From NCBI GenBank assembly GCA_950097015.1, contig CATNEN010000005.1, positions 558,001 through 622,000 on the forward strand: a DNA stretch of 64,000 nt, written 5' to 3'. Within the stretch, counting starts at the first letter, position 1, and every line of letters begins with the position of its first letter. Below the pieces are notes generated by a model that saw only the letters and a program-made list of their open reading frames with translations, was not told where the DNA came from and did no database searches. The position numbers and the translations under genes were made by a program. Shown here piece after piece: positions 1 through 64,000 of the stretch. This DNA is from Macrostomum hystrix. Its lineage: Eukaryota; Animalia; Platyhelminthes.

Positions 1-144
1 GGGGGAGAGACAACACACTCTAAGTGCAAGCGCTGCCGCGGGAAAGGGAGGACAAAGAGGGCAGACCGGATAGCGCCAGAGAGGGCGGGCCGGACAGCCA
101 CTCAGTGCCGGGAAAAGGGAGCCACCTAAGCTACGGCTCACTAC

Positions 145-985
145 AGTGAGTGTGAATTGGTGAGCGTGAATTGGTGAGTGTGAATTGGTGAGTGAGAATT
201 GACAAGCGTGAGTTGCTGAGTGAGAATTGACAAGCGTGAATTGGTGAGTGTGAATTGACAAGCATGAATTGGTGAGTGTGAGTTGCTGAGTGAGAATTGA
301 CAAGCGTGAATTGGTGAGTGAGAATTGACAAGCGTGAATTGGTGAGTGAGAATTGACAAGCGTGAGTTGGTGAGTGTTAATTGGTGAGTGTGAATTGGTG
401 AGTGTGAATTGGTGAGCGTGAATTGGTGAGTGTGAATTGGTGAGTGAGAATTGACAAGCGTGAGTTGCTGAGTGAGAATTGACAAGCGTGAATTGGTGAG
501 TGTGAATTGACAAGCGTGAGTTGCTGAGTGTTAATTGGTGAGTGTGAATTGGTGAGTGTGAATTGGTGAGCGTGAATTGGTGAGTGTGAATTGGTGAGTG
601 AGAATTGACAAGTGTGAATTGGTGAGTGTGAATTGACAAGCGTGAATTGGTGCGTGTGAATTGACAAGCGTGAGTTGCTGAGTGAGAATTGACAAGCGTG
701 AGTTGGTGAGTGTGAATTGGTGAGTGAGAATTGACAAGCGTGAGTTGGTGCGTGTGAATTGACAAGCGTGAGTTGCTGAGTGAGAATTGACAAGCGTGAG
801 TTGGTGAGTGTGAATTGGTGAGTGAGAATTGACAAGCGTGAGTTGGTGAGTGTGAATTGACAAGCGTGAGTTGGTGAGTGTGAATTGGTGAGCGTGAATT
901 GGTGAGTGTGAATTGGTGAGTGAGAATTGACAAGTGTGAATTGGTGAGTGTGAATTGACAAGCGTGAGTTGGTGAGTGTGAATCT
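145..985. repeat. Intronic minisatellite (GTGAGTGTGAATTG / GTGAGAATTGACAAGC mosaic units)
   Basis: Directly visible tandem array upstream of the fumarase last exon; explains the repetitive ORFs 131-1189. Confidence 0.95.
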
Positions 986-1121
986 GTCAGTGTGAGTATC
1001 AGTAGCGTGATATTTTAGTGAATATAAATTAGTTACCGGAACTGATAAGTTTGAATCGTGAATCGTTACATTTTCAAGCATAAATAGACAAATATTAAGC
1101 TTTTTCCAAACACGCGCGCAG

Positions 1122-1391
1122 GCTGCTGGCGGTAGCATGATCATGCTAGCCAAAGGCAACAGATCTCGCGCTGTTACAGACGCCTGCAAGAAGCACGGCG
1201 GCTTCTATCTCGGCAGCATCGGCGGTCCGGCTGCCATCCTGGCTCAGAACAGCATCAAGAAGGTGGAAGTGTTGGAATATGCCGAACTAGGCATGGAGGC
1301 AGTCTGGCGAGTGCAAGTTGAAAACTTTCCAGCCTTCATTGTGGTTGATAATAAGGGCAACGATTTCTTCAAGCAATGGCAGACGGACTAA
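1122..1391 (+). CDS. fumA: Class I (Fe-S) fumarate hydratase, terminal exon
   Basis: Acceptor GCGCAG|1122. [42 protein letters not shown]...[10 protein letters not shown]...[15 protein letters not shown] closely matches the C-terminus of E. coli FumA/FumB. Upstream exons lie outside the window. Confidence 0.93.
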
Positions 1392-1902
1392 CAATAATAT
1401 CCGGTCACCCATTCTGATGATATGACTATAAAAAATGACACAGTTACTATTAATTAACCTGTCAGCCTTTTTTACGAGTAAGTCGCGTTTCGCTTAGAAG
1501 ATTATGAAGAGCAGCTGGCGATTTTATGAAATAATTATCTTGACCTCGGTGTTTCTTTTATTGTCATTATTTTTTTATTAAAAAGACTTTGTCGTCTTAG
1601 TTTGGTTTGTAATAAAAAAAGTTTTTGTCTACTTTTAGTAGCATAGTCTCGTTAAAATTGCTTTGAATTAAAGCGATGATAGTGAAAAAGGATTGTTGTT
1701 TAAAGGCGCAATGAAATCTTTCAAAGGAAACATATTTTCTGAAAGTAAAAATGCTCAATAAATATGAGTGGCTTTAATTTTCTCTGTCTTAAACCAAGGT
1801 AGATTTTTAATTCTAATGTCGTCAATTGTCGTAACCATTGCTTGTTAGCTTCAAATTTTTCTTTAACCAATATAGTTTTTGAGATTTGCTAGATCAAGAC
1901 TC

Positions 1903-2072
1903 TCTAGATCTCTAGATCAAGATTTTCTAGGTTTCTAGATTAAGACTCTCTAGATCTCTAGATTAAGACTCTCTAGATCTCTAGATTAAGATTTTCTAGG
2001 TTTCTAGATTAAGATTCTCTAGATCTCTAGATTAAGATTCTCTAGATCTGTAGATCCAGATTCTCTAGATTC
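1903..2072. repeat. Minisatellite ~22 bp (TCTAGATTAAGACTC...)
   Basis: Visible tandem units. Confidence 0.85.
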
Positions 2073-2481
2073 ATATCTTGCACTTGTAAGATTCGTCTTT
2101 AGACTCGAAGTATACCAGCCGCTCGGTCACCTTTGTCATCCTGCACAAATTTTCCGCTTGTTAATTTTGTTTAGTCGCATCGCTAAGTGTACCCAGTTTA
2201 CTGTAGCAAATAGCTTTTCGTCGCATTAGATGTAGGCGTGCGCGTCATTTTGTAAAGTTATTCTAGAGAAAAAATGTGAAAAAAATATATAATTTGTTCT
2301 TTTTTCTCGCCCATTTTCGTGTCAATTTTTTTATGATCGTTCTTACTTCATATTTTAAAATATGCAAAACTAGTGCATAGTGTTTGTCCTAATTAGACTA
2401 CTTACAGTAGAAATAAGCAAATACGAGTATGAGTACATTTTATGGCCTGATTAAAAAAACGTGTCACAATAATTTCTCCAG

Positions 2482-5455
2482 TCTCATTACGCGGGCATCG
2501 TCAGCGGCGTCGGAGGAGTCGGTGGCAGCGCGGGACAGAACACAAACAGCAACAGCAGCAGCAGCAGTGTCGGCGGCGGCGGTAGCGTCGGCGGCCCCAA
2601 ACGCAAAGAGATTTACAAATATGAAGCTCCTTGGCCAGTTTACAGCATGAACTGGTCGTCTAGGCCGGACAAAGGCTTTCGACTGGCTCTTGGATCATTT
2701 GTCGAGGAATATAATAACAAAGTACAGGTTTGTACAAATTGACTTTTTTATTGTTTTATCTTTTTTGTTTCGCCACACGGTTAAGGACACAAATTGACAA
2801 GTATCCAGACACTGATATTGACAGTTAATTACTAACTATAAAATAAAAAAATTACAGACCCCATGATTGACAAGTTGCAGGCCCTAATTGACAAGCTAGA
2901 TACACTGATGTTGACATTTTACAGACAGATTGGCACTGAAATCGACAGTTACAGACACTGAAATTGACAACTAGAGACACTGAAATTTACAGCTAGAGAC
3001 ACTGAAATCGACACTTACAGACACTGAAATTGACAGCTAGAGACACTGAAATTGACAGTTACAGACACTGAAATTGACAGTTACAGGCACTAAATATGAC
3101 AGTTACAGGCACTAAATATGACAGTTACAGGCACTAAATATGACAGTTACAGGCACTAAATATGACAGTTACAGGCACTGAATATGACAGTTACAGACAC
3201 TGAATATGACAGATACAGACACTGAAATTGACAGTTACAGACGATGAAATTGACAGTTACAGACAGTGAAATTGACTCATTCGCTCCCAATCACCAGGTG
3301 GTCTGCATGGAAGACGACAGGCTGACGCCAAAGTGCGTATTCGATCATCCCTATCCAACTACGAAGGTCATGTGGCTTCCTGACTCCAAGGGCACTGCAG
3401 CCTGTCAGGCCGACCTTCTGGCTACCAGCGGCGACTATCTGAGGGTCTGGCGCATTGGCGACAATGAAGCCAAACTGGAATGCCTGCTGAATAACAACAA
3501 GAACTCGGACTTCTGCGCACCGCTGACCTCGTTTGATTGGAATGAAACTGATCCTAGCATTATTGGCACTGCGTCTATTGACACCACCTGTACTATCTGG
3601 GGCCTGGAGGTGAGACTGCACTAATTCTCTAGATCCAGATTATCTAGATACTGATTCTATAGATACCGATTCTCTAAATACCGGTTCTCTAGATAACGAT
3701 TCTCTAGACACTGATTCTATAGATACCGATTCTATAGATACCGATTCTCTAGATACCGATTCTCTAGATACCGATTCTCTAGACACTGATTCTATAGATA
3801 CCGATTCTGTAGATACCGATTCTATAGATACCGATTCTCTAGATATTTATTATTATACATTTTTTATTCCTAATATCCTAGATCCCCATTTCCCAGATGC
3901 CAATTTCCAGATCCCGATTTCCCAGATCCTAATTTCCTAGATTTTTTTTTCTAGATCCCAATTTTCTATATTTAATTTTACAAAGATAATTTACTAGATC
4001 CTATTTTTAATCCCATTTTTAATAGCAATTTTTTCGATCCCAATTTCCTGGATCCCAATCTCCTGTATCCCAATTTCCTGGATCCCAATTTCCTGGATCC
4101 CAATTTCCTAGATCCCAATTTCCTAGATCCCAATTTCCTAGATTCAGATTCCCATCTAACAAGCTTCCCCTCGTCGAATCCCAGACCGGGCAAGCCATCA
4201 GTCGAGTTGTGAGCGGCCACGTTAAAACTCAACTAATCGCTCACGACAAAGAGGTCTACGACATTGCATTCAGTCGTCAGGGCAACGGGCGCGATCTGTT
4301 TGCCAGCGTCGGCGCCGACGGTTCGGTGCGGATGTTCGACCTGCGCCATCTGGAGCATTCCACCATCATCTATGAGGATCCGAATCGAGGAGCACTGCTC
4401 CGACTGGCATGGAATAGGCAGGATCCCAATTATTTGGCCACATTCTCTAACGATTCTAACGAAGTGGCGCTATTGGACACCAGAGTGCCCTGCATGCCAG
4501 TGGCTAAACTGTCCAATCACAGGGCCTGCGTTAATGGCTTGGCTTGGGCGCCGCATTCGCCTAAGCATATCTGCACCGCTGGTTAGTGCGCAAATTGCTC
4601 TACTTAAAGTAGCGTGACGTTTAATTTTTCTAGTATCCACTTTTTTAATCTAGATAACGGAATTTGTAAACAAATAGCATACGATAAAAAGTGGTGTCCC
4701 ATTTAAGTACACATAATAGGCAGTTTTGTAAATATGTTCAAAATATGTACACTATTTGGGCCACAGTATTCATGTACAATATATGTACACTAATTGGGCT
4801 ACAGTATTCATGTTCAATATATGTACACTGATTGGGCCTCAGTATTCATGTACAATATATGTACACTAATTGGGCTACAGTATTCATGTTCAATATATGT
4901 ACACTGATTGTGCCACAGTATTCATGTACAATATATGTACACTAATTGGGCCACAGTATTCATGTACAATATATGTACACTGATTGGGCCACAGTATTCA
5001 TGTACAATATATGTACACTGATTGGGCCACAGTATTCATGTACAATATATGTACACTGATTGCCACAGTATTCATGTACAATATATGTACACTAATTGGG
5101 CCACCGTATTTATGTACAATATATGTACACTACTTGGGCCACCGTATTTATGTACAATATATGTGCGTTTTTTGGGCCACAATAATTATGTAAGAAATAT
5201 GTACATAGCAAGATTGGCCGCAATAGATAGTTAAATGTTATTAGGTTGCACAATCTGCACCCAAAGTATTTCCCAACCCCAGGCGACGATCACCAAGCCC
5301 TTATCTGGGACATCCAATCGGTGCCCCGGCCAGTTGACGATCCGATTCTGGCGTACACGGCAGCCGGCGAAATCAATCAGGTACAATGGGGCGGCCTACT
5401 GACAGATTGGATCGCAATTTGCTACAACAACTGCTTGGAGGTGCTGCGCGTGTGA
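2482..5455 (+). CDS. DCAF7: DCAF7/WDR68/AN11 WD40 scaffold, 4 exons (2482-2727, 3298-3609, 4185-4581, 5283-5455)
   Basis: [12 protein letters not shown]...[15 protein letters not shown] | FDHPYPTTK...[12 protein letters not shown]...[19 protein letters not shown] | [20 protein letters not shown] | [10 protein letters not shown]...[15 protein letters not shown]. All junctions are GT-AG and phase-compatible. There is no in-frame ATG before the conserved N-terminus (in-frame TAA at 2470). Confidence 0.96.
2930..3275. repeat. 22-bp minisatellite in DCAF7 intron 1 (ACAGACACTGAAATTGACAGTT)
   Basis: Visible tandem units. Confidence 0.9.
3630..4150. repeat. Two adjacent short-unit minisatellites in DCAF7 intron 2 (AGATACCGATTCTCT-type; GATCCCAATTTCCTA)
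   Basis: Visible tandem units at 3630-3845 and 3885-4150. Confidence 0.9.
4744..5170. repeat. 38-39-bp minisatellite in DCAF7 intron 3
   Basis: ATATGTACACTAATTGGGCCACAGTATTCATGTACAAT units. Confidence 0.9.
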
Positions 5456-5694
5456 CCCTAACGGCCCCTAATTTAACTCTGCTTTGTGACGGCAGTTATC
5501 GTTTTTATAGGTTTTTTAACGGTGCTTTTTTGGTTTGATGACAGCCTTATTTTCAGTTGGTGAATCAAATAGTTTTCTTGTACCAACAGTGTACTAGAAA
5601 ATGATTGCTGTACACTATGTACACTATTGAAAGTGCTGTACACTTGTACTATAAATATCGACTTGGTCAGGAATGCACATGAAACTGTACTCTT

Positions 5695-6268
5695 GTACAT
5701 TTACCCTAGACTTCAACAGCAATGTAAAGGAGTGTACAAGAACTGTACACTTGTACATTTGCCCTAGACTTCAACAGCAATGTGAAGGAGTGTACAAGAA
5801 CTGTACACTTGTACATTTGCCCTAGACTTCAACAGCAATGTAAAGGAGTGTACAAGAACTGTTCACTTGTACATTAACCCTAGACTTCAACAGCAATGTA
5901 ATGGAGTGTACAAGAACTGTTTACTTGTACATTAACCCTAGACTTCAACAGCAATGTAAAGGAGTGTACAAGAACTGTTCACTTGTACATTAACCCTAGA
6001 CTTCAACAGCAATGTAATGGAGTGTACAAGAACTGTTCACTTGTACATTAACCCTAGACTTCAACAGCAATGTAATGGAGTGTACAAGAACTGTTCACTT
6101 GTTCATTAACCCTAGACTTCAACAGAAATGTAATGGAGTGTACAAGAACTGTACACTTGTACATTAACCCTAGACTTCAACAGCAATGTAATGGAGTGTA
6201 CAAGAACTGTACACTTGTAAATTAACCCTAGACTTCAACAGCAATGTAAAGGAGTGTACAAGATCTGT
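5695..6268. repeat. 58-bp minisatellite, ~10 copies, downstream of DCAF7
   Basis: CCCTAGACTTCAACAGCAATG recurs at 58-bp spacing. Confidence 0.92.
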
Positions 6269-8479
6269 CTTGGCGTCTAACTACACGTGACGTATTAAAC
6301 TGACAACCAACTGACAGAGTCACTATGCATTGAGTTTTACAGTTTGCACCGGATGGGGTAGTGTAGAACTAAAGTGAAGTTTGGAATTATTTTTTGTTCA
6401 AGTTTCTAACAATGCGTAGCTTTTCAACATAAAATTGGCATCATTTCGCTTTCTATGTGTCTTGTTTGCCTCGAGTCTCTTCCTAGTACTACGGTTATAT
6501 ATTGATATATATTATAATTAACTATTTCGCAGCCTACAAAGTAATTTTTTACAATCGAGAATTGCTTAAAATTCGTTTTTGCGCTAATGGCAACCTTCTC
6601 ACTTCAGTCAATTTATATAAAATTATATTTATTATGCGCCTCCCAATATTTATCGTCCAACCACAATTTGGCGTGTTTTCGTTGTAAATAAATATCTATT
6701 GCTTGCAACTTTTGTATCATTTTGACGTTATGTATATTGCTTCAGTCACAAATTTATAAAGCTTTTTAACAAAAAATTACTGGTTGTTTCACAACCATGT
6801 GCTGCTATATATTATTTTTATATCGATTGCAAATGTGTTAATGTGTTAAAATGTGTACTTTTTTCTGTCGTTAGCCACAAACGTGAACTAAGTTGACTAA
6901 AAATGCAGTACTCTTACCATCTAGCTCGAGTTTTACTGTCGATTAAGAAGTTGCTTTATCACAAAAAACGGTTTCAAATAATATTATAAACTCCAATGAA
7001 AAGGCAAAACAATCAACATTGAGACGAATGAACTACTAGCTATCTTGAAGCTTACATTTTAAAAGTAAACATCGAATGCCTGCATCCTTTAGAAAAAGTA
7101 AAACTACGAGCTCATAAGAAAAATCACAATTGATTGTGAAAATTTTCTACAGAGAGAACGATGAACAATATGCTGAGCAACAGTAAGTATTTTGAATACC
7201 ACAAAGAGTATAAAGCATGTACTGGGTCTATTTTAGGACTGTATTATTACTTTGATGTTATTAAATTAATTAAAAAAGAAAACTAGGTCACCTGACAGGT
7301 TATATCAACTGCTATGATATTCAAGAATAATATAACCAACCTCAATATGTAATTAAAAGAGATTCGTGGTGAAGTTACGCACCGGAGTTTCAACACATTA
7401 TAACAATTTTAGCTACGTTTATACACTCTTCATAGTTTTTACAAAAAAGCAAAGGCGGCGAATAAGAATAAAAAATAAACAAATATAAATAGTTTTTGAG
7501 ATATTTTGGTCGAAAAAATAGCAGTATTTAACTATCGTTGTTTTCATGACATTTATCGTGTTTTTATTGAAAAGTGTACAAAATATAAGCTTGTAAAATT
7601 GCTGCAATGCAAAATCGAAGACGAAAGAGTAAAATTTAGCAATAACAACATATATAATTTTACAAAAACGTTCTTAATTTTTTTTTTATTTTCTTGCACG
7701 CTATTAAATTGCAGTACAATGCTATGGTAATCAGTATTTTTTTATTTTTAGTGATTATAAAGAATATAAAGAAGAAAGATTATAAAAATGCCACAAATAC
7801 TTGTTTACTTAAGATAGTTCCTAACTTATGAAATAAAGCTTCTAAATTGAACTATAAGGGCTATCCAATTGAACTATATTGAAATATAAAGTTGTTTAAC
7901 AATTTTTTTTTAAATGAATAACAGATATTTTGCTTAAATAAATATGTGTTTGCAACATAATTTTGTTACTAAAGCAGAACTTTCAGATGTTCAGAAGCTT
8001 TTTAAAATAAAGTTAAGACAAAATTAAATATAACTCTGCTAATTAGAAAAGGAACGAGTACAAGATCGAATGTTGTTCAGGGTCATAGCTCAGGTTTTGT
8101 TTTGAAAAAACTAGAAAACATATTTCATTATAACTATATTATTTATAGGAATTTATACATTTATGTCATTGCTAGAGGCAGCCAGTATTTTATTGTAAAC
8201 TTGTATTTCGATTAAGCTTCAGATGGCTACATTGTAATTTTCTTTAATTCATAATGAAAGTGAGCGCAGATTGTAGCTGACGTTTTAACTAATTTTAGTT
8301 ATATTAGAAAATAAACATTTATTTAAAAACGAATAAATACTTCCATTGTTTCACAATAAATTTTAATATTCATTCATTTTCATTCGTAAATGTAGTATTG
8401 CAGTACGAGATATTTTATGTTATAATTTCTTGGTAAGATCCTAAGTAATATTAGGATGGACTACTGGAACATCATTTGG

Positions 8480-8712
8480 AGGTAATTCTATCCATTCCGC
8501 TGACTCCCGAGCATACAGGCCCACGGACACCACACGGACACCACACTCTCACGAATTCGAAAATCTGCCCTGACTTTCTCATCTTCCGCCTGTGTTAATT
8601 CTTACTGGGCTTTGAAGGTTTGACTCTCAAAGGATTCAATTGCACAACAAGCCCCCCCCAAACAAAGCCTTCTCTCCGCGGCAGCATCTAAAATTAATGT
8701 GGCCCTTGATGC
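8480..8712 (-). mobile_element. tRNA-headed SINE family, 5'-truncated copy
   Basis: Reverse complement contains GCCGCGGAGAGAAGGC...GGGGCTTGTTGTGCAATT...AGAAAGTCAGGGCAGAT...GGAGTCAGCGGAATGGA, shared with 15765-15955 and 59392-59751. Confidence 0.75.
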
Positions 8713-8906
8713 AGAGCAAGATTAAAAAATCCTTATTAGATAATACAAGTGTATTGAATACTAAGAATTATGAATTTAATAAATTATTTTTGTATTTAAT
8801 ATATCGTATTTTTCTATTTCCAAAACCTTCGTTCTTTTCAGCAACATTGTTATATTATAAAGTTACTAAAATCCGCAGTAGCACACACGCACAAATTTTC
8901 TAAAAA

Positions 8907-11900
8907 ATGCCACCCGAAATCGCTCTAATCACCATACCGTTGCTGGTTCTGTCAATTTCTAATCGATGCGTCGCCCCACCCCCGGACCTGTTACACATCG
9001 GCGCCCTATTCCCGATGTCCGGCGACTGGGCTGGCGGGGTCGCCTGCTGGCCGGCTGTTGAAATGGCTCTTCAAAGTGTGAACGAGCATCCGCAGATTCT
9101 GCCGGACTATCAGCTTGTGCTGCATCCGCAGGACAGCCAGTGCGACCCTGGCCTTGGGGCTAGAAAAATGTACGAGCTACTCTACCAGCCTAGCAACAAT
9201 AGCAGAGTCGTCACCCTGCTAACTGGCTGCTCAACTGTATCAACCTACGTTGCCCAGGCAGCTCACATGTGGAATCTGGTTGTGCTCAGTTATGGCAGCA
9301 GCTCTCCGGCTTTGTCCGATCGAAATCGGTTCCCGACATTCTTTCGCACTCATCCCAGTGCAGCTCTGAACAATCCGACTAGACTCAAGCTGTTGCAGCG
9401 CTATAACTGGAGTCGAGTGTTCGTGTTGCGATCCAACGAGGAAGTGTTCGCCTCGACGGCTAGGGATCTGGAACAATTGCTTAGGCGGCACAACTGCAGT
9501 GTCATGACCGAGATTGTGTTTGACGCTGGTCAGGCTATTAAACAGCTCAAGAGCAAGGAGGCCAGGTTAGACTCTGCTTCACTTGCAGCTTCTCTTCATA
9601 AGCTCTTTACATTGCTCTTTACTCTTTACATAAGCTTCTTTACAACTTCTCTGATTCTTTACAACTTTCTCTGATTCTTTACAACTTCTCTGATTCTTTA
9701 CAACTTTCTCTGATTCTTTACAACTTCTCTGATTCTTTACAACTTCTCTGATTCTTTACAACTTCTCTGATTCTTTACAACTTTCTCTGATTCTTTACGA
9801 CTTCTCTGATTCTTTACAACTTCTCTGATTCTTTACAACTTTCTCTGATTCTTTACAACTTCTCTGATTCTTTACAACTTCTCTGATTCTTTACAACTTC
9901 TCTGATTCTTTACAACTTTCTCTGATTCTTTACGACTTCTCTGATTCTTTACAACTTCTCTGATTCTTTACGACTTCTCTGATTCTTTACAACTTCTCTG
10001 ATTCTTTACAACTTTCTCTGATTCTTTACAACTTTCTCTGATTCTTTAAAACTTTCTCTGATTCTTTACAACTTTCTCTGATTCTTTACAACTTTCTCTG
10101 ATTCTTTACAACTTTCTCTGATTCTTTACAACTTTCTCTGATTCTTTAAAACTTTCTCTGATTATTTACAACTTCTCTGATTCTTTACAACTTTCTCTGA
10201 TTCTTTACGACTTCTCTGATTCTTTACAACTTTCTCTGATTCTTTACAACTTTCTCTGATTCTTTACAACTTCTCTGATTCTTTACAACTTTCTCTGATT
10301 CTTTACAACTTTCTCTGATTCTTTACAACTTCTCTGATTCTTTACAACTTCTCTAATTCTTTTAAACTTTTCTCTGATTTTTTACAACTTCTCTGATTCT
10401 TTTAAACTTTTCTCTGATTCTTTACAACTTTCTCTGATTCTTTACGACTTCTCTGATTCTTTACAACTTTCTCTGATTCTTTACAACTTTCTCTGATTCT
10501 TTACAACTTCTCTGATTCTTTACAACTTTCTCTGATTCTTTACAACTTCTCTGATTCTTTACAACTTTCTCTGATTCTTTAAAACTTTCTCTGATTATTT
10601 ACAACTTCTCTGATTCTTTTAAACTTTTCTCTGATTCTTTACAACTTCTCTGATTCTTTACAACTTCTCTGATTCTTTGCAACTTACAACTTCAGTAATT
10701 TATTCCTACCGAGAAAGTTTTTTGTCACAACTTTTCCAATTGATTTTGGCAGCAATTAGTCACTCGGAAACTTTTCGACTATCTTTAAACATTTTACAAC
10801 TTCACTAATTAACTAAATACTGTTTCTACATTCATTTAAAACCAACACATTAACTTTAGAATCATTATCGGTCTATTTTACGATCCACTGGCTCGTCAGA
10901 TCTTCTGTCAAGCCTACAAACAGGTATTAGAAATAAAGCGTTTAAATTTAAAGAAAGACGGACAACAAGTTTAAATTCGCGCCAAATTTCAGGGCCTATT
11001 CGGTCCGCGCTATCAGTGGCTGCTGATTGGCTGGTATTCGGACGATTGGTACCTGAAATGGTCGCCAGCCGAGCGGGTCAATTGCACGCCAGACGAAATG
11101 TCTATGGCCGTGGACCTGCACGTGACCACAGAGAGTATGACTTGGAACGAACTGGACCAGCCAACTTATTCGGGAATTGTAAGTTCAAGAATTGTTCAGG
11201 TGAAACGCAATAATACTATATATGTCCTACACTACCAATTTAATATAGACAGCCAGGGAATTTCAAAATCGCCTACTGGAACGTCTGGGCAAGAATCGCA
11301 GCGACATTGGTAGCATCCAAGGCTTCCCTGAGTCGCCATTCGCATACGACGCCGTGTGGGCTCTGGCACTGGCTATGCACACTGCCGAGGCCAGGTTTGT
11401 TCTTAGCTGGCTATTTTGACGCAATATTCAAACCACACTACTTGTAAGTAGGCAAGCTCTGCCAATCTTCTGCGGTCAATGGAGGACAGCTCTCCCGTGT
11501 CTCATCTCTCCGTGTTTTATATCTCCCGTGTCTCATCTCTCCCGTGTTTTATATCTCCCGTGTCTCATCTCTCCCGTGTCTCATCTCTCCCGTGTCTCAT
11601 CTCTCCCGTGTCTCATCTCTCCCGTGTCTTCTATCTCCCGTTTCTCATCTCTCCCGTGTCTCATCTCTCCCGTGTCTCATCTCTCTCGTGTCTCATCTCT
11701 CCCGTGTCTCATCTCTCCCGTGTCTTCTATCTCCCGTTTCTCATCTCTCCCGTGTCTCATCTCTCCCGTGTCTTATATCTCCCGTGTCTCATCTCTCCCG
11801 TGTCTTATATCTCCCGTGTCTCATCTCTCCCGTGTCTTATATCTCCCGTGTCTCATCTCTCCCGTGTCTCATCTCTCCCGTGTCTCATCTCTCCCGTGTC

Positions 11901-14900
11901 TTATATCTCCCGTGTCTCATCTCTCCCGTGTCTTCTATCTCCCGTGTCTCATCTCTCCCGTGTCTTATATCTCCCGTGTCTCATCTCTCCCGTGTCTTAT
12001 ATCTCCCGTGTCTTATATCTCCCGTGTCTCATCTCTCCCGTGTCTCATCTCTCCCGTGTCTTATATCTCCCGTGTCTCATCTCTCCCGTGTCTCATCTCT
12101 CCTGTGTCTCATCTCTCCCGTGTCTCATCTCTCCTGTGTCTCATCTCTCCCGTGTCTCATCTATCCCGTGTCTCATCTCTCCCGTGTCTCATCTCTCCCG
12201 TGTCTCATCTCTCCAGTGTCTGATCTCTCCCGTGTCTCATCTCTCCCGTGTCTCATCTCTCCCGTGTCTCATCTCTCCCGTGTCTCATCTCTCCCGTGTT
12301 ACATCTCTCCCGTGTCTCATCTTTCCAGTGTCTCATCTCTCCCGTGTCTCATCTCTCCAGTGTCTCATCTCTCCCGTGTCTCATCTCTCCCGTGTCTCAT
12401 CTCTCCCGTGTCTTATCTCTTCCGTGTCTCATCTCTCCCATGTCTCATCTCTCCCGTGTCTCATCTCTCCCGTGTCTCATATCTCCCCTTTCTTATCTCT
12501 CCCGTGCCTCATCTTTTTCCTGTCTCATATCTTCCCTGCCACTAAGTGTGACAGAAAGTGAACAAATATTTCAGACTCCGAGCTCGCGGTCTTCGCTTAC
12601 TGAACTTCACGCACCAGCAGCCGGATAATCCGGTATTCGTTGAGCTCTACCGCGCCATGAATGCCACTAACTTCGATGGCGTTAGTTCGCGTGTGTACTT
12701 CGACTCGTTGGGCAATAGAATCGCTTGGACTCAAATTGAACAGCTCGTTAATGGTCGGTATAGGACAATTGGTCGGTACCAGGTGCGATATTCACTTTCG
12801 AATATTTTTAGTTCAGCAGTTCATTAATTTTAATTTTATCCCCATTGGATATATTATTTCAAATCAACACCCAAACTTATTATTGCTCAGCTGCAAAATT
12901 ATTCCCCCTAATAGGTCAATTCCAAATTATCCCCTAAAATTATAATTTATTCCAACAGATTCTAAATACATCTTTAGATGCAATATTATTCGCTCAGATT
13001 CAAAATGATCCTCACGGATTCAAAATTATCCCATCAGATTCAAAATTATCCCATCAGATTCAAAATTATCCCATCAGATTCAAAATTATCCCATCAGATT
13101 CAAAGTTATCCCATCAGATTCAAACTTATCCCATCAGATTCAAACTTATCCTAAAAGATTCAAAATTATCCCATCAGATTCAAAATTATCCCATCAGATT
13201 CAAAATTATCCCATCAGATTCAAACTTATCCCATCAGATTCAAACTTATCCTAAAAGATTCAAAATTATCCCATCAGATTCAAAATTATCCCATCAGATT
13301 CAAAATTATCCCATCAGATTCAAACTTATCCTAAAAGATTCAAAATTATCCCATCAGATTCAAAATTATCCCATCAGATTCAAAATTATCCCATCAGATT
13401 CAAAATTATCCCATCAGATTCAAAATTATCCCATCAGATTCAAACTTATCCTAAAAGATTCAAAATTATCCCATCAGATTCAAAATGATCCGATCAGATT
13501 AAAAATTATCCCATCAGATTCAAAATTATCCCCTCAGATTCAAAATTATCCCCTTAATATCATATTTTATCCCAAAATATTCAAAATTATCCCCTCAGAT
13601 TCTGTGTCCTCAGTTTCATAAATATTTCCACCGATTAGAATTATCTTTACAGATTCTAAATTATCCCTTTGATTCAAAATTTTCCCTTCTGATAAGGAAA
13701 AATTATCGGTAAGATTTGTAAGATTCGTGAGATCCCCTTATTAGCTTCCTAATTCTCGCCAATGCCATCAATGGCCCAGGTGCAAGAGGACAAGCTAGAA
13801 TTGGAGCGCGAACCAGTCTGGCCAGGCGGTGTTCGACCCCGCTCCGAGCCGCTAATTCAGCCGCTGTATCGGCCAGTGAACGCCGCGCTTTACTGCATCA
13901 TGTCAGTCCTGGCCTGCTTGGGTCTGCTGGCCTGCGCCTCTGGCGCCGTGTTCCTTTGGCGCTACAGGCGCCACCGCGTTGTTGCCTGCAGCCAGCCGGT
14001 GCTGCACGGCGTCATGCTGGCCGGCTGCGCGCTCAGCCTCCTAGCTGTCATCGTCTACGGCGTGGACAGATTCAATGGCGGCTTAGTCAACGTGTCGCCT
14101 GCTAATTTCCGGATTTTGTGCCACGCCAAGGTATTTTTTAATAGATTTGTCCTTGTTAGACTACTGACTGCTTCTCAGTAGGCAATTCAACATCCGCTGC
14201 TCCGCCCTCCACTCCTCACTTTCCGCACTCCACTCCTCACTTTCCGCCCTCCACTCCTCACTTTCCGCCCTCCATTCCTCACTTTCCGCCCTACACTCCA
14301 GACTTTCCGCCCTCCATTCCTCCATTTCCACCATCCAATCGTCACTTTCCGCCCTCCATTCCTCACTTTCCGCCCTCCACTCCACACTTTCCGCCCTCCA
14401 CTCCTCACTTTCCGCCCTCCACTCCACACTTTCCGCCCTCCACTCCTCACTTTCCCATCACCTAAACTAGCACGCGCATCAAGCTACTCACAGTAAGCCA
14501 GTACGTGTTTTCGCATCCACCCCAATCTCGCCATTCAAAGGCCTGGCTACTGTCACTAGGCTTCACCGGCGCCTACGGCTCGCTATTCGCCAAAACCTGG
14601 AGCGTCTATAGGCTGGCCACGGGGCGGCGTGGGGCCACCCAGCTAGAACCCTACGCCTTCGTGGCCGTCCTATTCCTACTAGACGCCGCGTTCCTGTCGG
14701 CCTGGCAGGCCAAAGATCCCATGACTATGAAACGGGAAATATTCCGCATTGAAAGATCGGACGACGATGTCGAATATGAGCCCTACAGTAATAGTTGCGA
14801 GTCGAAGAACGGTGCAGTTTGGCTGGGAATTCTGCTCGGCTGGAAGGGACTTCTGCTGCTATTTGGCTTGCTATTGGCCTACGAGACACGAAATGTTAAA

Positions 14901-15515
14901 CTGAAGCAGGTGAGGCCTTCAGAACTGACTCTTTTCACTCTATGCCTCTCTCTCTACTCTCTATGCCTCTGTCTCTACTCTCTATGCCTCTCTCTCTACT
15001 CTCTATGCCTCTGTCTCTACTCTCTATGCCTCTCTCTCTACTCTCTATGCCTCTGTTTCCACTCTCTATGCCTCTGTCTTAACTCTATGCCTCTTTCTCG
15101 ACTCTCTATGCCTCTGTCTCAACTCTCTATGCCTCTGTTTCCACTCTCTATGCCTCTGTCTTAACTCTATGCCTCTTTCTCGACTCTCTATGCCTCTGTC
15201 TCAACTCTCTATGCCTCTGTCTCCACTCTCTATGCCTCTGTCTAATGCTAATCCAATCAACCTGCAGGTGTGGGACAGTCGGTTCGCCGGCATGGCGGTC
15301 TACAACACTGTCGTCCTGTGCGTCATTACCGCCCCTGTGACGCTGATAATCAGCGCCCAGGAGACGGCCATCTTCGCCTTCGTCAGCATCGCCGCCTGGC
15401 TCTGCTGCGTCCTTAGCCTCGGCCTTCTATTCCTGCCCAAAGTGGCCGAGGTGGTCAAATCTCGCTCCAGCGACGCCAAAACCAATGGCGGCGCTAGCGG
15501 CGTTGCAGACGGTGT

Positions 15516-15548
<33 letters not shown>

Positions 15549-16660
15549 AGGCGGCGGCGGAGGAGGAGGAGGCGGCGGTCACGGCGGTTCGGTTAGCTAA
15601 CAATATCCCCGCTTCCTAATATAAAATTATCGAGGCACTTAAAACCTACAGTGATACGATAAAGATTTTAGGTACGTTTGTACTTTTGAGGACTAAGCCG
15701 GAAAACTATTTAAATAGTCAAGTACTATGCCGCAAAATCTTAGGAGGTATTTCGCCTCTCGCGCCGAGGTCCCTGAGCTCGATTCCGCGGCGAGGCCACA
15801 TTCATTTAGGGCGCAGCCGCGGAGAGAAGGCTCGGGGGGCTTGTCGTGCAATTTAGGCTCTTGAGGGCCAACCTCGAAGGCACAATGAGAAAGTCACGTC
15901 AGATCACCCTGCTTGAGCGTGTGCCTGCGTCCGTAGTGTCCACAGCCCTCATGCAATTGCTATTTTTTTTATTCCGTGCAGTCAGCACTTGATTACAATA
16001 GAGAAAATTTGGCGTTTGAAAAAAATAATATTTAGAAAAATTATAAATAATTATAATTATATTATATTAAAAATTTTAATAACTAAAAAGCACTTCGAAT
16101 GCAAAAGTACACGCGCACTTTAAAAAGTACATTTTTAACATAGTAAATTTTTTTCCCGAAATAATTAATCTTTTTATCATAACTCTAAATTTAAATAATT
16201 TAACCATCAAATTTTGGTCTGGCTGAAATACTTATTGTAGGAAAAAATATACAGCCATTTAGTTCGCGATAATGCTTTTTGTTATAATGTACTGAACGGA
16301 CACTTTCCGGCTTTAAACACGTTTTGTAACAAAGGTCTCCAAAGAGGAGGAAGAGCGCTACGCCCACATGCTGGAGGAGAATGACAAACTTCGCGGCCAG
16401 ATAAGCAACTGCGACCTTCGCCTGCGCAGTCTGAACAAGCAGCTGGCCGACTGGATGGGCAATTGCGGCGCCGGCGGCGGCGGAGGCGGCACTAGGATGA
16501 GCACGGATGCCGTGGGCGGCTGCGGAGCAGCTGACGGAGGAGGCAGCAGTCGCGGTGGTCAACGCGGTGGCGGTTTGGCTATGGAAATCGCGGAGGCCAC
16601 AAGCGGTTTCTACTCGTGCTCTGATGTCGTGGCTTCGTCGAGCCGGATGCTGTACACGTG

Positions 16661-16695
<35 letters not shown>

Positions 16696-16748
16696 GCAAC
16701 TGTCTGCCAGCTGCTTCTGATCTGCTGTCAACTGAGACCTATCTGTGA
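8907..16748 (+). CDS. GABBR1: GABA-B receptor subunit 1, 9 exons (8907-9565, 10860-10923, 10993-11178, 11249-11394, 12575-12782, 13780-14130, 14541-14909, 15268-15591, 16335-16748)
   Basis: Signal peptide. Venus-flytrap motif [46 protein letters not shown] is near-identical to GABBR1. YDAVWALALA; 7TM with SLFAKTWSVY, GLLLAYETRNVK, DSRFAGMAVYN; C-terminal coiled coil EEERYAHMLEENDKLR. All junctions are GT-AG with consistent phases. Confidence 0.95.
9640..10685. repeat. 20/21-bp minisatellite in GABBR1 intron 1 (TTCTCTGATTCTTTACAACT)
   Basis: ~50 visible units. Confidence 0.95.
11490..12535. repeat. 16-bp minisatellite (CTCCCGTGTCTCATCT) in GABBR1 intron 4
   Basis: ~65 units; same family at 34400-34610 and 44960-45425. 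Confidence 0.95.
13000..13565. repeat. 20-bp minisatellite in GABBR1 intron 5 (TCAAAATTATCCCATCAGAT)
   Basis: Visible tandem units. Confidence 0.93.
14195..14455. repeat. 21-bp minisatellite in GABBR1 intron 6
   Basis: CTCCACTCCTCACTTTCCGCC units. Confidence 0.9.
14930..15245. repeat. 21-bp minisatellite in GABBR1 intron 7
   Basis: CTCTATGCCTCTGTCT...ACT units. Confidence 0.9.
15765..15955 (+). mobile_element. tRNA-headed SINE family copy in GABBR1 intron 8
   Basis: GGTCCCTGAGCTCGATTCCGCGGCGAGGCCAC...GAGAAGGCTCGGGGGGCTTGTCGTGCA aligns with 59392-59620. Confidence 0.8.
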
Positions 16749-17639
16749 CCTGTTTTGAGTTCATCTAGATCCCCATTTACCAGATTCTGATTCCCATCTT
16801 AACATCTCATAACAACTATAACTACCATAATATGATTTGAATGTATCTGCAGTATAGTTATAAAATAGTTTGTTTAGTCCATAGTACTCGTAGACTATTT
16901 TGCAGCTAAAATGAGATTTATAACTGTTTTGTGTCTAGTTTGCATTGTTGCAATGTGATAGTGTAGATAGCTTAAATCTCGTCATTTACAAAAAATATTC
17001 TAACCCTAAAATTAAATTTTATTTTCCTAACCTATTGATAACAGCTTTGTTGAAATATTCTTGTCAGAACTTTTCCTTTTGTTTAAACAAAATCTTGCCC
17101 CACTTACTAAGTTAATTTTCGAATTTTAAGAATGACCGAGCATTCACCCACCTTGCTGCTTAACCTATTCTACTTTCTCATTGTTGCCGCATATTGCATT
17201 GCAGTACATTGTATAGTGCAGTTAGTACAAAATTCCTTTGGTTTGTATTATTATAGTTTGGCCTTAATTGGCACATCGATTTATTGGTTTATTAATATAA
17301 GCATTTCATATTTTTAATAGACAAACGTTTCTTAACAGTGCAATATTTTATTTAACTCTAAATTATATAGCTTTCTGTGTATTCGCCCGCATTGATTAAA
17401 ACTATTTCTAGTCTTTGAATTTACAAATAATTGACATTTAAGAACAAGAGTAAAATTCTGCACTGCAGAATAAAACTGCACCATAATATGATCTCAACGT
17501 ATCAGCAGTATAGTTATAATATTGTTTGTTTCGTCCATAGTAGACTATTTTGGAGCTAAAATAAGATTTTTATAATGTTAGAACATTAAGCGACTATTTT
17601 CCTCCACAGGAATGAAAATTTTTGCTTATATATTTTCAA

Positions 17640-17930
17640 TTTGTTCCGGACTGGGCTATTTCTTATCGCATCCAAGGTCAGTTGTCACGTGATGTTTATG
17701 AGACTATAAATTCAGTGCAGTTCAGGACTGGACTATTTATTTATCGCATCTAAAGGTCAGTTGTCACGTGATGTTTATGAGACTGTAGATTTAGTGCAGT
17801 GATCAGGACTGGACTATTTCTTATCCCAGTCAAGGTCAGTTGTCACGTGATGTTTATGAGACTGTAAATTTAGTGCAGTTCAGGTCTGGGCTATTTCTTA
17901 TCCTAGTCAAGGTCAGTTGTCACGTGATTT
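17640..17930. repeat. ~78-bp tandem repeat, ~4 copies
   Basis: GGTCAGTTGTCACGTGAT recurs at 17676, 17755, 17834, 17911. Confidence 0.9.
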
Positions 17931-18570
17931 TGGAGAAATAAAACTCTAGCCCCTGGTCTATTAAATGCTTTTAACCAGTTTGCTATATCAAACGATTTTT
18001 AAAGTTCATGAATAATTTGTTTGATCGACGCATGATCGATTCTATTTTTTAAGAAGTTTGTGTGAAACTTATTGCTTTTACGTAAAGTAAAAAATGCTCG
18101 ATAGAGTTTAAGTACGAGCTAGATGCAGCTATTCCTCGTTGTTTTGTCTTTTCCCAATTGCAATTTTTTATATATAGAATTTTCTGTTCTATATTATTTA
18201 ATAGTCAGCGTTACAAATATGCAGCGCTATTTAAATATAAACTATAACGCTCGTTCACACAACCTTTTTACTTTGTCCTGTGCAACTATCTACGTGTACA
18301 TGTATAGGAGAACGATTTTTCTCGGAAGTTTTAGTGTACTTATTTTGCTATATATAGGACATAAACCACTTAAAAATTTAACACACGACTGAACATATTA
18401 CAACCCTAGCCGCCAGATACATTGAATCTCGCTTCCAAGCAACTATATGGATCTCTCTTGACAATGCTCGCAATTATCACTGAAAAAACGACGAGCAGAC
18501 AACCATTACTTATTCTACCGGAAGTATAGGCCTATGGTGGGAGCTTGCCTGGTGTGGTGTGAACAATTAA

Positions 18571-19178
18571 CAGTAGAACTACCAAGGGGGGGAATTCCCC
18601 CCCCTGACAATTTTTTTGCTGCACCCGAACGGAACAATGCAAGCACACGAAACTCAAGAACACGGGCCAACTTTTTGTTGCGCATCTTCTGAAACAAGAA
18701 ACAAGTCGCAAGCTGTTCAGACCGTCGAGATATTCAATGTTTCTGGCCGAAGGTCCGATTTTCCCATAAGAGCTAGTGTATTTCATACACCCCTATACAC
18801 GAATTTGCACTGCGCCTCAGTGCGGCCTTTCCAGACCTTCAAACTTGATCAGCATGTCAACTGAATGTGCCTGCATCATCTCCGTCTTTGGTGGTCACCT
18901 ACCTTTATCTAGACCGACTGCGGGACCTTCAAATGCAAAAAGTGTGGAAGTTAAATAGGCCACTCTGGACACCCTGACGCGATTTTCTAAAATTTCACTG
19001 CTGAAGCCTAAATATTAGGCGCAGCTCAACTACAGGACACCATCGCCTAGTCTGTCAACCAATCAGTCACCACCCTACGCGGTTAGCTTTCAGGCGCTGC
19101 CAAAGAATGTTCTCAGGGGGGGGGGGAATTCCCCCCTTCGTATAAAACCGGCGGCAAAATGGCTTGGTAGTCCTACTG
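18571..19178. mobile_element. 608-bp non-autonomous DNA transposon (MITE) flanked by TTAA
   Basis: TTAA|CAGTAGAACTACCAAG ... CTTGGTAGTCCTACTG|TTAA (15/16 inverted match); subterminal palindrome GGGGGGAATTCCCCCC near both ends. Confidence 0.8.
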
Positions 19179-19970
19179 TTAAGTGACTATGATGACCACC
19201 ATGGTGTTTTAGAAAGGACAGTATAAAATTTTATAAATCAACTTTTTTCCTTCGAAGTGAGCTTAATAAACGGGTGCTGAAACCCGGTCGGAAACCACAA
19301 ATAACTAATTAACTTATTGTATTTTAGTTTTAAATACTTTAGTCTTTTAACTTTAGTTCTAAGTACGGCGGGCGCAGCCACGATGGCTCGAGAAGGGCTG
19401 ACTTTGACTCAATCTTTCTCATTGAGTCTCACCCTATTGCTGACATCAAACTTAAAAAATGATTTCTTTCGTTCGTACAATTATATCTAGTAGTTTTTAC
19501 GTAGATTCTCTACTCTTCGTCTGTACCCATCTCATCCCGCATCACTTGAAACAAAATATTCGTGAGCAAAAAAAGGAATTGCACACGTTTAAACGTTTGT
19601 AAAAAGATTATCGTACCGAAAGAGTTTTCTAAGAAATATCCTTTTAATATCAAAAGTCCTTCATTAAATCTCAGAAATTCACTGGTTTACTGGATTGATT
19701 CGGAAAAAATATTCATAGACAAAAGTAAGGTACTCGTAGTTGTTCTCAATCTAAAAGAGCTTAGAAAAACTGTAAGGAGTAAAGGCATCAGAGATCAAAG
19801 TGGTAATAATTTTCGCTTAAACAGTCATTCCCGCCCTCAGGCTAGAACATAATAAAATGTATGCATAAAATAATTATCTCATGTCAAGGTCTCACCGGAA
19901 TAGCTAGTAGTAGATAAATATCGGCTAAGCTTCTTATCGCTTTTTCTATGATTAATCAAATATATTCAAA

Positions 19971-20051
19971 CTAGACATTGCATCCCACGGTGCATGCATG
20001 AAACCCATCAGTCTGCTTGTGCTCATGCTCTTGGCCTAGCTGCTGCTGCTG

Positions 20052-20094
<43 letters not shown>

Positions 20095-23000
20095 GCCTTA
20101 GTCTTGCGTTGCCAAGGCCAAACTGTCGTAGAAGTGGCTGGACATAGGGCCAGCGCAATCAGGTCGTGCAGCAGCTCCAACACTTCAACAATAGTGAGCA
20201 CAGAGCAGCCAAGGTATAAGCCGAAAATTCCGCCAACTTCCGCGAAAAGCTCGTAGCTAGTGTACGCCAGGGAAACTTGCACACGAGTGCCGAGTTGGCT
20301 AACACCGCTCAGCTTGAGTAGCATGGCTTGGTTGCGCAGGTCCTGAAAGTTGCTCTTATTACTGGCACTGTTAGCCAGAAATTCAAACAGCGGCTTGGGC
20401 TGCGGGTCGGTCTTCAAGCTCTGTCTGAGCGCCAACAGTAGTCGCTCCCTGCTACCATCCTCTGGCCACTTAGACGATGACCACGTCACGCTGTAAACGA
20501 GTCGCTGACACGGCTTTCGCTTGGAGCAAATCAGTGCTGCGTCTCTAGCTGCGAACCTTAAGGTGGTCAGGTTCAGGCTGTCGCCGACAGTGGCAGACGC
20601 TGGTAGCGACCAATTGTAACAATTCCCCAGTCTAACCTCGCCATCACTACCAGGCGGGCTAACTAAGTACATCGGTGACGGATGAATGCCCTCCGTGCAG
20701 TTATAGAAGTTGAACTGCCTGGTTAGGAGCTCTGACAAAGAATGGTTTAACAGATATTAGGCGCGTGAACAATCCCTATCTCTCGTTTGAAATGCATTTA
20801 GCACCTCTCACACATTTTAGCAAGACTTCATCGCCTTTTCAGCGTGTCAAATCCTCACCCGTCACTATTTCAACAGCTATTACACCCTTCAACCTAGCCG
20901 TTCGAAAGATTGAATCATTAACACCACTCACCAGCTATTTTAATACCGTCAACACCCTATACACCGATTTTAAATAGCGTCAACAACGCCAACCCTCCTC
21001 AGATAAGAAATCGCATCAATACCCCTCCGCTCCCCCCGTTTATTTTAAACAGTGTCAACACCCCCCAGCGCTCCGCCTTTTTTAAACCGAGTCAACACCC
21101 CCAGCGCTCCGCTATTTTAAAAAGAGTCAACAACCCTCCGCCCTCCACCCATTTTAAACAGCGTCAACAGCATTAGCGCTCCGCTTATTTTAAACCGAGT
21201 CAACACCCCCAGCGCTCCGCTATTTTAAAAAGAGTCAACAACCCTCCGCCCTCCACCCATTTTAAACAGCGTCAACACCCTTAGCGCTCCGCTTATTTTA
21301 AACCGAGTCAACACCCCCAGCGCTCCGCTATTTTAAAAAGAGTCAACAACCCTCCGCCCTCCGCTTATTTCAAACAGCGTCAGATACAACTATCAATACT
21401 ACTTACCTTGAAAGTAACAGTAGTCCTCACTATACTGAAACGAATACGGCTTAGTGTGATCGTAGGGATTTAGAAACTGAACCAGCTCTCCGGCTATCGA
21501 CTCGCTAAGGCATTCGCCGCCACCAAAGTCAGCCTCGCTATATTTCATCTCCGTCATGCTAATTCGAACTTCGGTGGCAAATCCAGGCGACAGAAGCAAT
21601 CCGGCCGACACAGGGCCGGGATAAGTGTTTCTCTCCGTTAGAAGCAGCCTCAATCCAGACATTGGGAACGGATCCCAGCCGTAGGCGAGACTCCACTGCC
21701 AAGTTGGCACGAACTGAGGCTTGCCATCGGGACCCATCGCTTCGAACTCGATCCGGTGTTTGGCCGGAAAGTTCGCACTATAAGCGTCGGCCATGAGAAC
21801 CAGCTCGATGCGGTTCATTGGAAAGCGCAGCATATTTCGTTCTAGTTCGGAGACCAGAACTCGAATACAACACAAATTCTCCGGGTGATAGAACGGCTCC
21901 CACTTCAACAGACGTAGGCTGCCATCACTTAGGTGGCTAACAGTCCAGGTGCCTTGATATTTGCCCAGAAGAATCATCTGGGACGGCCGGTGGCCAAGTC
22001 GGTCAGCTAGGAGTCGATAGGGAAGCGAATTCACGGCTGTCTTCAGCTGGTCGGCGAATTCCATTGAGCTGGCGGTCTGCGAGATTTCGGTTTTATAACT
22101 TTGCGATTGTATTTTGGCTTTCAAGGGCCAGCTCGATCCACTAAGAGCGTTAAAGTAATTGTCGAAGGTCTAACGAAGATCCTTGCATAATCTCCCTAAC
22201 TTTGCCACCGTTTACTTCGATATCAAATGACAAAATTTAGATCTCGGATCCCCAATTCCTCCCTAACAGATCCACAAATCCTCCCCTCACAGATCCCCGA
22301 TTCCTCCCCTCACAGATCCCCAAATCCTCCCCTAACAGATCCCCAAATCCTCCCCTAACAGATCCCCAAATCCTCCCGTCACAGATCCCCGATTCCTCCC
22401 TCACAGATCCCCAAATCCTCCCCTCACAGATCCCCGATTCCTCCCTCACAGATCCCTGATTCCTCCCCTAACAGATCCCCGATTCCTCCCCTCACAGATC
22501 CCCGATTTCTCCCTCACAGATCCCCGATTCCTCCCTCACAGATCCCCGATTCCTCCCCTCACAGATCCATAATTCCTCCCCTAACAGATCCCCGATTCCT
22601 CCCCTCACAGATCCCCGATTTCTCCCTCACAGATCCCCGATTCCTCCCATCACAGATCCCCGATTCCTCCCCTCACAGATCTCCGTTTCCTCCCCTCACA
22701 GATCCCCGATTCCTCCCCTCACAGATCCCCGATTCCTCCCATCACAGATCCCCGATTCCTCCCCTCACAGATCCCCGATTCCTCCCCTCACAGATCCCCA
22801 AATCCTCCCTTCACAGATCCCCGATTCCTCCCCTCACAGATGCCCAAATCCTCCCCTCACAGATCCCCGATTCCTCCCTCACAGATCCCCGATTCCTCCC
22901 CTTGAAGATCCCCGATTCCTCCCCTTAAAGATCCCCGATTCCTCCCCTCACAGATCCCCGATTTCTCTAATCCCTCCAATCGATCAATTATCGCCGCTCA

Positions 23001-23367
23001 CCCCACTGCCGTTCAGCCATCGCTTCGTGTTGTTGAGCCTGTATCGCAAATCAGCAGCCTCGGATTGGTTGAGACTGAGCGAGTAGCTGCCCGAAATCGC
23101 CACAGTCGGACAGATGTAAACGTCTGGAAACACAAAGTCGACATCGTCGGAGTAGATTGAGGTGCTGTGAGTCCGGCTGAGTAGTTTATTAACGCAGACG
23201 GACAAAGAGACGCCAAACCAGATGGCGAGAGACAAGAAGCTGATTAGCCAGCACAGTTTCAGGTGCAACGGTCTGTCACCAATTAGACGTGGCAGGCCGT
23301 GGGCGGTGGTGTCACTGGCGAACCTGTACACCGAGGCGCGAATAGTCTTAGAACGACCCGAAAGCAT
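19971..23367 (-). CDS. DEG/ENaC (amiloride-sensitive sodium channel) family subunit, 3 exons (23367-23002, 22076-21407, 20731-19971)
   Basis: N-terminal FASDTTAHGLPRL (HG motif), TM1, FPDVYIC, Cys-rich YSEDYCYFQ, and TM2 YELFAEVGGIFGLYLGCSVLTIVE with the GxS filter. Phases 0/1 are compatible. PolyQ tail. Confidence 0.9.
21030..21382. repeat. Higher-order repeat (108 bp = 3 x ~36 bp) in ENaC intron 2
   Basis: GTCAACACCCCCAGCGCTCC at 21091, 21199, 21307. Confidence 0.85.
22240..22972. repeat. 22-23-bp minisatellite in ENaC intron 1
   Basis: CAGATCCCCGATTCCTCCCCTCA units. Confidence 0.93.
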
Positions 23368-24509
23368 GACTGCAGGGGCGTAGATTTGATTCTCTACTGC
23401 TTCTCCACTGGAGTTTGACTATATGCAGGTAAATGGAAAGGTACTTATATATATACATAGCTGCATCAGATTTTGATTTAAGCAGCCACCAACAGAAGCA
23501 ACAGCCAATCAGAGACGGAACCAATTTGAAAATTAAACCCAATTGACAAATACATGTGGGATTGTATAACTCGTGTACACTTGAGTTGAGAACTGGATTT
23601 TATGATTGCCATGGCGAGTTATATTGAAGGCTATACGACCTATTTACTCGAGTGAAATCACATTTGTGAAGTATGTTTATGGGTATAAGAATCATTGTTT
23701 AATGATTCTGATATAAAATAATATACTCTGATAACCGTTTTCTCTGATACTCCATGTTGAGAGCACACTGTTACACATTTGAGGACATTGTTAGACAATT
23801 GAGCCCATTATTTAGACATTTGAGTACTCTGTTCGACATTTGAGCACTCTGTTAGACAGTTGAGCATTCTGTTAAGCACTATGTTGAGCACATTGTTACT
23901 CATTTGAGCCCACTGTTAAGGCGGTTGGGAACCCTGTTACACTGGCAAACTGTTAATAAAACAGACTAAATGGCATTTAACTGAAAACGTTGATTAAAGT
24001 ACATTCGGCTTAAAGTACCGAGTAAAAATCCTCGTTGAAAAAGGTGGATGCGGAGAAAAAAAAAGTGAATAGATTCAATTAATAAACTAGGCTTTCCCAG
24101 GTGCCTCTCAGGCTACATCTGCTCTATTTTTGAAGTAGGGGCCCACTGGAAGTATAACTCAAATATAATAATTAATTACTACTTAATTCTGCATTGCTTT
24201 ACTTCACCGAGCTGTTAAATGCGTACCAGCGTTAGCTGGGGAAATTGAGAGTTGGTGTGTCGTCCCCTTCAGTCCATGGAACACTAATTAATAAATTACT
24301 TACTACGACACTAATTAATTACTGACACTAACTATAGAATATAATGTTTCATTGAGTGATGAATTATACTCTTGCACTGAAGAATCAATGTTGATGGATA
24401 CAGCAATAGAAATTGTTATTAAGAAATAATTACAGTTGTTAAGTAAGCTAAATATAGTCAATAAGATTCTGACTGAAAAAAATTACTGAGTTTACTGATT
24501 ATTTAAATC

Positions 24510-24958
24510 CTGAAGTATTGCTGAATTCCTGAAGAACTGTTGGAGTCCTGAAGGATTGCTGAAGTCCTGAAGGAGTGTCTGAAGTCCTGAAGGATTGCCT
24601 GAAATCTTAAAGAACTGTTGGAGTCCTGAAGGATTGCTGAAGTCCTGAAGGATTGTTTGAAGTCTTGAAGAACTGTTGGAGTCCTATTGGAGTGTCTGAA
24701 GTCCTGAAGGATTGCCTGAAGTCTTGAAGAACTGTTGGAGTCCTAATGGAGTGTCTGAAGTCCTGAAGGATTGCCTGAAGTCTTAAACTGTTGGAGTCCT
24801 AATGGAGTGTCTGAAGTCCTAATGGAGTGTCTGAAGTCCTGAAGGATTGCCTGAAGTCTTGAAGAACTGCTGGAGTCCTAATGGAGTGTCTGAAGTCCTA
24901 ATGGAGTGTCTGAAGTCCTGAAGGATTGTCTGAAGTCCTGAAGGATTGCTGAAATCCG
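24510..24958. repeat. Composite minisatellite (CTGAAGTCCTGAAGGATTG...)
   Basis: Visible tandem units. Confidence 0.88.
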
Positions 24959-25599
24959 AAGCTACTGCGATTGAGTCGCTGAATATGTAGAAGTGGCCCT
25001 TATAATTTACATATCCGCAATCATCTCCAAATCCAACTGCAAATCTTCCCAGTGCCTGAGAAGATTTGAAAAGGCAATGCAAATAATACAATGGTTCTTT
25101 TTCTTTGCAGAGCGCGGAACAATAGTTATGCATCTCTAATTGCCTTGTGAATTTTTCGATGATAATGCCTTCATTTGTAGACCAAGGCAAATTAAAAAAA
25201 CCCACAGAAACAGTAACTGTGCAAAGAACACTTCAAACGGAAAACTTTTCAGATGTTTAACGAGAGAAAAGGAATCGCTTAAGATGGCATTGGACTTCGG
25301 TAGCTGGGAAAGAAGACAGGCAAGACAGCTCGTTGCCATGGTAGCAATAGTGCAAACAAGTGTCTCCTGGCGGAAAAAAACTAACGCGGCATAATGCAAA
25401 GTTCTTAGTGTAGCTTTGAACAATTCTGAAACACAACTGCCGACTTACAGAAGTATTTTTCTTCAGGCGCCAAGGAACTTTGTAATTTTTCCCGAAAATA
25501 ACACACGATTTTTATATGAAGTTTGATATCAACCATAACTGATACACTATTATAAACATTAACACAAGCTCGACTAAGGACAGACTGGCTGATAAGGAC

Positions 25600-25924
25600 C
25601 GTATGACAGATAATGATAGGCTGATAGAGAAGGACAGGATGATAGAGAAGGACAGGCTGATAGAGAAGGACAGGCTGATAGAGAAGGACAGGATGATAGA
25701 GAAGGACAGGCTGATAGAGAAGGACAGGATGATAGAGAAGGACAGGCTGATAGAGAAGGACAGGATGATAGAGAAGGACAGGCTGATAGAGAAGGACAGG
25801 CTGATAGAGAAGGACAGGCTGATAGAGAAGGACAGGCTGATAGAGAAGGACAGGATGATAGAGAAGGACAGGCTGATAGAGAAGGACAGGCTGATAGAGA
25901 AGGACAGGCTGAGAGACAAGGACC
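25600..25924. repeat. 18-bp minisatellite (GATAGAGAAGGACAGGCT), left part
   Basis: The array resumes at 26758-26950 after the RT insert. Confidence 0.92.
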
Positions 25925-26745
25925 TTTGGCACATCCTTCACGTTGAACTGAGGAACTCTCCACTCTCCGCCAACCAGCACGCCTTTCGATCCGGACGCTC
26001 CATCGAAAGTGCTCTGCATGCCATTGTCGACAAGCTGGAGCGCGCCGTGCTTGGCACCGGTTTCGCTCTCTCGCTTTTCCTCGACATTGATGGTGCCTTC
26101 GACAATGTGCTCTTCGAAGCCTTTAGGCGAGCCCTGGAGCGCCGGGCTACGCACGAGCACCTCACCCGCTGGATCATGTATATGATCTCTCACCGAACTG
26201 CCACCTCGCACCTGCTTGGCCACTCCCGCTCTCTGAAAGTCCAGAAGTTTGGCCCGCAGGGTAGCGTTCTCAGTCCGATCCTTTGGAACCTTGTCATGGA
26301 CGAGCTGCTCTGCAGCCCCGACCCGGACCCGGTCCAGAAAATCGGCTATGCTGACGATGTCACCGCCACCGTGGCCGGACCGTCTCCCCCGGTCCTTAGA
26401 GACCTTTTGCAAGCTTTCATCCACCGTGCCGAACGCTGGGCTCATAGCTGCGGCCTCAAACTCTCTGAGTCCAAGACCGTTATGGACCATCATGTTCCCC
26501 AGCAAGCGAAACAGGAGGATTGAGCCTCTTCTTCTCTATGACAAACCCATCGCCATGGAGAAGCAAACCAGATGCTTAGGTGTCATCCTCGACCACAGGC
26601 TGAGCTGGACACCTCACGTCAAACTCAAAACTTTTAAGGCTCTCGCGACGCTTGCGCAGATCCGCAGAGCCTTCGGTGCTACCTGAGACCTTACCCACCC
26701 GCCGTCTCTGGTGGATTTACACTACCATTGTAAGACCGGCCATTT
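25925..26745 (+). mobile_element. Internal reverse-transcriptase fragment of a non-LTR retrotransposon (R1/LOA-like), decayed
   Basis: NQHAFRSGRSIESALH, FLDIDGAFDNV, GPQGSVLSPILWNLVMDELL, GYADD, then a frameshift near 26490 to CLGVILDHRLSWTPHV...FGAT*(TGA)...WIYTTIVRP. Confidence 0.9.
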
Positions 26746-26757
26746 AGCCTGTCATAG

Positions 26758-26950
26758 AGGTAAGGACAGGCTAATAGAGAAGGACAGACTGAGAGATAAG
26801 GACAGACTGAGAGATAAGGACAGGCTGATTAATAAGGATAGGCTGATAGAGAAGGACAGGCTAATAGATAAGGACAGGCTGAGAAATAAGGACAGGTTGA
26901 TAGATATTGACAGGCTGATAGATCAGTTTGATAGATAAGGACAGACTGGC
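26758..26950. repeat. 18-bp minisatellite, right part
   Basis: Same unit as 25600-25924. Confidence 0.88.
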
Positions 26951-27086
26951 AAATAAGGACTGAAAAATAAGGCTGGGAGACGGAAATTTCAGAATTCAAG
27001 AATGTAACAACGATAAATTCAAGCAGAGCACGATAAACCGGTTGATAAAAATACGTTTTTCAGAACATATCGGGCGAACGTAGAAA

Positions 27087-30000
27087 CTACTGTTTCTGAA
27101 GTCTATCGCAGGCCCTCAGGGCAGTAGCAGCGGCGGCTCGACCAAATCCGGCAGTTGGCACGTCGCGCTCGTTCCAGATTTCAACGCCGTCGCAGGAGCA
27201 GATTCGTTTGTCGTTGGCGAATAGGCCAGCGGAGCGGGCCACAACTCCAGCAGCCAGGATGGCCCCGTCTGGACCGTCGGCTGAATGAGACTCGCTGATG
27301 CTCAGGCAGCGGCCGACGAGATTCCAAAGCTGAAGTCGCTTAGAAATCAAGCTGAAGCGAAGCCGACCGTTGGGACCGGCTTGGGAGCGGCCGATGCGGC
27401 CAGTGGGATCGGACTGGGAAGTGGGAAATTTTTTTCGAGGCCGTTATTGCGACTGGATAATAAACTGCTTCTCGGCATTTCTCTAACAAGGCAAGAAGAC
27501 GCATTGGAGGTTTTTTAAATGAGAGAGGGGCGGAATGGAGGATGAAGGGCGGAGTGAAGGGCGGAATGGAGGAGGATGGAGGAAAGAGGGGCGGAATGGA
27601 AGATGATGGAGGCGACAGGGGCGGAATGGAAGATGATGGAGGATAGAGGGGCGGAATAGAGGATGATGGAGGAAAGAGGGGCGGAATGGAGGATGATGGA
27701 GGAAAGAGGGGCGGAATGGAGGATGACGGAGGATAGAGGGGGAATGGAGGATGATGGAGGAAAGAAGCGCGGAATGGAGGATGATGGAGGAAGAGAAGAA
27801 CTCAGGATGATGCATCTGATGGCTAATGAGGATGAAAATAAATGCAAATTTAGATATTACACGTGTACCTCACGTAGTAGCTACAACAAGAAAATAAGTG
27901 TTGAAATGTACACTTTATGTTTAGATTCAGGGCCATTAAGTCAAACAATATGCAAGCAGACTTGAAGAAGTGACTTCAATGTCACAATTCTTGCCAGTTT
28001 ATTTTCGCGTCAATTAAGAGACTTCGCACCGGAAACTCAACTTATTCACTGGAAATACTCAGAAATGCTCAGACATGCAACGGCCAGTTGAAAGCCAAGG
28101 AAAGGGATGGATTTGAAGGCCAGGCAAAGGGATGGATTTGAAGGCCAAGGAAAGGGATGGATTTGAAGGCCAGGCAAAGGGATGGATTTGAAGGCCAAGG
28201 AAAGGGATGGATTTGAAGGCCAAGGAAAGGGATGGATTTGAAGGCCAAGGAAAGGGATGGATTTGAAGGCCAAGGAAAGGGATGGATTTAAAAGCCAAGG
28301 AAAGGGATGGATTTGAAGGCCAAGGAAATGGATGGATTTAAAAGCCAAGGAAAGGGATGGATTTGAAGGCCAAGGAAAGGGATGGATTTGAAGGCCAAGG
28401 AAAGGGATGGATTTAAAAGCCAAGGAAAGGGATAGATTTGAAGGCCAAAATAAGATGTGGATTTGAAGGCTAAGGAATGGGGTGGGTTTGAAGGTCAAGG
28501 AAATGGTTGGGCTTGAGGGCCAAAATAAGATGTGGATTTGAAGGTCAAAGAAATGGGTGGGCTTAAAGGCCATAGAAAGGGGTGGGTTTGAAGGTCAAGG
28601 AAAGGGGTGGGTTTGAAGGTCAAGGAAAGGGGTGGGCTTGAAGGTCAAGGAAAGGGGTGGGCTTGAAGGTCAAGGAAAGGGGTGTGTTTGAAGGCTGCAG
28701 AGCGACAACAAATAGCAGTTGAATATAAAAATCAATAGTCAGTTCAAATGGTTCCTGAAGTGTTAGGAAATATTCTATAGACACGGAAGCGGTGATTCAA
28801 TCGCAGATGACAGTGTAGCTTAGCCAGGGTGCCTAGAGCACCGTGCGGCCTTGGCCTACAGTAGAACACGCGAGCCACGCGTGAATGCAGCAAGGCCATA
28901 GCGCACATGTGGCAAGGCTCGTCTGTGACGTAGGCATGCAGCCCTGTGCAGAGATAGTCGCTACGACCGCCCAGGCGTTGAACGGCCCGCAGCGTCGAGT
29001 GCCAAGTAGGACAGTGTCGTCGTTCATCGGCGCATTCGACTAGAATAGCATCGGAGCGCGGATCCACAATTAGACAGGCCGACGAAGGTATTGGAGGAGT
29101 TGAAGCTAATGAAGCAGCTGGGACGCAAGTAGTTTTATTGGACGTGTCACAAGTAACGTTGTTTGAAACACCAGAAGTAACGGTACTAGAAGCGCCAGAA
29201 GAAACGTCATTAGAAACGACAGAAGTAACGGGATTACAGATGCCAGAAGTAACGATATTAGTAACGCCAGAAGTAACGTTACTACAGGCTTCAGAAGTAA
29301 CGGTATAACAGGCTTCAGAAGTAACGGTATTACAGGCTTCAGAAGTAACGGTATTACAGGCTTCAGAAATAACGGTATAAGAAACGTGAGACGCAACGGT
29401 ATTGGAGACATTGCTAGACGCAGTAGACACTGCAGAAGTAACTTCAGTGCAAGCGCTGAACAAGCTTGAAGTTGCAGCAGCAGCAAAATGTCCAAGAGAC
29501 AAAGCCCTTCGCATATGCCTCAAACAGGCAGCAGTTTCTGCTTCAGTGAAGCAATCTAAAGACAATTCCGCTTCTAAAGCTTTATCGGCGTGAAAGGAGC
29601 AGGGCCAGTGGGCCGAAGCCAGATCCCATTGTCGGCGGGTACGCGGTGAAACGCCAGGCACCCTAGTGATCTCTATCGCATCCAATTTGCCTAGCCAAGT
29701 AGAAGCAAACTCATTGGAAGCTTTCAATCGTGACAGTTCGCTAGCGTGACAAAGAAGTATTCGATAGGACCGGCCATGGTCAACTCGGAGGAGGTCAGCG
29801 GAGGCGACGGGAGCGGCGCGTTTCAAATGACGCAGATCCTGAGCGGGAAATTTTTCGCTCAAAAATTTTTGCAATCCGCTCAGGGGCCGAAGATCGCCGG
29901 TTAATAAGCCAGATGCGATGGGCACGAGGTGCGGATTTAGGCAGGTCGCCTCGTCAGGCAGTATGCTGGTTAGGCCATAGACTATTGTTGCGGCGATGCT

Positions 30001-33000
30001 GCCGCTCCGTGGCTGCTGCTGCTGCTGCTGTTATTGTTATTGTTCGTTGATTACTTATTATACTCGGAAAGTTTTATAATTCCTTCAGGAAATTTCTTAT
30101 ATCTGCTTATAGAGGGGAGAAAAGGGGCAGGAAGGAAATGGATTAAGAAGCTGATATCTTGGATTAATGGATGGCATGAGTAGATTATTGAAGGGAAGTG
30201 GTGCCCGTATAAAACGAAATGGTCACAAAAAAGGGCTGTGACCGTTCCACTTGTGACCGTGGTCCGTAACGCTGGTGACCGTTTAATGTGACCGTTCATG
30301 TTCATGAAGATAGGGTCACCAAGTTACCGTTCACTGTGACCATACTTTGTGACCGATTGCAGGGTCACCATGTGACCGTTCACTGTGACCATATTTTGTG
30401 ACCGTTATGTTCAGGGTCACCATGTGACCGTTCACTGTGACCATATTTTGTGTGACCATTCTGTGTGTCCGTTGTGTGACTGGCAGTAGCACCAGAAAAT
30501 AGTAACAAGAAAAAAATCTATACATCTGAATATACTTAATATTTATTATGAATTATATCAAATGTAAAATGCCATGACTTTCTTTATATTGATAAAAAGG
30601 CAGTAGTGGCAGTAGCAAAAATAGCCAGTAAAATATAGCTAGTAAAAAGTCGCTGTATTTGTATGGGCAAACTGCCCGCGCATCAAATGCCATAACTTTT
30701 TATATGTAAATATTGGTATCGATGGTTATAAGCAATTTTAGGAAACATATAAAGGTACAAGGTGTAATAAGTTACTGGCACTACCTGCTTTCCAGCCAGC
30801 TTTCACTGGACACTTTGCATCACTTGTCTTGCTATGTTCAGCAACTATTGTTGGCCGTGTCATGCTTCATCATTTTCTGCACACCAAAGGCTGCGGCTTC
30901 GTCGTCGTCGCCACTGTCGTCGTCCTCCTTGGCGTCAACGTCACCGCCGTCAAGGTCAAGTTCCTTGGCGCTGTCAAGGTCACCGCCGCCTTCTTCATCA
31001 CCGGCTTCCTTCCTTCCGCCCTTGTTCCTTCCAGTGCGACCGCTGGGTGTCACTTTGAGTGGTGACTTCAATTTTCGGGCAGCACAGAAGGCAGTGCGCT
31101 TGAAAATCGTGGCATAGGACTTCTTCGGAAATTCCTCAGGGAACTTTAGCCCACTTATAAAAGCCTTAATGGCGAACTTTTTCTTCTTAGATACTTCCGG
31201 CTTCGGCGGCGGACCATCCTTTTTTGTCTTGCGGCCGGTGTAGGAACGGGTCGTTAGCTCCTCGGTTGAGAAGACTGTTCGGTACAGGGTCCGGAGCATT
31301 TTATCGCCGTCTGTACTGCTGAAACCTCCCTTCACATAGACAGACACCGCACGCTTGATCTGTTCATAGTCGGCGGCCGACACAACGACGTCGGGGCAGC
31401 GCGCTGTCAAGGCCCTTGTCTCGGGTGCACGCTTCTGCTGCTTTGCTGACGCCAATTGGATCTGGGCGCGAAGTTCTCTATCGTCCAGCAACGGAACAGA
31501 CGCCGCGGCAGAGACGCCGCCAACAGATGCCGCGGCAGAAGCGCCGCCAGCAGTACTGCTGCCTAGCACGTCAGTACTGTCTTCAACCGTGACATCCATC
31601 CCACTGATGCCGGTAGAAATTGCGCGTTGTAGTACCTCAATGGCAGAAAACACGGCGTCCTGCAGCACCACGGTGTACTTAGCAACAGCACCGCCTTCTT
31701 CCGACCTCGAATGTTCGACCCCGCTCTGGGCATGCTCCAGCTCACACTGCAGCTCACGGATTCTGATGACGGCGGCTTCCCATTTTTCCTTATACGCAGT
31801 CTGCTCATATTCAGCATCGTCAAGCCGGTGGTTCAATTCTTCGATCTGCCGTCCCTGGCTTTCTCTGTAGCCGTCGGCAGTCTGCTGCGCTAACTCTGCT
31901 GCTGTCCGGAGGTTCAAAACCTCCTGCCGGAGCGCCTGGCAGGTGGTGCAGCTGTTAGGAAGGTTGATACCTGCCGGCCTCTGCACCGCTTGACAGGCAC
32001 TGGCACCAGCCTCTGCAGCCGCCTTTGTGCGGTATGGCCCTTTGCATACACGCACGCGGTAGGCCTTGCCTACGGTGAACGGTCACATGGTGACCCTGAA
32101 CATAACGGTCACAAAATACGGTCACAGTGAACGGTCACATGGTGACCCTGAACATAACGGTCACAAAGTACGGTCACAGTGAACGGTCACATGGTGACCC
32201 TGAACATAACGGTCACAAAATACGGTCACAATGAACGGTCACATGGTGACCCGGACAAATGGTCACATTTTATGGACACCAAGTGGTAACATGAGACCAT
32301 GGCGGTCACAAAACGTGGTCACTAACGGTAACATGTGACCATGACAGTCACAACAACGGTCACAGCCCCTTTTTTGTGACCATTCCGTTTTATACGGGGT
32401 GGATTAATGGACGGAACTAGTGTATTAATAGATGACACAAGTGTATTAATGGATGGAAGAGGCAGATTATTGAATGGAAGGGGCGGATTAATGGAGGTAA
32501 GTAGCGGATTAATGGAGGTAAGTAGCGGATTAATGGAGGTAAGTAGCGGATTAATGGAGGTAAGGAGAGGATTAAAGGAGGTAAGGAGCGGATAAATGGA
32601 GGTAAGGAGCGGATAAATGGAGGTAAGGAGCGGATTAAAGGAGGTAAGGAGCAGAATAATGGAGGTAAGGGGCGGATTAAGGGAGGTAAGGAGCAGAATA
32701 ATGGAGGGCAGGGCGGATTAAAGGAGGTAAGGGGGCGGATAGATGGAGGTAATGAGCAGATTAAGGGAGGGAAGGGCGGATTAAAGGAGGTGGGTAGCGG
32801 ATTAATTTAGGTAAAGAGCGGATAATTGGAGGGAAGGGGCGGATTTATGGATGGAAGGAGCGGATTAATCGAGGAACGGGCGGATTAATGGAGTCAAGGA
32901 GCGGACGTAGACTTACATACAAATGATTAGAAAAGTGAGTAGGCTATATATTATTACTAAAAAAGATCTAGCAAGGCTTAATACATACCTGACTATCGTG

Positions 33001-33638
33001 GGCATTTTGCCTATCTGATCTGTCGTCGTACAGGGGACCGCAGGATTCCAGACCACCCGACAGATCGCCGCCCTGACGCATTTCGACGCTGTACCAGCCG
33101 CCAGCTTCGAGACCGTCGACAGTACCGTCGAATAGGCACTGACTGTCGTCGGGTTGCAGTATTCTAACAACGCCTCTGATTGCTGCTGCCTGCGATTTCC
33201 GGTTCATACTACTGCTGCTACTGCTACTAGTAGTAGTGTGCTGAGAATCTAGCTGGGCTACACCTGCGGCGAAGTCTTGGCCGGACATGGCCGAACTTGC
33301 CGTGCCAACACCCTGCAGAACTGCCCGACAGCCAGTCGATTCCAGCAGTTCCAGGACCGAGTCGACGTGAAGCGAAGTTTTTAAAAGTACACGCTGCCGG
33401 CTCAGATCGATGCGAATGTCGGCCAACTGGCCGGCTGGCTGGTGGCTGGCTAAAACGCGACTGATGGCATCCGCACACGACTGACAGGTCATGTTGACTG
33501 CGAACTGCAGCTGCGCAAATGAGCGATGGATCGATGGTCAGACGGACAGGTACGTTGACAACACGCAGACAGTCAGACAGTAAATTAGACATCCAGGACA
33601 GACAGACAGACCGACATCCAGTACAGACAGACATCCAG

Positions 33639-33670
<32 letters not shown>

Positions 33671-33692
33671 TCCAGGACAGACAGACATCCAG

Positions 33693-33724
<32 letters not shown>

Positions 33725-34046
33725 TCTAGGACAGACAGACATCCAGGACAGACAGACATCCAGTACAGACAGATAGACAGACCGACAGGCAGAAAGACAG
33801 ACAGGCAGACAGGCAGGCAGACAGACAGACAGGCAGACAGACAGACAGGCAGACAGACAGACAGGCAGACAGACAGGCAGACAGACAGGCAGACAGACAG
33901 ACAGACAGGTAGACAGACATGCAAGTCAGATAAGCTAGTCAAATAATTTATCAAATCGAAATCAACTGAAAGGTAATAAAATTGCTCACCTCTTTCATAG
34001 CGGGCTCTAGTTCTGATAATGCCTGCTGTTCCAGTTTGTCGGCCAT
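27087..34046 (-). CDS. CCS: Copper chaperone for superoxide dismutase, 3 exons (34046-33990, 33510-32989, 27413-27087)
   Basis: LQFAVNMTCQSC (HMA MxCxxC); SOD-like domain GVVRILQ...FDGTVDGLE...GDLSGGLESCG; domain III VARSAGLFANDKRICSCDGVEIWNER (CxC). All junctions are phase-0 GT-AG. Confidence 0.93.
27525..27810. repeat. 30-bp purine-rich minisatellite in CCS intron 2
   Basis: GGGGCGGAATGGAGGATGATGGAGGAAAGA units. Confidence 0.85.
28090..28695. repeat. 25-bp minisatellite in CCS intron 2
   Basis: AAGGCCAAGGAAAGGGATGGATTTG units. Confidence 0.9.
28744..30027 (-). CDS. ADAT3: tRNA-specific adenosine-34 deaminase non-catalytic subunit, single exon nested in CCS intron 2
   Basis: DLRHLKR, HWPCSFH, HST (no catalytic Glu), YLCTGLHAYVTDEPCHMCAMALLHSRVARVFY, GALG...LH...LNHRF. 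The frame is open from TAACAG|30027 and has no ATG before the N-terminal domain. Confidence 0.92.
   Translation of the reverse strand, partial: QQQQQPRSGSIAATIVYGLTSILPDEATCLNPHLVPIASGLLTGDLRPLSGLQKFLSEKFPAQDLRHLKRAAPVASADLLRVDHGRSYRILLCHASELSRLKASNEFASTWLGKLDAIEITRVPGVSPRTRRQWDLASAHWPCSFHADKALEAELSLDCFTEAETAACLRHMRRALSLGHFAAAATSSLFSACTEVTSAVSTASSNVSNTVASHVSYTVISEACNTVTSEACNTVTSEACYTVTSEACSNVTSGVTNIVTSGICNPVTSVVSNDVSSGASSTVTSGVSNNVTCDTSNKTTCVPAASLASTPPIPSSACLIVDPRSDAILVECADERRHCPTWHSTLRAVQRLGGRSDYLCTGLHAYVTDEPCHMCAMALLHSRVARVFYCRPRPHGALGTLAKLHCHLRLNHRFRVYRIFPNTSGTI
30204..32398. mobile_element. 2195-bp CACTA/EnSpm(CMC)-type non-autonomous DNA transposon
   Basis: TIR CCCGTATAAAACG(A/G)AATGGTCACAAAAAAGGGCTGTGACCGTT at both ends; GTG duplicated at 30201-30203 and 32399-32401; inverted subterminal arrays of GTGACC motifs (52-bp unit). 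Confidence 0.88.
30838..32055 (-). CDS. Transposon-borne coiled-coil + BEN-like domain protein with acidic tail (5' end probably truncated)
   Basis: 405-aa open frame. DKMLRTLYRTVFSTEELTTRSYTGRKTKKDGPPPKPEVSKKKKFAIKAFI fits the BEN pattern (L..lF..eel...s.tG......kp.ld..k..aI). Heptad-rich segment; no DDE motifs; no ATG start. Confidence 0.7.
   Translation of the reverse strand: MRVCKGPYRTKAAAEAGASACQAVQRPAGINLPNSCTTCQALRQEVLNLRTAAELAQQTADGYRESQGRQIEELNHRLDDAEYEQTAYKEKWEAAVIRIRELQCELEHAQSGVEHSRSEEGGAVAKYTVVLQDAVFSAIEVLQRAISTGISGMDVTVEDSTDVLGSSTAGGASAAASVGGVSAAASVPLLDDRELRAQIQLASAKQQKRAPETRALTARCPDVVVSAADYEQIKRAVSVYVKGGFSSTDGDKMLRTLYRTVFSTEELTTRSYTGRKTKKDGPPPKPEVSKKKKFAIKAFISGLKFPEEFPKKSYATIFKRTAFCAARKLKSPLKVTPSGRTGRNKGGRKEAGDEEGGGDLDSAKELDLDGGDVDAKEDDDSGDDDEAAAFGVQKMMKHDTANNSC
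32470..32905. repeat. ~21-bp minisatellite (GCGGATTAATGGAGGTAAG..)
   Basis: Visible units; a degenerate version also lies left of the transposon (30110-30200). Confidence 0.85.
33575..33920. repeat. (CAGA)n-based microsatellite in CCS intron 1
   Basis: Visible. Confidence 0.9.
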
Positions 34047-34399
34047 GATTTGCAACTGAAAATTATTTTAACTGCTTTATTATTGTTCAACCTATTATTT
34101 TGGAATAACAGACAAAAACATAAATTACAGAAAAAAGTTATCAAGAATATCAATAATTTTTTTTAATACAAAAGACAACATCGTGAATTTTTATATTTGC
34201 ATCACAAGGCGAAAGAAATTTAAAATACTTGTATTGTAGTAAAGAAAATCTAAAGATGCAAAAACATCTGTCTTAAAAGTTTCGATCGCTAAAATTTGTA
34301 TAAATTACTAAATATACGAGTACTTTACGAGGACACGCTAAGATTCTATGTCACTAGAATAAGGGCCATAGAATTAAACATTAAAGTGAAGGAGGAGAG

Positions 34400-34610
34400 A
34401 GGGAAGAGATAAGATGGAGGAAAGATGAGAAAGGGAGAGATGAGACAGGGGAGAGATGAGACAGGAAAAGATAAGAAAGGAGAGAGATGAGACAGGGGAG
34501 AGATAAGCTAGGGAGAGATAATACAGGGAGAGATTAGACAGGAGACAGATGAGACAGAGGAGAGATGAGACAGGGAGAGATGGGACCGGGGAGATGAGGC
34601 AGGAGGGATG
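34400..34610. repeat. Degenerate 16-bp satellite (GAGAGATGAGACAGGG)
   Basis: Reverse complement of the GABBR1 intron 4 unit. Confidence 0.75.
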
Positions 34611-34676
34611 AGTAGAGTATGTGTCAAAATGGCGATGCTTGGGCCGTAAGTTGCCAACCCCTAGACTAGATTGTTA

Positions 34677-35693
34677 TTAGTGATAGAATCGCAAAGCGTT
34701 CAGGCCGCAATAGACGCGCCTTTTAAGATCATCCGGCAGCGACTCCAGGACAGATTTCAACACGCGTTCCGGATGATGCCTACGGCTGAAGTGGACGAAG
34801 AACAGTTGGCCGACTTTGTCGAATAGTCCAGGACGAGATGAAAAATCGTGCAGATGGCAGTGTCCGTATTTTTCTGCTAAATCTGTGAGGCCGTCAACGT
34901 AGGTCAATTCACAAATGAGCAGTTTGACTTTGAGCAGGTCGGGTACCGTCGGACAAGCCAAGACACTGAATCTGGTGTCTCCAGTATAGCCCAAAGTAGC
35001 CTCCCAGTGCGATTCTCGCAACTGCTGTCCATTGCGAGCTAATTCCGCCAACTCTGGCCCGGGTAAGTTAGCAAACTGTGGCAACAATTGACTACGCCTA
35101 CTGTACAGCAAGCAGCCAATGCTTGGCACTCGATGATCAGTAGCAAACGGTAAAATGCGCAAGTTTTTTGACAATTCGATGTCTTCGCCAGGCTTTGCTG
35201 GAAGAATTTTTCCGTAGAAAAAATCGGCCTTAACTTCAGCGTCTGGCTTTGCACTTTTTTTATTATTCGTTTTATTCTTGGATCCTGCGGTAGCCGATGA
35301 TTCTTCCTCGAGCTCGGCGTCGTTAGCGTCGTCGCCGTGAACAGTGCCAAATAAGCGTACGATATTGGAAAGTGGTTCAACTAGATGTTCTGGAACGTAA
35401 TAAACAGCGGGAGGCAGGCCAAACAGTTGACGCCGACGCATGTGCTGATGAATAGCTCCGCAGTGATCAACGTGACCGTGGCTGACAAAGACCACATCAG
35501 CGCTGATGGCCTGGTGCGGACAGGCGCCAATGTCTAAGGCCAGACGAAAGCCCTGGCCGTGTACAACGATGCAAGTCTCAAAGCCGGACACTGACCAATC
35601 GAAGACGCGCAGTTTGTCGCGCGGATTGTCAACAAAAAATTCGCTCCAAGACGGAGCGCCGGCATTGGCGGGCAAATCTTCAGCGTGCGACAT
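34677..35693 (-). CDS. Short-form TM-type tRNase Z (plant TRZ1-like metallo-beta-lactamase), paralog B, intronless
   Basis: WSVSGFETC, LDIGACP, SHGHVDH (HxHxDH), TDHRVPS, short flexible arm QLLPQFANLPGPEL, YTGDT, CELTYVD, YGHCH, HFSRRH; ATG at 35693. Confidence 0.88.
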   Translation of the reverse strand: MSHAEDLPANAGAPSWSEFFVDNPRDKLRVFDWSVSGFETCIVVHGQGFRLALDIGACPHQAISADVVFVSHGHVDHCGAIHQHMRRRQLFGLPPAVYYVPEHLVEPLSNIVRLFGTVHGDDANDAELEEESSATAGSKNKTNNKKSAKPDAEVKADFFYGKILPAKPGEDIELSKNLRILPFATDHRVPSIGCLLYSRRSQLLPQFANLPGPELAELARNGQQLRESHWEATLGYTGDTRFSVLACPTVPDLLKVKLLICELTYVDGLTDLAEKYGHCHLHDFSSRPGLFDKVGQLFFVHFSRRHHPERVLKSVLESLPDDLKRRVYCGLNALRFYH

Positions 35694-35824
35694 GCTTTCT
35701 TTGTTGTTACTGATTATCCCCTCTGTGTTAGCTGCAATTTTGTTTTGTCTGTTTAACGTCAACAAATAATGCTTGTCATTTACTTTAACTAGGCTTTTGA
35801 CTCTTTTACCAAAACTCTGCTACA

Positions 35825-37130
35825 ATTCCCATAGCAACCTGTCATAATCTGCAATAATTCCCATAGCAACCTGTCACAATCTGCAATAATTCCCATAGCA
35901 ACCTGTCACAATCTGCAATAATTCCCATAGCAACCTGTCACAATCTGCAATAATTCCCATAGCAACCTGTCACAATCTGCAATAATTCCCATAGCAACCT
36001 GTCACAATCTGCAATAATTCCCATAGCAACCTGTCACAATCTGCAATAATTCCCATAGCAACCTGTCACAATCTGCAATAACTCCCATAGCAACCTGTCA
36101 CAATCTGCAATAATTCCCATAGCAACCTGTCACAATCTGCAATAATTCCCATAGCAACCTGTCACAATCTGCAATAACTCGCATAGCAACCTGTCACAAT
36201 CTGCAATAACTCCCAAAGCAACCTGTCACAATCTGCAATAATTCCCATAGCAACCTGTCACAATCTGCAATAATTCCCATAGCAACCTGTCACAATCTGC
36301 AATAATTCCCATAGCAACCTGTCACAATCTGCAATAATTCCCATAGCAACCTGTCACTATCTGCAATAATTCCCATAGCAACCTGTCACAATCTGCAATA
36401 ATTCCCATAGCAACCTGTCACAATCTGCAATAATTCCCATAGCAACCTGTCACAATCTGCAATAATTCCCATAGCAACCTGTCACAATCTGCAATAACTC
36501 CCATAGCAACCTGTCACAATCTGCAATAATTCCCATAGCAACCTGTCACAATCTGCAATAATTCCCATAGCAACCTGTCACAATCTGCAATAACTCCCAT
36601 AGCAACCGGTCACAATCTCCAATAATTCCCATAGCAACCTGTCACAATCTGCAATAATTCCCATAGCAACCTGTCACAACCTGCAATAACTCGCATAGCA
36701 ACCTGTCACAATCTGCAATAACTCCCATAGCAACCTGTCACAATCTCCAATAATTCCCATAGCAACCTGTCACAATCTGCAATAATTCCCATAGCAACCT
36801 GTCACAACCTGCAATAACTCGCATAGCAACCTGTCACAATCTGCAATAACTCCCATAGCAACCTGTCACAATCTGCAATAATTCCCATAGCAACCTGTCA
36901 CAATCTGCAATAATTCCCATAGCAACCTGTCACAATCTGCAATAATTCCCATAGCAACCTGTCACAATCTGCAATAATTCCCATAGCAACCTGTCACAAT
37001 CTGCAATAATTCCCATAGCAACCTGTCACAATCTGCAATAACTCCCATAGCAACCTGTCACAATCTGCAATAATTCCCATAGCAACCTGTCACAATCTGC
37101 AATAATTCCCATAGCAACCTGTCACAATCA
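35825..37130. repeat. 32-bp minisatellite, ~41 highly homogeneous copies
   Basis: TTCCCATAGCAACCTGTCACAATCTGCAATAA. Confidence 0.97.
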
Positions 37131-37674
37131 CAATCTACAAGGATTTACATAGCAAAATAAGTAAAAATCTACTCAAAACAAATTACAAAGAACTAACAAA
37201 TATAGCAAGCGTGGTAGGATATCATTAAGCGACAATATCTCTTGAACGGATGTAACAAACTTAGAAAACTGACTTCTATTTATTTAGCTGTGAATATTAC
37301 ACAATGAGATGGCATCGTTAGAACGAGCACAAATCATAAAACAGTTACAATGCTCACATTCTTTACACGTTGCTTGATTTCTAAAAATACGAGCTATGAT
37401 CGCAGAGAGGCTAATTTATAATAAAGCAATCATGATAAGGAATAGCATAATTATGCACAAAATAATTAGGCTTGAAACAATGCTTGGGCGTTTAAAGCTG
37501 ACTATCAAACAGAAATAGATAAATAATGACACAAAGGACTCAAATGGTATAGAACGTGTAGAAGAAAATTATTCATTTTAAGCAAAACCTAACAGACTAT
37601 TATTTGGCTAAGTATTACAAAATGTTGTAATACAATATCGTATTGTATTTTTACTAAACCCCGGTGCTAAACGG

Positions 37675-38265
37675 AGTCAGTGATGGTAGCTTCAGGTTCT
37701 ACTAGTCAGTGACGGTAGCTTCAGGTTCTACAAGTCAGTGATGGTAGCTTCATGGTCTACTAGTCAGTGATGGTAGCTTCAGGGTCTACTAGTCAGTGAT
37801 GGTAGCTTCAGGGTCTACAAGTCAGTGATGGTAGCTTCAGGGTCTACTAGTCAGTGATGGTAGCTTCAGGGTCTACTAGTCAGTGATGGTAGCTTCAGGG
37901 TCTACTAGTCAGTGATGGTAGCTTCAGGGTCTACTAGTCAGTGATGGTAGCTTCAGGGTCTACTAGTCAGTGATGGTAGCTTCAGGGTCTACTAGTCAGT
38001 GATGGTAGCTTCAGGGTCTACTAGTCAGTGATGGTAGCTTCAGGTTCTACTAGTCAGTAATGGTAGCTTCAGGGTCTACAAGTCAGTGATGGTAGCTTCA
38101 GGGTCTACAAGTCAGTGATGGTAGCTTCAGGGTCTACTAGTCAGTGATGGTAGCTTCAGGGTCTACTAGTCAGTGATGGTAGCTTCAGGGTCTACTAGTC
38201 AGTGATGGTAGCTTCAGGGTCTACTAGTCAGTGACGGTAGCTTCAGGGTCTACTAGTCAGTGACG
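37675..38265. repeat. 29-bp minisatellite, ~20 copies, abutting the RCE1 stop
   Basis: TAGTCAGTGATGGTAGCTTCAGGGTCTAC. Confidence 0.95.
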
Positions 38266-38288
38266 AAACATGCTGACTTCTGTCTGAT

Positions 38289-39188
38289 CTACCAGAAGCA
38301 GTCGCATTGCGCCGAGAACATTCCTGGCTCAGTCAGAGGGCCCAGCAACAGCATCCAAGCAACTAAGCCGGCAACAAAAGTGCAGCCAAGTCCAATTAGT
38401 TTAAATCCGCGCAATTTTAATAAGGCCGGAAAGTCGGGAAATCCCATTAGATTGCAGAAGGAATGCGCGGCGCATACCGCAGCAAGATGTCCTGTGCGCA
38501 GGTACAGATAAGCTGAGTAAGCTCCGAATATATAAGTGTAAGAAAACTGCAGACTTGACTGTAGCAAGCTAGACATCAACGGGTAGCCTCGCTGAAGCCT
38601 ACTAATTAGATGATGAAAATGTGCCAATCCAAAGAATAGCGGCGAAATGAATGTAGCCTGTAGGCAGGTTAAATGTACGCATAGTACCGGCAGCATTAGG
38701 GCACGAAAGCACAATTCTTCCGTCACCGGAGCTAATAGAAGGGTCCGACAACAGCGCAGGCTAAGCAACGGCTCTCTATCAAAAAATCCATCGCCGGTCT
38801 CCCATGCTAGGAGAATTGGGCCCAGAAATAGAATGCCAGTTAGAAGCAGAGAAGCGCCAATAGCGTGCAACAGGCCAGACCAACGTAGGCCAATGAGCTG
38901 CAACACGTCCGGCCAGCTAGCAGCGGACGCTTTCATTAGAAAATAACGATAGCATAATAATACACTGAAGCTAACAGCCGATACACCAAGAAATCGACGC
39001 CTAATCACTGTTGGATTGTCGCGATCGACACCGTAGCTTGACGAATATTGTTTGACATTGGTTTTGCCAACACCGGCGCCCAGCTCCCATAGGTAGAGGC
39101 TGAGTACAAAGCCGGCAGCGATGAGTAAGGCGAACAGGCCGGCTACCCAGGCGGGCAGGGGCTGAAGAGGATCTGGGACTGGTAGGCA
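38289..39188 (-). CDS. RCE1: CAAX prenyl protease 2, single exon starting at a splice acceptor
   Basis: FVLSLYLW...DRDNPTVIRRRF, LLAPVTEELCFRA, FFGLAHFHH, QFSYTYIFGAYSAYLYLRTGHL, HSFCNLMGFP. The frame is open from TTTTCAG|39188 with no ATG before TM1. Confidence 0.94.
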   Translation of the reverse strand, partial: CLPVPDPLQPLPAWVAGLFALLIAAGFVLSLYLWELGAGVGKTNVKQYSSSYGVDRDNPTVIRRRFLGVSAVSFSVLLCYRYFLMKASAASWPDVLQLIGLRWSGLLHAIGASLLLTGILFLGPILLAWETGDGFFDREPLLSLRCCRTLLLAPVTEELCFRALMLPVLCVHLTCLQATFISPLFFGLAHFHHLISRLQRGYPLMSSLLQSSLQFSYTYIFGAYSAYLYLRTGHLAAVCAAHSFCNLMGFPDFPALLKLRGFKLIGLGCTFVAGLVAWMLLLGPLTEPGMFSAQCDCFW

Positions 39189-39425
39189 CTGAAAATAATA
39201 GGGAAAATAATTTGTTTGACGCGCCTGACGATGACAAAGTTGGGCAAAGTAATCCCTAAAGTAATCATGAGAAGAATGATCACAATTTAGCTTATAGCTA
39301 GGATAAGAGCTAGCATTTCTTACAAGAGAAGTCGGGAGTTAGAATATCAGTCTAAATGGAAACAATCAAAGTTATAAAAAAATGCACTGTTACTATAGAC
39401 GCAGTTTATCATTTAAGTATCACAA

Positions 39426-39844
39426 CCCTGTAAAAAATTCGGCTGCTTCTTCGGCGGGTTTTTGTGCAAAATAGGAGTGGAATCTACCCAAATCCCCCCT
39501 ATCTCGCAAGAGTTAAAGAAACCACCCAGGAAGCAGCCGATGTAACCGTAAATTGTGCGGAAACCGCCGAAGAATCACCCGAACCAGTGGCCCATGGGAC
39601 AACCAGAGAATTATTTACTGGCGATTCCTCGGCGGTTTCTGAGCATGGAATCTTCCGAACTGGAGGATTCTTTGGGTGATTCCATTTCGCCACCAAGAAG
39701 CACCGAGAAAACGCCCAGTTGGGTAGATTCTAAGCATGGAATCATCGGATTGGTATGTTTCCACCGTTCGGCTGTTTCTTTTTCTGGAAACACCGCAGAT
39801 TCCAACTGGAATCACCCAAAGAAACATCCCTATTTTTTAGCGGG
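39426..39844. mobile_element. 419-bp EnSpm/CACTA-like MITE
   Basis: AA|CCCTGTAAAAAAT ... ATTTTTTAGCGGG|AA; imperfect TIR, 2-bp TSD. Confidence 0.65.
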
Positions 39845-40534
39845 AATGGTAATAATGGTAATAATAAAGAATGATAATATGACCAGCAACTATGTTTCTT
39901 CAAAGATCAAATGAAACAATTGTTTTCATTATATTTTAAATCAATTCTATGAAATTCAATTCGTATAAATCAATGATAGAAATCTATAGTTGTTATATAT
40001 ACGAGTATATATTGTACGCATACAATATAACACTCAAGCTACGGAGTAGGTGCACGAACGATAACATTAACAAAAAATAATTAGAAGCAAAACAAAAGTC
40101 TAGAGGCACATCAAGCAGTTTTTTGACACATGGCATCTCTAAAACAAAATGTTAAGAATATATACGAGAAATAATATATATATATATATAATAATAATAT
40201 ATATATGTATTGACCAACGACATTGTCAGCAAGCCTGGAATTAAAACAAAAAATGCAATCCACATTTAAAACGATTCTTTTAGTTTTTTACTGACACGCT
40301 TATTGTTTGATATTTTATAAGTAAAGTTCAAATGGACTACTATTAAGTAGTTGTAAGTAGCAAGTTTAGCATCCCACATACTAAACTAGCGACGCAGAGG
40401 GATCTCTCAAACATCTCTTAAACGGGTAAATATTTTCTAAAGTCTGCTGTCATTGTATCTAATTCTGTCGATATAAAACCAACTCCCTGGGGCAAATATC
40501 TCCCCTAGTTTGAAAAGTGACTAAGACAACCTCT

Positions 40535-42238
40535 TTAAGAGTACAAAAGCTGCTTAGCAGTCAAGGCACAATAGACTCGTCGACTAAGCTGAGTAGGCAG
40601 GCCAGAATAAACTCGCTGCCTTATTTCTTTCGGTGAATAACGATTGCTGAAGTGCACAAATACTAACTGATTTATCGATCCAAATAGTTTCCAATGCTTA
40701 GCAAATTGGTCTAGATGACAGTGCCCATATTTGTCAGCCCGTTCGATTGCACCATCTAGAAATGTTAGCTCGGAGATGAGCAGGCGAACTTTTAATAAAT
40801 CTGGCACATCGCCTGACATAAACACGTCGAATTTCGTGTCTCCTGTGTAGGCTAGCAACGGCTCCGATTTGGGCTCACCGTGAATAGGTAGGCCTTGAGC
40901 CTCACGAGTGTGCAATTCTAGCCGACTAAGATTGCGACACTCTGGCAATAGGTTAAAACTTTTTCGACGCAGAATACAGCCCAGACTAGGGACGCGATGC
41001 TCTGTGCCAAATATTTCCAGTGTTAAATCAGACAGATTGTCGCCGATTGGGAAACTATCGCCTGACTGTACGCCGATGATTTTGTTAGGAGCTGAAATAG
41101 CAGCCGAATAATCTTCGTCATCTTGCATGCGCGCAAATATTTCCAGAGTGGCTTTGATTGGTTCAACTAAGCATTCTGGCATGTAGTAAGTAGCTGGCGG
41201 CAGACGCAACAGCTGACGCTTTCTAATGTGCATATGCAAAGCGCCGCAGTGATCCACGTGACCGTGACTGATGAATACAACATCAGAGTCGACGGCCTGA
41301 GGTGGACAGGCGCCAAGGTCTAATACAAGATGAAATCCACAACCGTGTACAACTATGCAAGTTTCATTACCAGAAATGGACCAATCGAATAGCGAGAATT
41401 CGTCGAAACGATGCCACAATCTTTCGGAGTTGGGATAGCGTGCAATAACTGCCGATTTTTTTTGCTCTTGGGTCTCCTGATGGGACCCCTGTTGCTGTTG
41501 GATTTCCTGATTCCATGACTGTTGTTGATTTTGGACATCCTGATTGAAAGAATGTTGCTGCTGGGTACCCTGATGCCACGCCTGTTGCTGCTGGGTACCC
41601 TGATGCCACACCTGTTGCTTCTGGGTACCCTGATGCCACGCCTGTTGCTGCTGGGTACCCTGATGCCACGCCTGTTGCTGCTGGGTACCCTGATGCCACG
41701 CCTGTTGCTGCTGGGTACCCTGATGCCACGCCTGCTGCTGCTGGGTACCCTGATGCCACGCCTGCTGCTGCTGGGTACCCTGATGCCACGCCTGCTGCTG
41801 CTGGGTACCCTGATGCCACGCCTGTTGCTGCTGGGTACCCTGATGCCACGCCTGCTGCTGCTGGATACCCTGATGCCACACCTGTTGCTGCTGGGTACCC
41901 TGATGCCACGCCTGTTGCTGTCGATTGCGTCTTTGATGACGCTTTTGTTGTTGCTGAGCTAGTTCGTCTGGTTGCCACTGTTGGTTCTTGGGCACTCTGT
42001 ACTGTGCATGATGCTGAATTTGAGCTGACTCCGGCTTGTACTGTTGCTGCTCGTGTGTCCCATTTATTTTATTACGGTCCCGTGGCGGAGTAGGATGACT
42101 CAATTGAGGCTGATTGCGCTCTGGATGGGTTGGCGCGCTGTTGCTAAGCACTTCTTTGTGCGTATTTATTGTGATATCAACTAGAGTAGAAAGTGCCTCT
42201 GGCGCGTCGAGAGGCACGTTGCCTTCAGCTGATTGTTC
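40535..42238 (-). CDS. TM-type tRNase Z paralog A with N-terminal Q-rich (QQQQAWHQGT)n extension
   Basis: FDWSISGNETC, LDLGACP, SHGHVDH, TEHRVPS, YTGDT, SELTFLD, YGHCH, HFSNRY. The frame is open from CTTCCAG|42238 with an in-frame TGA just upstream; the first ATG lies after the HxHxDH motif. Confidence 0.88.
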   Translation of the reverse strand, partial: EQSAEGNVPLDAPEALSTLVDITINTHKEVLSNSAPTHPERNQPQLSHPTPPRDRNKINGTHEQQQYKPESAQIQHHAQYRVPKNQQWQPDELAQQQQKRHQRRNRQQQAWHQGTQQQQVWHQGIQQQQAWHQGTQQQQAWHQGTQQQQAWHQGTQQQQAWHQGTQQQQAWHQGTQQQQAWHQGTQQQQAWHQGTQQQQAWHQGTQKQQVWHQGTQQQQAWHQGTQQQHSFNQDVQNQQQSWNQEIQQQQGSHQETQEQKKSAVIARYPNSERLWHRFDEFSLFDWSISGNETCIVVHGCGFHLVLDLGACPPQAVDSDVVFISHGHVDHCGALHMHIRKRQLLRLPPATYYMPECLVEPIKATLEIFARMQDDEDYSAAISAPNKIIGVQSGDSFPIGDNLSDLTLEIFGTEHRVPSLGCILRRKSFNLLPECRNLSRLELHTREAQGLPIHGEPKSEPLLAYTGDTKFDVFMSGDVPDLLKVRLLISELTFLDGAIERADKYGHCHLDQFAKHWKLFGSINQLVFVHFSNRYSPKEIRQRVYSGLPTQLSRRVYCALTAKQLLYS

Positions 42239-42299
42239 CTGGAAGAAGCAACGAAATATTTTTTTAATTCATAAAAAAAAGCTTGGGATTTTAATCTTG

Positions 42300-42520
42300 G
42301 GCTTGTAGCCTAGCAATTAGAGCGTTGGACTTGCGATTGAAAGTCGGGGGTTCGATTCTCGATTTCGCTGGAACTAAATGTGTCATTTATAAAGACAATT
42401 AACTATTCGTCGCTTCAGTTCAACCAGCCATCAGATACGCTTCGCAATAGGTGCGGCTGTACTGGCCGCATCCGATAATTTTCCCATAAGAGCTAGTGTA
42501 TTTCATACACCCCTGTACAC
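42300..42520 (+). mobile_element. tRNA-derived SINE-like element (pseudo-tRNA head)
   Basis: A-box-like TAGCCTAGCAATTAG and B box GGTTCGATTC, but the stems do not close; 36 bp (42479-42514) are identical to 18759-18794. Confidence 0.55.
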
Positions 42521-42850
42521 AGCCTCTGTATGTTCCACGCAATAGCTTTGACACTGTCTGTAAATCTCGTCTGTTGGAGCTAAAATCTCCCACAACGGCT
42601 ACGAATTTCAGAAAAAAATTGACAGTAAAGTGATCAGATCACAATGGAATGTATTAAAAAAATGCCCAAATACACGGTTGAACATTTATTTTATGGAAAC
42701 ATAATGACCAAACGATAACAATAACAAAAACCCTGCACTTGAAACTAATTTTCAAACTTACTTACTAGAAGTAGAAAACATGCGAATTAGGACTATATTT
42801 TATGCTAATTAATCTACATAATATATATACTCGTAGTAATTGAAGTTATA

Positions 42851-43129
42851 TTATTTTCCTTGACCCACCGCGCCAGTAAGCACAGCCTGATGCTCTTGAA
42901 AGCGCATAGAGATACGCTGTGTAGTGTTCATGTACTTGGCTACACAATTAGCCACACAATTCTTCTCTGTATCGGTAACCGAGCGGCGATCAAATTTATT
43001 GACGCAATCGGTGAAGCAGCGCTGATGCGATCTGTTGAATGAGGTGAAAATTTCGCGTATCTGAGCCCGATTCAGTTCCTGCTCCATTAGAGAGATGGCG
43101 CCTGATGATTGTAACGGACTTGTCGACAT
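42851..43129 (-). CDS. TIMM9: Mitochondrial intermembrane-space small Tim chaperone Tim9
   Basis: Twin CX3C (CFTDC, CVANC) and KYMNTTQRISMRFQEH. Confidence 0.93.
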   Translation of the reverse strand: MSTSPLQSSGAISLMEQELNRAQIREIFTSFNRSHQRCFTDCVNKFDRRSVTDTEKNCVANCVAKYMNTTQRISMRFQEHQAVLTGAVGQGK

Positions 43130-43254
43130 TATCGCCTTTTTGTTTGTTGCTGTTGATGTTTATCTAGCTGCGAATTTCAAAAGAAAGGATTTGTTACACT
43201 GAGACACTGAAAAGCTAGATTTTGAAGTTCCAAACAGGCAATGTACTTTACCAG

Positions 43255-43600
43255 TGTTGTAAACCCCATGTGTTCTCTAAACTACCAGCGTTCTAAGCAC
43301 TTTGGGTTCCCTAAACTACCAGTGCGGTAAGCCCCCTGGGTTCCCTAATCTACCAGTGTGGTAAGCCCCCTGGGTTCCCTAATCTACCAGTGTGGTAAGC
43401 CCCTTGGGTTCCCTAATCTACCAGTGTGGTAAGCCCCCTGGGTTCCCTAATCTACCAGTGTGGTAAGCTATTGGGTTCCCTAATCTACCAGTGTTCTAAA
43501 CCCTCTTGGGTTCCCTAATCTACCAGTGTTCTAAACCCTCTTGGGTTCCCTAATCTACCAGTGTTCTAAACCCTTAGAGTTCCTCAATCTGCTACTTTCC
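43255..43600. repeat. 34-bp minisatellite
   Basis: CTACCAGTGTGGTAAGCCCCCTGGGTTCCCTAAT. Confidence 0.88.
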
Positions 43601-44456
43601 TGAACCCCTTGGACTCCTAAATACATTCGTTTCTACAAATTCTGAGATAAAAATATTTTTATAATAAACTTTTTCTGTAACTAGGAAAAATTGGTTTTTG
43701 TTAAATTAAGCTCCACAGCATGTATCTGTTCTATTAAATATAGCCTGAATCATGTACAGTTAGTAAACAGTATTTTTTGTAAAAATCGTAGAACAAAAAT
43801 ATCATTTCACAAAAATTAAAGCACTAGAACATTGGACGACTACTATAGTAGGTTCAATTGTAGATTAAAGTGTCAAAAAATATTGTCATATCTAACAAAA
43901 TTTTCTAAGAAAATCATTAAACTCCAGGAAAATCAGGCAAATGTGTTCGATTGCAACTGGTCCTAATTTTTACGTTCATAAAATCATTCTAAAAACGCAA
44001 TAGTTATCATATTTTAAAGCATTTTTGGCATTTTCTGACAACTACGATTAAAGCAATAAGTTTCGGCAATAGTTACAGTATATTAGATTACTGTACGAGT
44101 AATTATCGTTATGTCCGTCTGTCCACTGTTATGTTATGGCGGAAAAGTTGGGTGTACGGTAGTAGGTAGTCTACTGGCAGACTAGTATGGTGTAGGGTAG
44201 TAGGTAGTCTACTGGCAGACTAGTATGGTGTAGGGTAGTAGGTAGTCTACTGGCAGTCAAGTACGGTGAAGGGTTGTAGCTAGTCTACTGGCGTAGCTAG
44301 GGTACTAAAGACAGTCCTCTACAGTCAAGAAGAGGACAAGTCGGTTTCTAAAATCACTGGTGCATTATAGTATGAAAAAATTTCAATTAAAGCACCTAAA
44401 GTCACATTGAAAAACTATTTTAACCATGTATCAGTCACACTGTGAATTTAGAATGA

Positions 44457-46905
44457 TCAAATCCAAACAACTTGACAGCCAGCCGCCATCAAGCCATCGA
44501 GTCCGTCTACATAAGCATCTCTGGCTTCAATATCAAAGTCAGCTTGAAAGTAGCCATCGCCACCTTCGTAGGCTTGACCATCGCCACTGCCATCGGACCA
44601 ATCGTCCGCCTGAAAACCAATTGGCCAGCTTAGCAATAAAATTTGCAACCTGCCAATAGCTAGCTCTTTCAAAGTTGGCACAACCTGATTGGCCCAATCT
44701 CCAGTAGCCAATGGCCAATCGCTGATGTCTAAACGTTGTAAATTAGAACAGCCGTTGGGTTTTAAAACGGCTAGCAATAGATTAGTAAAGGCGTTGCGAC
44801 TATCAATCTGATCATGGTCGTTAACTTCGCCATAGGCTCTGGTCAACGCGGCGAGACGCAGACCAATTAGATGCGGCAGATTAAACAGTTTTGCTACAAA
44901 AGTTTGTTGGAATACATTGTGTTGTTCTAGATAATCCAGGGGTCGGCTAACTAACTAGCTAACGGGCCAAAGAGAGACACGAGAGAGATGAGACTCGGGG
45001 GAGATAAGATACGGCCAAGAGATGAGACACTGGAGAGATGAAACACGGGTGGGAGAGATGAGACACGGGTGGGAGAGATGAGACACGGGGAAGATGAGAC
45101 ACAGGAGAGATAAGACTCGGGAGAGATAAGATACGGCCAAGAGATGAGACACTGGAGAGATGAGACACGGGAACGATGAGACACGGGAGAGATTAGACTC
45201 GGGAGAGATGAGACATGGGAGAGATGAGACTCGGGAGAGATAAGATACGGGAGAGATGAGACACGGGAACGATGAGACACGGGAGAGATGAGACACGGTT
45301 GGGAGATATGAGACACGGGAGAGATTAGACTCGAGAGAGATGAGACATGGGAGAGATGAGACCGAGGAGAGATAAGATACGGGAGAGATGAGACTCGGGA
45401 GAGATGAGATACGGCCAAGAGGATACAATCTTAAATTTGTTCAAGCTACAAACCCACCATAGACAGACAATTCTGCATTCTCAGTAGAGCCAGATTCTTG
45501 AGTAGATAATCCAACAATCAATAGAGGATTATCAGACAAATCCAAGTGCTGCAGAGTATTGCGACATGCAGACAGACTGGCTAGTAAATTAGGCGAGTTA
45601 GCGCGCAGACGACACCCGGACAATCGTAGAGCTGTTAAACGGCTAAAACAAGCCGAATTAGCAAGTGAAGTTGGCAATTCTAGGCCAGGATTACCACTTA
45701 GATTCAAATGCAGCAGATTGCATTCGTGACTACGTGGAAGTGACTTTGCAGCGCTAGATAAGCCAAGCAAGTGTTTCATTGAAGTCTTAGACTTACGACC
45801 TAACCGACTGCGACTAAGGTCTAGGCAATCAACGCCAGATAAGAGACGATCATAAAGTTGACTAGCATTTTCCAATGACAGACTGTCAGTGCTCAGGTCA
45901 GTATCGGTTAGACACACGCTGATTGGATGGTTCTGTTTCTGGTAAAAATTTTTTTACAAAAGGAGTTCATAGAAAACAGGCACTATTTGATTATTTAGTA
46001 ATTAATATACATCATCTGATCATATAGTTAATAAAGCTTAAAAGTCATTGCTTTTTGCTTTCTTTTAGGATGTGGTTACCAGACTTAAATTTCGCATTCA
46101 ATATCAATTCGATTTCTGATAGCACAACTTTATCATGAAAGAGAAGTACCAACACGTACATCCTAATAGTAAACAAAACATTTCAAAGGCCTACCTCTTC
46201 GGTTTGAGCTAATCTATTGTTGTCATTCCAATAATTGACAAGCAAATCGTCCAAAGCTGCCATAAGTGCGGCCGGATGCACAGAAGCCAGGTTTAAACTA
46301 TACAAACGGAGCTGACCACCGCACTGGCGCATCAATGTTGTCAGGCGCGATAATTCTGCTGGTCCATCAATTTTAACGTCTAGTTCAATGACAACATTTT
46401 GCTTTTTAGTACTACTACTAAAATTAGTATTATGACTATCTAATATCTGTGCTAACTGATCTAAAAAAGCAAACTGCTGCTGTTGGTTTGGTGCCAGACC
46501 AGCTAGCTGATAAGTTATTGGCTGAGAGTCACTGTTCATACGGCATCTCTGTAGTATGGCCTGCCCAATCAATGGCCATATTTTGCTAGAATCAGCTAGT
46601 TGATCAACTGGTATTGAGAATGCCTTAAATGGCCACACAGCGACTAGATGAAGCAGACTCAGACTGTGACCATTTGATATGGCGCTGCTAAGCAATTGTG
46701 GCCAAATACTGCGCGGTGGTCTGAATGGTAGGCAGAAATTTCTAAGAAAATTTGAATCCTCAGTCAAGACAGCGGATGCTAAGCAGCGCAGACTGGCTAA
46801 TTCTGGACTGTCAACAATCATTTTGGCTGAATCATAGCTGACACAATTATCAGCCTCTGGCCAGCCGACCCAAGCTGAACAAGTGCCACAATTAAAAGTG
46901 CAAGA
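44457..46905 (-). CDS. LRRC14/PRAME-like leucine-rich repeat protein, 3 exons (46905-46195, 45938-45458, ~44950-44457)
   Basis: N-terminal SLRCLASAVL...SIWPQLLSSA...LLHLVAVWPF (BC-box/cullin-box-like PRAME pattern); LRRs LDLSRSRL, LNLSGNPGL, LRLSGCRL, LDLSDNPL, LDISDWPL. The exon 2/3 boundary is less certain. Confidence 0.72.
44960..45425. repeat. 16-bp satellite (GAGAGATGAGACACGG) in LRR-gene intron 2
   Basis: Reverse complement of the GABBR1 intron 4 unit. Confidence 0.9.
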
Positions 46906-47881
46906 CTGCAAACAATATACAAAATGTGTTTAAAAAGTGTAGAAAATAGCATAATTGATTTATTGGTCACTTGTAGATGTATACTGCATGTAGTTTATAA
47001 TTTGATAAAATGTGAAATTATAACATGCACTTCACAATATGAAACATAAGTACTCATAGATTGCTAACAATATTCTGCCAAGTTTTTTGGCAATTCCTAT
47101 GGTTAGATGGCATAAGCTAATAAAATACATTGCATTAGTATCAATCAAAGTTATTGAGCTAAATGAGTGTCTATAACTTGTATTGAAAACTAGAAACTAA
47201 TATTTGTCCCAAAACTTAAGGCCAATTAAAATTAAAACAGATTGTAACAGCAATAAAGAAAGGTCATTGAAAATGCCAAATAAATGTTTCTTTTTTTATT
47301 GTATCTGAAGTATAAAGGTGCAAATTGGAAATGCAACTATCTTTAAGAACTGAGTAAAATCAAAGGACAAATGTTATTAATTAGACATTGGAGCAGTAAG
47401 CCAAGATTCAAGAAGTAGAGTCAGAAACCACTGAAATTAAGAATGAACAGGAGAGTGAGACATAAACTAATAATTGGGAGATGACAATGAATTGTGATCA
47501 ATGAACCATATAACAATAAGGATAGGCTGCTTAGGGCAGAAATGAGCTAAACAGTCTGTGTGTAGCACCGAGGCCAAGTAGCTCATCAGCCTATCCATAT
47601 TATAGGATTTTTCGTTTGATTTCATGAAATAGTCATTTGATTTCGTCCATAGAAGTTGGCAGTGCGCCATAGTCCATGACAATAAAGTGCGCTATTTTCC
47701 GATTGAATTCATAACTTTGCCACTTCATTTTGACTTGACACGCGGAGTGACTCAAACACTGCCAGAGGGGTCTGGGATATCAGTGGGTGAATATCTATGG
47801 CCAAATCTCTCTTAGAAATGAAAAGCCTATATGAATATGTTCTTTTCTTGGGCAACAGTCAACTTCCTTGTGTGCCTAAAA

Positions 47882-48590
47882 ATGGCTGCATACACGTCCA
47901 TTGGAAATGACAGAAGGCATCTTGTCATTGAAGCAATGAACAGGGGTAAGAAAGTGACTGACATAGTGTGATGGCTCAACATCAACAGACAGACAGTGTA
48001 CTCCATAGTGAAGGTGTACGAAGAGAATGGGCGCATCAACAAGCTGCCGAAAGGAGGAAACAATATTAAGAAGCTGGCCAATCCAATTGTACAAGAACTT
48101 GTTTCTGACATAGAAGACAATCCAATGTTGACATTAAAGGAGATGAAGGCAAAACTGCACACGACGCATGCTGTCGATATTGGTCTCAGTACTATCTCAC
48201 GCTACTTGGATGCACAATTGATCATGCTGAAGCAAATGTGCAAAGATGCGGACGTCACAGTCTCGTAACAGACCAGAAAACATCCAACGCAGAAGAGAGT
48301 TTGCCACCTGGTTTCTAAATCTTGACCAAGGAACCGAGATTATTTTCCTGGATGAGTCAGGGTTCCATGTCTTGACCCAATGATCACAAGGACAAAGCAG
48401 CAGAGGGACAAGCGTACTCGTACGACGGCCCATTCATGCACAGAGAGGAAAGCACAGAGATGGTCTCTGTGCTTTTGGCGATCTCTTCTGCCCGTGGAGT
48501 CATTTGTTTCAACTTTCTGGATGGAACCCTGAATGCCCAGACATTCCAGCAGTTTGTGGTGTGAATTTGTGCAGTTTTGACAAAATTGAA
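47882..48590 (+). pseudogene. Decayed IS630/Tc1-mariner transposase
   Basis: HTH (DIV*WLNINRQTVYSIVK...GG), second HTH NPMLTLKEM...IGLSTISRYL, then frameshifted IIFLDESGF...AISSARG...GTLNAQTF; contains stops and frameshifts. Confidence 0.8.
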
Positions 48591-48916
48591 TGTAGTTTCA
48601 AGGATTTGTCTATGGTTCAAACTATGGCAATGAATGGGCAGGCTGAGCCAAGATATTAGAAATATACAAGTAAATTCTCTCTGTGGGCAAAATTGATTGC
48701 AGTTTTGGCAAACTGCTAGAGCGATTGCAGAGCTAGAGCTAGCTAGCTAAAGATTGCAAAAAGGTATATTATGGCAAAACAGAGCCAGCCCCAGCCACAG
48801 ATTCTATATTACCCCCACTGTGGCCCCCACAGATTCTATATTATCTAGATTGGTCACTCATCGAATTTGCAATAGAAACTGCGTCCGCCAGAAACTGCGA
48901 AAACCCAGAGTTTTGC

Positions 48917-50534
48917 CCATAGACAGTTAGACGGATAGAAAAATTTTTGGATGGCCTATCGCTCACTCAAAACTCACTGGCTGTGAGCTGCTGCTTCGCA
49001 CGTTAGCCATGGAGCTGATCATCAACCGTCTTAGTAGCCACGCTTGTTGTGCAGCTGCCTGCTATACTACAGAGGACACTCCAGCTTCAGTGCATGGATT
49101 TGCAGTCCATCTACACAAATTTCCAAGCGATGACCAGGTAGCAGTTCATTGGATAGAGATAACTTGAATTAAGCGATGTTGACTTGAATTTTGTGCGCCA
49201 GCGGAGGCTGAAAGTGTGCAGTCTGCATTTTAAAGAAACTGATTACTCCTGCCCACTACACGAACGATGTTCAGCTCGACTTAAAAAGATGCCCTTCCAA
49301 ATCCCTACCCTTTTCCACCACGCTTGGAGAAGGAATAGGTTGAAGTCGATCCGCGACCAGACCACATTGCTGACATGTATCCACCAGTTTGCCAGGGGTT
49401 AGCGATATGGGCGGCATCTGCCGCCTCCTCGCTGCGTCCGTCATGGAGGCTCCCTGCCGCTAAGTCAAATCCACCAGTTCTGCATCGTGAAGACACGTAC
49501 GCTGTCGAGATGCCTGAGCTACACGCAATGCCAGCCAATGCTCAGGATAAAACTGGTTCAGAAGATAGGGCAAAAAACAACCGCAACGAAGTTTGAAAGG
49601 AGCGGAAGAAACAGTGGGATAGAGCTGGATATCGAGATGGAGTCATCAAGAGATTAAAGCAGAAGCTTCAAAGAGCCTTAACTGCCACTTCTGAACAGCA
49701 GAAAGTTGCATATCGGATACCGGAGTCTGCAGCTTCACCATTGCTGAACTGAAGACCTGCTTTTCACGAAAGTCCAGGGAGGAGAAGATCGCTATACGCT
49801 CTGCCTGGATGGAATGCGCATCTCTCCATCAGTCAGGTTTGACAAGAATAGAGATGCAATTATTGGACTGGCTTCAGAATTCGAGGCCTTGGAAAATGCA
49901 AAGCCAGTGAATGCCATGATGATACCATTGGGGCAAGAATCCTCCTGAGCAATTTGGTGTGCAGCTTCCATTTTGTATCGAACATCGTGCCGAAAGCAAT
50001 GCACAAGCAGCAAGGCTTTTTATGCACATGCGATTGCATCAGTGGTGCCGAGAGAAGATGGAGACTGTGCGGAAGGAAAGAGATCGCGCTATTGCTAACC
50101 ACAAGCTCAAGAAGTCGTGACATGATGTATGGTTAGGGTGCTCACTGTGCTTCATTATTTTACTTATTTGACACACTGTCTTGAATACTGTGTTTGCTTG
50201 TCATGCTTATCTGGCATGCTTATAATCTGTCATGCTTATCTGTCATGCTTATCTGTCATTCTTGCATGTCATTTGGCTCAGAAATTTGTTACTCACGTTT
50301 TCTCCAATTAAAAGTCATTTCTCAATATTGGCTCGCCTAGTGTTAAAGGCAAATAACAAAGTTTACTAAAAATATATATTAATGCGGCAGTATATAACTC
50401 ACGTCTGTGGCAAAGACACTGGGTTTTCAATGAATGAACGATTTCTCTTGGAGTGACCAATCTAGGTAATATAGAATCTGTGGCCCCAGCAGCAGGCACA
50501 AAATGAAATTATACACCCACTGCAACTGTCTATG
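48917..50534 (+). mobile_element. Internally deleted, decayed P-element-like transposon (THAP + transposase N-terminus)
   Basis: CATAGACAGTT...AACTGTCTATG 11-bp TIR. THAP: CCAAAC...HKFP...W...KVCSLHF...KDALP. Transposase: LCLDGMRISPSVRFDKNRDAIIG. No matching 8-bp TSD. Confidence 0.72.
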
Positions 50535-50860
50535 GTTAAAACACTTTTATTTCAATGCCTTGACTTTATTTTGTTTCTACTGTCAAACCTGCCATCAATG
50601 TCTAGGGCAAAAATTCATACAAGCGACTTTAACTAGTTCTGTGAACAGTATAGTTAGGTTTAGCTATTTGGGTTACAGCAGCAAAGCCCCACATTCTAGC
50701 CATAGACAAATAAAATCAAGAATTTTCTTGAGGAAGACTAGATAAAGAGATTCTAATCTAAATATCATTTAAGCCTGTGTGCTCAGATTTTCTTTACTTT
50801 TGCTTTCTTGCCCTTTTATATTGAGCTATGCTGTACTACAACAGGATTAGTTAAAATAAA

Positions 50861-51990
50861 ATGAGCTTCTTGACTGCTAGAAAGCTGGATTTTGTCACCA
50901 GTCTTGTAAACCACAAGGATTTTGCCCCAATCAAGCAAATGGACAGATCTTACTGCAAATCAAGAGAATAAATCTACAAGGAACTTCATGATCCATTCAA
51001 TGTTGGAGACATTTCTTTGTTGCGTTAGTTGACCTCTAATGAACAAGAGTGTCTACAATAGGTGGAGGAGGCCAACAAGCATCAGTTTACCACCAAGCAG
51101 AAAAAACTACACATTCAAAGTTTAAAATGTTTTTAGCAGATGAGACTGTCAACAAACACAGAGAGCATGCCAATTAGGTACCTGTGCTTGTACTTGCAGC
51201 TGCTGTTTGTCCAACTGAAGACTGCCAATGGAAAGACCTATGCTGTCAGTAGTTTGGTTTGCTCCCATGCATCAATGCTCCCATACTTTCTGGAGAAGCA
51301 TGGTCTGAAGATAATATGCAACTGTTAATTTGTGTCACTTGACAAAACCAACAAGGCCATGCTTGTCAAGGCACTAGATCAGAAGAAAAGCATTTACTAC
51401 TACACCTAAATATTTTGCAATTGAAGATGCTTATTATATTATTTGCTTATGTGCATATTTTGATTGGTCTAGGCCCTACTCTAAAAAGGTTACAGATAAA
51501 GGTGCTGTTCAAATTGTGCTACGGATTTAGATTTGGCCACAGAAAATGGCATTGTGGATTGACAAAGAATGACATGAAGATTTGCAAGTTTGATGGTGTG
51601 AGGTACATCAATCTCATCACATGTTGAAGACTGTTGGCAAACATCCCATTGACATCCAAGTACATTGTCCTGGCAGAGACTAGGCGACCCAGCATTGTCT
51701 TGTACAAGCCATTGAAATTTACCTTGTATTGTATTTGAGCATCTATTGTCACAAACCAGTCTGAGGATAGTGTAAGCACATCCAACATTCAAGTTGTAAT
51801 GAGAAACAAGCAGGCTAAGAGTGTAGATCATTATACCAAAAGAATCAAGTTTATGAAGAAAGTGGAACTTTTTCAAGCCATGATTGGCTTTAACATCCAA
51901 GACTCTGCTGATTAGCCACTCTGTGCTTGCTTGCAGTACTACATCAGTTGCTTCTGCCACAGTTTCTAGTAAAAGTATGTCTTAAGATGT
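50861..51990 (+). pseudogene. Decayed Crypton-type tyrosine recombinase (DUF3504/KCTD1-ZMYM-like)
   Basis: Across stops and frameshifts: LFVQLKTANGKTYAVSSL...YFLEKHG; LQIKVLFKLCYGFRFG...LTKNDMKI...DGVRYI; HCLVQAIEIYL; ISHSV. Confidence 0.62.
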
Positions 51991-54900
51991 GTGATTGCTA
52001 TTAGCAATCTAGTTGGCAAAACACCAAATTTGTTTGCCAACCGCAAGTTCTAAAATTGTACCTTCATCACCACACCTAAGACAGAGTGATCAAGACAGAC
52101 TGAAGATTAGTTATGTTAGAGTCAATTCTAATTTGGAGTAAAGTTTTGCTTTGTTGAAGTTGATATCTGTATGGTATTTGGAAGTATCTTTTTAAGCAGA
52201 ACAGTGAGTAAAGTAAAGGGAAAGGTTTTTAGTTGTTGGTAGTGAAATTTTTACTGGTTCTAAATGAAACAACATTGTAAAATAAGTTTTATAAATTAGA
52301 GAATTGAATTTGCATTTCTTGAAAATTCTTTTTGTTCTATCGCTTTTAGTTGTCAAAGCCTATGTTAAAAGCATATGTTTTTGGCATTGGTTGTGTGCTC
52401 ATGTTTTGGCCCACTCTGGCGTGGCATAATTAATGTTACTAAGCTCAATCAGGGTATTGATTAGGTCAGTGGAGTTTTGTTATAAATATGGTTGGACTAC
52501 TAAACTCAGTGGCATCTAGAATGTATACTAGCTAGGGCGCCATGCCTATAAATGTAAATATTTTATTATCAAGATCAGCAAGCAAGCACTTTTCCATAAA
52601 TATATATTTTTCTAACTGAAGTTTCTGTCTCTCTTTTTAACTTGTAAAATAGTTAAACATTCAACTATTTAACAAATAGTTAAACATTTAACTCTGACAG
52701 CTGGACATTCACTTTCCATTCTTTTTTGCCCTTAGACTAGACATAGGCCTAGTTCATTGGTACCCACTAGTCATGGCAGGCCACCATGACATGACATAAG
52801 TTTTCTATGAATTAAGGTTTAGGGAATGATTAGATTCCCTAGATTGCCTAGATAGGGTAATGTATCATCAACCAAACAGTGTATCTTTAAAACTGAACAA
52901 GAATTTTGACTCTTTCCTTGGTCTCGTGCAAGACAGAAACAAGCTATTGTGTTTCACAGAACAACTAATTTGAAAGTTGAAGAAATTATCTACAAGCTGA
53001 GGCATGATGTGCAATTAAGCATTTAAGAGGAAAGAAAGATATTGATGTTTCAGTAAAATTTTTATTGCAAAAGCATACTTTTTAACATTTTTTCAGTATA
53101 TACTTTAGACAAAGATTGTATGTGGTTGCTTGCCAATTAAATGACCATAAATGCAGTTATTTATAGAGCATAAAAAATGATTTCAAATGACATAATTCAT
53201 GATAGTTCACTCCTTAAAATAAGATTAAACCACTCACTCAAATTGAAAACCAAACATCTAATTCTCTGTTTGGTTTGAAGATACATGAAAATCATTGTTC
53301 GGTTTTAGATAAAAAGCAGGAATAATTTTTTTTCTATTTGACAAAATAGCAAAAGCAGATACTTTTTAGAAAGATGTAGGCCTAACTGTTTTCTATAACT
53401 TGGCTTTTGATTTATCACCATATCCTAGATAGAAAATCTGTAGCTTAGGTTTGAAGTTAAAAAAATACACATTCTTATTTCAGTTTTTATTTTTTATTTA
53501 GTTTAAAAAGTTGTTTAGGCCTACTAAAAAAGCGAGTCGCTGGTGAAACGTGATGTATAGCGCAACTATTGTAACTGCGCGGCATAACAGCATATTTTAC
53601 AGTAACTTATACTTAAAAAAGTAATTCATTTAGATGATATAGTTTAAAATATATAAATATAATATAAATTACACACTGGCACTGTTTTTTATTATCAGTC
53701 CCAGAAAACATGTTAAACTTTGTTCGCCAGCATTGTTTAAAAGAAAATTAATTTAGTGCTTATTTGGGCATACACAAATCGTATGTGCAAAGGTTTGATT
53801 TGAATTAAGTACTAGGTGTTCATAAAATGTGTAAAGTTTATGCTTCAATAAATTACAAATACAAAGTTTTACTAAATAACTTTTAAGACAATTAATAACT
53901 CCGGTGTTTATTACGCAAAATCGTTTGCATGTTTCTTGGAAATATCGTCTTGCGCCTTGCTCCATTCTTCAGAAGAGCAACTGGAAAATAAACCTAGCTA
54001 CCCATCTTCTCCTGCACGTACTCCGGTGTAGGTAATATTTAGTATAATTTCCTATATTCTAATAATATTTTTAAGGACAGAATTTTTATTTCCGAATTTA
54101 CGTGGATAAAAAATCTGATCAATCCAGCTACTGTAGCTTATGAGTTATGTTAATTTTGTGCAATAGCTATTTATTTTTATTAAGGTTTCTCTTGTAAAAG
54201 TTTTTTATATAGTAAAGTAATTATTTTATCCACTGCAATAAGCTTGTAATCATTAGTCAAATTTAGTTATGAGTCTGCATAATGTGACTGGAGAACAGTG
54301 AAACCATATTTTGGGAAGTTAGCATTTATGTATTTGTGTTGTAGGGCCCTCTCTTCAATTTGCTATTGTGCTAGTGCCTCCAATTACTTAAGGTTTATTC
54401 ACTTTTTAAAATTCACTTGGCCTAGTGTGCTCCCAGTGAGATTATATTAAACTATGGATTTACTATTTATATATAAATGACTTCCAGATATCTGATGTTT
54501 ATGACAATAATTGGTTGACGGTCATTTCGTCTGCCGTCTTTTCGTCTGCCGCCTTTTGGTCTGCCAATATATGATTTCTCATCTCATTTCTCCTGTCCAA
54601 TGTACAGCAATAGCTGGTATAGTAATTCAGATGAAAACCTGATGATGTATATATATATACAGCTTATACTCGTAAGGAGCAGGTGAATGAGCACGTGGCA
54701 CAAAGAGCACAGGCATGAAAATCTTCATAGAGAGCAGCACAATCTTGAACCACTGATTGCATATGCACATGTCCTCTGTTCACATAATTCGGAATTCACT
54801 CACTTTGTGCCTCACTTTATCATCACATAGGCACCAATGTCAACAAGCCCTTGTGCCACGTCGTTGCGAACGGCGACAATGCACGTCATATTGGCACCCG

Positions 54901-56089
54901 TTGAAACAACTACCCATTCATGCAAGGAGGTAGCAAACTCAAACACAAACCAGCTCACCGGGTTTTTGGCCTTGTACGCTCGGTATTCTTCCGATGCATC
55001 TGCGTCGATGTCCACATCAGTAACCGCATCAGCAGGAGTGTCAGGAGTGCTCAATTCTGGAATCAACTGGCTGGGAACACTAGATTGTTGACGTTGCTCA
55101 TCATCCACCCAGGTCAGGTCAGGAGCCTGCTTGGCCGATTTGTCAGTGCCTTTGTCCTTGCTGTGCGGCTTTGGTTCCTTTGCATTTCGCCCTTGACAAA
55201 GTGGTGGCTTTGGCTCTGGGGCCCGTCATAGTGATGCTGGCTGGAAAATAGTCATAAATGTATGAGAATGTGTAATTAATTAATGAAATGATGTGATAAT
55301 TGCCGTTTGGACATTGAGATGTGACACGTAAATTAGTTTTGTACCGTTACAGCCGAGAATGCCAAGCTGGACAGCTTCTAATCACCGGAAAGACTGATCT
55401 GTCCTGCTTCATACTAAAAGTACTAAAAGAATCGTATGGCTTCTTCAAGTAACATTAGTGTCGCATATGAGTCGATGCAAAACAAAATTGTACTTCTAGA
55501 AGTTTTTAAAGTTATTATATAACGAGTAACTGGACAACAAGCCTTTATTATAGGGGAACCAATATTCAGGTATCGATGAAATTGTCTTTGTGTGGAGATA
55601 CGGCACGTGAAAATCGTGGGTCCTAAGGGCGCATTTGGTTATCGTCAAGTTACCTCACCTCAAATATGAGCTTCGTAGTCAGGAGAATGCATATACGAGC
55701 TCGCACGCATACATGTGTGCACAAAAGGCAAAAGGACAGGATTGTGACGGTCAATATTATGAAAAAAGTATATACTTGAAAATTGTAAAAGAAATTGCTA
55801 ACTAAACCTGGGAGTAATTATAAGCGCTATAGAAAGTAGACCTTGAAATGGAAGAACGAGCATACAAGTTGTCTGTTTATTATCTGATAGTTATCCCCAT
55901 CCGGCGAAAGTCTCGTGCGTGTGGTTGGACGATGTCCCAGAGTCAGGCTTCGACAAGTCGCGGAGTGGATGTTGGCGGCGCCTGGCAGGCTATTATAGTC
56001 TGTCCAAGTGTAGTTTCGCTTCCTGGATGCTGATAGTCCCGCTGCTGATTGGATTGGGCAGACGGAGTTGACACTGACCACGGCATGGC

Positions 56090-56355
56090 CTTGAGGCAGC
56101 GGAGGCGGCAAATGGCCACCCACTGTGGTGTTGCTGCCATCGCTGTCCCTCTGCATGCTGACCCACAACAGGCGAGTGCCCGGGCTCAGACTAGATGGCA
56201 GCAAGTGACCTGCAGTCGGCATACCAGCACTGCTGCTCGCGGCACAAGGTGGCGGAGGCGGCGAATGGCCACCCACTGTGGTGTTGCTGCCGTCGCTGTC
56301 CCTCTGTGTGCTGACCCACAACGGGGCGAGTGCCTGGGCTCAGACTAGATGGCAG
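56090..56355. repeat. GC-rich direct duplication (~135-bp unit x2)
   Basis: GGCGGAGGCGGC.AATGGCCACCCACTGTGGTGTTGCTGCC...GGCTCAGACTAGATGGCAGC occurs twice. Confidence 0.85.
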
Positions 56356-57813
56356 CTCTGTTCGTCCCGATTCTGTCCTCTTTCTGTCCATTTCAGAGCG
56401 GACAAGCGTGCAAAAGTATAAACGGATATGAAGTGCTCTGGATTCGTCTGTTTTCTGTCTTCTTTCTGTCCACTTCTGTCCATTTCAGAGCGGACAAGCA
56501 TGCGGACAAAAAACGGACAGAAAACGGATGTGTAGTGCTCTGAATTCGTCCGTTTTCTGTCCATTTTCGTCTGTTTTCCGTCCTCTTCACTGTTTCCAGA
56601 CAAAAATGGACGAATTTTTCACTGGGTGGGTATGGACACTTAAATGTTTTCTTGAATAAGGCTTCCTTCACTCTCATTAATTCTTCTAGGAAATTGTCCA
56701 ACTTTCTATCCATTTGTCTGGTTATTGACTCATCAGACAATTGGTCTCTTAAAAGCTCACTTTCAGGGGCCTTGGGTGGTCTTCTAAGTATATGCATTGA
56801 AAACTGGACAGAATTATTGTGTCTGGGCTCCCCAGTGGACTAAGAGCTACATTAAACAAATATGCTTGTTCATAGAGAAGTATTCTGTCTGCTTATTTTT
56901 TCATGTGCAAAGACAGGTATAGATTGCACAGCACTGAATCTATTTTTTTCAAAATGTAACAACTGTCTGCTGTGTTTATGCCTATATGGTTTACAAATCT
57001 TTAGAACTGGCTAGGCCTAGACCAGTTAGAAATGACATTAGGCAACTAGCTAGCTTAATTGTCACTTGACTGTCATTTTTTCACTTAATTCCATTTTGTT
57101 ATAATAAATTAGCAAAAGTATAGATGTATACACCAAACAATCAACAAAGATGAGCCTAACTTGTAATTTATTAAAGTAATTCTTTGTGGCATTTAGTTGC
57201 TAAAACAATGCACAAATACAACTTTCTATATTTCAACTGTCATTAATAGTTTAGCAAAGACAATTTATTATTTTTGTATACACAATAGATGCAAAAGTAA
57301 ATATTTGAGGAGTACAAGAATGATGATATCTAATTATTGTTATCCTTTGTAAATAATTATTTTTTTATATTTCAATACATTTTTTATTTATCTATAAGAT
57401 AGTGCCTAGTGATTTTTTTGTAGCCTGTTTTTATAACCTCTAGAATACTGAATTGAAGTGCTGAATATTAGTATTTTTATTATATTTTTATGTCTTATTA
57501 CAATATGTAGTATTCTGAATAATGGTAAGGATAAATTGATCAGTAACAGTCTAGTTTAGCTGATGTTAAAATTTAATTTTTGTACATAGTTTTTTGACTG
57601 ATGCTAAAATGCTGAGCACATATGTCTAAATACAAAATTTCCAATGAAAATTATTTAGTCTTTTATATCCAAGATACCTTTAGACACATTTGAAAAAAAT
57701 TAATCCATTACTCGACCTCTACAGTAGAGCACTGAACTCCAATAAACCTAAGACTCTAAGACTGTCAGTTAATCCTAACACCAGTTAAAATAGTCCCACT
57801 GTTCTCTTCAGCC

Positions 57814-59151
57814 ATGGGTGTTGACATCTGCCACAAGAACGATCGCAAGGTTCGCCGCACCAACCCAAAGTCGGACGATGTCTACCTGCGCCTGCTAGTG
57901 AAGCTCTACCGTTTCTTGGCGCGTCGCACCGGCGCCAAGTTTAACAAGATCGTCCTGCGACGCCTGTTTATGAGCCGAGCTAATCGCGGCCCCCTATCCT
58001 TGGCCCGGCTTGGCCGAATGCTGCGCAAGCCGAATCGCGAGGGTCGCATTGTCGTCACGGTTGGCACGGTTACTAACGACTCTAGAGTGCAGACAATTCC
58101 AAAGGTTTGTGCCTATTGTTGTACTCTTCAAGACAACGCGGTTTTTATATTTCACTGCAGTTGGAAAATCTACTTTAGTCTGCACTGACCAATTGACCGA
58201 TAATGCTTAATAAAAAAATATTTCGAAATAAGCACCACGGACGATCTAGTCTATTAACAGTAGCCAGCATGCAGGTTCATAAACTTGTTAAGAACTGCGC
58301 ATCAAAGGGTGGCCCTAAGAAGGGCCGTTTTAGCAAGTAACTTTTTGTTTCTGCGTTGCGAATTTTTTTTTATTTTACATGATTCTAATAACTGAAACAC
58401 AATGTTATTTTTACGAGGATAAGAGTATAAGATAAGATAAGGATAAGGATAAGAGGATAATCTTGGGTATTGTATTTTCCCTATTTATATGAGAGGATAT
58501 CTTGTGTTTTTACTGCCGATTTCCATCAGGAGTATCAGACTCATAGATAAAAATGAGATAGTGTGTTTTTCCCTATTCGCATCAGAAGAATCTCTGGTAT
58601 TTTCCTTCTTTCCATCTGATGTGTTCAACCTATTTCTTTCGGGGGATAACTAAGGTATTTTCCGAATTTCGATATTCACTTAGGATATATCGGGATATTA
58701 GAGTATGTCAGCGATATTTTTCTATTCTGCTGTCTCTGACATTATCATTTTGCTTAGACTCATATTTTTTTGGTTTCTCAGTTAGAATTATATTAAAAAA
58801 TCCTTGCATGCTACTTAAAATAAAACTCATAGTAGTAGTATAATGTAGTTTTCTTAAATTGCTTGTATATGCCATCAGGTGACTCTGTGCGCCCTGCGCG
58901 TCACCGAGAAGGCCCGAGCTCGCCTCCTAGCAGCCGGCGGCGAGATCATCACCTTTGACGAGCTGGCCCGCCGGGCGCCCAAAGGCCAGAACACCCTGCT
59001 AGTCCAGGGCACTCGCAAGCGCGCCGCCCAGCGCCATTTCGGCCGGCCGCCCGGCGTGCCGCACTCGCACACCAAGCCGGTGGTGCGCTCCAAGGGACGC
59101 AAGTTTGAGAAGGCTCGCGGTCGCAGGGCCTCTCGCGGCTACACTAACTAA
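57814..59151 (+). CDS. RPL18: 60S ribosomal protein L18 (eL18), exons 57814-58104 and 58879-59151
   Basis: [39 protein letters not shown]...; ...[27 protein letters not shown]; 187 aa; phase-0 GT-AG intron. Confidence 0.98.
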
Positions 59152-59391
59152 CTGACTGTGCGAAGCTGGAATTAATTGAGACGAACACACACAATGAGTC
59201 TAAATTGTTAGGCACAGTTGTCTGTTATTAAACGAGATAAGATCATTGTTTAAATGATTGACACCTACTTGTGTGTCAAGTGGATTAAAAAATGTCTATC
59301 GATTTCATTGGTCTTTGATTTTTTTGATAAAACGCAATTTACTTATTGATAATATTTCTTGCAGTCAGGCTGCTGTAGGGCACATCATTTA

Positions 59392-59751
59392 GGGGTAAGT
59401 GGCCGAGCGGTTAACGCGTTTGACTCTCGCCACCAAGGTCCCTGAGCGTGATTCTGCGGCGAGGCCAAGTTTATTTGGGACGCGGCCGCGAAGAGAAGGC
59501 TTGGGGGCTTGTCGTGCAGTTTACGCATTTTAGGGCCAACCTGCAAGGCACAGTGAGAGTGTACACTGCCTGACGATTAGAAAGTCAGGGCAGATGTTCA
59601 CACCAGTGTGAGCGTGTGCCTGCGTACAGTATCTGTGTGCGTGTGTGCTCAGGAGTCAGCGAAATGGACAGACTTGCCTCCTCGCTGGCTGCGGGTCTAG
59701 TGTCACCAAATGATGTGTCATTGCCAACAGTCCTCCGGCAGTTATTATTAT
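59392..59751 (+). mobile_element. Near full-length tRNA-headed SINE
   Basis: A box TGGCCGAGCGG, degenerate B box, body shared with 8480-8712 and 15765-15955, (TTA)n tail. An inverted tRNA-like head (GTTCGATTC) follows at ~59765-59825. Confidence 0.82.
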
Positions 59752-60153
59752 GGCAAATTTGCTTATTGTGGCCTCAGAATCGAACTCCCGACCTCTTGGT
59801 TAGGCACACTCATTAATGGCTAATTAATTTTTTGTAGAAAGAAAAAAATGTCTTCAGTTATCATGAATATGGTGTTAGAAAAATTGGCTAACAGACCTCA
59901 TCTGACAATATGTCCCAAACAGACTGTACTAGCTGCATGACAGCAAATAGTTATTTACTTGGAAATTTAAGGGCGGATTTGGTCTCCGTTCAAATCTGTT
60001 CAAATAGTTTGCTACAAGAAGAGAAAATGAACGCAGTCTTATCAAGCTGATAAAAGCCTGCGTAGCTTTATGCAGAGAACAGAAAAAGACAGCGATATAA
60101 TAAACAGAAAATTTTTTTTGCCTTGAGAAGATCAAATTGAGCTTTTAACAATT

Positions 60154-63100
60154 ATGTCTGGTTATAGAAAACTAGCTGAATCTACAACAGAAACAGCTGC
60201 AACAAGTACATATAACTTCAACTTTTCTGCAACAAAGTCAATTAGGTCATTCTTTGCATCCAGTAGAGCTTCGAGTAATTCAGCACTGATTGGTCTTCAC
60301 ACCGGTTCCCTGCTGTTCGTCGGATTCATCTGGTCGGTGCTGATTGGCGCCGGTGTCCGATGCCGCAGTCCATTGTCGGCTGATGTGCAGCACAGCCTGC
60401 CATCTGACTATGGAGATAAGCAGCAAATGCACTGGCTGGCTTGCAGTCACGGCATTGTAGTGTTCCTGTTTGTGCCGCTGTGGTCTGGTCTTATTGATCT
60501 GTTGAAGGTCTGTCCTCTTAGACTCTTGATTGTCATGTGTTAGACTCTTGATTGTCACCTGTTCGACTCTTGATTGTTATCTGTTAGACTCTTGATTGTA
60601 ACCTGTTAGACTCTTGATTGTCACCTGTTAGACTCTTGATTGTCACCTGTTAGACTCTTGATTGTTATCTGTTAGACTCTTGATTGTAACCTGTTAGACT
60701 CTTGATTGTCACCTGTTAGACTCTTGATTGTCATCTGTTAGACTTAAGATTAGTCACCTGTTAGACTCTAAATAGTCATCTGTTAGACTCTTGATTTTCA
60801 CCTGTTAGACTCTTGATTGTCATCTGTTAGACTCTTGATTGTCACCTGTTCGACTCATGATTGTTATCTGTTAGACTCTTGATTGTAACCTGTTAGACTC
60901 TTGATTGTCACCTGTTAGACTCTTGATTGTCACCTGTTAGACTCTTGATTGTCATCTGTTAGACTTAAGATTAGTCACCTGTTAGACTCTAAATAGTCAT
61001 CTGTTAGACTCTTGATTTTCACCTGTTAGACTCTTGATTGTCATCTGTTAGACTCTTGATTGTCATCTGTTAGACTCTTGATTGTCATCTGTTAGACTTA
61101 AGATTAGTCACCTATTAGACTCTAAATTATTCACCTATTAGACTCTAAATTAATCAATTAGACTCTAAATTAGTCACCTATTAGACTCTAAATTACTCAC
61201 CTAATAGACTCTAAATTAGTCACCTATTAGACTCTAAATTAATCAATTAGACTCTAAATTAGTCACCTATTAGACTCAATTAGTCACCTATTAGACTCTA
61301 AATTAGTCACCTATTAGACTCTAAATTAATCAATCAAACTCTAAATTAGTCACCTATTAGACTCAATTAGTCACCTATTAGACTCTAAATTAGTCACCTA
61401 TTAGACTCAATTAGTCACCTATTAGACTCTAAATTAGTCACCTATTAGACTCTAAATTAGTCACCTATTAGACTTAATTAGTCACCTATTAGACTCTAAA
61501 TTAGTCACCTATTAGACTCAATTAGTCACCTATTAGATTCTAAATTAGTCACCTATTAGAATCAATTAGTCACCTATTAGACTCTAAATTAGTCACCTAT
61601 TAGACTCAATTAGTCACCTATTAGACTCTAAATTAGTCACCTATTAGACTCTAAATTAATCAATTAGACTCTAAATTAGTCACCTATTAGACTCAATTAG
61701 TCACCTATTAGACTCTAAATTAGTCACCTATTAGACTCAATTAGTCACCTATTAGACTCTAAATTAATCAATTAGACTCTAAATTAGTCACCTATTAGAC
61801 TCAATTAGTCACCTATTAGACTCTAAATTAGTCACCTATTAGACTCAATTAGTCACCTATTAGACTCTAAATTAGTCACCTATTAGACTCTAAATTAATC
61901 AATTAGACTCTAAATTTGTCACCTATTAGACTCTAAATTAATCAATTAGACTCTAAATCAGTCACCTATTAGACTCAATTAGTCACCTATTAGACTCTAA
62001 ATTAGTCACCTATTAGACTCTAAATTAGTCACCTATTAGACTCTAAATTAGTCACCTATTAGACTCAATTAGTCACCTATTAGACTCTAAATTAGTCACC
62101 TATTAGACTCAATTAGTCACCTATTAGACTCTAAATTAATCAATTAGACTCTAAATTAGTCACCTATTAGACTCAATTAGTCACCTATTAGACTCTAAAT
62201 TAGTCACCTATTAGACTCAATTAGTCACCTATTAGACTCTAAATTAGTCACCTATTAGACTCTAAATTAATCAATTAGACTCTAAATTTGTCACCTATTA
62301 GACTCTAAATTAATCAATTAGACTCTAAATCAGTCACCTATTAGACTCAATTAGTCACCTATTAGACTCTAAATTAGTCACCTATTAGACTCTAAATTAG
62401 TCACCTATTAGACTCTAAATTAGTCACCTATTAGACTCTAAATTAGTCACATGTTAGAATCTAATTTGGTCACCAGTTAGAATCTTGATTGCCACCTGTT
62501 CGACTCTAAATTTGTCACCAGTTAGACTCAAGATGGTTACCTGTTGGACTCTAAATCGTCACCTTGTTAGACTCCATTGATAGTCACGTGTTGGACACTA
62601 GATAGTCACATTTCAGACTCTTGATAGTAATATGTTATCTGTTAGATAAAATTTATTGTCACATTTTAGATACTCGATTTGTAATTACCTGTTAGACACA
62701 GTTAATAGTCACCTGTTATACTCTTGACAGTCACCTGTTAGACACCGTTATTAGTCTCCTGTTATACCCAGATATTCACCTGTTAGACACCTGTCTAATA
62801 GTCACCTGTGTGACACCGGATAAATTATCCATAAAATTACAATTTCTCTAATTTAGCAAGCTTTTTTGCTTACCTGTCGGAAATATCGTGAACTATAAAT
62901 ATTACAACAGGTGAGCTATCGACTATGCTCATTGGCTGTGGGCCTATTAGCCCTGATTTCCTGCGTCCTGTCCGCCGGACTGCAGGACCCGGGTCATTTA
63001 GTCCTAACTGACGCTGTCATGTCTGGCACGGCCAGTTCCATCGCTCTGGCCATCCTGATCCTACTAATTGACGACCACTTCCCCGAGGATTCTAAGCTTC

Positions 63101-64000
63101 GAGTCCTGGCGACCACCTGCGTGCAGGGCAACTCGGTGGCCACTTTCTATCTGGTTGCGCGATTCGCTGATTGGCTGCCGAGTGTCGGCTGGCGCGGCGC
63201 TTTCTATTGGCTGGGAGGCTGCCATTGCGCATTGGCGCTGACCGGGTCGGTTCTGTTCTCTCGGCGACCTGACCGACGATGGTGCCGGAGACAGGCGTCG
63301 ACATCCGCGTCTGCTAGCGATGAAGACTTTCAGAGGACTGAAGAGTCCAGTGTGATTGACAAGATTCGAGAAAGCGGCGACTGGTCAAATAGACTGCTGA
63401 GCTTGTCGCAGGTGAGATTCCATGAACCACGAACAGAGTTTCATGATCCTGAAGTTTCATGATCCTGAAGTTTCATTATCCTGAAGTTTCATTATCCTGA
63501 AGTTTCATTATCCTGAAGTTTCATTATCCTGAAGTTTCATTATCCTGAAGTTTCATTATCCTGAAGTTTCATGATCCTAAAGTTTCATGATCCTAAAGTT
63601 TCATGATCCTAAAGTTTCATGATCCTGAAGTTTCACTTCCCTGAAGTTTCACTTCCCTGAAGTTTCACTTCCCTGAAGTTTCACTTCCCTGAAGTTTCAC
63701 TTCCCTGAAGTTTCACTTCCCTGAAGTTTCACTTCCCTGAAGTTTCACTTCCCTGAAGTTTCACTTCCCTGAAGTTTCAATTCCCCAAAGTTTCACTTCC
63801 CTGAAGTTTCACTTCCCTGAAGTTTCACTTCCCCAAAGTTTCACTTCCCTGAAGTTTCACTTCCCTGAAGTTTCACTTCCCTGAAGTCTCACTTCCCCTA
63901 ACAAGATTGAGAACGTCAATTGCAGGCGGATTTTGATCAGAGTGGCACTGTACTACTCTGGCTGCTTGAGCGGCTAATCGCGGCGCTTATCTCAGATGGA
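60154..64000 (+). CDS. MFS transporter, SLC16/monocarboxylate-like (exons 60154-60507, 62911-63411, 63926->64000; continues past the window)
   Basis: Multiple TM segments, VPLWSGLIDLLKVSYR (MFS loop 2-3 motif), IDDHFP, VGWRGAFYWLGG; phase-0 GT-AG junctions. Confidence 0.72.
60520..62810. repeat. 2.3-kb 21-23-bp minisatellite in MFS intron 1
   Basis: TTAGACTCTTGATTGTCACCTG grading into TTAGACTCTAAATTAGTCACCTA. Confidence 0.96.
63435..63895. repeat. 16-bp minisatellite in MFS intron 2
   Basis: CTGAAGTTTCATTATC grading into CTGAAGTTTCACTTCC. Confidence 0.93.

Follow-up and report, generated by a model that had tools for sequence, protein, structure and literature searches.

How do conserved genes whose reading frames begin directly at a splice acceptor, and which lack an ATG of their own, obtain a start codon? 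The question is raised by a window of Macrostomum hystrix DNA (the whole stretch analysed, 64,000 nucleotides long), in which it had been predicted that four such genes, namely DCAF7, ADAT3, RCE1 and tRNase Z A, open at phase-0 acceptors and borrow the terminal AUG of a spliced leader (SL). On inspection all four sites match that description: the frame begins immediately after the AG, and an in-frame ATG is absent ahead of the conserved residues. The acceptor of a further gene, coding for an LRR protein, is in phase 0 as had been noted, though this gene does possess an ATG of its own at codon 29. The relevant features are given below, with a slash at each splice junction.

2482 to 2727, forward strand: first coding exon of DCAF7, opening at ttctccag/TCT CAT behind a TAA at 2470-2472, with the donor CAG/GTTTGT at 2728.
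28744 to 30027, reverse strand: ADAT3, a single-exon frame of 427 codons plus stop, opening at TAA CAG/(CAG)x5, first ATG at codon 172.
38289 to 39188, reverse strand: RCE1, a single-exon frame of 299 codons plus stop, opening at ttttcag/TGC CTA, first ATG at codon 85.
40535 to 42238, reverse strand: tRNase Z A (RNase ZS1-like), a single-exon frame of 567 codons plus stop, opening at cttccag/GAA CAA, first ATG at codon 336.
41553 to 41920, reverse strand: an in-frame tandem repeat of 30 nt (12.3 copies, 96% matches) encoding AWHQGTQQQQ.
46186 to 46905, reverse strand: first coding exon of the LRR gene, opening at ttgcag/TCT, ATG at codon 29.

All five acceptors are in phase 0, and the frames behind them stay open for 86-567 codons. 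Pfam matches in the window (dCMP_cyt_deam_1, Rce1-like and Lactamase_B_2) uphold the gene identities. As predicted, an in-frame stop lies close upstream in DCAF7 (the TAA at 2470-2472), ADAT3 (TAA at 30033-30031) and tRNase Z A (TGA, 11 codons back); RCE1 indeed has no upstream in-frame start, its nearest stop being 51 codons back and the interval free of in-frame ATGs. Alignments also bear out that the first internal ATG of each gene, at codons 56 (DCAF7), 172 (ADAT3), 85 (RCE1) and 336 (tRNase Z A), falls within or past conserved motifs. Codon 56 of DCAF7 is the M of YSMNWS, inside a conserved block (...NNKVQ) that is 91% identical to DCAF7/WDR68 fragments. The codon-85 ATG of RCE1 sits behind the invariant residues V28, S30, L31, Y32, D57, R65 and V69, and the N-terminus of the open frame aligns within a few residues of the initiator Met in RCE1 of other animals. 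In tRNase Z A, whose match in the PDB is RNase ZS1 (7xgt), the first ATG lies just behind the HxHxDH motif, and the AWHQGTQQQQ repeats fall in its Met-free N-terminal extension, where the RNA contigs break. ADAT3, named from a protein word search, has an N-domain about 70% identical between M. hystrix and M. lignano, and comparison of the same two species places the conserved AW..WPEA.N motif of the LRR protein ahead of its codon-29 ATG. Matches to DCAF7 exon 1 are confined to its conserved half, and the matching proteins have low-complexity N-termini that start with a Met of their own. M. hystrix proteins were absent among the word-search matches for ADAT3, RCE1 and DCAF7 exon 1, and looking up the Tim10-like protein described below by exact match gave none either.

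Contigs of RNA type from runs X4, X5 and X6 (library type not on record) were compared with the region 38100-43900, which also contains a control gene whose leader junction is proven by RNA.

42652 to 43168, reverse strand: Tim10/DDP-like gene with its SL junction at 43168, where a G is shared between genome and leader.

RCE1 mRNA contigs cover 38205-39189; in all three runs the genome match extends from 38205 or 38236 to 39189 with zero mismatches and is followed by 24-25 non-genomic letters. In X4 and X5, contigs of tRNase Z A match the genome over 41891-42239 and then carry 23 non-genomic letters. At both genes the final matching base is the G of the acceptor, to which the last G of the leader would match as well. 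At the Tim10-like acceptor 43168 the overhang, present as a loose end in X6, corresponds in reverse complement to the leader letters GAAGACTCAATTTATTGCAT, the 3' portion of the spliced leader of Macrostomum, and this loose end terminates in CAT plus the shared G; a leader ending in AUG is thus present in the organism, as had been presumed. By likeness to 43168, the overhangs at 39189 and 42239 probably represent the spliced leader too, and an assembler that halts inside a sequence common to many mRNAs would be expected to leave such overhangs, 20-25 nt long, at the three genes. The search for leader-bearing reads at 39188 and 42238 gave contigs that break there with 23-25-letter overhangs, the leader itself being read at 43168. 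No cis joint, including any into the RCE1 and tRNase Z A sites, was seen in these contigs across 38100-43900. The original prediction of SL trans-splicing thus gains overhangs placed exactly at the acceptors of RCE1 (three runs) and tRNase Z A (two runs), while for ADAT3 and the LRR gene its support comes from the comparison with M. lignano.

The uniform phase had been taken as evidence of selection to stay in frame with the leader AUG, an argument that is circular: each AG was picked as the one in frame behind the upstream stop, which leaves the count of four in four without independent statistical weight. What goes beyond chance is the length of ATG-free frame before conserved residues, which in tRNase Z A reaches 335 codons, while the other two frames have 7-8 stops each. 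A general rule is further contradicted by Schistosoma mansoni, where just 28% of trans-spliced mRNAs have the leader AUG in frame (Cheng 2006, as quoted in PMC9851317), and by the Tim10-like gene itself. There the AUG of the leader is out of frame and begins an upstream frame of 13 codons; the TAA of this short frame (43131-43129) overlaps the ATG that belongs to the gene (43129-43127).

In the syntenic locus of M. lignano, gene order and strand are the same, and four of the five acceptors (RCE1, tRNase Z A, ADAT3 and LRR) are again in phase 0. RCE1 opens there at ttccag/TGT CTG with matching first codons; its in-frame ATG at codon 15 shows that leader dependence is not universal within the genus. 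tRNase Z A opens at cttcag/GAA with an identical first codon, and its extension, unalignable between the species (80 residues in M. lignano, 260 in M. hystrix), is open in both, with the first ATG past HxHxDH in both. ADAT3 opens at TAA CAA CAG/CGT, likewise in phase 0 and without an ATG. The LRR ortholog opens at ttacag/GGC, is ATG-free for 231 codons in both copies and has an annotated CDS that starts without an ATG. More generally, the RNA-based NCBI CDSs of M. lignano RCE1 (marked 'partial'), tRNase Z A and LRR all start without an ATG, a few codons past the acceptor; as these three are 5'-open in an RNA-based annotation, no cis exon with an ATG was found for them. On the same contigs two other genes, whose M. 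hystrix counterparts serve as controls here, are annotated from an ATG.

34680 to 35693, reverse strand: tRNase Z B, a paralog with its own ATG (MSHAEDL...) right before the conserved domain.
33990 to 34055, reverse strand: 5' mini-exon of CCS, 19 codons, with its ATG at 34046-34044 and ending MKE/GTGAGC.

The CCS mini-exon is cis-spliced to CCS exon 2 (33510-32989, reverse strand), which itself opens without an ATG at a phase-0 acceptor; the arrangement in M. lignano is equivalent, and the annotated CDS begins at the mini-exon ATG. An ATG-less opening at a phase-0 acceptor is by itself insufficient to indicate leader dependence, because CCS exon 2 has one and yet takes its ATG from a cis mini-exon. 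That both species have this arrangement gives weight to the alternative that a cis-spliced upstream exon provides the ATG of ADAT3 (the CCS mini-exon, possibly with exon 2, giving a CCS N-terminus joined to ADAT3) and/or of DCAF7 (an unrecognised 5' exon), which we consider unlikely on the whole. ADAT3 is nested in a CCS intron; any of six CAGs in tandem, each of them in phase 0, could be its exact acceptor, and both CCS donors (MKE/GTGAGC at 33989 and DSQ/GTATGT at 32988) are in phase 0 as well, so that a cis splice from a CCS exon to ADAT3 would also be in frame. In addition, the ADAT3 acceptor TAACAG departs from the preferred SL motif [T/C]TNCAG, and parasitic flatworms widely share acceptors between cis- and trans-splicing (PMC12582326). 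The M. lignano gene predictions P0001 and P0002 do fuse CCS with ADAT3; they are, however, evident chimeras (tRNase Z B, CCS and ADAT3 together) without RNA backing, and the three neighbouring ATG-less genes are 5'-open in the RNA-based annotation. With respect to DCAF7, the stretch of 1.09 kb that separates the fumarase stop from the acceptor contains six ATG...GT candidates in phase 0, none of which (0/6) has a GTRAG donor, and no plausible ATG exon with a strong donor was found in 1391-2470. Neither a word search nor a HMMER search of representatives with exon 1 as the query returned a Macrostomum ortholog of DCAF7. A local leader copy able to serve as a cis exon was also sought, with no match in the window when up to three mismatches were allowed, and neither Rfam nor tRNA scanning, applied to the window and to the spacer 42240-42660, gave a match.

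Two further alternatives have little in their favour. If translation began at the internal ATGs or at non-AUG codons, the frame ahead of the first ATG would be an untranslated leader, and the poorly conserved, repetitive, low-complexity extension of tRNase Z A could be accommodated in this way. Such a start would nevertheless lie behind TM1 and D57/R65 of RCE1, HxHxDH of tRNase Z, the conserved block of DCAF7 and the N-domain of ADAT3, and the frames concerned run on for 85-335 codons without a stop, unlike the other frames, which makes it very improbable. An origin of the overhangs at 39189 and 42239 as assembly chimeras or remnants of adapters is hardly credible: the missing record of library type leaves some room for it, but the break occurs at an identical base in two to three separate runs, at consensus acceptors and in two genes, the leader is read in the overhang at a third acceptor 900 nt away, and the M. 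lignano annotation agrees.

We therefore favour initiation at the leader AUG and regard it as probable for the set as a whole. A spliced leader of roughly 35 nt, ending ...UUGCAUG, would be joined to RCE1 at 39188 and to tRNase Z A at 42238, where its terminal AUG, landing in phase 0, would serve as the initiator. We infer translation from this codon because neither mRNA has another AUG before conserved, essential residues. The predicted products begin with M-CLPVPD... (RCE1) and M-EQSAEG... (tRNase Z A); the 260-residue Q-rich extension with its repeats is part of the tRNase Z A product. The LRR gene (46905), ADAT3 (30027 or a following CAG) and DCAF7 (2482) most likely use the leader AUG too, and would likewise be trans-spliced in this species; in the case of DCAF7 the argument is solely the lack of a plausible upstream ATG exon.

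The use of a leader AUG as a start codon was reportedly tested by experiment in S. mansoni by Cheng, Cohen, Ndegwa and Davis (J Biol Chem 2006). AUG is the 3' end of every flatworm leader on record (PMC12582326), and more than 40 S. mansoni cDNAs are described as needing it (PMC9851317). The present genes resemble the class of Cheng et al. in having a leader that ends in AUG, a phase-0 acceptor and no other AUG before conserved residues; they differ in belonging to a free-living basal flatworm, in that several of them lie in one conserved same-strand cluster, and in that initiation is here deduced. The leader is the one published for M. lignano (PMC8629364), and the Macrostomum leader ends in TTGCATG (PMC8629364, PMC10468722), the final ATG being termed a translation start codon in the M. 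hystrix genome paper (PMC10468722). Agreement with the Macrostomum SL studies (Ustyantsev and Berezikov 2021, PMC8629364; G3 2023, PMC10468722), in the parts available, extends to the [T/C]TNCAG motif at RCE1, tRNase Z A, DCAF7 and LRR, to the class of conserved housekeeping genes, which is enriched among trans-spliced genes, and to the same-strand cluster with repeat-filled spacers. Unlike the present analysis, both studies, in those parts, count trans-spliced genes and call the leader ATG a likely start, and list no dependent genes. A likeness also exists to slORFs (PMC9851317), which come into existence only once the leader is added; here, in contrast, the frame so created is that of the main conserved protein and not a novel or alternative one. 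It thus appears largely correct to regard RCE1 and the short tRNase Z, and probably ADAT3, DCAF7 and the LRR protein, as new examples of an already known mechanism, knowledge of which is itself unchanged by these cases.

For annotation the consequences are practical. Gene finders that require a genomic ATG truncate, fuse or drop such genes, and the M. lignano records contain 5'-open CDSs, CCS-ADAT3-tRNase Z chimeras and a missing ADAT3 model; adding the leader ATG at mapped SL sites would mend many Macrostomum gene models. As these genes would yield no functional protein unless trans-spliced, they are clean test cases for the use of a leader AUG in weak context, and a single cluster offers the contrast between a leader AUG that is in frame (RCE1, tRNase Z A) and one that is out of frame and bypassed (Tim10-like).

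Within the cluster, the Tim10-like gene is separated from tRNase Z A by about 410 nt, and tRNase Z A from RCE1 by about 1.2 kb, both spacers consisting partly of high-copy repeats; with regard to a possible operon, for which spacers below 1 kb after adjustment for repeats would be expected, low-depth contigs lie within the spacers, and no single contig bridges two genes. A tentative and rather doubtful extension is that, in the cluster formed by LRR, Tim10, tRNase Z A, RCE1, tRNase Z B and CCS with ADAT3, four of the seven genes gave up their start codon and have been leader-dependent since, at the latest, the split of M. hystrix and M. lignano. If true, initiation at a donated leader AUG would be a stable condition under selection in Macrostomum, perhaps found mainly in operon-like clusters; it might act as a check by which only trans-spliced, resolved mRNAs are translated, and the ADAT3 acceptor might serve both the leader and the CCS exons.

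Four conserved genes of the window, DCAF7, ADAT3, RCE1 and tRNase Z A, had been predicted to open in frame directly at a splice acceptor without an ATG of their own, and these openings are present in the sequence as claimed, together with the phase-0 acceptor of an LRR gene:

2482 onwards, + strand: DCAF7 exon; acceptor ttctccag/TCT CAT; in-frame TAA at 2470-2472; first in-frame ATG at codon 56
30027 onwards, - strand: ADAT3 exon; TAA CAG/CAG; in-frame TAA at 30033-30031; first in-frame ATG at codon 172
39188 onwards, - strand: RCE1 exon; ttttcag/TGC CTA; in-frame stop 51 codons upstream; first in-frame ATG at codon 85
42238 onwards, - strand: tRNase Z A exon; cttccag/GAA CAA; TGA 11 codons upstream; first in-frame ATG at codon 336
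46905 onwards, - strand: LRR gene exon; ttgcag/TCT; TAA 9 codons upstream; first in-frame ATG at codon 29

The coordinates agree with the original prediction for the upstream in-frame stops of DCAF7, ADAT3 and tRNase Z A and for the missing upstream start of RCE1, where no in-frame ATG occurs in the 51 codons from the upstream stop to the acceptor. Behind the ADAT3 stop stand six CAGs in tandem, which leave the exact acceptor ambiguous, with all choices in phase 0. The first ATG was also said to fall within or after conserved motifs, and it does so in DCAF7 (inside a block that sequence search finds common to DCAF7/WDR68), in RCE1 (downstream of residues invariant in an alignment of 8 species) and in tRNase Z A (directly downstream of HxHxDH); in the LRR gene a conserved motif lies upstream of the codon-29 ATG. 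The gene identities were upheld, tRNase Z A matching the solved structure RNase ZS1 (7xgt).

Contig matching covered 38100-43900 and used runs that behave as RNA assemblies, their library type not being on record; contigs of runs X4-X6 match the window without differences. For RCE1, contigs from three runs match 38205/38236-39189 with zero mismatches and then carry 24-25 non-genomic letters, and for tRNase Z A, contigs from two runs match 41891-42239, followed by 23 such letters. The junction positions of these two genes are established. At 43168, the acceptor of a neighbouring Tim10-like gene, a loose end from X6 reads, in reverse complement, as the 3' part of the spliced leader (SL), the final G of which coincides with the acceptor G. 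Three things make it probable that the overhangs at 39189 and 42239 are SL as well: this spelled-out case at a distance of 900 nt, their start exactly at the predicted acceptors, and the uniform length of 20-25 nt; such a length would be expected if the assembler halts within sequence common to many mRNAs. Thus, of the predicted SL reads, the breaks exactly at the 39188 and 42238 acceptors with 23-25 extra letters are found, and their SL identity comes by analogy with 43168. No cis joint was reported by the contigs across 38100-43900.

X1, a run from a closely related other organism, gave one low-depth contig at 43168, matching 42915-43168 perfectly and bearing a different overhang, the reverse complement of which, TCTTTTTTGCAT, still ends in ...TTGCAT(G); either a leader variant in a relative or an assembly error may account for it. 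Two spacer elements (39425-39850 and 42290-42520) reach very high depth (up to ~1000, against ~16 for genes) and have borders where divergent loose ends are numerous, and are therefore high-copy repeats; the second begins with a tRNA-like sequence, not called by ARAGORN or Rfam.

The published M. lignano SL has 35 nt and the 3' end TTGCATG (PMC8629364), and the M. hystrix genome paper calls the SL highly conserved and terms its final ATG a translation start codon (PMC10468722). Under the proposed mechanism, the SL would be trans-spliced at these acceptors onto pre-mRNAs, possibly polycistronic transcripts of the same-strand cluster, placing its terminal AUG directly before the first genomic codon as Met1; the predicted proteins would then open with Met and SHYAG (DCAF7), a Q run and PRSG (ADAT3), CLPVPD (RCE1), EQSAEG (tRNase Z A) or SCTFNC (LRR); without trans-splicing, RCE1 and tRNase Z A could presumably yield no functional protein. 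As there is no alternative start, we infer that translation begins at the SL AUG.

An ATG-less opening at an AG does not by itself prove donation by the SL, because exon 2 of the neighbouring CCS gene, which looks the same, receives its ATG from a cis-spliced mini-exon:

34046-33990, - strand: CCS 5' mini-exon; 19 codons including the ATG (19-20 across species), ending ...MKE/GT; donor GTGAGC; cis-spliced to exon 2
33510-32989, - strand: CCS exon 2; phase-0 acceptor, no ATG upstream of the MTCQSC metal-binding motif

M. lignano shares the mini-exon arrangement, also in its annotation (syntenic stretch L002, 11261-12100), and in both species the intron after it is packed with (CTGT)n-type microsatellite. 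A cis origin is a real rival for ADAT3, which could be spliced from a CCS exon, both CCS donors being phase 0 and the joined product hence in frame. Nor does the common phase, earlier read as a sign of selection in four of four genes, carry that meaning, for it follows from how the sites were chosen. Among the trans-spliced mRNAs of S. mansoni, 28% have the SL AUG in frame, about chance (PMC9851317). By contig evidence the Tim10-like gene is trans-spliced with the SL AUG out of frame: at 43127-43168 (-) it begins a 13-codon uORF, and the stop of this uORF and the ATG of the gene itself overlap (TAATG), an arrangement that resembles termination-reinitiation or leaky scanning.

Hidden cis ATG exons can be weighed against M. 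lignano, whose orthologs are 51-81% identical to the window proteins, which marks the window as coming from another Macrostomum. Via the RCE1 protein P0011, named "partial" at NCBI, two copies of the syntenic locus were reached (L001-L004), and the order and strand are those of the window: LRR, Tim10, tRNase Z A, RCE1, tRNase Z B, and CCS with nested ADAT3. In L003 and L004 the whole cluster occurs twice in nearly identical form, on different contigs (NIVC01001119.1 and NIVC01000206.1), which fits the partly duplicated genome. In the RNA-based NCBI annotation, the RCE1, tRNase Z A and LRR coding sequences begin without ATG a few codons past the acceptor, while those of tRNase Z B and CCS, annotated on these contigs too, begin at ATGs. 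This speaks against hidden cis ATG exons in the former three genes.

The RCE1 acceptor there (ttccag/TGT CTG) is followed by opening codons as in the window, and an in-frame ATG stands at codon 15, where the window reads GTA; strict SL dependence of RCE1 may therefore be specific to the window species. The tRNase Z A acceptor (cttcag/GAA) is followed by the first codon known from the window and closely preceded by an in-frame TAA; the first ATG comes at codon 156, again downstream of HxHxDH. The N-terminal extensions (80 residues in M. lignano, 260 in the window) are unalignable and stop-free in both species, other frames holding 7-13 stops. The following repeat is absent from the M. lignano ortholog; it is young and expanded the Met-free extension:

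41553-41920, - strand: tRNase Z A, N-terminal extension; in-frame repeat with a 30-nt unit, 12.3 copies, 96% matches

The LRR gene (ttacag/GGC) is ATG-free for 231 codons and ADAT3 (TAA CAA CAG/CGT) for 109, the N-terminal 150 residues of ADAT3 being well conserved between the species. ADAT3 is missing from the NCBI annotation of this locus, and the public gene models P0001 and P0002 (UniRef) are chimeras that join ADAT3 to tRNase Z B and CCS exons, likely caused by ADAT3 having no genomic ATG.

DCAF7 is an intact multi-exon gene, for which database sequence searches found no Macrostomum ortholog. Three points favour an SL start for it indirectly: its acceptor (CTCCAG) is of consensus SL type, no plausible ATG exon lies within the 1.09 kb between the fumarase stop and the acceptor, and the same-strand fumarase gene upstream (TAA at 1389-1391, +; AATAAA at ~1611) suggests that DCAF7 may be the downstream gene of a two-gene unit. 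Of the four genes predicted to be SL trans-spliced, RCE1 and tRNase Z A have their junction positions in contigs, and ADAT3 and DCAF7 are candidates from their sequence.

Initiation at an SL AUG is reportedly described for schistosomes in Cheng et al. 2006, and the mechanism proposed here is the same; it is already known, and recognised for Macrostomum too (PMC10468722), and the window genes are probably further examples. The additions are modest: several of the probably SL-dependent genes are clustered, and two Macrostomum species share this state.

What the first reader, a model, noticed from the sequence alone, without database searches (positions are those of the whole stretch)
27087..46905. 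Candidate seven-gene trans-spliced operon coupling tRNA maturation with mitochondrial IMS and CAAX functions
Seen: LRRC14-like > TIMM9 > tRNase Z A > RCE1 > tRNase Z B > CCS (with nested ADAT3) are all on the minus strand. Each is preceded by a YAG acceptor (46906, 43168, 42239, 39189, 35732, 34056, 30028). Spacers are 0.6-2.6 kb and in several cases largely minisatellite, MITE or SINE. Three of seven genes are tRNA-processing enzymes (2 tRNase Z, ADAT3) and two are Cys-motif IMS proteins (Tim9, CCS). Inference: one polycistronic unit resolved by SL trans-splicing, with intercistronic regions expanded by repeats and a promoter upstream of ~47000.
Basis: inference. Interest (0 to 1): 0.75.

Follow-up and report, generated by a model that had tools for sequence, protein, structure and literature searches.

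The report
Trans-spliced gene cluster in Macrostomum flatworm
Seven housekeeping genes lie head to tail on one strand of a Macrostomum flatworm genome and receive (three shown, two more inferred) a spliced leader, so they are probably one or two operons of a kind already described in this genus, not a new functional coupling.

Summary
On the minus strand of 27,087-46,906 lie, in order, an LRR gene, Tim9, an RNase-Z-like gene (Z-A), Rce1, a second RNase-Z-like gene (Z-B), and CCS with ADAT3 nested in its last intron. The genome is a Macrostomum species other than M. lignano.

- **RNA evidence:** They then run on for 20-25 non-genomic letters. A near-identical run shows ...TTTTTTGCAT(G), the flatworm leader tail.
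- **Start codons:** LRR, Z-A, Rce1 and ADAT3 lack a usable start codon of their own and are in frame with the leader's AUG, in both species.
- **M. lignano:** it keeps the same gene order. Its published annotation names Tim9/Z-A/Rce1 and Z-B/CCS as genes cut from shared transcriptional units.
- **Spacers:** after subtracting repeats they are 395-887 nt, under the published 1-kb operon criterion (PMC8629364).

This is a Macrostomum-type spliced-leader operon cluster, a known kind.

Not shown: one promoter, a precursor spanning all seven genes, or leader use at 46906, 35732, 34056 and 30028. The proposed functional coupling is unsupported.

The parts
44457..46906 (-). LRR-repeat gene. Exons are 46905-46195, 45938-45458 and 44893-44457. 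The acceptor CAG ends at 46906. The first in-frame genomic AUG is 30 codons in, and the leader AUG is in frame and open.
   Evidence: Pfam LRR_1. Exon model read. The ortholog in L002 (549 aa, 41-56% identity) begins without an ATG, 9 nt after an AG. No RNA was laid here.
42652..43168 (-). Tim9/Tim10-family gene (CDS 43129-42851) with its own AUG. The leader AUG opens a 13-codon uORF whose stop overlaps the AUG (TAATG). AATAAA lies at 42690-42685.
   Evidence: Pfam zf-Tim10_DDP 2.9e-17. X4 and X5 contigs cover 42652/42708-43168 with no mismatches and carry 20 loose letters beyond 43168. The X1 loose end reads TCTTTTTTGCAT(G) in mRNA sense. Sequence.
40403..42239 (-). RNase-Z-like MBL gene A (CDS 42238-40535 plus the leader AUG). 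It has no genomic AUG before the HxHxDH motif. A Q-rich 30-bp coding repeat lies at 41553-41920.
   Evidence: Pfam Lactamase_B_2 1.5e-08. NCBIfam RNase_Z 7.7e-15, below cut-off. Contigs end at 42239 with 23 loose letters in X4 and X5. Frame. The M. lignano ortholog is 'partial', with the same GAA-first exon.
38264..39189 (-). Rce1 CAAX prenyl protease gene (CDS 39188-38289 plus the leader AUG). The N-terminal transmembrane helix is encoded upstream of any genomic AUG.
   Evidence: Pfam Rce1-like 2.4e-17. One ungapped contig covers 38264-39189 with no mismatches and has 24-25 loose letters beyond 39189 in X4 and X5. It is 79% identical to M. lignano Rce1, which has the same acceptor and frame.
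34677..35732 (-). RNase-Z-like MBL gene B (CDS 35693-34677) with its own AUG. The predicted acceptor is at 35732, and the leader AUG would give a 6-codon uORF.
   Evidence: PDB 7xgt RNase ZS1 1.4e-37. 69% identical to M. lignano BOX15_Mlig003964g5. Acceptor context TTGCAG. No RNA was laid here.
27087..34056 (-). CCS (copper chaperone for SOD1). Exons are 34055-33990, 33510-32989 and 27413-27087, all junctions in phase 0. The predicted acceptor is at 34056. The last intron (5.6 kb) holds a transposon and ADAT3.
   Evidence: tblastn of M. lignano CCS P0079 against the window. Splice sites read. Pfam HMA and Sod_Cu are weak. UniRef names the ortholog 'Superoxide dismutase copper chaperone'.
28744..30028 (-). 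ADAT3 gene nested on the same strand in the last CCS intron. It has no in-frame genomic AUG for about 170 codons. The leader AUG is in frame at 30028 or at any of the following CAG repeats. An in-frame TAA lies just upstream.
   Evidence: PDB mouse ADAT3 7nz7_B 4e-33. Frame. The same nesting, acceptor type and frame occur in M. lignano L001 13425-14546. No RNA was laid here.
30204..32398 (-). DNA transposon with inverted ends and a 405-aa coiled-coil ORF, inserted between CCS exon 2 and the ADAT3 acceptor. It is absent from the M. lignano locus.
   Evidence: Inverted self-match of 30204-30464 with 32398-32100. No tblastn hit of its ORF in L001 or L002.
35816..38263 (.). Two minisatellites (32-bp unit at 35816-37129, 29-bp unit at 37675-38263). 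Together they fill 74% of the Rce1 to Z-B spacer.
   Evidence: TRF. Spacer arithmetic. M. lignano has two other minisatellites in the same spacer.
39426..39845 (.). High-copy dispersed repeat inside the Z-A to Rce1 spacer.
   Evidence: Summed contig word-depth in the bins over 39433-39933 is 149-1355 in X4 and X5, against 16-20 over the genes, with many different loose flanks at both ends.
39985..40416 (.). Transcribed stretch downstream of the Z-A stop codon. It is either a long 3' UTR or read-through towards Rce1.
   Evidence: Contigs at 39985-40163 and 40218-40416 have no mismatches and depth 3-12, against 16-17 for the gene. No AATAAA is visible there.

Best explanation
This is a conserved block of spliced-leader (SL) trans-spliced housekeeping genes in a Macrostomum flatworm. 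It is organised as one or a few Macrostomum-type operons. RNA polymerase II reads through several genes. Each downstream mRNA is cut free by 3' cleavage and polyadenylation of the gene ahead and by addition of the SL at a CAG acceptor. For LRR, RNase-Z-like A, Rce1 and ADAT3, the SL's terminal AUG also supplies the start codon. The spacers have been inflated by minisatellites, a SINE piece, a dispersed repeat and a transposon. At the least, Tim9>Z-A>Rce1 and Z-B>CCS/ADAT3 behave as multi-gene units. Whether all seven genes hang on one promoter is open. ADAT3 sits in the last CCS intron, so one primary transcript can probably yield either CCS mRNA (by splicing over ADAT3) or ADAT3 mRNA (by SL addition plus polyadenylation). 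Shown: gene content, three SL-type acceptors, missing start codons, synteny, spacer make-up. Inferred: polycistronic transcription, the number of promoters, and the either/or processing at CCS/ADAT3.
For: - **Contig ends:** in runs X4 and X5 (no mismatches, same strain) contigs end exactly at 43168, 42239 and 39189. They carry 20-25 letters that lie nowhere in the 5-kb stretch. That is the length expected when a k=31 assembly runs into a sequence shared by thousands of mRNAs (my inference). No joint to an upstream exon was reported.
- **Leader tail:** the X1 loose end at 43168 reads ...TTTTTTGCAT plus the shared G. It ends like the M. lignano SL...ATTTATTGCATG (PMC8629364).
- **Missing start codons:** the SL-AUG frame is open and matches the conserved protein in LRR, Z-A, Rce1 and ADAT3. 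Z-A has no genomic AUG before its HxHxDH motif. Rce1 has none before about residue 85, and ADAT3 none before about residue 170. M. lignano has the same acceptors and frames.
- **'Partial' orthologs:** the M. lignano Z-A and Rce1 proteins are deposited as 'partial'.
- **Synteny:** M. lignano has the same order and strand for all seven genes on the two scaffolds read here. The consecutive accessions of a third scaffold (355 kb) give the same order for Tim9 to CCS.
- **Shared unit names:** Tim9, Z-A and Rce1 share the prefix Mlig025095 (g2, g3, g4). Tim9 and Z-A share Mlig021034. Z-B and CCS share Mlig003964. Prefixes stand for assembled transcriptional units that were then cut at SL and poly(A) signals (PMC5730564).
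- **Spacers:** repeat-adjusted stop-to-acceptor spacers are 395-887 nt, all below the 1-kb threshold. The paper that set this threshold also reports that repeats inflate operon spacers (PMC8629364).
- **Tight pair in M. lignano:** Z-B stop to CCS AUG is only 232 nt.
- **Intergenic RNA:** contigs cover 39985-40416.
Against: - No contig bridges a complete spacer. The 42272-42438 bin (Tim9 to Z-A) and 39190-39425 (just upstream of the Rce1 acceptor) have no unique coverage. Contigs drop rare precursors, so this is weak evidence.
- The letters of the X4 and X5 loose ends at the three acceptors were not printed. Their identity with one another is therefore inferred from length and position, not read.
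- SL use at 46906, 35732, 34056 and 30028 was not tested with RNA.
- About 60% of SL-trans-spliced M. lignano genes are not in operons (PMC8629364), so SL use alone does not make an operon.
- The M. lignano unit names break between Rce1 and Z-B, at the longest spacer.
- Collinearity with M. lignano continues past the cluster into the ASC channel gene. Kept order may therefore reflect limited divergence rather than operon constraint.
- Reading shared prefixes as shared transcripts rests on the naming rule in PMC5730564, not on the transcripts themselves.
Confidence: 0.72

Rival explanations
1. One reading: one polycistronic unit of about 20 kb, transcribed from a single promoter upstream of about 47 kb, is resolved by SL trans-splicing into all seven mRNAs.
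For: All seven genes lie on one strand, with no opposite-strand gene between them. Every repeat-adjusted spacer is under 1 kb, which meets the published computational criterion (PMC8629364). The first gene (LRR) also needs the SL AUG. About 7 kb upstream holds no recognisable gene. Operons of up to nine genes are reported in M. lignano (PMC8629364).
Against: There is no RNA evidence across the spacers. The M. lignano unit prefixes fall into at least two or three groups, with a break at the Rce1 to Z-B spacer. PMC8629364 notes that such units tend to split in repeats, so this break is weak evidence. Only 7% of M. lignano operons have more than three genes (PMC8629364). Contig word-depth for Tim9 is 2.5-3 times that of Z-A and Rce1, which is a poor measure.
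Confidence: 0.3
2. Seven independently transcribed genes, each with its own promoter and a short outron. They are merely neighbours in a collinear region, and SL trans-splicing serves only to trim 5' ends and donate AUGs.
For: Most SL-trans-spliced M. lignano genes are monocistronic (PMC8629364). Raw spacers of 0.6-2.6 kb leave room for promoters. The stretches just upstream of the Rce1 and Z-A acceptors show no unique contig coverage. Synteny extends beyond the cluster.
Against: The M. lignano annotation cut Tim9, Z-A and Rce1, and also Z-B and CCS, from shared assembled units (PMC5730564). The Z-B to CCS spacing of 232 nt in M. lignano leaves little room for a promoter plus a 3' UTR. ADAT3 lies inside a CCS intron on the same strand. 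No conserved non-coding block that could be a promoter was found in any spacer.
Confidence: 0.2
3. The grouping is functional: a regulon selected to co-express tRNA maturation enzymes (two RNase Z, ADAT3) with intermembrane-space Cys-motif proteins (Tim9, CCS) and CAAX processing (Rce1).
For: The gene identities are as stated. The order is kept in a second species.
Against: The two RNase-Z-like genes are paralogs (44-46% identity), so they count once. That leaves two tRNA-related families among six. No known pathway links these functions. Published M. lignano operons are enriched only for conserved genes (PMC8629364). Synteny is not specific to the cluster.
Confidence: 0.05

Closest known systems
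Macrostomum lignano SL operons and 'transcriptional units' (Wudarski et al. 2017, PMC5730564; Ustyantsev & Berezikov 2021, PMC8629364)
   Same: Same-strand SL-trans-spliced genes. A CAG acceptor with a T-rich lead, and a single SL ending in AUG. Spacers are inflated by simple repeats and transposons but fall under 1 kb once these are subtracted. The orthologous M. lignano genes already carry shared unit prefixes.
   Different: A different Macrostomum species (orthologs 41-90% identical). Six or seven genes would be far above the usual two or three. One cistron (ADAT3) is nested in an intron of another. Polycistronic RNA was not seen directly here.
Caenorhabditis elegans operons (Blumenthal & Gleason 2003, as cited in PMC8629364)
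   Same: Polycistronic pre-mRNA is resolved by 3' end formation plus SL trans-splicing. The genes are mostly housekeeping and functionally unrelated.
   Different: C. elegans uses a specialised SL2 and spacers of about 100 nt. Here the raw spacers are 0.6-2.6 kb, and M. lignano is reported to have one SL. No second leader was looked for here.
Operons and chimeric gene models of parasitic flatworms (Calvelo et al. 2025, PMC12582326)
   Same: The SL ends in AUG. Acceptors can serve both cis- and trans-splicing. Chimeric gene models arise across operon genes. M. lignano UniRef models P0078, P0082 and P0083 fuse Z-B, CCS, ADAT3 and even the ASC channel.
   Different: Those operons were called at 300 bp or less. 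The chimeric models here may be predictor artefacts and are not evidence of RNA.
Flatworm SL 3'-terminal AUG as initiator methionine (Cheng et al. 2006, J Biol Chem 281:733, cited in PMC12582326)
   Same: Four genes here have no usable AUG of their own and are in frame with the SL AUG.
   Different: Translation from the SL AUG was not tested here. It is inferred from conserved coding sequence upstream of any genomic AUG.

Membership tests
SL trans-spliced operon, Macrostomum type (criteria of PMC8629364) | Adjacent genes on one strand, not interrupted by an opposite-strand gene | tested here: met
   ORF, Pfam and tblastn maps. Plus-strand ORFs inside the cluster lie in repeats. The RT fragment on the plus strand (25603-26686) lies outside the cluster.
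SL trans-spliced operon, Macrostomum type (criteria of PMC8629364) | Downstream genes receive the spliced leader at their 5' acceptor | tested here: inconclusive
   Met for Tim9, Z-A and Rce1: contigs end at the acceptor with 20-25 non-genomic letters, and one printed tail is ...TTTTTTGCAT(G). Inferred for LRR and ADAT3 from the missing AUG and the open SL-AUG frame in two species. Not tested for Z-B and CCS.
SL trans-spliced operon, Macrostomum type (criteria of PMC8629364) | Repeat-adjusted intergenic distance below 1 kb | tested here: met
   The five between-gene spacers are 782, 552, 887, 653 and 395 nt from stop codon to acceptor, 3' UTRs still included. The ADAT3 stop to CCS exon 3 interval is 456 nt. 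The CCS exon 2 to ADAT3 distance is about 260 nt once the transposon (30204-32398) and the array 32399-32905 are removed.
SL trans-spliced operon, Macrostomum type (criteria of PMC8629364) | A precursor RNA that spans two or more cistrons | tested here: inconclusive
   There are low-depth contigs at 39985-40416 but none across a whole spacer, and depth is zero at 42272-42438. Indirect support: shared transcriptional-unit prefixes in M. lignano (naming rule in PMC5730564).
SL trans-spliced operon, Macrostomum type (criteria of PMC8629364) | One promoter, with no internal transcription starts | not testable with these tools
   Needs CAGE or TSS-seq, cap-type-specific libraries or chromatin marks. 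Only assembled contigs were available.
C. elegans-type operon | Spacers of about 100 nt and a dedicated downstream leader (SL2) | tested here: not met
   Raw spacers are 611-2556 nt. M. lignano is reported to have a single SL (PMC8629364). A second leader was not looked for here.
Short-form tRNase Z (for the two MBL genes) | MBL fold with HxHxDH and family-level similarity to RNase Z | tested here: inconclusive
   HGHVDHCG is present in both. The best PDB match is rice RNase ZS1, 1.4e-37. NCBIfam RNase_Z scores of 38-55 bits are far below the 293-bit cut-off. Activity was not tested.

The most novel reading that the evidence does not exclude
A single conserved pre-mRNA of about 20 kb carries seven cistrons. 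This would be near the upper size limit known for any animal operon. One cistron (ADAT3) is excised from the last intron of another (CCS) by SL trans-splicing. Each primary transcript would then have to choose between making CCS or ADAT3, and the same acceptor could also give an in-frame CCS-ADAT3 fusion by cis-splicing.
Probability: 0.2. Interest if true: 0.5.

Novelty: new member of a known kind. Interest (0 to 1): 0.3.

Why it matters
If confirmed, this would be an unusually long (six or seven gene) example of the repeat-inflated SL operons already described in Macrostomum lignano, kept in a second species. It gives a clean set of genes (Z-A, Rce1, ADAT3, LRR) whose translation must start at the leader's AUG. 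It also gives a same-strand gene nested in an intron, where trans-splicing and cis-splicing compete. These features are useful for annotating Macrostomum genomes, because gene finders fuse these genes or call them 'partial'. They are also useful for designing transgenes. They do not change what is known about operons, and the proposed functional link between tRNA processing, intermembrane-space proteins and CAAX processing has no support.

Tried and rejected
- **Rfam and tRNA scans:** the Rfam gathering scan and ARAGORN on the whole window found nothing. No snoRNA or SL RNA gene was detected in the spacers.
- **M. lignano SL in the window:** a search with up to 3 mismatches gave no match.
- **Exact-protein look-ups:** Tim9 and Z-B in public assemblies, to fetch transcript contigs with their 5' tails, were not on record.
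- **LRR identity:** PDB sequence searches and the ESM Atlas gave only generic LRR or sub-threshold hits. The 'LRRC14-like' label is neither confirmed nor refuted.
- **Conserved non-coding blocks:** blastn of every spacer against the two M. lignano loci found only a SINE-like repeat at non-orthologous places. No promoter-like block turned up.
- **M. lignano gene ids:** searches in two papers' supplements and in the paper library found nothing.
- **Chimeric UniRef models:** P0078, P0082 and P0083 fuse Z-B, CCS, ADAT3 and the ASC channel. I considered them as evidence for polycistronic RNA and rejected them as probable gene-predictor merges.
- **Bacterial promoter/terminator scan:** not used, because it does not apply to a eukaryote.
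- The acceptors at 46906, 35732, 34056 and 30028 stay untested, and the X4 and X5 tails at the three tested acceptors were among 35 rows not printed.

Full report
**What is there**

The window is eukaryotic and rich in minisatellites. On the minus strand between 46,906 and 27,087 lie seven genes, in this order:
- **LRR gene:** three exons, Pfam LRR_1.
- **Tim9/Tim10-family gene:** zf-Tim10_DDP, E 2.9e-17.
- **Z-A:** an MBL-fold RNase-Z-like gene with a Q-rich coding repeat.
- **Rce1:** Rce1-like, E 2.4e-17.
- **Z-B:** a second RNase-Z-like gene.
- **CCS:** weak HMA and Sod_Cu hits.
- **ADAT3:** a deaminase-domain gene.

Z-B is closest to rice RNase ZS1 among solved structures (7xgt, 1.4e-37). 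The deaminase gene is closest to mouse ADAT3 (7nz7_B, 4e-33). NCBIfam RNase_Z hits are well below cut-off, so I call the two genes RNase-Z-like. The label 'LRRC14-like' could not be confirmed.

Laying the M. lignano CCS protein on the window shows that CCS has three exons: 34055-33990, 33510-32989 and 27413-27087. ADAT3 (30027-28744) and a transposon with inverted ends (30204-32398) sit inside its last intron, on the same strand.

**Whose genome**

The best relatives of Z-B, CCS and ADAT3 are Macrostomum lignano proteins at 50-69% identity. Across the seven genes, tblastn identities to the M. lignano loci run from 41% (LRR exon 1) to 90% (Tim9). Exact look-ups of two window proteins found nothing. 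The window therefore comes from a Macrostomum species other than the sequenced M. lignano DV1.

**The acceptors**

Five of them fit the published M. lignano trans-splice motif [T/C]TNCAG (PMC8629364). By itself this means little, because YAG occurs 36 times per kb and the motif 3.5 times per kb on this strand.

RNA settles three of the sites. I laid contigs of four public runs on 38264-43248. Runs X4 and X5 match the window without a mismatch and behave as transcriptomes:
- **Tim9:** their contigs cover 42652/42708-43168.
- **Z-A:** their contigs cover 40403/40451-41582 and 41891-42239.
- **Rce1:** their contigs cover 38264-39189, ungapped.

In both runs each gene's contig stops exactly at 43168, 42239 or 39189. 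It then continues for 20, 23 and 24-25 letters that lie nowhere in the stretch, and no joint to an upstream exon was reported. That length is what a k=31 assembly should keep of a sequence shared by thousands of mRNAs (my inference). The alignment always reaches the G of the AG, as expected if the added sequence ends in G.

The letters of these tails were among rows not printed. In run X1, which is nearly identical to the window, the tail at 43168 reads, in mRNA sense, TCTTTTTTGCAT followed by the shared G. It therefore ends TTGCATG, like the M. lignano leader (PMC8629364).

**Start codons**

Adding ATG to each exon gives an open frame that continues into the conserved protein for LRR, Z-A, Rce1 and ADAT3. 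For CCS it gives a frame that adds four residues ahead of CCS's own AUG.
- **Z-A** has no genomic AUG before its HxHxDH motif.
- **Rce1** encodes its first membrane helix and the conserved RRF stretch upstream of any genomic AUG.
- **ADAT3** has no in-frame AUG for about 170 codons, and an in-frame TAA lies just before its acceptor.
- **Tim9 and Z-B** have their own AUGs. There the leader AUG opens uORFs of 13 and 6 codons.

M. lignano has the same acceptor position and frame for LRR, Z-A, Rce1 and ADAT3. Its Z-A and Rce1 proteins are deposited as 'partial'. Use of the leader's terminal AUG as initiator is known in flatworms (Cheng et al. 2006, cited in PMC12582326). This makes leader addition obligatory for four genes, two of which were not covered by RNA here.

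**Related loci**

Two M. lignano scaffolds fetched around the orthologs carry the same genes in the same order and orientation, including ADAT3 nested in the last CCS intron. Consecutive protein accessions show the same order on a third scaffold.

The deposited names are informative:
- Tim9, Z-A and Rce1 on one scaffold are Mlig025095g2, g3 and g4.
- Tim9 and Z-A elsewhere are Mlig021034g2/g3 and g4/g5.
- Z-B and CCS are Mlig003964g1/g2 and g5/g6.

According to the genome paper, prefixes denote assembled 'transcriptional units', often precursor mRNAs. These units were then cut into genes at leader and poly(A) signals (PMC5730564). Read this way, the published annotation already treats Tim9-Z-A-Rce1 and Z-B-CCS as multi-gene units. 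This is an inference from a naming rule, not from the transcripts. In M. lignano the Z-B stop and the CCS AUG are only 232 nt apart, with poly(A) signals and a TTTCAG acceptor between them.

**Spacers**

Stop-to-acceptor distances are as follows.

| Spacer | Raw (nt) | After subtracting repeats (nt) |
|---|---|---|
| LRR to Tim9 | 1288 | 782 |
| Tim9 to Z-A | 611 | 552 |
| Z-A to Rce1 | 1345 | 887 |
| Rce1 to Z-B | 2556 | 653 |
| Z-B to CCS | 620 | 395 |

- The subtracted repeats are the tandem arrays, the dispersed repeat at 39426-39845 and the window's own dispersed matches. The 3' UTRs are still included.
- The SINE-like piece at 42299-42428 was not subtracted. Taking it out too would shorten the Tim9 to Z-A spacer further.
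- All values are below the 1-kb repeat-adjusted threshold used to call M. lignano operons. The same paper reports that repeats inflate operon spacers and that operons reach nine genes.
- The M. lignano spacers hold minisatellites at the same places but with other units.

**What is not shown**

- No contig crosses a whole spacer. The 42272-42438 bin has no depth, and 39190-39425 has no unique coverage. Only 39985-40416, downstream of Z-A, is covered at low depth, and that may be a long 3' UTR.
- Leader use at 46906, 35732, 34056 and 30028 was not tested with RNA.
- Nothing here locates a promoter.
- The M. lignano prefixes split between Rce1 and Z-B, although such units are said to break in repeats (PMC8629364).
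- Collinearity with M. lignano continues downstream into an ASC-type channel gene. Kept order is therefore not specific to the cluster.
- About 60% of leader-receiving M. lignano genes are not in operons (PMC8629364).

**Verdict**

This is very probably a Macrostomum-type spliced-leader operon cluster, with at least Tim9-Z-A-Rce1 and Z-B-CCS/ADAT3 as units. Whether it is one seven-gene unit with a promoter beyond 47 kb is open; I put that at about 0.3.

The suggested functional coupling is not supported. The two RNase-Z-like genes are paralogs, and nothing links the remaining functions. The kind of system, including repeat-inflated spacers, is published for M. lignano, and the orthologous genes there already carry shared unit names. 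The novelty is therefore that of a new, unusually long member of a known kind. The nested, leader-dependent ADAT3 inside CCS is the most unusual feature, and another note of this scan also flagged it.

Noticed in passing
window 33597-33919, 32445-32905, 28088-28695 and 35816-38263; L001 11365-11916, 12488-13282, 14635-15143 and 7864-9821: Minisatellites sit at the same relative places in both Macrostomum species: CCS intron 1, after CCS exon 2, after ADAT3, and the Rce1 to Z-B spacer. The CCS intron 1 array is (TGTC)n in both. The others have different or only loosely similar units, as if the arrays persist while their units turn over.
   Followed up: partly
window 43129-43168: On the Tim9 mRNA the leader's AUG opens a 13-codon uORF. 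Its stop overlaps the Tim9 start codon (TAATG), an arrangement that could couple termination to re-initiation.
   Followed up: no
window 32989 / 30028 / 27413; M. lignano proteins P0082, P0083, P0078: The CCS exon 2 donor, the ADAT3 acceptor and the CCS exon 3 acceptor are all in phase 0, so cis-splicing of CCS exon 2 to ADAT3 would be in frame. UniRef models of M. lignano use exactly this junction (…DDAQ|RLHGN…). They also fuse Z-B, CCS, ADAT3 and the ASC channel, which is probably a gene-predictor merge.
   Followed up: partly
window 41553-41920: A 30-bp tandem repeat (12 copies, 96% alike) encodes a Q-rich (QQQQAWHQGT)n extension ahead of the catalytic domain of Z-A. The M. lignano ortholog lacks it. 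RNA contigs break at it, but no joint removes it, so it appears to be coding.
   Followed up: partly
window 29151-29403; L001 13946-14164: ADAT3 carries a coding 24/48/72-bp tandem repeat between its N-terminal part and the deaminase domain. M. lignano ADAT3 has a tandem repeat at the corresponding place.
   Followed up: no
window 39426-39845: A dispersed repeat of about 420 bp with very high RNA-contig depth (about 150-1350, against about 16 for neighbouring genes) and many different flanks. It looks like a highly expressed or very abundant SINE- or MITE-like element.
   Followed up: no
window 42299-42428; L001 6613-6744: A tRNA-like SINE fragment in the Tim9 to Z-A spacer matches, at 73% identity and in the opposite orientation, a stretch in the M. 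lignano Z-A to Rce1 spacer. ARAGORN calls no tRNA there.
   Followed up: partly
window 30204-32398: A transposon with roughly 260-300-bp inverted ends made of GTGACC-rich 52-bp repeats and a 405-aa coiled-coil ORF on the minus strand. It is inserted in the CCS intron just upstream of the ADAT3 acceptor and is absent from both M. lignano loci.
   Followed up: partly
window 19971-23418 (-), 25603-26686 (+), 57814-59151 (+): Flanking genes. An ASC/DEG-ENaC channel gene lies 3.7 kb downstream on the same strand and is syntenic in M. lignano. A non-LTR reverse-transcriptase fragment lies on the opposite strand between it and CCS. Ribosomal protein L18 lies on the plus strand about 11 kb upstream.
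   Followed up: partly
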